Shown: in pieces, positions 1 through 38,433 of the stretch
Numbering within the stretch: the first letter of the stretch is position 1
Layout of the letters: every line of letters begins with the position of its first letter
Assembly: GCF_004010195.1 (NCBI RefSeq)
Contig: NC_057755.1
Span: 6,431,474-6,469,906 of the forward strand
Reading direction: 5' to 3'
Origin: Chiloscyllium plagiosum
Lineage: Eukaryota
DNA: 38,433 bases
Notes under the pieces: generated by a model
Databases searched by the model: none
Told to the model about the DNA's origin: nothing
Seen by the model: the letters and a program-made list of their open reading frames with translations, nothing else
Program-made: the position numbers and the translations under genes

Positions 1-202
1 AGCTGCCAGAGCTACTGTTGGAGCCTGGTTCAATTACAATATTTAAAACGCATTGGATGAGTGCATGGATAGGAAGGGTTTAGACGGATACAGTCCACGT
101 GCTGGCAAATGGGACGAGATTAATTTATGATACCTGGTCAGCATGAACGAGTTGGACCAAATGGTATGTTTCCATCCTGTACAAACCTGTGAACTCATGA
201 CT
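1..202 (+). mobile_element. CR1 3' end, co-duplicated with the tRNA unit
   Basis: Homologous to 31420-31610 and 34500-34700 and to the reverse complement of 3255-3470. Confidence 0.8.
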
Positions 203-240
203 CCTACAAATTGCTGCACACAGCACATTAATACTTCAGC

Positions 241-387
241 ACATATTTCCCTCAGCATTCCTGATGAAGAGCTTTTGCCTGAAAAGTCGATTTTCCTGCT
301 CCTCGGATGCTGCCTGACCTGCTGTGCTTTTCCAGCACCACTCTAATCCTAACTCTAATCTCCAGCATCAGCAGTACCCACCTCCGC
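241..387 (+). mobile_element. Penelope-like terminal-repeat fragment with degenerate hammerhead core
   Basis: ctgatga-agagcttttgcct-gaaaagtc at 261-288; imperfect 17-bp flanking repeat at 224-240 and 388-404. Confidence 0.7.
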
Positions 388-1033
388 CACATAAATGTTT
401 TAGCTGGAACGACCATTATCTTGCTTTTCTTAAGACTGGGAAATTTTAAAGGGATTTGAATATACAACCTGTACCAGTACCGAATCAAGGACACTCAGTG
501 GTGAGTCAAGAAGTACGGACTTTCTCTCGTAGATCTGAAAGATTCACATTTTGACCTTCATCAGTGTCTAATCTATTGGGAAACGAGAAAACAAATTCCG
601 AGGAAATCCACCTAAAACTCTGCAGAAAGACGAACTCGACCCGAAAGGGTAATTGATTTCTCTCCACAGATGCTACTAGAACTACTCAGCTTTTCCAGCG
701 ATTCCTGATGTTGGTTCTGATTGTCAGAATCCGCAATCCTTTCGGCTTTTATCTACTCTATCCAGTGTGATTCTGTAACACAGCCATTTCCACACACTCT
801 CCACAGTCACAGCTCAAATATGACACAGCAACTCTCCCAAATAAATGCTGCGGAAGGAATTGAAGCATTTTAACCTGTGGAATTGTTATGTGGATGGTAC
901 TGAGAATGAGTTCGAATTCAGCTAGTCTGCTGGTTTTGGAATTTCGTCTTTCTAGAGTTGAAGCAAATCAGGTTTAACCATTTCACGCATTGATTGTTTG
1001 GACAAAGGACAGAGAACTCCCGTTTAAAAGCAG

Positions 1034-1106
1034 TGCCCAAATCGGGACATGAACTCGGGTCCCGACGATTAAATGTTGCCTTTTCAACAAACTGAGCTAT
1101 CCAAAC
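1034..1106 (-). pseudogene. tRNA-Lys(TTT) pseudogene
   Basis: Colinear 73-nt alignment to the intact Lys gene (tgcccaaatcgggacatgaac...actgagctatccaaac) with many substitutions; same flanks. Confidence 0.85.
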
Positions 1107-1784
1107 TCACTTCGGCTGACTTATCCAGTGACACACACTGTTGAACAGAGAATATTGCATTGATTTATATTTATTTTTATGGGTTTGTTGCACACATTTC
1201 CTTTTTCACTGCTTACTCTTACTGAAACAATGCATTCCCAATCGTATTTCACCGTCACCAACACATCTCCAATCCTTCACCGATTTCACACTCTCTCGTC
1301 ATTTACTTTCCGTGCAGTTGGCTTGCACGTTGCTACCTGAATCAAAAAATAATTCATCACTTCCAGCTCAAGTCTTCCAAACGCATTCACAACAAGAACC
1401 ACACTCTGGCAGCAAATGTTCAGAGAAAACACGGTTAATGCTTCCAGTCCAGTGAGACTTCGTCACAAATCACAACTTGCAATCCACAACAAGCTGCTCT
1501 CGACAAAAAAAAACTCTATCTTCCAAATGTCTGCAACAGAACGTCTCAAGCAAAACACATAACATGTAATCGCAGCTGTTGGACTGCGCTGGGCAAAGTC
1601 AAAAAGAACATCACGCTGGGTTTAGTGTCCAGCAGGTTTATTTGAACCCACAGGAAGGACAGCGAGAGAACTGAAGAAGGAATAAGGCTCTGAAAGCCTC
1701 TGGTTTCAAATCGAGTAAAGCACAGGCACCGGCGTTCCACGGGTTTGCACGACAAAACAGAACTGCAGATGCTGGAATCGAAAG

Positions 1785-2410
1785 TAGCTACAGGGAGAGA
1801 CTGAATAGGCTGGGGCTGCTTTCCCAGGATCATCAGAGGCTATGGGATGACCTTATCGAGGTCGCAATATGGTAAATGCACATGGTCTTTTTCCTAGGCT
1901 GGAGAAAAGGAGACAGATCTCGGTGAGAGAAGAAAGATTTAACAGGGATCTAAGGGGAACGTTTTTTTTTCACACGCAGTGGATGGTGCATGTATGGAAT
2001 GAGCTGCCAGAGGAAATGCTGGAGATTGGTCCAATTGCAACACTTAAAAGGCATCTGGGGGAAAGTGAGGACTGCAGATGCAGGCGATCGGAGTCAACAA
2101 AGTGTGGTGTTGGAAAAGCACAGCTGGTCAGGCAGCATCCAAGAAGCAGAAAAGTTGACGTGTTGAGCATGAGTTCCTCATCTGGAATGACCATTCCTGA
2201 TGACTCTCCGGAAGCTGCCTGACCGGCTGTGCTTTTCCAGTACCACGCTTTTTTGACTTTAAAAGGCATCTGGATGAGTATCTGGGTCGGAATGGTTTAC
2301 AGAGGTGTGGCGCATGAGATGGAAAATGGGACTAGATTAATTTGAGTTATCTGGTCGGCATGGACAAGTTGGATCCAGGGGTCTGTTTCCATCCTGTACA
2401 AAGCTATGAA
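1785..2410 (+). mobile_element. CR1 3' fragment interrupted by a hairpin insertion
   Basis: SYRERLNRLGL-like and VWNELPEE motifs plus 3' UTR. Confidence 0.8.
2059..2258. mobile_element. Hairpin Penelope-like insertion with 15-bp TSD
   Basis: ttaaaaggcatctgg at 2044-2058 and 2259-2273; inverted arms around tcatctggaatgaccattcctgatga. Confidence 0.78.
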
Positions 2411-2953
2411 CAATTTCCTGGGCACAGCACCTAAATGTTTCAACTAGAACGACGATTATCTTGCTATTCTTAAGACTGTTCAAATGTAAAGGGGGTTTGA
2501 AAACTAGTCTGTACCGGTACTTGAGTCCTGAAAGCACAGAGACAGAAGTAGAGACATGTCTCGCAGATCTGAAAGACTATTCTCGTTCACATTCTGACCT
2601 TTATCAGGACCTGATCAGTTTGGAAACAAAAACAGAAATTACGAGGAAAGCACCCTGAAACTCCTGAGAACGAGTCATTCTATCCAAAAGGATGGCTCTG
2701 ATTTCTCTCCACAGACGCTGACAGAAATGTTGTGCATTTCCAGCAATTTCTGATCTTGTTTCTGATTGCCAGCATCCGCACATCTTTCGGCTTTTATCTA
2801 CTCTATCCAATGTGTGTTCTGTCACACAGCGATTTCCGTACATTCCCCACAGTGCAAGCAGAAAAACTATACTTCAACACTGCCAAATAATTATTATGAA
2901 AGGAATTAAAACGTATTAAACTGTGGTAATCCTATGTCGACAGCAATAAGAAT

Positions 2954-3225
2954 GAGTTCGAAATCAGCCAGTACTTTGTTTCTGGGCAAATATGTTTTTG
3001 AGACGTGAAGCAGATCAGATTTAAACACGCCACGGATTGAGTTCAGAGACAGGACTGAAAACTTGGATTTAAAAGCCGGGCCCACGCAAGAGTTCGAAAT
3101 CAGCCAGTACTTTGTTTCTGGGCAAATATGTTTTTGAGACGTGAAGCAGATCAGATTTAAACACGCCACGGATTGAGTGCAGAGACAGTACTGAAAACTT
3201 GGATTTAAAAGCCGGGCCCACGCAA
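2954..3225. repeat. Tandem duplication, 2 x 136 bp
   Basis: gagttcgaaatcagcc...cccacgcaa at 2954-3089 and 3090-3225, nearly identical. Confidence 0.92.
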
Positions 3226-3254
3226 GAACTTGAACTCTGAACCCTCAGATTAAA
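3215..3254 (-). pseudogene. tRNA-Lys 3' half, cut at the anticodon loop by a CR1 insertion
   Basis: ggcccacgcaagaacttgaactctgaaccctcagattaaa matches the acceptor, T arm and anticodon stem, then switches to the CR1 (tagagtca)n tail. Confidence 0.8.
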
Positions 3255-4063
3255 TAGAGTCATAGAGTCATAGAGATGTACAGCATGGAAACAGACCTTT
3301 CGGTCCAACCCGTCCATGCCGACCAGATATCCCAACCCAACCTAGTCCCACCTGCCAGCACCCAGCCCATATCCCTCCAAACCCTTCCTATTCATATACC
3401 CATCCAAATGCCTCTTAAACGTTGCAATTGTACCAGCCTCCACCACAATCTCTGACAGCTCATTCAATACACGTACCACCATCTGTGTGAAAAGGTTGCC
3501 CCTTAGGTCTCTTTTATATCTTTCCGCTCTCACCTTAAACCTACGCCCTCTAGTTCTGGGCTCACCGACCCCAGGGAAAAGACTATCCATGCCACTCATA
3601 ATTTTGTAAACCTCAATAAGGTCACCTCTGAGCCTCCAACGCTCCAGGGAAAACAGCCCCAGCATGTTTAGCCTCTCCCTGTAGCTCAGATCCTCCAACC
3701 CTAGCAAAATCCTTGTAAATCTTTTCTGAAACCTTTCAGGTTTCACAACATCTTTCCGATACGAAGGAGACCAGAACTGCATGCAATATTCCAACAGTGG
3801 CCTAACCAATGTCCTGTATAGCCGCAACATGAACTCCAAACTCCTGTACTCAATACTCTGACCAATAAAGGAAAGCATACCAAACGCCTTCTTCACTATC
3901 CTATCTACCTGCGACTCCACTTTCAAGGAGCTATGAACCTGCACTCCAAGGTCTCTTTGTTCAGCAACACTCCCTAGGACCTTACCATTAAGTGTATAAG
4001 TCCTGCTAAGATTTGCTTTCCCAAAATGCAGCACCTCGCATTTATCTGAATTAAACTCCATCT
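3255..4063 (-). mobile_element. CR1 LINE 3' portion, relatively young; runs into a gap
   Basis: Open frame MEFNSDKCEVLHFG...RDLGVQVH...LVRPLLEYCMQFWSP...LRGDLIEVYKIM, followed by 3' UTR and (TGACTCTA)n tail. Confidence 0.93.
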
Positions 4064-4673
4064 NNNNNNNNNNNNNNNNNNNNNNNNNNNNNNNNNNNNN
4101 NNNNNNNNNNNNNNNNNNNNNNNNNNNNNNNNNNNNNNNNNNNNNNNNNNNNNNNNNNNNNNNNNNNNNNNNNNNNNNNNNNNNNNNNNNNNNNNNNNNN
4201 NNNNNNNNNNNNNNNNNNNNNNNNNNNNNNNNNNNNNNNNNNNNNNNNNNNNNNNNNNNNNNNNNNNNNNNNNNNNNNNNNNNNNNNNNNNNNNNNNNNN
4301 NNNNNNNNNNNNNNNNNNNNNNNNNNNNNNNNNNNNNNNNNNNNNNNNNNNNNNNNNNNNNNNNNNNNNNNNNNNNNNNNNNNNNNNNNNNNNNNNNNNN
4401 NNNNNNNNNNNNNNNNNNNNNNNNNNNNNNNNNNNNNNNNNNNNNNNNNNNNNNNNNNNNNNNNNNNNNNNNNNNNNNNNNNNNNNNNNNNNNNNNNNNN
4501 NNNNNNNNNNNNNNNNNNNNNNNNNNNNNNNNNNNNNNNNNNNNNNNNNNNNNNNNNNNNNNNNNNNNNNNNNNNNNNNNNNNNNNNNNNNNNNNNNNNN
4601 NNNNNNNNNNNNNNNNNNNNNNNNNNNNNNNNNNNNNNNNNNNNNNNNNNNNNNNNNNNNNNNNNNNNNNNNN
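4064..4673. other. Assembly gap
   Basis: N run. Confidence 0.99.
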
Positions 4674-4815
4674 AAGTGTTGGGCTATGGGGTGGTTGGGT
4701 TGGTTGGTCCGGGTGTCCCAGAGGTGTTCCCTGAAACATTCCGCAAGTAGGCGGCCTGCCTCCCCAATATAGAGGAGGCCACATCGGGCCCCAGTATAGA
4801 GGAGGCCACATCGCG
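4674..4815 (-). mobile_element. Penelope-like GIY-YIG endonuclease fragment
   Basis: CGLLYIGEAGRLLAECFREHLWDTRTNQPNHPIAQH (YIG motif, R/EH helix); abuts a gap. Confidence 0.8.
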
Positions 4816-4924
4816 ACCTTCTTATGTGAACCAAGAATCCAACACGCTGAATCGAGAGATCCACTTGTCACATGACTCTCACGTCAAAACCTTCTTCAAT
4901 AAGGCATTGAGTCTGAGCATTCAC

Positions 4925-5490
4925 TGGTAATGATGCAATTCGATGAAGCTTTAGTTCCACCACATTTAGAGCATTGTTTATAGGATTCAGCACGACAGTG
5001 TAGCGAGGCACTGGAGATGAAGCAAAAGGTGTTTACTAGGATGTAGTCTGCAGTGGTGTGCCTTATCTATAAGGAGAGAGAGGACAAACTTGGATTGTTT
5101 TTTGCCAGAACATTGGAGGCTGAGGGCCGACCTGATAGAACTCGAAACAATGATGAGGGACATGGAAACGGTGGAGTGTCTATTTTTTTTCCCCAGAGTG
5201 GAAATGTGAAATATTACTGGATATATGTTGAAGGTGGGAGACAGAAAATTTAAATGGGATCTGCAAGCCCAGCTATTTATACAGAGGGTGTAGCTGAGTG
5301 AAATGCGCTGCCAGGGTAGCTGGTGGAAGTGCACACTACAACAACGATTAAGAAGCATTTAGACAGATGCATGACCAGGTAGAGAATAAAGATACTGAAT
5401 GTAGGCAGGTAGGGTTAGTTTCAAATGTCATCACGTTTAGCTCAAAGATGGTGGGCTCAAGGACCTGTTGCTGTGATGTATTGTTGCGCA
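4925..5490 (+). mobile_element. Old CR1 3' fragment
   Basis: Degenerate CR1 C-terminal and UTR sequence; paralogous to 33300-33860. Confidence 0.65.
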
Positions 5491-5927
5491 AGTAGGAAAC
5501 CAGCGATTAATGTGTTCAAGGCTACTGTGTTCAAGGATCTCTCACAGATCTGAAAAATTCACATTTTGACCTACGTCGATACCTAATCTGTTTGGAAACA
5601 AGAAATCAAATTAAGAAGAAATCTCAGTCAAACTCTTGAGAAAGAGTCACTCGACTCAAAAGCGTAACTCTGATTTCTCTCCACAGATTCTACCATAGTT
5701 ACTTCCTTTTCCAGCGATGTCTGATCTTTATTTCTCATTAACAGCATCCGCACTCCTTTCGGCTTTTATCTTCTCTGTCCAGTGTTTTTCTGTAACACAG
5801 CCATTTACCACATACTCCCCACAGTTCAAGCACAAAAATAACACTTCAACCCTCCCAGATAAATACTACCGAAGAAATTGAAACATTTAACCTGTGGGAG
5901 TGTTATGTGGACGTTGCTAAGAATGAG

Positions 5928-6047
5928 GTAAAAACAATGACTGCAGATGCTGGAAACCAGATTCTGGATTAGTGGTGCTGGAAGAGCACGAAGCTCCTTG
6001 CATGCTGCCTGAACTGCTGTGCTCTTCCAGCTCCACTAATCCAGAAA
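5928..6047. mobile_element. Hairpin Penelope-like insertion with 14-bp TSD
   Basis: ttgctaagaatgag at 5914-5927 and 6048-6061; arms tctggattagtggtgctggaagagcac and gtgctcttccagctccactaatccaga. Confidence 0.8.
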
Positions 6048-6171
6048 TTGCTAAGAATGAGTTCGAATGGAGCTCCACTGCTGTTTCTGGGCATTTTTGT
6101 CTTGCGAAAATTGAAACAAATCAGGTTTAAATACGCTTGATATATGACTGAGGTATCAGATTTAATAGCAA

Positions 6172-6243
6172 CATTCGAGCAGGGAGTTGAACCCTGGGCT
6201 ATTATATTCAAGTCGGATATTCTATCAACTGAGCTATTCAAGT
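6172..6243 (-). pseudogene. tRNA-Lys pseudogene
   Basis: cattcgagcagggagttgaaccctggg...actgagctattcaagt aligns to the intact gene at the homologous position of the unit. Confidence 0.8.
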
Positions 6244-6890
6244 TCAGTTAAGACTGCTGCTGTAGTGACGCACTCTGGTGAACCGAAAATATTGCACTGA
6301 TTTACTTTTATCTTTATCGGTTTGTCGCACACATTTCCTTTCTCATTGCTTCCCCCTATTCCCACAATGTGTTCACATTGGCAGTTCACTGGCACCAATG
6401 CATCTCCAGTCATCTACCAATTCCACACTCTATCATCTTTTTCTTTCGCTGCAGTTGGCCTGCAGGTTGCTTTCTGAAATCACAAAGTAAATTCATCAAT
6501 TCCAGCTCAAGCCTTCCAAACGCATTCATAACAAGAAGGACACAAATTTATCATGGAAATCAACATATCTGGCACCAACTTTCGAGAGAAAACATGGTTA
6601 ATGTTTTCAGTTCAGTGAGACTCTCAGTGCTCGCGAAAAAAAATCCATCTTCCAAATGGCTGCAAGCCAAACATGTCAAGCAAAACACATGACGTGTAAG
6701 CGCCCCTGTTGGACTGGGTTGGACAAAGTCAAAAATCACACCACACCGGGTTATAGTCCAACAGGGTTATTTCAACTCACAGGAAGGACAGCGAGCAAAC
6801 TGAAGAAGGGGCAGTGCTCCAACACCGTCTGGTTCCAAATCAAGTCAAACACGGGCACCGGTGGTTCACACGTTTGATGCACCATTGTTA

Positions 6891-6963
6891 GGTTCCATAC
6901 TGTAGTGGTTATCACGTCTGCTTTAGGCGCAGAAGTTTTTGGATTCGAGATCCAGTCAGACCG
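6891..6963 (+). pseudogene. tRNA-Val(TAC)-derived pseudogene (anticodon now TAG)
   Basis: ggttccatactgtagtggttatcacgtctgctttaggcgcagaag... matches vertebrate tRNA-Val(UAC); internal T5 run and broken acceptor stem. Confidence 0.85.
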
Positions 6964-7107
6964 TTGCATATTTGTACCTTGACTGAAATGAGTTCGTAAA
7001 TTGTGATGGCTTGCATGTTGGCATTCCACTGTGAACCAAGAACTCAGTGCGCTGACTTCAAAGATTGATATGTCACACAGAGGCCCCAGTGGGCCAAACA
7101 GTGAGAC

Positions 7108-7602
7108 AGTCATAGAAATATGAGGCCCTGAAATAGATCCTTCCGTCCAACTACATCATGCTGGCCAGATATCCTTACCTAATTTAGTTCCATTTGCCAG
7201 CATTTTACCTATATCCCTCTAAACCTTCCTGGTCATCTTCTCATCCTCATGACTTTTACATGCTGTAATTGTACCAGCCAACACAACTTCCTCTGTCAGC
7301 TCAGTCCATACACGCACCACTCTCTCTGTGAAATCGCTGCCCTTCAGTCCCTTTTAATTTTTTTTTCTATTCTCACACTCAACCTATGCCCTCTAGTTCT
7401 GGACTCCCCCAACCCAGGGAAAAGACTTTTTATTTTTCCTATCCATGCCCCTCGTGACATTGTAAACCTTGAAAAGGTGACCCTAAGCATCCAAACTTCC
7501 AGAGAAAACAGTCCCAGCCTATTCAGCCTCTCTCTGTAGCTCAAATCCTCCAATCCGGACAACGTTTTTGTAACTGGGCTCTGAACTTTTCAAGGTTCAC
7601 AA
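7108..7602 (-). mobile_element. CR1 3' fragment
   Basis: GLEDLSYRERLNRLGLFSLE...SLFPGLGESRTRGH. Confidence 0.85.
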
Positions 7603-7747
7603 CTGGTGACTCGTGTGGTGAGTATTTGAAAGCACAGGAAGGACAGCGGGAGAACTGAAGAAATTGTGAGAATCCAAAAGATTCTGTCTTCAAACTACAT
7701 AAAACACAGGCACCGGCATTCCACGCATTTGCACAGAGGGCTGTGCA

Positions 7748-7808
7748 GGTTCCATAGTGTAGTGGTTATCATGTCTGCGTCCTTTGGGTTCACGCACCAG
7801 AGGAACCA
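7748..7808 (+). pseudogene. tRNA-Val pseudogene with anticodon-arm deletion
   Basis: ggttccatagtgtagtggttatcatgtctgc...ccagaggaacca, 61 nt instead of 73. Confidence 0.85.
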
Positions 7809-8121
7809 TCACGTATTGGTACACATTGGCATGAAATGAGTTGGGAAATTGTGATTTGTTTGCATGTGGCATTTCTAATGGGAACCTAGAATCCAACACG
7901 CTGAATCGAAAGATTGATCTGCCATATGACCCTCACGTCAATTCATTTTTCAATGCGGTATTAAGTATGAGCGTTCGTTGGTGATGATGCACTTGGAGGA
8001 AAGTTTAAATGGGATCTGCAAGGCCAACTATTTATGCAGAGGGTGTAGCTGAGTGAAATGCTCTTCCAGGGCAGGTGGTGGAAGCACACACTACAGCAAC
8101 GTTTAAGAAGCATTGAGATCA

Positions 8122-11100
8122 GCAAAGAGATCAAACCAAGAACAAAGCAAATTTAAGACCAGGAATACGGCCTTCAGCCCTCCAAATCTGAGCCGATCCA
8201 AGTCTACTGTCTAAACCTGTCACCCAACTCTTACCATCTGTATCCCTCTGCTCTCCATCTACTCATGCATCTGTCCAGGCACATCTTAGATGAATTTACA
8301 GAGCCTTCCCCCCGACCTCAGCTGGCAACGCGTTCCAAGCACCCACACCCTCTGTGTGAAGTACTTGACACATGTATCCCTCTTAAACGTTATACCTCTC
8401 GCTTTGAAAGCGTGACCTTTCGTTATTGAATCTTTCATCCTGGGAAAAAGCTTATCTCTATCTACCCTGTCCATACCCTTCATGATTTTGTCGACCTCAA
8501 TCAGGACCCCCATCAAAAACTTCTTTTTTCTAATGAAAACAAACCTAACCTACTCAACCTCTCGTCATAGCTAGCACATTCCACACCAGTCAACATCCCA
8601 GTCAACCCTCTCCAAAGCAAGCAGAACTGTAAGCAGTATTCTAAATGCGTCCGAAACAACGTCATGTACAATTTTAATATGACCTGCCAGCTCTTTTTCT
8701 CAATACCCTATCCAATGAAGACAAGCATACTATATGTCTTCTTGACCACTCTATCCACCTGTGCAGGAACCTTCAGTATACAATGGACCTGCACTCCCAG
8801 ATCTCTTTGCTCATCAATTTTTCCCAAGGTTCTTCCATTCACTGTGTAATTCGCTCTAGAATTAGACCTCCGAAAATGCAACATCTCACATTTGCCTGGA
8901 TTCAACCTCTTCTGCCTGACCCTCCCCGTCTATCTATGTTTTCCTGTATTCTTTGACAGTCTCTTATGCTTTCTGCTACTCCACCAATCTTCGTGTCATC
9001 TGTAAACTTGCTGATCATACCAACAGTGACCTCTTCCAGATCATTGATGTCTATCACAAACAACAGTGGCCCCGGCACTGATACCTGTGGAACACCACTG
9101 GTCACCTTTCTCCATTTCGACAAACTCCCTTCAACTACTACTCTCTGTCTCCTGTTGCTCAACCAGCTCTTTATCCACCTAACTAGAACATCCTGCACAC
9201 CATGTGACTTCACTTTCTCTATTAGTTTACCAAGGGGAACCTTATCAAACGCCTTACTAAAGTCCATGTATATGACATTAATAACCCTTCATTCATCTAA
9301 CAACTTGGTCACTTCCTCAAAGAACTCTATAAAGCTGGTAAGGCACGATCTCCCCCGCACAAAACCATGTTACATAGCACTGATAAGCCCATTCTTTCTA
9401 AATATACATAGATCCTATCCCTCAGTACCTTCTCCAGCAACTTTCCCTCCACCTACGTCAGGCCCACTGGTCTGTAGTTACCTGGAATATCCTTACTACC
9501 CTTCTTGTACAGGGGGACAACATGAGCAATCCTCCAGTCCTCTGGCACCTGACCTGTGTTTAAGGATGTCACAAAGATATCTGTCAGGGCCCCAGATATT
9601 TCCTCTGTTGCCGCCCTCAGCAACCTGGGATAGTTCCCATCTGGTCCTGGGGTCTTGTCCACATTAGTAATCTCTACCCTAGCCAACACATCTTCCCTGC
9701 TTATTTCAATGTGATCCAGGCGAATCAAACTTCTGTCTTTAATCTCAACATTCATCATGTCCCTCTCCTCAGTGAACACTGATGCAAAATAATCATTCAA
9801 AATCTCATCTATTCTCTCAGATTCGACACACAGCCTTTCTTCATTATCCTTTAATGGAACAAATATTTCTCTACTTACCAACTTACTTCTTATGTAAGAA
9901 TAAAGGGCTTTGGGATTTTCCTTAATTCTGCTCGCGAAAGCTATTTCATGCCCCCTTTAGCCTCGTTTAGGACTGGTCCTTCTCTTCCGATATTTCTCCA
10001 GGGCCTATTCTCTTCTTAGCTGCCTGGACCTTATATAAGCTTCCCTTTTCCTCTTGACTAGCTGTACGATTTCTCCTGTCATCCACCATTCGCGAATCAT
10101 GCCTTTCCTATCCTTTGACTTCAATGGGACATGCCAATCCTGCACTACCTTTAACCTATCTTTGAAAGACTCCCACATATCAAATGTAGACTTCTCTTCG
10201 AATCGCTGCGTCCAATTCACATTTCCCAGCTCCTGCCGAATTTTGATACGATTGGCCTTCGACCAGTTTAGTGTTCTTCCCTTTGGACCGCATTCATCCT
10301 TGTCAACAGATGTTCTAAGTCTTATAAATTTGTGGTCATTATTCCCAAAGAAATCCGCCACTGCAACTTCTACCACATGGACTGGGTCATTCCCCAACAC
10401 CAGGTCCAATATGGCCCCTTTCTCCATCGGACTATTGACATACTGCTCTAAAAGACTCTCCTGGGCACTTCTTACAAATTCAATCCCATCCAGACCTCTG
10501 ACACTAAGTGCATCCCATTCAATGTTGGGAAAAGTAAAGTCTCCCATCACCACCACCCTATTGCCTCTCCATCTTTCCATAATCGGTTTACCTATTTGTT
10601 CTTCTACCTAACGCTCAATGTTAGAAGGCCTGTAATACAGACCCAACAGTTTAACTGCACCCTTCTTATTTCTCAGCTCAACCCATAATGCCTCATTACT
10701 CGAGTGCTCCATAGTGTCCTCCTTTAGCACAGCCATGATATCATCCCTGACCAGCAACACAACTCCACCCCACTCCCCCAACCCCCCGCCCTACTACTTC
10801 CCTCCCTCTCCTGTCTGAAGCGTCTATATCCTGGAACAGTTCGTTGCCAATCATGCCCTTCCTTCAACCAAGTCTCTATGATTACAATAATGTCACACTC
10901 CCAGCCTTCAATCCAAGCCCAAAGTTCATCTGCATACCCACTGTACTCCTTGCACAAAAGTAGATGCACTTCAGGCCACCAGACCCTTTTGCATTCATCT
11001 GTTATCTACTTAATCTTCCCCTTATTAATACTATCATGATTCTTACAGTCTCCAGGTTCCAACTCGCTGTCTACTTTTCTACTCTTCTGGTTCCCAGCCC

Positions 11101-12696
11101 ACTGATGTATTAGTGTAATACCTCCCCAACAGCAGTAACAACCCCACCCCCACCCCCCACCCCCACCCCAGAACATTAGCTCCAGTCTGGTTCAGACGTC
11201 GACCATCCATTTTGTAATAGACCTATCTTCCTCAGAACCGGTCCCAAAGTCCAATAAATCTGAACCCCTCTCTCCCACACCATTCCTCACGTCACGTGTT
11301 CATCCGGCCTTTTTTTTCATTTCTACACTCTCTAGCACGAGATCACTACATTTGAGGTCCTCCTTTTGAACTTCTATTCCAGCTGCAAAAATGAAGCTTT
11401 CAGGTCGTCATCTCGTTTTTTACTTTTATTGTTGGTGCCTATACATAGCAAGGTAACTGGCTGTTCACCCTCCCCTTTCCGAATGCTCTGCAGTCAATCA
11501 GTGACATTCCTGACACGAGCACCTGGGTGTCATACCATCCAGGAGTCCCGCTTTGGCCACAGAACCACCTATCTGCTCACCTGACAATAGAATCCCCTAT
11601 GACTACAACCCTACGAGACTTTTTCCCGCCCTTCTGAACAGCTGTGGGATTTTCCTTAATTCTGCTCGCGAAAGCTATTTCATGCCCCTTTTAGCCTCGT
11701 TTAGGACTGGTCCTTCTCTTCCGATATTTCTCCAGGGCTTATTCTCTTCTTAGCTGCCTGGACCTTATATAAGCTTCCCTTTTCCTCTTGACTAGCTGTA
11801 CGATTTCTCCTGTCATCCACCATTCACGAATCATGCCTTTCCTATCCTTTGACTTCAATGGGACATGCCAATCCTGCACTATCTTTAACCTATCTTTGAA
11901 AGACTCCCACATATCAAATGTGGACTTCTCTTCGAATCGCTGCGTCCAATTCACATTTCCCAGCTCCTGCCGAATTTTGATACGATTGGCCTTCGACCAG
12001 TTTAGTGTTCTTCCCTTTGGACCGCACGCTGTGGGCGGCGGGCCTTTTCCACACTGTAATGTAATGTAATGTAAAGCTGTGCCCACCACAGTGCCATGAT
12101 TTTGGCAAATGCTGCCCTCCCCTGGTGAGCCATCTCCCCTAACAGTATCCAAAGTGGTATGCCTGTTTTGGAGGGAGATGACCGCAGGGGACACCTGAAC
12201 TGCCTTCCCAATCTTTTTTCTGCTTTTCGGTCACTCAGTAACTGTCTCCCTCAGCCATTCAAACCTGTGGTGTGACTAATTCACTAAACGTGCTATCCAC
12301 GACCTCTTCAGAATCGCGGATGCTCCACAGTGAGTCCATCCGCTGTTCCAGAGCCATCATGTAGTCAAACAAAAGCTGCAGCTGGACACTTCTTCCAGGT
12401 CTAAGCCTCAGGTTAGTCAGCCACGTCCCTGAGCTCCCTCATTAAGCAAGAGGCACATGCCACGGGTCTGAGGTCCCATGTCATTGTAAGCTTAGCCGTA
12501 TATCAACTAACGAAAACCAAACAATGCACTTAAATACATGGTAGAAAGGAACAAGCAAAAATAAAATAAAAACCTTACCTTAGAGTCTTTTTTCTTCTGG
12601 TTACAGGAGGGGGACAGGTGGGAGATACTACACGTGTGGTATCTCGGGTTTAGCCACTGCTCAAATATATACGAAGTCCTTTCATTCCTGGAATTC
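8122..12696 (-). mobile_element. Near full-length degenerate CR1-clade LINE (ORF1 SGNH esterase-type; ORF2 APE endonuclease + reverse transcriptase)
   Basis: Minus-strand fragments in the expected order: VVIGDSIVR (ORF1, 11580-11606), DIIVIIETWL and VVMGDFTFPNIEW (APE), PGPDG...PEDWRIAHVVPLYKKG...NYRPVGLT, MDFSKAFDKVP...SGVPQ...KFTDDTK (RT), DLGVQVH (C-terminal). Multiple stops and frameshifts. Confidence 0.92.
11645..12026. repeat. 382-bp direct copy of 9911-10292
   Basis: Both copies encode the same CGPKGRTLNWSKAN...RQLRRE peptide with only a handful of substitutions. Confidence 0.93.
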
Positions 12697-12872
12697 ATTT
12701 TGGAAGGGATAACAAAAATTCGATTACTTAAAAGGCGAAAACTAGCTTTAGGGAAGTGTAGTTAAGGCTGTGGATCATTGCATGGATCAACCATACAATT
12801 CTTAAATGGCAAACTACCTGGAGGGGCCAAATGACATCCTCGTGCTCCTATTTCTTATGACCTTACAAGATA

Positions 12873-13232
12873 CGGCATAGTGGCTCAGTGGTTAGCACTG
12901 CTGCCTCACTGTGCCAGGGATCTGGCTTCAATTTCAGACTTAGTCGATTATCTGTGTGGAGTTTGCACATTCACCCTGTGTCTGTATAGGTTTCCTCCAG
13001 GTGTTCCAGTTTCCTCCCACAATCCAAAGATGGGCAGGCTAGGTGAATTAGCTATGCTAAATTTCCCATAGTGTTCAGGGATGTGTAGGTGAGGTGCATT
13101 AGACACGGGTAAATGTACAGTAATAGGGTAGGGGAATGCGTCTGGGTGAGTTACTCTTGGAGGGCCGGTGTAAACCTGTTGGACCGAAGGGCCTGTTTCC
13201 ACATTGTTGAGGTTCTATGATTCTATTCTATG
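12873..13232 (+). mobile_element. tRNA-derived V-SINE (HE1-like)
   Basis: A box tggctcagtgg, V-domain-like tgtgtggagtttgcacatt...tttcctcccacaatccaaagatg, CR1-like 3' tail ending in ttctatga repeats. Confidence 0.8.
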
Positions 13233-13602
13233 AAACAATATTACGAAGATATCTCACTCAAACTCATGAGAAAGAAACACTTGTCCCGAAGGGTAACTCT
13301 GAGTTCTCACCAGAGATGCTCACAGTTCCAGCAATTTCTGATGTTGTTTCTGATTGCTGTCATCCGCACTTCTTTTGGCTTTTGTCTTCACTATCCAGTG
13401 TGTTTCTGTAACACAGCCATTTCCAAACACACTCCACAGTCCAAATGCAAAAATAACACTTCAACTCTCCTAAATGAATACTACAGAAGGAATTGGAGCA
13501 TTTTAACCTGGGGGAGTCTTACGTGGACGCTACTAAGAATGAGTTCGAGTTCAGCTGGCCTGCTCTTCTGTCTTTCGAGACTTGAAACAAATCAGGTTTA
13601 AA

Positions 13603-13739
13603 TCAACTAGGTAAAAACAATGACTGCAGATGCTGGAAACCAGAGTCTAGATTAGAGTGGTGCTGGAAAAGCACAGCAGTTCAGGCAGCATCCGAAGAGC
13701 AGTAAAATCGACGTTTCGGGCAAGAGCCCTTCATCAGAC
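13603..13739 (-). mobile_element. Penelope-like terminal fragment with 16-bp TSD
   Basis: acaaatcaggtttaaa at 13587-13602 and 13740-13755; the empty site is visible at 37858-37873. Confidence 0.85.
13710..13737 (-). ncRNA. Minimal type I hammerhead ribozyme core motif
   Basis: Minus strand reads CTGATGA-A-GGGC-TCTT-GCCC-GAAAC-GTC: conserved core, perfect stem II, GUC site. The 5' strand of stem I is missing here. Confidence 0.65.
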
Positions 13740-13802
13740 ACAAATCAGGTTTAAACCTGTCACGCATTGATTGTTTGGTCACAGAACACGGAAATCCGAT
13801 TT

Positions 13803-13806
13803 AAAA
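13803..13806 (-). terminator. Pol III T4 terminator of tRNA-Lys
   Basis: AAAA on the plus strand, 4 nt past the tRNA 3' end. Confidence 0.75.
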
Positions 13807-13810
13807 GCAA

Positions 13811-13883
13811 CGCCCGAACAGGGACTTGAACCCTGGACCCTCAGATTAAAAGTCTGATGCTCTACCGACTGAGCTATCCGGGC
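13811..13883 (-). tRNA. tRNA-Lys(TTT), intact
   Basis: Reverse complement reads GCCCGGATAGCTCAGTCGGTAGAGCATCAGACTTTTAATCTGAGGGTCCAGGGTTCAAGTCCCTGTTCGGGCG, the canonical 73-nt vertebrate tRNA-Lys(UUU). A and B boxes are intact; T4 terminator at 13803-13806. Confidence 0.97.
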
Positions 13884-14322
13884 TCTAGTCATTAGCCACT
13901 AACACAGTGACACACACTGGTAAACAGAGAATATTACATTGACCTATTTTATGGGTTTCTCGCACAGAGTTCCTTTCTCACTGTTTACCTCTCCTTCCAC
14001 GATGGTTAATGTTTCCAGCCCAGTGAGACATCGTCACAAATCGCAAATTGCAATTCACTGCAACCTGATCTCTGAAATAAACTCCGTTTTCCAAATGGCT
14101 GCAACAGAACGTCTGAAGCAAAATGTATGAGGAGTAAGTGCCGCTGTTGGACTGGGTTGGACAAAGTTAAAATCACACCACGCCGGTTTATACTCCAGCA
14201 GGTTTATTTAAAGACAGAGGAAGGACAGGGAGCGAACTGAAGAAGGTGCTCCGAAACACTTTGGTTCCAAATCAACTCCAATACCGACACCAGTGTTTCT
14301 GGGAGCAGGCGGCTTGGCTGTT

Positions 14323-14400
14323 AGTTCCTTAGTGTAGTGGTTCTCATGTTTGTGTTGTATATCGATAGCCTTGGGTTCGAGCCCCAGTTAAAAAAAAACA
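14323..14400 (+). pseudogene. tRNA-Val pseudogene retaining A and B boxes
   Basis: tagtgtagtgg (14330-14340) and ggttcgagccc (14374-14384) are intact; the anticodon arm is scrambled and an A run replaces the 3' acceptor strand. Confidence 0.8.
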
Positions 14401-14544
14401 TCGAGCTTTGGTGCACTTTGACTGAAATGATTGGAAAGTTGTGATGACTTGCACGTTGCCATTCAAATATGAACCAGGAGTCCAACATGCTGAAACGAAA
14501 TATTGATAAGTCACGCAGAGGCCCGAGCTAACCAGACAGTGAGA

Positions 14545-14868
14545 CAGTCGTGGAGATGAATGGCACCTAAATAGACCCTTCCATCCATACTGAACAGATG
14601 TTCTGCGCTAATTTTGCCGCATATCCCGGCACCTTACCCATATCCCTCTAAACCCTTCCTGTTCATAGACCCATCCAAATGCCTTTCAATTGTTGTAATT
14701 GTTCCAGCCTCCACCACTTCCTCTGGCAGCTCATTCCAATACACGCACCACCCACTACGTGAACACGTCGCCACTTAGGTCTCTTTTAAATGTTTCCCTC
14801 TCCCCCTGAACTTATGCCCCCCAGTTCTGGACTCCCACACCGCAGGGAAAAGACCTTGTTTGTTTACC
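14545..14868 (-). mobile_element. CR1 3' fragment
   Basis: ESRTGGHKF motif and UTR; paralogous to 36775-37100. Confidence 0.8.
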
Positions 14869-16409
14869 CGAATACAGTTGCCCTCACTTTCTAAACCCCT
14901 CTGTTTTTCTGCCCCTTCCCAAGTTTTGCTTCTACACCAATTATGTGACACCCCTCCCATTTCTCACACCCTGCTTTTTGGCCCCCTCTCCCAGTGCAGT
15001 GTCCCTTTTGACTCTGATCCTCCCACGCCATTATACCACCCCACATAAAAGCCCCTTTTAACAACCCTGTGTCCTATATTCCATGAAAGCCCACCCCCTG
15101 AACTTTGGCTAAATGAGTCTGTGTGGAAAGACCTGCCTGTGACTGTACCGCCCACCCCAGCTTCATCGACGCACAGCAAGATCCCAGTCCCAAAATCTCT
15201 GACGCCTTACACACCAGGAAGAGGATGTTCGGCTCATCGTGCCTACCCTCTCCACCCCGTGAAATGATGTGGGGCCTCAGGATTTGCCCCCGAATGGCCC
15301 TCATTAAATCCGATTTCCTGGGGAGACCTCTCCTCCCTGCTACCCCATCCTGCCACCACACAGTGAGTGCATGCAGAGACTGACCATGGGGATGCACAGC
15401 AAGATCCCAGTCCCCTGCCATTCCCTGTCGCTCCACCCACTCACTGAGAAAGGGGCTTTATCTGACACTCGAACCCCTACCCCAGTTTGTCCCTTTCCCC
15501 AAATACTCTCCACCTATTGCCACCCCCTGGATGTTCTGTCCGTCCCCAGTTTCACAGTCCCCACCAAATCTTCCCCTCCTCCCACGCCCTCCTGCCTAAT
15601 TGCCCCCTCCTGGTGTAGCTTTATTCCCCTCCATACACTGATCTTCCCATAGATCCCCCTTCCATAGTTGATGTCCCCCAACCTGTATCATCCACTATTT
15701 TGCATCTCTCAATTTTGCCCCCCAGTCAAATTGTACACTTCCAGAATCACCCCAACAATCTTGCCCCCTGCCAATTGTGCCCAGAACTGGGGGAGTCAAA
15801 AATGGGAGCTGGGGTAATATATTTTCTCTCATTTTGTCCCGCTCCATTTTTTTTGTTCCTCCCCAGTTTTTTGAAACTGCCTCAATTGAGCAACTTCCTC
15901 CCCCACCGACCCCAACTCCAGTTTTCTGCCCCAGCATTTTTGGCCATCCCTAGAGTTTTTACCCCACCCAACTCTTGCACTTTCCCTCAAACATTTTGCG
16001 CACCCCCACCTTGCCCTGGTCTAATTGCCCTTTCTCCATACTGCCCCCTCTGCCATTCCTACCTGCATCGCCCCACTAGATATAAAAGCCCCCTTTGTGT
16101 CTCCATCATGTACAATAACCATCTCCCCTCCCCTCCCCACCTTCACTGGGCCCTCGCCCCTGGGCTGGAGGGGGTAGGGCACGGGGAGGATGCACACTGA
16201 CTGACTGGCCTTTAAACTGTGTGCTTTTTCATGCACAGCAAGATCCCATGCTCCCCCTCCACCTTTCTCAGTGAGAAAGGGGCTTTTTCTCCCCCACCCC
16301 CACCCCCACTCACCATTGGGACAACAAAGGGAGACACAGGGAACAGCAAGATCCCACTGTGATAACAGCATGTGCGGCACCAAGTGCTCCTGAGTTCAAA
16401 TCTACCCTG

Positions 16410-16789
16410 GGACAGGAACAGCAGGACAGAGGGAGGGAGGGACAGATAGGGAGGGGGAGAGAAAGCGAGTGAAATGAGGGACAGAGAGAAAGGGAGTAGA
16501 GAAAGCGAGTGAGATGAGGGACAGAGACTGAGGGAGGGACACAGAGTGAGCCAAGGAAAGATCCTGGGGAGAGACAGAAGGACAGAGATGGGGGGAGAGA
16601 GAGAGAGGCACAGTGTGAAACCAGGGAAAGAGAGAGAGAAACACCCAGGCAGAGAGAACAAAGGACAGAGAAAGATCCCAGGGAATGAAACTCCCAGGGA
16701 GAGAAACAGAGGACAGACAGGAGAGACTGTAATACCCAGGGAGAGAACAGGACAGAGAGAACAAAACACTTAGGGAGGGGTAGACAGGA

Positions 16790-16826
<37 letters not shown>

Positions 16827-16830
16827 GGGG
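16410..16830. repeat. GA-rich low-complexity tract
   Basis: Purine-rich stretch ending in (GA)n before the gap; a (CT)n-rich tract follows the gap at 17687-17740. Confidence 0.85.
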
Positions 16831-16846
16831 TGGAATGCCTAACACA

Positions 16847-17671
16847 NNNNNNNNNNNNNNNNNNNNNNNNNNNNNNNNNNNNNNNNNNNNNNNNNNNNNN
16901 NNNNNNNNNNNNNNNNNNNNNNNNNNNNNNNNNNNNNNNNNNNNNNNNNNNNNNNNNNNNNNNNNNNNNNNNNNNNNNNNNNNNNNNNNNNNNNNNNNNN
17001 NNNNNNNNNNNNNNNNNNNNNNNNNNNNNNNNNNNNNNNNNNNNNNNNNNNNNNNNNNNNNNNNNNNNNNNNNNNNNNNNNNNNNNNNNNNNNNNNNNNN
17101 NNNNNNNNNNNNNNNNNNNNNNNNNNNNNNNNNNNNNNNNNNNNNNNNNNNNNNNNNNNNNNNNNNNNNNNNNNNNNNNNNNNNNNNNNNNNNNNNNNNN
17201 NNNNNNNNNNNNNNNNNNNNNNNNNNNNNNNNNNNNNNNNNNNNNNNNNNNNNNNNNNNNNNNNNNNNNNNNNNNNNNNNNNNNNNNNNNNNNNNNNNNN
17301 NNNNNNNNNNNNNNNNNNNNNNNNNNNNNNNNNNNNNNNNNNNNNNNNNNNNNNNNNNNNNNNNNNNNNNNNNNNNNNNNNNNNNNNNNNNNNNNNNNNN
17401 NNNNNNNNNNNNNNNNNNNNNNNNNNNNNNNNNNNNNNNNNNNNNNNNNNNNNNNNNNNNNNNNNNNNNNNNNNNNNNNNNNNNNNNNNNNNNNNNNNNN
17501 NNNNNNNNNNNNNNNNNNNNNNNNNNNNNNNNNNNNNNNNNNNNNNNNNNNNNNNNNNNNNNNNNNNNNNNNNNNNNNNNNNNNNNNNNNNNNNNNNNNN
17601 NNNNNNNNNNNNNNNNNNNNNNNNNNNNNNNNNNNNNNNNNNNNNNNNNNNNNNNNNNNNNNNNNNNNNNN
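16847..17671. other. Assembly gap
   Basis: N run. Confidence 0.99.
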
Positions 17672-18404
17672 AAGTATCTGATTATTCTCTCTCTATCTAT
17701 CTATCTCTCTCTCTCTCTCTCTCTTCCTCTCTCTCTCCCTGGTTCCAGCTCTTCTCTGACAATTTCTCAGGAAGAAGAATTCGAGTCCATCTGTGTCTGC
17801 ACCATACCTAGTTTCAGCTCCTGAATCCAATCTCGTCTCGGCGGGTGTGGAGCTTGGGCGTTTGGGGATGGGGACAGACAGAGAAATAAACATTAATTTG
17901 AAATAAAATGCAACAATGGCACAGCAAGATCCCACTATTCTCTGCTTTCCACACTCTCAAACTTTACCCTGCGGCAATGGTTAAGTTTATTTATTGCAGA
18001 ATTAATGCATTGCAGAGCATCACAGCAACAGCAAAATAAAAAGAAATCACCATAAAGCATTTTAACAGAGGTTAGAAACATTAGTAAACACACACAGCAA
18101 GATACCACAAGCAACAGTGTAACCACAGACAGTGCATGTGTGTCACTGATACTGGTTAACAGTTCAATCCTGTCTCCAGAATGACAGAGAGGGGCCAATC
18201 CTACTGGTTGACAAACTACAAACATTGCCCTTTTCTCCTTTTGCCCCCTTCCTTGTTCTTGTTCTGTTGCCCCTCTCGCACTCTCACTCTCCTTCCTCTT
18301 TCGCTCACTCTCCATTTTTCATATCTCTCCCTCCCTGTCTGTCTCTGACTTAATCCTGTACACTGTAATCATTATTCCCCTCACCACTGAAAATAACACT
18401 GCAT

Positions 18405-18835
18405 GGGATGGTTTTGTTTGTATGAAAACTCAACAAAAGAAAACAGGAGAGAAAGACAGACAGAGACCCACCCCCACCCACATTGCCCCCTCAACCTGTT
18501 TCTTATTTCTGCGATTATCACATTTTATCCCCTGGGCCTATACACATCTCACTTCACTCTGACATTAGAATGTGGCTTGGAGAGAGTTTCTCATTTAAGT
18601 TATTAATTCCCTCCTCGGGGAGGCCTTCTTCCCACAATCTGGGGGTTAACCTGTTTTTGTCACAATCACAGGGCCATGGTTACTTTAACCACAGGCTTCA
18701 AATCTGTTTTAAAAATGACAGGGCCACAGTCTGACAGGACCCATTTAAACAGAAGCCCCTACAAACCAGGCCCCACCTCCCCAAGAGGAGGTGAAACCTC
18801 GGGATAATAAACAGACAACCACTCAGCTGGGCCCC
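18405..18835. repeat. Unclassified ~430-bp segment duplicated at 37104-37541
   Basis: gatggttttgtttg...gaaaactcaacaaaagaaaac...aacctcgggataataaacagac shared by both copies. Confidence 0.85.
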
Positions 18836-19187
18836 TACGGGCTGCAGCCTGGCCAACAGGCCTCAGGCTTCAGTCCAAAGCTCCCCCTCTGGAGGTTATT
18901 CATGTCCAAGACTTTCTTGGCCCCAATCATTTTGAATCTTCAATTTGCAGTTCTCCCAACAAAGGCTCCTTTGGATAAAAGAGAGAGAAGTTGAGTTGAA
19001 AGGGGGAGCAAGAGCACATTGATGCAAAATGACACATCAAAATGCCAGGGTTAAAAACATCCTCCTTTCCACATCCCCATCCCCAATGCATTGCATGACA
19101 CCACAGCAACATTAAATTACAAATAAATCATAAAACATGAATTAACCAGAGGCTGGAATCATTCAAACACACACACACAGATACTCC

Positions 19188-19298
<111 letters not shown>

Positions 19299-19334
19299 AA
19301 CACAGCAACGGGGAGATCATGGGTTTGACATCTG

Positions 19335-19895
19335 AAATCTAATTGAAGTGTTCTGGGTGTTCTTATATCGACTAAGAGATAACCCAGAGTGAGTTACAAA
19401 CAGAAATATAATCGAGGGGTTCTGGGTATATCCAATAACAGACACCCGGGAGTGAGCGACAGATTTGAACCTTTTCAAGGAGTTTTGGCTGCTTATATTT
19501 GGAATAACAGCTATCCAGGAGCGAGTTACGGACTAGAATCTAATCAAGGGATCAGGGATGAGTTATATAAGCAATAACAGATACTGAGAGTGAGTTTCAG
19601 ACTTGAATCAATGGTATCTAGGGAGAGAATAAGGCCCATCAAGGATCAGCAAAGCATCCTCTGTGTAGAACTGCAGGAGATGATGAGATTCTGATCAAGT
19701 ACTGAGTTATAGACTGGAATCTCTTCAAAGGTTTTCTGGTTTATATTAAGAATAAGAGATGCTTGGGAGTAGTTAAAGATTCAAATCTCATCGCGGGGTA
19801 CAGGTTGGTTTTTATACAGAACAACAATAGCCAGGATAGAGTTGCAGACTGCAGTCTAATCAAGGGTTTTGCGGTGGTTTTGATATAGAATAAGA
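19335..19895. repeat. Degenerate block of the same 70-bp satellite
   Basis: Repeated gagtgagttac / gaatctaatc / aataacag motifs. Confidence 0.8.
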
Positions 19896-20302
19896 GTTGT
19901 TTATTCAGGTTTTGTGCATTTGAGCCTCTCAGATATTTGGAGTGTAGTACGTAAGTAAGACATTGCTGGAATGTGACATTGTCTCTCTGCATTCACTGTA
20001 AACAAATGATGGAATTTGCATTTTAATCATCTTCAGAGAGTTGTCTCCATTTCCTCCCTCTGCAAGGATCTATCAATGGAAATGGATTTTGACACATTCC
20101 CTCCTTTCCCTTGCTGATCCCCAATTCAGCCAGGCAGACATCTTACATTTGTTCACAATTGCCATTTAATATTAGCACAGCACTGACATTGACTTTATAA
20201 ATCGAAAAAAGCAAGAGACATTGGCAACATCAATACAGTTTGAAAATATTGAACATTGGACCCACACTGACATCTAAGATCCTCTGACCCTAAACCAGCC
20301 GC

Positions 20303-20328
20303 NNNNNNNNNNNNNNNNNNNNNNNNNN
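20303..20328. other. Assembly gap
   Basis: N run. Confidence 0.99.
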
Positions 20329-20744
20329 AGATGACTGGACAGATTGTGGAGATAATTGCTGAGGTTCTATCTCAGAAGTTTCCTGATCTGTGATACTCCA
20401 ACATGTAACTCTCCCTGCCTGTCCTTCATTTCTACATTTACATCAACTGTGTGTGATTATGTGTGATTGTGTTTCTGTCTGTGAGTGAGTGTTTCTGTGT
20501 GAGTGAGAGATCGTGCCTGGGTATGTCCAGTTTGAGTGTCAATGATTCCATGATTGAACTCGTGTGGGTTTCTCTCACACACGAACTCTGAAACACACAC
20601 AAGCACACACACAGACCTGCTCATTGCCTGTCATAATCATACACACACACTCTCATGCACACACATTTTCACGCACACACACTGACTCACTCACACATTT
20701 GCACCCTCTCACTCTCATTCTCAATCTTCCAACAAATCAGTGTT

Positions 20745-21710
20745 CAGGGGCTTTATGTATCGAATAATGAATACTTCAGAGTGAGTTACTGACTGGAATC
20801 TAATCAAGGGTTCAGTGGGGATTTACATGCACAGTAACAGATACCCGGGAGTAAGTTACAGGCTGGCATCTAATTGACGGCTTCAGGGTGGTTTATGTAT
20901 GGAATCACAGATACCCGGGAGTGAGTTCAGACAGGAATCTAATCAAGGGGCTCAGGATGGTTTATATAAAGAATAACAGATACCCACAAGTGAGTTACAG
21001 ACTGGAATCTAATCGAGGAGTTCAGGGTGGTTTATATACAGAATAACAGATACCCTGGAGTGAGTTACAGACTGGAATCTAATCGAGGGGTTCAGGGTGG
21101 TTTATATACTGAATAACAGACACTCCGCAGTGAGTTACAGACTGGAATCTAATCGAGGAGTCCAAGGTGATTTATGTATGGAATACCGGATACCCGGGAG
21201 TGAGTTCAGACTTCAATCAAATGAAAGTGTTCCATATGGTTCATCTGTGGAGTAACAGTTGCACATGAGTGAATTAAAGATGGCAATCTACTCGAGGGAT
21301 TTGGGGTGGTTTAGATCTGGAATATCAGATACCCAGGAGAGAGTTACAGACTGTAATCTAATTGAGAGTGTTGGGATGGTTTATACTAGGAACAGCAGAC
21401 ACCCAGAAGACTGTTACACACTGTAATCTAATTGAGAGTTTCGGGAACAAACAGATACATGGAAGCGAGTTACAGACTCTAATCTAATTCAGGGTTACAG
21501 TGCTGGTTATATATGGAATGACAGTTATCCAGGAGTGACCTCCACACTGGCATCTAATCAAGGGTTCAGTATGGTTCATATATGAAATAATTGATACCGG
21601 GGAGTGAGTTACAGACTGGAAAATCATCGACGGTGACGATGGTTTGGATATGGAGCAATCGATACCCAGAAGTGAGGTAGAGACTGGAATCGAATGGAGA
21701 GGTTCAGGTG
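20745..21710. repeat. 70-bp tandem satellite
   Basis: gaataacagatacccgggagtgagttacagactggaatctaatcgaggggttcagggtggtttatata-type unit; gaataacaga recurs at 20971, 21041 and 21111. Confidence 0.92.
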
Positions 21711-21714
21711 GTTT

Positions 21715-22575
21715 GTTTTTGTGACAAAGTGGATGACTTCATGTTTATCCACATTATATTTGCATTGGCCAAGTATTTGCCCACTCAGCCAGTCTGTCCA
21801 AGTCACCCTGCAGCCTCTTAGCATCCTTCTCCTAGCACCCGCTGCCACACAGCTTAGTATCATCTGCACGTTTGAACATATGGCATTCAATTCCCTCGTC
21901 CAAATAAATAATGTGTATTGTGAACAGCGGGGAAGAGGGTGGGCAGCACTGCACCGTATGGTACCCCACTCATCACTGCCTGATGTCTGAAAATGACCCA
22001 TTTGCTCTAACTCTCTGCTTCCTGTCTGCCAACCAGTAGTCTATCCATGGCATGATATTACCCCCAATGCCATAAGCTTTAATGCTCCTTACTCATCTCT
22101 TGTGTGGGACCTTGCCAAAAGAATTTTGAAAGTTCAGAGACACAACATCCACCGATTCACCCTTGTCCACCCTCCTTGGAACATCCTGAAAACATGCTAG
22201 ATGAATTGTTAAGCATGAATTCCCATTAGTGAACCCATGCTGACATCGATCCTGTCCTGGCTTTCCAAATGCTCAGTTATTTCATCCTTAATACTTAACT
22301 CCAGCACTGATGTCAGGCTAAACGGCCTATGATGTATTTTTTTCTCTCTCCCACTTTTAAAGCGTGGAGTTACAGTAGCTATGCTCCAGTCCATTGGAAC
22401 TTTTCCAGAGTATACAGAATGCTGGAAAATGATCACCAATGTGTCCGCTATTTCCAGGGCCACTTCCTTAAGTACTCTGGGATGCAGAGCATCATGCCAT
22501 GGGGACTTATGGGGTTTTAATCCCAACAATTTCCCCCATTTACTAACGAATAAGGATTTCCTTCAGTTCCTCCTT
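21715..22575 (-). mobile_element. Old CR1-clade reverse transcriptase fragments
   Basis: LHPRVLKEVALEIADTLVIIFQ...VPMDWSIATVTP and YNVDKHEVIHF motifs. Confidence 0.8.
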
Positions 22576-22619
22576 AATGTTTGATCCTCCGTCCCCTTGC
22601 AATTAAATGGCATTCCCAT

Positions 22620-23250
22620 CACTGGAACCTCACTAGCTACATCCTGAGGGCTACCATTGGCCAGAAACTAAACTGGACTCACCTCAACAACAGAGTGACT
22701 GCAAGAGCAGGCCAGAGGCTGGGAATATTGTTGACAGTAACTCACCTACTGACTCCCCGAAGCCTGTCCCACCATCTGCAAGACACAAGGCAGAAGTGTG
22801 ATGGAATATTCCTCACTTGTCCTGGATGGGGACAGCTCCAACAAACACTTGAAAAGCTCACCGCCGTGCAAGACAAAGCAACCCCTGCCTGATTGGCACC
22901 ACATCCATAAATATCCATTACCTTCACCACCGATGTTCAGCAGCAGCAGTGTGTACTATCTACAAGATGCACTGCAGAAATCGGTGATTCTCAAACAGCA
23001 CCTTCCAAACCCATGGACACTTTCATCTAGAAGGACAAGGCAACAGATACATGGGAACACCATCCTCTGCAACTTCCTCTGGGAGCCTTTTATGCCATTT
23101 TGACTTAGTGAAATGTCACCTTTATTGTCACTGGGTCAGAATCCTGAAACACTTTCCCAAAGGGACATTGTGGGTTTTACTGATAGCACACAGACCACAT
23201 CGGTTCAGGAAAGCAGTTTACTCCCACCTTCTCCAGGAGCAATTAGGGAC
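22620..23250 (+). mobile_element. LINE 3' fragment (CR1/L2 group, different family)
   Basis: QKLNWTHLN...ARAGQRLGIL and MEYS-like motifs; a reverse-complement relative lies at 28580-28825. Confidence 0.55.
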
Positions 23251-23384
23251 TGAGAAGGGGTGGGGGTGGGGCAGGATGGTCTCAACAGTTAGAGTCATCC
23301 CACTAAGTGAATATAATAAAGTGGGGCTTTATACAGTTCTCATGCATGGGGATACATCTTGACTTTTCCATTTATCTGCTCTCA

Positions 23385-23585
23385 CATCCTGGTGGCTTTA
23401 TGATGCAGAGTGAAGCCAACGGTGTGGGTTCAACTCCCACAAGGGGGCTGGGGTTACCATAAATGACTTATCTCTCAATCTCTCCCCCTCACCTGAGACC
23501 CAGTGACTCTCAGGATAAACCACCATGAGATCTCTCGATTGCGGGGCAGCCCTTTGATCTGCTGAGGCTCTAGCAACGTTACCTT
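23385..23585 (+). mobile_element. Possible old tRNA-derived SINE
   Basis: B-box-like ggttcaactccc near 23427 followed by a SINE-like body; family not established. Confidence 0.35.
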
Positions 23586-24466
23586 GATTCTGTCTTTTAT
23601 TGTCTGTAAGATAGGGTCATTATATCTCCACTGCTGCAGCCTGGAACTAGAGACAGAGGCTCAGGGTAAGGTGCAGGCCAAGTATGGCTGGAATGGTAAT
23701 TCCTTCACTTCAGAAGGTGGTGTATCTTTAGAATTCTCTTCCGCAGACAGCCATCAGTCAGTGAGTGTGCTTTGACGTGAGTTGATAATTGCTTCTTTCT
23801 GGAGACAAGTATGAAAATAACATGGGAAAGTGGCATTGAGACAAATGATAGGTCATGATATCATGGAATAGAAGGCTGTCTCCACTCATATTGAAGATAG
23901 GCACAGATTTACCATAATCTGCAAAAGAGGAAAATGCGCCATGGGGGGAATAAAAGTACTTGGTCATGCATTGAGAAGTTCTGTCCAGCACTGTGGTAGT
24001 GTCATGAGGAGTGTATTCAACTGTTGCAGTGAAGGGAATTGCAGGCTTTCTGATGAGCAGCAGAGGGCGCCTGTGGCTCAGCCTGGGATCCGTCAGCTTC
24101 TCATTGATGTCCAGCTCCGCCTCGTGGCTGCAGTAGGGGTTGCAACGCACCACCTCCCACCTCCGCCCCCCCCCCCCCCCCCCCCCCGCCACCCCGCCAT
24201 TCTTCCTCACGCCCACTCTTCTCTGCAACTCTTTGTATTTCTCACTGGATTTCACGATTCCAGTAAATTCTGTCACACACGTATCAGATAGTCCCAATGC
24301 ACTTGCTGAGGGTCTTGGCACCATGAATATTTCACATTCAATTTCACAAGGTGACCCAAAACATGGCAAATAAAAAGAACTAGATTTTAAGTAGCAAGTT
24401 AATTGGGAGACAGACACAGAGTCATACAGACCCTTCGGTCCAACCAGTCCACATTCACAAACTAAA

Positions 24467-25286
24467 TTAATCCCGACCCAGATGGGATTTCACATTGGCC
24501 CCAAGGACCCATACTTCCTGCGGGATCCTGTGCCGCCTCTGGAATTTTAATTTTGCCACATGTAACGTCTGGCCCTGTATTGACAGCTGCTGCACACTTA
24601 CCACCTCTTTTCACTCGTCCACCACCGAGACACGCTTTGTCATGCCCATTTGCCACCGGGAGATGGAGATCCCCAATTGAGGTCTCTCTACATGGTCGTC
24701 CTCATCCTTTCTGGGATCTGGGGTGGAGGGTGCTGCAGTCCCCTGCAGCCGCAGATTGTGGTGGTTCACGGACTCCAAGCCCAACTGCTTGTCCTGTGGG
24801 GACGGTGAACTGTGTGTATATTGGGTGAGGGCACTTACACTCCCTTTAAAAACCTTCTCCTCTGCTTTTGTTTGCACTTCAATCCCACACTCCTGATCGC
24901 TAGACACTCGGTGTGAAGGGTAATTCAGAGGATCGCCTTGTGGATCAGCTCCTGGACAAACTGGCCATAAGCAGCTCCAGGCAGCGGGCCATGGAAGGGG
25001 TCGTTAGGGCTGATTGCCTGCCCCTCTTCTACGGTTATGTCAGAGCCCTGGTATCCCTGGAGAAAGAGCATGTGGTGTTCACCAACAGCCTCGAGATTTT
25101 CAGGGAAAGGTGGGCACCACAGGGAGTGGGATGCATTATTTCCCACACCAACTCCAATTTGATTTAAACCCTCGCCCCCCCTTCACTGTTTGATCACACA
25201 GCATTGCCCTCTGAGAAGGACACTGCTTGTCACTGGCCACTCCCGTGTTTCCTCTCTTCCTGCTGGTGGAAAAAAAAAGAGAAACA
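24467..25286 (+). mobile_element. L1/Tx1-clade LINE 3' fragment with poly(A)
   Basis: DLGWRVL, a decayed C-x-x-C zinc knuckle, and KLAI..SRQRA.EGVVRADCLPLF.GYVRA.VSLEKEH...FRERWAPQGV. A-rich tail at 25270-25286; aaactaaa direct repeat at 24459-24466 and 25287-25294. Confidence 0.75.
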
Positions 25287-25404
25287 AAACTAAACTAGTC
25301 CCGCCTCCATATGCTGGGCCTACATCCATGCAAACATTTCATCGCCATGAATTTTTTCAAGATGTCTTCTTCACGTCATACCTGCATCTGCATCCACCAC
25401 TTAA

Positions 25405-26120
25405 AGTCATAGAGATGTACAACACAGAAACAGACTGTTCAGCTCAACTCATCCATGCCAACCTGACATCCTCAATTAATCTCGTCCCAATTGGACCATA
25501 TCCCTCTAAACCCTTCCTATTCGTATTCCCATCCAGATGTTTTTCAAATGCTGTCATTTTACCAGCCTCCACCCCTTCCTCTGGCAGCTCATTCCATACA
25601 TGCTCCACCCTTGACATGGAAAGGTACTCACTTTGGTCCATTTTTACGTCTTTGCCTACTCACCCTCAACCTATGTCCTCTCATTCTGGACTCCACCACC
25701 CCAGGGAAAACACCTTGTCAACTTACTCTATCCATTCCCCTCACACTTTTGTAAACCTCTATAAGGTCATCCCTCGGCCTCCGACGCTCCAGGGGAAAAA
25801 AGCGCCAGGCTATTCATGCTCTCACTACAACTCGAACCCTCCAGCCCTGGCAACATCCTTTTCCAAAACCTGTGAAGTTTCCCAACAACCTTCCTGTCGG
25901 AGGGAGACCAAAATTGCATACAATTGTCCAAAAGTGGCCAAACCAATGTCCTGCACAGCCATAACATGACATCCCCACTCCTATACTCAATGCACTGACC
26001 AACAAAGGAAAGCATACCAAACACCTTGTTCACTCTTCTACCTACCTATGGTCCCACTTGCAAGGAAATATGAAACTGCACACGAAGGTCTCTTTACTCA
26101 GCAAAGCAGCCCAGGACCTT
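25405..26120 (-). mobile_element. CR1 3' fragment
   Basis: KVFGMLSFVGQCIEYRS...LDNCMQFWSP and VWNELPEE motifs. Confidence 0.88.
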
Positions 26121-27120
26121 TGCTCCATCTGATCTGTCTAATGACGGCACAGCTCTTGGATCTGCAAACATTCCGGCATCCTTCGATTTATTCTGTAATT
26201 CACTGTCTGTCTTCAGTACGAGGGAAGCATAAGGTATCAACATAGATCCTTTCATCCACTGCTCTGCTCCATTGGTAGGAACAGGCATATTAACACCAAT
26301 AAAACATTTCCAGCACAAACACTTATCAGAGCAAGGATCGAACAGTAAAATGTGAAGCCACCAGACTGAAGGACTTCTCAAATGACCAGAGAACAACTCA
26401 GCTTCAATCAAGAACTAATTTCTCATTATTTCACTGTTAACACGTGACATTTTCTGAGTGAAAACACTAATTGTTCCTGTTGACCGTTCCCTCATGACCC
26501 TCCGCCGGTTAACCAGGTAACAATTAGTACCATCGAAATGTTCTTTTGTGCCGCCAACAGTAAAAACAAACATCAAAAACAAAACAAAAGTCCAATTTAT
26601 TTTCAACTGATGAACCCAGCGTCTGGTGATGGTGGTAAGGGTGCAGCAGAAGATGCTCGAGACAGAAGGAACAAGATCATGTGTTTGAACATTCTACTCG
26701 ATGTGGAGCTTTGCAAAGAAAAATCCAACCGCACTTCTTTACCGTAATATTAATCAGGAATAAATGTTCAAGTTCGACACGTTCTCTCGAATGAGGAATT
26801 CAATAGGAAAATGATTCTGGTATTTATTTGTTTTAACAAGTTCGCACACGTAGTGACAAGATTCAAGTGCAACCCTGATCCGCCAACCCTCTCTCAAGGT
26901 CCCCTACTCCCTAATGGGATCTAATATTGACATTCCAACATTTCTGGGCCCATTTAATACAGAGATGAAGGGCAGCTGTGGCGGCATTCCGCAGTTCTGT
27001 TTCCACCAATTGTTAATGAAAGGACAGTGTTTTGATGAAGGACTGGATTCCCAAGGATTGAAAGGATTCCTCTTACTGTCAGAGGCCCGGGACCAATCTC
27101 AGTTATCCTGTCCCAGAGAA

Positions 27121-27317
27121 ATTAAAAATCACACAACACCAGGTTATAGTCCAACATGCTTAATTGGAAGCACCAGCTTTCAGAGCTCCACCCCTTCATC
27201 AGGACAAGCGCTCCAAAAGCAACTGCTTCCAATTAAACCTGTTGGACTATATACTGGTGTTGTGTGACTTTTAACTTTGTACACCCCAGTCCAACACCGG
27301 CATCTCCAAATCATTTC
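27121..27317. mobile_element. Hairpin Penelope-like insertion (second family) with 10-bp TSD
   Basis: tcccagagaa at 27111-27120 and 27318-27327; long inverted arms; minus-strand CTGATGA-A-GGGG-TGGAG-CTCT-GAAA-GCTG at 27174-27202. Confidence 0.8.
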
Positions 27318-27689
27318 TCCCAGAGAATGGGGGAGGAATTGGGGAGGTGGTGTGGTGTAGAAGGAGGGACCAGTCTCCCACCACAACCACCCAGGGCACG
27401 GGCAATGTCACCCTTTCCCAGAGAAGGGGGGGGGGGAGTAAAGAATGTGAAGGAGTGGGCAACATGAGGCAGTATCCAGGCACCCATCATGCCCGGTGGG
27501 GAATGGTCCACAATTTCTCTTCGCGCCCCATTCCCCCAAACACCCTTGTGACAGTGTAAGTGCCAGGGTGAATGACAGTGCCGCCCCATCCCCACCCCGT
27601 GACAACAGTGCCATCGCACTGACTCTGGCTGCCCACCGCCCCCTCGCTGCCCGCCATCCGTAAACCACACCCACCACCCCCAAAGAATT

Positions 27690-27795
27690 TTCCAGGCAAC
27701 CAATCACTTTATTGAAATGTAGCCAAGTGTTGTAGTGTAGGAAAGACGGCAGCAGCTGATTCACACACAGCAAGATCCCACAAACCCGCAACGCG
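27690..27795 (-). mobile_element. DeuSINE-like (SacSINE1/AmnSINE1-type) fragment
   Basis: Reverse complement contains TGTGGGATCTTGCTGTGTG...CTGCCGTCTTTCCTACACTACAACAC; recognised from memory of this SINE group. Confidence 0.5.
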
Positions 27796-28359
27796 ATATA
27801 GACACCTCCCCATCGGAACTTCCATATGTCGCTTTCCCAATGACTGCGTGGGTGGGTGGGTGGGAGTCTGTGAACTTTGGGGCGCTGGGTTTGAGGGATA
27901 GTTCGTGGGAAGCTGTGTTCATTCGAGTGCGGGGGTTGAGGAAGATGAAGACATAGGAGGCGGAGGAGGAGGAGGAGGAGGAGGAGGACAGAGGACGAGG
28001 GAAAACCCACACAAATGGCCCCCAGCTCCACACCGCATACCCCACTGCCCCCCCTCTTTCACCCAGCCTCTGCCTGGTGGTCAGCTTCACCACCAACCCT
28101 CCCCCACCTATGTCGCTTGTCCGAAAGACTCTGCAACCCCTCCCCAAAACCCAGGTAACGTTTACCTCTACGCAGGTAGTGCCAGTGATGCTGGGTCAAT
28201 ACTCCGACTGAAATGAGTTGGGAAATTTTGATTATTTGCATGTTGCAATTCAAATGTGAAACAAGAATCCAATGTGCTGAATGGAAAATTGAAATGTTAT
28301 GTGGAGTGTGATTTTCTCATCAATTCCTTCTTCAACGGGGCATTGATTATAAAGCACAG

Positions 28360-28825
28360 CAGAACCATAAGTTATCGGAGCAGAAATTAGGCCGTTCAGC
28401 CCATTTTGTCTTTCCGCCATTCAGTCATGACTGATAAGTTCCTCAATCCCATTCTCACGCTTGATCTCCATAAAACTTGAACCCCTTGATATTCAAAAAC
28501 CTATCCATGTCAGTCTTCCATATATTAAATGCCCTGGCCTCCACTGCTTTCTGTGGCAATTATTTCCATAGATTACAAAGTAACCCTTGAGAATATGGTG
28601 CTGAGCTGCCTTCTTGTACTGCTGTAGCCCATGTGCTGTAGGTAGATCCACAATGTTGTTAAGGAACATCTTCGAGTGTTTTGACCCAGCATCACTGATA
28701 TAGCAGCAATATACTTCGACGTCAGCATGGTGAGTGGCTTGAAGGGGACCTTGCAATTCGTGGTGCTGGTATGCATCTCCTGTCCCAGTCCTTTTAGATG
28801 GCGGAGTTTGTGGATTGCTGTCATA
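28360..28825 (-). mobile_element. Nested old LINE 3' fragments
   Basis: CR1-type UTR at 28360-28575 interrupted by a fragment of the family seen at 22620-23250. Confidence 0.5.
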
Positions 28826-29117
28826 GGATGAATATGTTATCTATTTCTAATGCTGTGTGTTTTGAAGAGATAACACTTCTCATCCTTCTAAATTCCAACG
28901 AGTTGATTCGCAACCTTTGCTCATAAGAAATCCCAGCACAGTGGAGGTCATTCTTGAGAAATAAAATAAAGAGCCGTGGACGCTGAAGATCTGAATACAT
29001 TGCTGGAGAAAGTCAACAGGTCTGCTGGCAAGAAAACAAGATTAGTTTTCTAAAGAAAAGTCACTAAACTCGAAAGTTAACTTTGTTTTTTTTCTGTCCC
29101 TCCACAGGCATGTTGAG

Positions 29118-29522
29118 CTCATAGTCTTGGAGTCGTATAGCACGGAACCAGACCCGACAGCACAACTCATTCATGCTGACGAAAATATCCTTTATTAATC
29201 TAGTACCATTTGACTGTATTTGGCCCATATCCCTCTAAACCTTCCCAATAATTTCCCAATCCGGTTGCCTTTTAAATGTTGAAATTGTGCCAGCCACCTC
29301 CACTTCCCCGGCAACTCGATCCATACGTGCAACACCCTCTCCCTGAAAAGGTTGCCCCTCAGGTCCCTTTTAATTCTTTCCCTTGTCACTATAAACCGAT
29401 ACTGTCTCGTTTTGTATATACCCGTCCTGGGGAAAAGACCTTATCTGTTCACACTGTCCACGCCCCTCATGATTTTCTCACCTTCATTAAGGTCACCCCA
29501 CGTCCCCCCATGTTCTCCAGCA
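29118..29522 (-). mobile_element. CR1 3' fragment
   Basis: KRDLRGNLF...HVWIELP motif and UTR. Confidence 0.8.
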
Positions 29523-29741
29523 AATTCTGGGTTTGACGTTATCGAAGCACTGTGCAGGAGAGCCGAATAATGTGGATACAGCAGTGGGCTGGAGGGCCGA
29601 GCGGACTGGACAGTTGTTGGACTCGGGAAGTCAGCGGCTCACTAGCCCGGGCACACCACATGTGGAAGTCCCCTGCACTGATCCACTGCAAGACCACAAT
29701 ACTGAACTTTACAACTTTACTCCAACTACACTGCAACACTG

Positions 29742-29907
29742 AAAAATGTGTTGCTGGAAAAGCGCAGCAGGTCAGGCAGCATCAAAGGAGCAGGAGAATC
29801 GACCTTTCAGGCATAAGCCCTTCCTTTGATGCTGCCTGACCTGCTGCGCTTTTCCAGCAACACATTTTTCAGCTGTGATCTCCAGCATCTGCAGTCCTCA
29901 CTTTCTC
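29742..29907. mobile_element. Hairpin Penelope-like insertion with 16-bp TSD
   Basis: ctacact(g/t)caacactg at 29726-29741 and 29908-29923; 51-bp inverted repeat at 29739-29789 and 29822-29872. Confidence 0.82.
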
Positions 29908-30096
29908 CTACACTTCAACACTGCCAAATATACACTATGAAAAGAATTGAAACATATTAACCTTTGCGAGTGTTATGTGGGCAGCAATAAAATGTGCTCA
30001 ACATCATGGTTCCCAGCTTCTGGGAGAACGTTTTAGGAGACTTAAAACAGATCACGTTTAAACATGTTAAGAATTGATTGCTCAGAGACAACATTA

Positions 30097-30161
30097 CGAA
30101 CACGTGAACGCTGGAACGTCAGATCAAGAGTGTGATGCTTTACTGAATAAACTATCAGGGC
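30097..30161 (-). pseudogene. tRNA-Lys pseudogene, highly degenerate
   Basis: cgaacacgtgaacgctggaacgtcagatcaagagtgtgatgctttactgaataaactatcagggc aligns with a small deletion; homologous flanks. Confidence 0.7.
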
Positions 30162-30820
30162 TCGCGGCTGCATATGAAATCAGCAACACTCACTGGTGAA
30201 TGGAGAATGGACCCATTGATTTTCTTAGTTCTTCACGTGTTTTTCGAACACATTTCCTTTCTCACTGCTTCTATCGACTTGCACAACGCATTCACAACTG
30301 CATTTTACCAACACAGCAACTTATCTCACATCCGACAACAATTCTACACTCTCTTATCCTTTTCTTTCTGTGCAGTTGTCTTGCAGGTTGCTTCCTGAAA
30401 GCAAAAAAAAAAGAATTCTTTGCTTCCTGCTCAACCCTTCCAAACTCATTCACAACAAGAAAGACAGAAAGTGCTGGTAAAAACTCAACAACTCTGGCAC
30501 CGTCTGTTGAGATAAAACACGGTTAATGTTTCCAGCCCAGTGTCCCTTCTTCACAAATCCCAACTTGGAAGTCACAACAAGCTGCTTTCTGAAAACAATC
30601 CAATCTTGCAAATGGCGGCAGTCAGAGCATGTCAAGCAAAACACACGATATGTAGGTGCCACTGTTGGATTGTGCTGGACAAAGCCAAAATTCGCACTTC
30701 ACCGGATTATAGTCCAACAGGTATATTTGAACTCAACAGGAAGGAGAGTAAGCGATCTGAACAAGGGCTGGTGTTCCAAAAGCTTGTGGTTTCAAACAAA
30801 ACAAGAACACTTCTATAACC

Positions 30821-30861
30821 CTGCTTTGCATGCAGAAGGTCCTGGGCTCGACCCCCAGTGA
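30821..30861 (+). pseudogene. tRNA-Val 3' fragment
   Basis: ctgctttgcatgcagaaggtcctgggctcgacccccagtg matches the Val(TAC) anticodon and T arms at the homologous unit position; 5' part deleted. Confidence 0.7.
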
Positions 30862-30979
30862 CCCCCAGTTGGGAAATATGATTACTTTCATGTTGCAATT
30901 CAAATGTGAAGCAAGAACCCAAAACTGAATCGAAAGATCTACATCTTAGGTGAAGGCCCATGTGGGCCAGACAGTCAGA

Positions 30980-31610
30980 GAGTCATAGACATGTACAGCA
31001 CGGAAACAGACCGTTCCTTCCAACCTGTCCATGCCGAGTAGATATCCCAACCCAATCTAGTCCCACCTGCCAGCACCCGGCCCATATCCCTCCAAATCCT
31101 CCTGTGGGAAGAATAGAATGAACTTTGAAAGTGCTCAGAAAAGATTTGCAAGAACGTTGCCTGAGTTCAAGGGTTTGAGCTGCAGGAAGAGGCTGAAATG
31201 GCTGGGACTGTTTTCTCTGGAGTGTCGGAAGCTGCGGGGTGACCCGATAGAGGTTTATAAAATCATGAGGGGCTTGGTGAGGGTAAATAGACAAGGTCTT
31301 TTCCCTGGGGTGGCGGAGACAAGATCTTAAGGACATAAATTTAGGTGAAAGGGGAAAGATTTAAAAGGGACCTAAAGGGCATTTTTTTTCAGGTAGTGAA
31401 TGGTGCGTGTATGTGAATGTGCTGCCGGAGCAAGTGGTGGAGGCTGGTTCAATTACAATATTTAAAAGGCATTGGATGGGCGCATGGACAGGAAATGATT
31501 AGAGGGATACGGACAAGGTGCTGGCAAATGGAACGATATCTGGTCTGCATGAACGAGTTGGTCGAAGGGTCTGTTTCCATTCTGTACAAAGCTGTGAACC
31601 CATGACTCTA
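30980..31610. mobile_element. Two fused CR1 3' fragments (minus 30980-31100, plus 31101-31610)
   Basis: Minus-strand UTR joined to plus-strand QKRFARTLP...LGLFSLECRKLRGDPIEVYKIM. Confidence 0.8.
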
Positions 31611-32260
31611 ACAATTTGCTAGACACAGCACATTAATGTCTCAGATGGAACGACCATTATCTTGCCTTTCTTCAGACTGGGAAATTTGAAAGTGTTTGAA
31701 AACACAACCTGTGCCGGCACCCGAACCAAGGGCTCTCAGAGACAGATTAGAAAGTAGGAGATCTGAAAGGTTCACATTTCGGCCTTCGGTCAGTATCTAA
31801 CCTGTTCGGAAACAAAAAAACGAAATGACGAAGGAATCTGAGTCAAACACTTGAGAAAGAGTCACTCGCCTCAAAATGTGGTTTCTCTCCACCGATGCTA
31901 CCAAAGCTGCTCAGCTTTTCCAGCGATTTCTGATGTTGGTTCTGATTGCCAGCATCCGCACTTCTTTCGGCTTCTATCTCCTCTCTCCAGTGTGTTTCTG
32001 TATCACAGCCATTTCCACACACTTTCCACAGTTCAAGGACAAAAATAGCACTTCAACTCTCCCAAATAAATACGACGGAAGGATTTGAAACATTTTAAGC
32101 TGCGGGAGTGTTATGGGGGCGGTACTAAGAATGAGTTCGAGCTCAGCTAGTCTGCTGTTTCTGGGCATTTTTGTCTTTTGAGACTTCAAGCAAATCAGGT
32201 TTCAATGTGTCGTGCATCGATGGTTTTGACACAGGCTGGAGAACTCCGATTTAGGAGCAG

Positions 32261-32333
32261 CGCCTGAATAAGGACTTGAACCCTGGACCCTCAGATTAAA
32301 AGTTGGATGCTCCACTGACTGAGCCATCCATAA
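32261..32333 (-). pseudogene. tRNA-Lys(TTT) pseudogene with intact B box and anticodon loop
   Basis: 73-nt colinear copy. The 5' acceptor strand (TTATGGA) no longer pairs properly with the 3' strand, and the terminator is mutated. Confidence 0.85.
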
Positions 32334-33055
32334 CCGCGCTGATGCTAACGCAGGGGCATACACTGGCGAACAGAGAATATTGCATGGATTTAATTTTATC
32401 TTTGTGAACTTGTCGCATTCACGTTTTTTTTTCACACTGCTTCGCCCGACACCCACAATCACATTTCACCGGCACCAACGCATCTCCGATCCTGCACCAA
32501 TTCCAAATTCCCTCATCTGTTTTTCTTTCTCTGCGGTTGGCTTGCACGCTGCTTCCTGAACTCAAAAGATAACTTCATCACTTCCAACTCAAGCCTTCCA
32601 AACGCATTCACAACAAGAATGGACGGGTTGGACTGAAGGGTCTGTTTCCATGCCGTACACCTCTTTGACTCTATGACTCTAAGGTCACAAATTGCTCGTG
32701 AAAAACAACACCTCTGGCAGCAACTATCCAGAGAAAAACACGGTCAATGTTTCCAGTCCAGTGAGACTTCTTCACAAATCAGAACAAATTGCTCTCTAAA
32801 AACAGCTCCACCTTCCAAATGGCTGCAAACAGAACCTCTCAAGCAAAACGCATGACATCTATGTGCCGCCGTTGGTCTGGGCTGGACAAAGTCAAAAATC
32901 ACACCACACTGGGTCAGTGTCCAACAGGTTTATATGAATCCACAGGAAGGACAGCGAACGAACTGAAGAAGGAGTGAGGCCCCGAAAGTTTCTGGTTTCA
33001 AATCGAGTAAAACTCAGGCACCGGCGTTTCACAGGTTTGCACAGCTGGCTGTCCC

Positions 33056-33116
33056 GGTTCCAGAGTGCAGTGGTTAACGCATCTGCTTGCTCTGAGTTCC
33101 CGTGCCAGAGGAACCA
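33056..33116 (+). pseudogene. tRNA-Val pseudogene with anticodon-arm deletion
   Basis: ggttccagagtgcagtggtt...ccagaggaacca, 61 nt, same deletion as 7748-7808. Confidence 0.8.
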
Positions 33117-33299
33117 TTGCGTTTTGCACCACGTTGACATGAAGTGAGTTGGGAAATTGCGATTGTGATTTGCAGGCGGCAATTCTAATGCGAACCAATT
33201 ATCCAACACGCTGAATCGAGAGATGGACTTGTCACACAGCTCTCACGTCAATTCCTTCTTCAATGGCGCATTGAGTATGAATGTTCGCTTGTTCTGATA

Positions 33300-33860
33300 C
33301 AGCTGGTAATGACTTGGATGAAGCTTTTGTTAGACCATATTTAGAGCACTGTGTGGTGGTTTCGGCACCACACTATAGTGAGGCGCTGCAGGCGAAGCAA
33401 AGGGTGTTTATCAGGATATAGTCTGCAGTGGTGTGCCTTGTCGAGAAGGAGCAGGAGGACAGACTTGGATTGTTCTTTGCCAGAGCTGCTGGCCGACCTG
33501 ATCGAACTCTGTACAATGAGGAGTGGCATGGATACGGTGGAGGGTCTGATTCTTTTTTCCCCGAGGGTGGAAATGACAAATGTTACTGGACATACGTTTA
33601 AGGTGAGAAACAGAAAATTAAAACTGGGGTCTGCAAGGACAGCTATTTATATAGAAGCTTTAGTTGAGTTGAATGTTCTGCCAGTGCAAGTGGTAGAAGC
33701 ACATACTCCAGTAACGATTAAGAAGCGTTTAGACAGACGCATGACGAGGCAGAGAATAGAGATACTGTGTGTAGGCAGGTACGGTTAGTTTCAAATGTCA
33801 TCATGTTTGGCTCAAGGATGGTGGGCCGAAGGGCCTGTTGCTGTGCTGTAGTGTTGCGTG
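33300..33860 (+). mobile_element. Old CR1 3' fragment
   Basis: Paralog of 4925-5490; FSPRVEMTNVTGHTFKV motif. Confidence 0.65.
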
Positions 33861-33944
33861 AGTAGGATATCAGTGATTGATGTGTTCAAAGCTGAAGTAA
33901 AAAGAATTTTGATAGCCAACGTTGTTGGCAATGAGATTAGACAT

Positions 33945-34705
33945 TGTGCACTAAATGGAAAAATGGTGGGGAGTGTTGCTGAACAAATGTACCTTGCAGT
34001 GCAGGCTCTTGTTACTTGAATGTGGAGCAGCAGGTAGCTAGGATAGTCAAGAAGGCGTTTGGAATGCTTGCCTTTGTTTTTCAAAGTGTTGAGTATAGGA
34101 GTTGGGAGGTCATGTTGTACAGTTGTACGTGATATTGGTTCGGCCACTTTTGGAACGTTTTGTGCAAATCAGGTTTCCCTCCTGTCGGAAGAATGAAATG
34201 AAACTTGAAAGGGCTCAGAAAAGATTTGCAAGAACGTGGCCTGGGTTCGAGGGTTTGAGCTACAAGAAGAGGCTGAAAAGGCTGGAGCTGTTTTCTCTGG
34301 AGTGTCTGAGGCTGAGAGGTGACCTCACAGAGGTTTATAAAATCACGAGGGGCATGGATAGGGCAAATATACAAGGTATTTTCCCTGGGGTGGGGGCGTC
34401 CAGAGCTAAAGGACATAAAATTAGGTGAAAAGGGCAAGATTTAAAAAGGACCCGAGGAACATTTTTTTCCCGCAGAGAATGGTGTGTGTATGAGAATGAG
34501 CTGCCAGAGCAAGTGGTGGAGGCTGGTTCAGTTACATTATTTAAAAGGCATTGTGATGGGTGCATGGATAGGAAGGGTTTAGAGGGATACGGTCCACGTG
34601 CTGGCACGTAGGCCGAGATTAAGTTATGATATCGAGTCAGAATGACCTTGTTGGACCAAAGGGTCTGATTCCATCCTGTACAAAGCTGTGAACCCATGAC
34701 ACTAA
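33945..34705 (+). mobile_element. CR1 3' fragment
   Basis: LVRPLLE...LERAQKRFAR...LFSLECLRLRGDLTEVYKI. Confidence 0.88.
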
Positions 34706-35107
34706 CAATTTGCTCGACGCAGCGCAAAAACGTTTCAGCTGGAACAACCATGATCTTGCTTTTCTTAAGACTGGGAAAATTTGAAAGGCTTTGAAAACAC
34801 AACCATAACCGGAACCTAAACCAAGGACACTCAGAGACGGGTCAGGAAGGCGGGACTCTCTCTCGCAGATCTGAAAGGTTCACATTTCGATCTTCGTCAG
34901 TGTCTAATCTGTTCATAAAAAAAAGTCGTTCATTTTGGAAGGGATAAGAAAAACACGATTATTTTAAAGGCAAAAACTAACTTGAGGGAAGTGGAGTTAA
35001 GGCTGTGGATCATTGTACGGGTCAAGCATATAATTCTTGAATGGCAAACAACCTGAAGGGGACAACTGGTCTACTCGTGTTCCTATTTCTTATGACTTTA
35101 CAAGCTA

Positions 35108-35425
35108 CGGCATAGTGGTTCATTGGTCAGCACTGCTGCCTCACTGTGCCAAGGATCCGGGTTCAATTACAGTCTCAGGCAATTATCTGTGTGGAGTTTG
35201 CCAATTCTCCCTGAGTCTGCACAGGCTTCCTCCCACAATCCAAAGATTGTCAATTGGCTATGCTAAATTTCATGTCATGTGCAGGTGAGGTGCATTCATC
35301 TGGGGTAAATGTAGAGTAATAGAGTAGGGGGATGAGTCTGTGTAGTTTACTCTTGGAGGGTCGGTGTGAACCTGTTGGGCCAAGGGGCCTGTTTCCGCAC
35401 CGGTGCGGTTCTATAATTCTATTGT
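35108..35425 (+). mobile_element. V-SINE (HE1-like), duplicated copy of 12873-13232
   Basis: Same body and same flanks on both sides. Confidence 0.78.
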
Positions 35426-35805
35426 ATGACACGAAAGTACAAAGAAATCTCGCTCAAACTCTTGAGAAAGAAACACTTGACCCGAAGGGGTAACTCTGAT
35501 TTCTCTCCACAGATACTAGCAGAGATGCTCACACTCCCAGCAATTTCTGATGTTGTTTCTGATTGCCATCATCTGCATTTCTTTTGGCTTTTATCCACTG
35601 GATCCAGTGTATTTCTGTAACACAGCCATTGGCACACAATATCCACAGAACAAAATAACACTTCAACTCTCTCAAATAAATATGATGGAAGGAATTGAAA
35701 CATTTTAACCTGTGGGAGCCTTATGTGGACGTTATTGAGAATGAGTTCGAGCTCAGCTGGCCTGCTGTTTTGTCTTTCGAGAATTGAAAGGAATTATGTT
35801 TAAAC

Positions 35806-36315
35806 TCCATTTCCCAAATAAAAGCAAATTACTGCGGATGCTGGAATTTTGAAACCAAAAGAGAAAATGCTGGAAAATCTCAGCAGGTCTGGCAGCATCT
35901 GTAAGGAGAGAAAAGAGCTGACGTCAGCTCTTTTCTCTCCTTACAGATGCTGCCAGACCTGCTGAGATTTTTGAGCATTTACTCTTTTGGTTTCAGTTCC
36001 AGCATCCACAGTAATTTGCTTTTATTCAGTGTTTAACCCACTGCCACCACTCTTCCAGGAATGCCTACGCTGAAGAAGTATTGCTCTTCTCTCCGACAGG
36101 ATTTTCGTTTGTCTCTCTCTCTCCCCCTGTCCACCTTCACTGCTTTCCTTTTCTCTCTCAGTGTTAGACAAGGTATTTAATAAGGCTCGCTTCCACAGCC
36201 ATATTTCCTTCCTTAGTGAGTGTCTTCGGAGCTTTGACAAAGGGTCAGTCTGACTCAAAACGTCAGCTCTTTTCTCTGCTTACAGATGCTGTCAGACCTG
36301 CTGAGACTTTTCACG
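35806..36315 (+). mobile_element. Penelope-like insertion with a 210-bp palindrome
   Basis: Palindrome 35817-36026 centred on gctgac|gtcagc; a further direct copy of the arm at 36260-36311 follows a decayed hammerhead (tttgacaaagggtcagtctgactcaaaacgtc). Confidence 0.75.
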
Positions 36316-36562
36316 TTCCAAATCCCTGCAACAAAATGTCTCAAGCAAAACACATGAAGTATATGCACCGCTGTTGGACTGGGCTGGACAAAGTCAAAAA
36401 TCACACCACGCTGGGTTATTGTCCAACAGGTATATTAGAACCCACAGGAAGGACAGTGAGCAAATTGAAGAAGGGGCGTTACACAAAAACCGTCTGGTTC
36501 TAAACCAACTCCAATACAGACACCAGTTTTTCAGGGGGGGGGTGAGCAGACACGTGGCCTTT

Positions 36563-36637
36563 GGTCCCCTAGTGTAGTGGTCACCATGTCGGCTTTACAC
36601 GCAGAAGGTATTTAAGGTTTGAACGCCAGTGGTACCA
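36563..36637 (+). pseudogene. tRNA-Val(TAC) pseudogene
   Basis: ggtcccctagtgtagtggtcaccatgtcggctttacacgcagaaggt...ccagtggtacca; TAC anticodon kept, T arm and B box disrupted. Confidence 0.85.
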
Positions 36638-36774
36638 TCGAGTTTTGGTGCACTTGGACTGAAATGGGTTGGGAAATTGTGATAACGTGCATGTTGCCAT
36701 TCAAGTATGAACCAAAAATCCAATGCGCTGAATCGAAATATTGACATATTATGTCGAGCTCACCAGGCAGTGAG

Positions 36775-37100
36775 ACAGTCTTAGAGATGTACGGCACCGA
36801 AATAGACCCTTTCGTCCAACTCATCCACACTGACCAAATATCCTTCGCTAATTTAACCCCATTTCTCCACATTTTACCCTCAAAAATCTTCCTGTTCATA
36901 TACCTATGTGAAAGCCTTTGAATTATTGTAATTGTACCAGCCTCCACCACTTCCTCTGGCAGCTCATTCCATACGCGCACCACCCTCGATGTGAAAACTT
37001 GGCCGCTTACGTCCCTTGTAAATTTTTCCCTCTCCCCCTGAACTTATGACTTCCAGTTCTGGACTCCCACACCAGAGGGAAAAGACCTTGTCTACTTACC
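36775..37100 (-). mobile_element. CR1 3' fragment
   Basis: VRVWNELPEEVVEAGTI motif and UTR. Confidence 0.82.
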
Positions 37101-37920
37101 TGTGTGATGGTTTTGTTTGTTTGAAAACTCAACAAAAGAAAACGGGAGGGAAAGACAGAGAAAGACCGAACTCCCCCAGAGACTCATTGAATTGAATTGA
37201 AATGGTCTTAGTTCCACGATTATCACATTTTATCCCCCAGGCCTATACACTTCTCACTTCACTCTGACATCAGAATGCCGACTTTGGAGGGAGTTTCTCA
37301 TTTAAGGTATTAATTCCTTCCTCGGGGAGTCCTGCCTCCCACATCCTGAGCATTAACCTGTATGCGTCACAATCCCAGGGCCCTGGTTACTTTAACCCCA
37401 GGCTTCAAACCTGTTTTAAAATTGACAGGGCCGCAGTCTGACTGGACCCAGTTAACCAGAAGCCCCTACAAACCAGGCCCCATCTCCCCAAGAGGATATT
37501 AACCTCGGGATAATAAACAGACCACCACTCACCTTGGCCCCAAGAATCACTTGACCCGAAGGGGTAACTGATTTCTCTCCACAGATGCTACCAGTGTTGC
37601 TCAGCTTTTCCAGCGATTTATGATGTTGTTTCTGATTGCCATCATCCTCATTTCTTTCGGCTTTTATCCACTCTGTCTAGCGTGTTTCTGTAATACAGCC
37701 ATTTCCAAACACTCTCCACAGTCCAAGCCCAAAAATAACACTTCAACTCTCCTAAATAAGTACTACAGAAGGAATTGAAACATTTTAACCTGTGGGAGTG
37801 TCACTAAGAATGAGTTCGAGCTCAGCTGGCCTGCTGTTTTGTCTTTCGAGACTTGAAACAAATCAGGTTTAAACCTGACACGCATTGATTGTTTGTTCAC
37901 AGAACATGGAAATCCGCTTT

Positions 37921-37924
37921 AAAA
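37921..37924 (-). terminator. Pol III T4 terminator of tRNA-Lys
   Basis: AAAA on the plus strand, 4 nt past the tRNA 3' end. Confidence 0.75.
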
Positions 37925-37928
37925 GCAA

Positions 37929-38001
37929 CGCCCGAACAGGGACTTGAACCCTGGACCCTCAGATTAAAAGTCTGATGCTCTACCGACTGAGCTATCCGGG
38001 C
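37929..38001 (-). tRNA. tRNA-Lys(TTT), intact
   Basis: Same 73-nt sequence as 13811-13883; T4 terminator at 37921-37924; flanks homologous to the 13.8 kb unit. Confidence 0.97.
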
Positions 38002-38062
38002 TCTTTTTGTTTGGGGAGTGCAGTGACACACACTGGTAAAAAGAGATTATTGCACTGACTCA

Positions 38063-38433
38063 CTTCACGCCTCCTGGCAGAGCGCTTTCGAGAACATCTC
38101 CGGGACACCCGCACCAATCAACCACACCGGCCCAACATTTCAACTCCCCCCTCCCACTCTGCCGAGGACATGGTGGTCCTGGGCCTCCTTCACCACCAGA
38201 CGCCTGGAGGAAAAACGCCTCATCTTCCGCCTCGGAACACTTCAACCCCAGGGCATCAATGTGGACTTCAACAGTTTCCTCATTTCCCCTTCCCCCACCT
38301 CGCCCTAGTTCCAAACTTCCAGCTCAGCACTGTCCCCATGACTTGTCCGGACTTGTCCTACCTGCCTATCTCCTTTTCCACCTATCCACTCCACCCTCTC
38401 CTCCCTGACCTATCACCTTCATCCCCTCCCCCA
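38063..38433 (+). mobile_element. Penelope-like element, GIY-YIG C-terminus and 3' region
   Basis: RFREHLRDTRTNQPHRP...HFNSP...RLEEKRLIFRLGTLQPQGINVDFNSF (frameshifted); overlaps the peptide at 4674-4815. Confidence 0.82.

Follow-up and report, generated by a model that had tools for sequence, protein, structure and literature searches.

The window, by which we mean the whole analyzed stretch of 38,433 nucleotides of the shark Chiloscyllium plagiosum, covers a decaying tRNA-gene cluster. All seven short inserts named in a preliminary description of this DNA are present (Table 1); they span 120–500 bp, and a reverse transcriptase (RT) is absent from every one of them. That description had taken them for a single family, a reading we rejected because sequence comparison splits them into three. 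Family A comprises the copies at 0.24, 2.1, 5.9, 13.6 and 29.7 kb; family B is represented by the 27.1 kb copy, for which BLAST finds no counterpart among the remaining six inserts; and family C, a distant relative of A, by the 35.8 kb copy.

Table 1. Inserts, older copies and coding fragments in the window (TSD, target-site duplication; PLE, Penelope-like element)
Feature	Coordinates	Strand	Details
Family A monomer	241–387	+	20 nt leader, hammerhead core, downstream region, full tail
Core of this monomer	261 (C3) to 288 (C17)		Cleavage 288/289; private changes at 270, 280, 285
Degenerate TSD of this monomer	224–240 / 388–404		13/17
Family A hairpin	2059–2258		Inside CR1-like fragment
Tail-bearing arm	2059–2189	−	Core decayed; extends to 5 nt upstream of C3
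Second arm	2192–2258	+	Helix-I strand and first core letters; jumps to first base after cleavage site; ends 33 nt before tail end
Exact 15-bp TSD	2044–2058 / 2259–2273		15/15
Family A hairpin without hammerhead	5928–6047		Exact 14-bp TSD (14/14)
Tail-bearing arm	5928–5989	−
Short arm	~5992–6047	+	Stops 34 nt before tail end
Family A monomer	13603–13739	−	Core 13737–13710; 5' end no more than 2 nt from C3; TSD 16 exact within 18/19
Family B hairpin	27121–27317		Tail ~40 nt; TSD 10 exact within 11/13
Short arm	27121–27204	−	Whole core; N17 = G, cannot be cleaved in this form
Tail-bearing arm	27203–27314	+	Begins in helix II
Family A hairpin	29742–29907		Arms 47/47 identical; tail 35–38 nt; TSD 15/16
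Short arm	29742–29823	−	Extends to G8 of core
Tail-bearing arm	29823–29907	+	Begins ~13 nt past cleavage site
Family C perfect palindrome (35.8 kb insert)	35817–36026		Arms ~105 nt (99/104), both reaching tail end; centre 35922/35923 on C15.2-G16.2 dyad of hammerhead, 3 nt before cleavage site
Putative ORF start	36061–36229	+	Frameshifted; directly after family C tail
Second family C copy, partial tandem	36229–36311	+	Starts at 5' strand of helix I; core 36234–36264 = U3-A8 variant (G12 to A); ends ~50 nt past dyad
Possible degenerate TSD of 35.8 kb insert	35805–35819 / 36309–36323		10/15
Best-kept old family D copy (C-related)	2623–2797		In tandem unit; decayed core; short inverted arm 2623–2653 (24/31 to 2732–2762); tail ~35 nt past short-arm end
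Old family B head-to-head copy	6689–6845		In tandem unit; tail arm minus, decayed core plus
PLE GIY-YIG endonuclease fragment	4676–4789	−	33/38 identical to shark P0001
3' end of PLE ORF	38062–38433	+	GIY-YIG C-terminus, frameshifted; ORF to ~38290

Six of the seven inserts have TSDs, as had been claimed, four of them exact (10–16 bp); graded over all seven, four flanking repeats are exact, one has a single mismatch and two, those of the 0.24 and 35.8 kb copies, are degenerate. Among 1,872 random placements, exact repeats of at least 10 bp occurred in 3.3% and of at least 14 bp in 0.7%. An empty site, with the target present once and the insert missing, is found in paralogous tandem units for the 0.24, 2.1, 5.9 and 13.6 kb copies (for the last at ~37855–37977, 96% alike); the 29.7 kb copy has an empty paralogue for its right flank only, and the 27.1 kb copy for neither flank. 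The long inverted arms reported for five inserts correspond to five strong head-to-head hairpins (z of −7.3 to −28.4 against 60 mononucleotide shuffles), and the two monomers do not fold significantly by the same measure (z of −1.3 and −0.9). Reading the hairpins as microRNA precursors was rejected, every Rfam microRNA score lying far under the gathering threshold.

Decayed older copies of families B and D, missed by the preliminary description, also lie within the tandem units. Further copies of old family B are found near 1.6, 14.2, 30.7, 32.9 and 36.4 kb, and of family D near 0.65, 5.7, 13.3, 31.9, 35.5 and 37.6 kb. In family D, an inverted arm is clear in one of the six copies tested (2623–2797) and weak at 5.6 kb.

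Hammerhead motif, tails and coding fragments

The motif-bearing inserts display the features of a minimal type-I hammerhead, namely the core boxes, helix II with a bulged base before it, the palindromic 15.2-16.2 pair and a short helix I; such a motif, including its U3-A8 variant, is defined in passages of PMC4209133. The core is present in the copies as previously described, except that the 35.8 kb core is the U3-A8 variant and not CTGANGA. It is intact in only one of the seven copies, 13603–13739, and one change from intact at 36234–36264. In family A, the majority letters of the contigs matched to 241–387 restore an intact core at the three private positions, and helix I is weak (two pairs, a mismatch and one pair). 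The bare CTGATGA..GAAA pattern is not significant on its own (4 matches against 1.52 expected, equalled by 7 of 100 shuffles). A fuller descriptor, which misses the mutated motifs at 0.24, 2.1, 27.2 and 29.8 kb, yields 4 sites against 1.5 expected and, in exact form, 2 against 0.15; its match at 7469 looks like chance. None of the 20 Rfam matches at E ≤ 1 is to a hammerhead family.

The 3' ends are fixed across copies. Four of the five young hairpins, drawn from two unrelated families, carry a one-sided tail (33, 34, 35–38 and ~40 nt), and an old copy also has one of ~35 nt; the 35.8 kb copy has none, and its right end breaks the tail rule. Passages of PMC8557442 and PMC3846280 describe PLE insertions with a one-sided tail of 30–40 bp and an inverted, 5'-truncated partner.

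The coding fragments also point to PLEs. The segment at 36061–36229, which matches residues 72–127 of the predicted horn-shark protein P0002 (84% and 74%), is probably a PLE ORF start; P0002 and P0003 (1,089 aa, E = 3e-4) were its two matches, and protein searches returned no long RT-bearing relative. The GIY-YIG fragments (4676–4789 and 38062–38254), joined to no insert, match the shark protein P0001, which consists of an RT end, a linker and GIY-YIG; the protein that they resemble has a Cys/His linker motif that we judged by eye to be Neptune-type. Past ~38290, a C/T-rich untranslated stretch runs off the window. A Pfam GIY-YIG match (E = 0.0046) is under its cut-off; a Pfam search of six proteins gave no match in the short endonuclease fragments and a single one, RVT_1, in a CR1-like ORF. 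Several searches for an RT ORF contiguous with a hammerhead of any of the families were empty, the 24-nt family A motif is missing from the viral and metagenome contigs searched, and none of 44 pattern matches to P0001 in metagenomes was confirmed as a locus.

One of the two options originally offered, very short truncated Penelope insertions, is favored by the one-sided tail of 33–40 nt, by arms lying head to head, by TSDs, by a hammerhead of the minimal type I and by the ORF start in the 35.8 kb copy, and we regard the identity of the inserts as PLE stubs as highly probable. In its full form, our main reading is that they are dead, extremely 5'-truncated hammerhead-end (pLTR) insertions of at least three endonuclease-positive PLE families, to which we assign a probability of about 0.6.

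Fold-back junctions and their possible origin

The fold-back lies in or beside the motif in the 2.1, 27.2, 29.8 and 35.9 kb copies, as had been noticed. Copies elsewhere were gathered by matching contigs and reads to window positions 205–470 (reference 241–387) in 4 of 24 runs; 102,010 contigs in run X2 and 69,935 in X1 match 241–387, which makes the main family very abundant. Among the junction rows listed, 12 of 14 opposite-strand joints run 252–258 → 286–301, that is, from the 5' strand of helix I to the cleavage-site region, within a box drawn after viewing the data and with saturated counts. At least six coordinate pairs recur in both runs, although amplification of a small number of copies could account for such recurrence. 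The commonest, 256 → 294, sits in the exact helix-I register, as do 13 of 45 contigs in X2 (26 within 2 nt) and 5 of 22 in X1 (13 within 2 nt); in the window, none of the five hairpin junctions does. The two arms share rare variants, including 329C in the 5.9 kb copy (~2% of depth in the matched contigs), as well as the full identity at 29.7 kb, which is expected if both derive from one molecule; arm identity could also come from gene conversion. The predicted cDNA fold of copy 241–387 contains no helix-I snap-back, its 3' end being paired at 305–312.

The mechanism that we propose has, as a whole, somewhat better than even odds. A presumed GIY-YIG endonuclease would nick the target with a stagger of 10–19 bp, leaving the TSDs that are observed. 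Reverse transcription would start on uncleaved RNA, ~100 nt downstream of the hammerhead, as the fixed 3' ends and the arms running through the cleavage site indicate. The cDNA would often stop on reaching the 5' strand of helix I or shortly beyond it, where the observed clustering is partly confounded; candidate causes are the RNA 5' end, a splice boundary or stalling. It might then join the target directly, yielding monomers, or re-prime on self-complementary letters of the ribozyme fold, in helix I or in the dyad of helix III, yielding a head-to-head copy of the same molecule. Finally, the second arm would be resolved 33–40 nt short of the first, producing the known PLE tail.

The preliminary suggestion that the ribozyme sets the fold-back point is supported by position, in that junctions cluster around the cleavage site and helix I, but not as an effect of cleavage. 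Most likely, the symmetry of the ribozyme sequence, not cleavage, places the fold-back. More tentatively, the PLE hammerhead may be mainly a structural signal for finishing insertion: reverse transcription would end at the 5' helix-I strand, and second-strand synthesis would be primed through helix self-complementarity or, alternatively, after a second RNA is cleaved at +1.

Twin priming, which we consider unlikely yet the strongest competitor, would have a dimeric PLE protein nick and extend both strands, the cDNAs starting at distal and proximal RT sites and annealing by their 3' ends. Microhomology at helix I or the dyad would give the same products as snap-back, both-strand cleavage and extension as well as two tail-bounding start sites are reported in passages of PMC11167929, and the fixed asymmetry of 33–40 nt would need no separate resolution step. 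However, the rare variants common to the arms would require one RNA or later conversion, and both arms of the 35.8 kb palindrome carry the full tail.

Alternatively, and this is the preliminary suggestion at its strongest, hammerhead cleavage might set one end, the second cDNA running off the 5' end of cleaved RNA at +1 before repair joins the arms. Second-arm starts do cluster at 286–301 around 288/289, the 256 → 290 junction (three contigs per DNA-like run) resumes at the first base of the 3' product, as does the 2.1 kb copy, and several 'goes back' joints restart at 286–294; the mode, however, is 294, in helix-I register, and not 289. Cleavage is not the simple cause, since one arm always spans the site and the 3,096 RNA reads from one polyA single-cell library (~2% read) show no pile of starts or ends there, the latter being weak evidence. 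These reads represent both strands, and 99% run on into unlike sequence; no RNA back-joint occurs among the rows listed, in a library unsuited to circles. Passages of PMC11167929 likewise report that ribozyme mutants insert normally in vitro and that no reads begin or end at the site. We consider this explanation improbable, at roughly one chance in five, and the next equally so.

Under that next explanation, the choice of reference and the listing rule would have created the hot spot artificially, and the copies would be ordinary random truncations of PLE insertions, which are short. The reference departs from the upstream sequence of the major subfamily at 256, so longer arms are censored; alignment breaks also pile up technically at 282 and 294, where the loose ends are hammerhead letters; and 51 of 66 junction rows fall outside the listing. 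Against this, the listed joints have no letters between their sides, and positions 259–340, although uncensored, hold only 2 of the 14 listed rows. Even were those 51 rows all to lie outside the box, 12 of 65 would stand against 1.3–2.7 expected, for rows that may not be independent. Moreover, the 5' ends at 13.7, 2.19, 27.2 and 36.23 kb fall within 7 nt of C3/U3, independently of the tool.

The other option originally offered, non-autonomous retrozyme- or MITE-like units mobilized whole, possibly via circles, is quite improbable. Copy number is very high, the 339-nt spacing of the family C hammerheads would be one monomer, and non-LTR retrozymes stem from PLE pLTRs, with a mean of 363 bp in one chondrichthyan, according to passages of bioRxiv 2026.07.22.740005. 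Yet this option is unsupported, because the five hairpins have five different junctions, no terminal inverted repeats are shared and no head-to-tail tandem with at least two consecutive complete hammerheads exists in the window, the 35.8 kb copy having one complete and one cut; the cores are minimal, not canonical, and the 339-nt unit holds the ORF start, which fits a PLE inserted in partial tandem. A DNA-transposon MITE unrelated to Penelope has only the palindromic shape in its favor and is scarcely credible given the asymmetric ends, variable centres, hammerhead core, monomers with the same type of TSD, TSDs of 10–19 bp rather than fixed length, and lack of a terminal-inverted-repeat consensus across copies.

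Relation to known Penelope-like elements

The type of insert is already known; what deserves attention is the clustering of the fold-back at helix I. A helix-I junction hot spot in a family with at least tens of thousands of matching contigs hints at how PLEs finish inserting, and it yields a concrete prediction open to computational and in vitro testing. Passages of PMC8557442 and PMC11167929 name as open questions the way in which tandem and inverted PLE ends are built and the role of the hammerhead. If true, the structural-signal proposal would explain the inverted pLTRs and the tens of thousands of shark copies stopping at the ribozyme, and the huge copy numbers of shark genomes would make it directly measurable. 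The value for annotation is ordinary: such PLE debris can be mistaken for MITEs or microRNA hairpins and should be filed as PLE.

With the endonuclease-positive PLEs (Penelope/Poseidon, Neptune and Naiad), as covered in passages of PMC3846280 and PMC8557442, the inserts share 5' truncation, an inverted head-to-head partner, a palindromic junction, the one-sided tail of 30–40 bp, a TSD, partial tandems and an ORF start at the pLTR end. They differ in their small size, the lack of RT and TSDs of 10–19 bp, compared with 8–10 bp in the rotifer examples given there; the mapping of the junction onto helix I and the helix III dyad is absent from those passages.

The minimal PLE hammerheads, in the passages describing them, are likewise type I with no helix III loop, a palindromic 15.2-16.2 pair, a bulged base, a short helix I and the U3-A8 variant, and occur for the most part singly and dispersed, which is attributed to truncation of PLEs, with some opposite-strand pairs. 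Helix II is 4–6 bp here versus 7–8 bp in Schistosoma, one of seven copies here is intact, and sharks are not mentioned in those passages.

For Poseidon of Anolis carolinensis in vitro, passages of PMC11167929 report two RT start sites and insertion that does not require ribozyme cleavage. Two fixed 3' ends bounding the tail, ~60–100 nt downstream of the hammerhead, and an uncleaved RNA template are common to both systems, whereas the ORF starts at helix II in Poseidon and after the tail in family C; those passages do not treat inversion junctions. Non-LTR retrozymes, finally, as presented in passages of PMC7229834 and bioRxiv 10.64898/2026.07.22.740005, are also short, non-coding, PLE-related and equipped with a type-I hammerhead, but their units follow one another head to tail in tandem, each with a canonical or complete motif, whereas the inserts described here are single or head-to-head stubs with a TSD and a tail.

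Seven insertions in a decaying tRNA cluster

All seven short inserts of the preliminary description are present and real, and they fall into three families instead of the single one proposed. Family A comprises five inserts with at least three tail variants, the 27.1 kb insert (family B) gave no BLAST match to the others, and the 35.8 kb insert (family C) is a distant relative of A. Where flanking direct repeats of 10-17 bp were originally reported for six inserts, four inserts have exact ones (15, 14, 16 and 10 bp) and one has a match at 15/16 positions; the flanks of the remaining two inserts are degenerate (13/17 and only 10/15). Among 1,872 random placements, exact repeats of at least 10 bp occurred in 3.3% and of at least 14 bp in 0.7%. 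For the 0.24, 2.1, 5.9 and 13.6 kb copies, the target occurs a single time in paralogous units, which identifies these four as insertions with target-site duplications.

The window is occupied by tandem units that form a decaying cluster; each is roughly one tRNA gene with its flanks, and the units are useful because they provide these empty paralogous sites. Only two intact tRNA genes are left in the cluster, with decayed copies elsewhere. Older copies of B and of the C-related family D predate unit duplication, each recurring in six or seven units. LINE fragments, which we take to be CR1-like, are dispersed over the window. Immediately left of the family C insert, at 35805, the tandem unit lacks about 330 bp, among them the tRNA-Lys position, apparently lost via short microhomology.

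Positions of the inserts, their motifs and neighbouring features
Feature	Position	Remarks
0.24 kb insert	241-387	Family A; reference copy for contig and RNA alignments
First core letter (C3), 0.24 kb	261	Cleavage between 288 and 289
2.1 kb insert	2059-2258	Family A
5.9 kb insert	5928-6047	Family A
13.6 kb insert	13603-13739	Family A
Hammerhead, 13.6 kb	13737-13710	Intact
27.1 kb insert	27121-27317	Family B
29.7 kb insert	29742-29907	Family A
35.8 kb insert	35806-36315	Family C
Family C motif	36234-36264	
tRNA-Lys(TTT)	13811-13883	Intact
tRNA-Lys(TTT)	37929-38001	Intact
tRNA cluster	600-38050	Units near 0.6, 2.6, 5.6, 13.2, 31.8, 35.4, 37.5 kb
Decayed Lys tRNA copies	near 1.04, 3.2, 6.2, 32.3 kb	
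Second tRNA, decayed copies	near 6.9, 14.3, 36.6 kb	Opposite strand
Local tandem duplication, ~120 bp	3076-3225	Upstream of decayed tRNA-Lys, 2.6 kb unit
Long LINE remnant, presumably CR1-like	8100-12030	Minus strand, with RT domain
RVT_1 domain	8902-9288	
Duplication within this remnant, ~380 bp	~9920-10290, again at 11650-12025	
Presumed tRNA-derived SINE-like element	12870-13215, 35100-35410	Two copies, similar places in two units
Degenerate 70-bp tandem repeat	19349-21701	At least 18 copies, two blocks around CA microsatellites
PLE ORF, 3' end	38062-38433	Then C/T-rich untranslated region to the window edge and beyond

Hairpin anatomy and the hammerhead motif

Five inserts, as many as had been credited with long inverted arms, are long hairpins when folded (z -7.3 to -28.4), unlike the other two. 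On the hammerhead strand, all copies contain one kind of piece, which starts near the core and reaches a fixed end some 100 nt downstream of it. In four of the five hairpins, one arm reaches this end and its partner stops short of it, by 33 nt (2.1 kb), 34 nt (5.9 kb), 35-38 nt (29.7 kb) or about 40 nt (27.1 kb, family B), leaving a one-sided tail; the shortfall in the best old family D copy is about 35 nt. This anatomy is the signature of Penelope-like elements (PLEs) as given in PMC8557442, PMC3846280 and PMC8969392, namely a 5'-truncated partner in inverted orientation together with a one-sided tail of 30-40 bp. PMC11167929 links two reverse-transcription start sites to the tail and reports that insertion still occurs with ribozyme mutants.

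The 35.8 kb copy is a partial tandem combined with an inversion: a perfect palindrome, with its centre on the helix III dyad, leads into a frameshifted ORF start, matching a horn-shark protein, and then into a second copy beginning at helix I; its right end departs from the tail rule. The window also contains two fragments of PLE endonucleases, neither joined to an insert, and an endonuclease fragment of the window shares 87% identity with a Chiloscyllium punctatum protein across 38 residues; this match and that of the ORF start point to a shark as the source of the window. Searches that included viral and metagenome contigs found no contiguous link from the insert families to a reverse transcriptase or endonuclease, so that the very probable PLE membership is argued from architecture and motif.

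The bare pattern, CTGATGA followed by GAAA, is not above chance in the window (4 matches versus 1.52 expected), where Rfam gave no hammerhead match. What stands of the earlier motif claim is the full arrangement of core, bulged base, helix II, GAAA, palindromic two-base helix III remnant, UH and short helix I, which is the minimal type-I hammerhead of metazoan PLEs as defined in PMC4209133. It is intact in the 13.6 kb copy only, the others being mutated or cut. The family C motif shows the U3-A8 covariation also described there; its helix I has 6 bp, and a single letter, G12, is altered. The majority letters of contigs matching the reference copy spell a family A core that is intact, within which CpG-type decay amounts to 12-24%, so most genomic family A copies decay neutrally.

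Strand-switch junctions and the origin of the fold-back

Four of the 24 listed runs were aligned to window positions 205-470 at 80% likeness. Matches, confined to the insert, comprise 102,010 contigs in one run (X2) and 69,935 in another (X1), which makes family A very abundant (contigs not being equivalent to copies). Among 66 junction rows, 15 are listed: a single step back and 14 strand switches, where an arm turns back head to head. In 12 of these switches, 252-258, which covers helix I's 5' strand and the letters immediately upstream, is linked with 286-301; this box contains 41 of the 45 listed strand-switch contigs in X2 and 22/22 in X1. The commonest listed junction, 256 to 294, lies in exact helix-I register, as do 13/45 contigs in X2 (26/45 within 2 nt) and 5/22 in X1 (13/22 within 2 nt). 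Were all 51 unlisted rows outside the box, it would still hold 12/65 versus 1.3-2.7 expected, for a box chosen post hoc, rows that may share ancestry and saturated counts.

Loose ends in X2 accumulate before 256 and 257 (1,077 and 427), where agreement is low (0.34 and 0.31), so that most of them pass into unrelated flanks within 30 nt; the reference copy also leaves the main subfamily's upstream letters at 256, and longer arms are consequently censored. Behind 341 and 348 the loose ends become rich in A and T after about 8 letters, which agrees with the short 3' end, and the loose-end piles at 282 and 294 are alignment breaks. Several joints that go back restart at 258, 286-294 or 304-310, which suggests that partial-tandem junctions share hot spots with inversions.

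At 241-260, the 0.24 kb copy's leader carries a splice-acceptor-like pyrimidine tract and CAG directly before 256, exactly where the 5' ends cluster. This leader is also similar to a short inverted piece of 305-312, and the main subfamily has different letters in the leader region.

In an RNA run (X21), 3,096 of 12.96 million reads match, on both strands, and 99% continue into unlike sequence. They fit passive read-through, with no site of many starts or ends and no sign of cleavage in a library that is a weak test of it.

In all hairpins retaining part of the core, one arm spans the cleavage site, so the template of that arm was uncleaved. The junctions fall on letters self-complementary through the ribozyme fold: helix I in the contigs, the helix III dyad at 35.9 kb, and helix I with a jump to +1 at 2.2 kb. 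Rare variants common to both arms (47/47 at 29.7 kb) point to one source molecule or later conversion. We therefore favour re-priming, whereby the cDNA would end near helix I and prime again on the helix-I complement. However, 0/5 window junctions are in exact helix-I register, helix I of family A is weak, and the folded cDNA of the reference copy paired its end at 305-312, not at helix I. Twin priming from both nicked strands would yield the same product and accounts for the tail more simply; run-off at cleaved RNA is possible for an arm starting near +1. The suggestion that the ribozyme sets the cDNA end or fold-back survives in part, with junctions clustering at helix I and 286-301 in its favour and the spanning arms and missing RNA read pile against cleavage as the cause. 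In Drosophila virilis, an intron stops at helix I's 5' end (PMC4209133) and the promoter lies within the hammerhead-bearing PLE end, the pLTR (PMC2377424), so an RNA boundary is a candidate cause of cDNA stops near -5.

Comparison with known elements

Our search, outside which most subscription journals and supplements lay, found no paper placing the fold-back junction on ribozyme helices; palindromic junctions and self-priming were proposed in PMC3846280, before the hammerhead was recognised. Of the identities put forward in the preliminary description, MITEs are rejected, and the inserts lack the tandem organisation that marks retrozymes in bioRxiv 10.64898/2026.07.22.740005 and PMC7229834. 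Truncated Penelope insertion is upheld by architecture and motif: the inserts behave like, and very probably are, truncated inverted insertions of PLEs carrying a GIY-YIG endonuclease (EN-positive).
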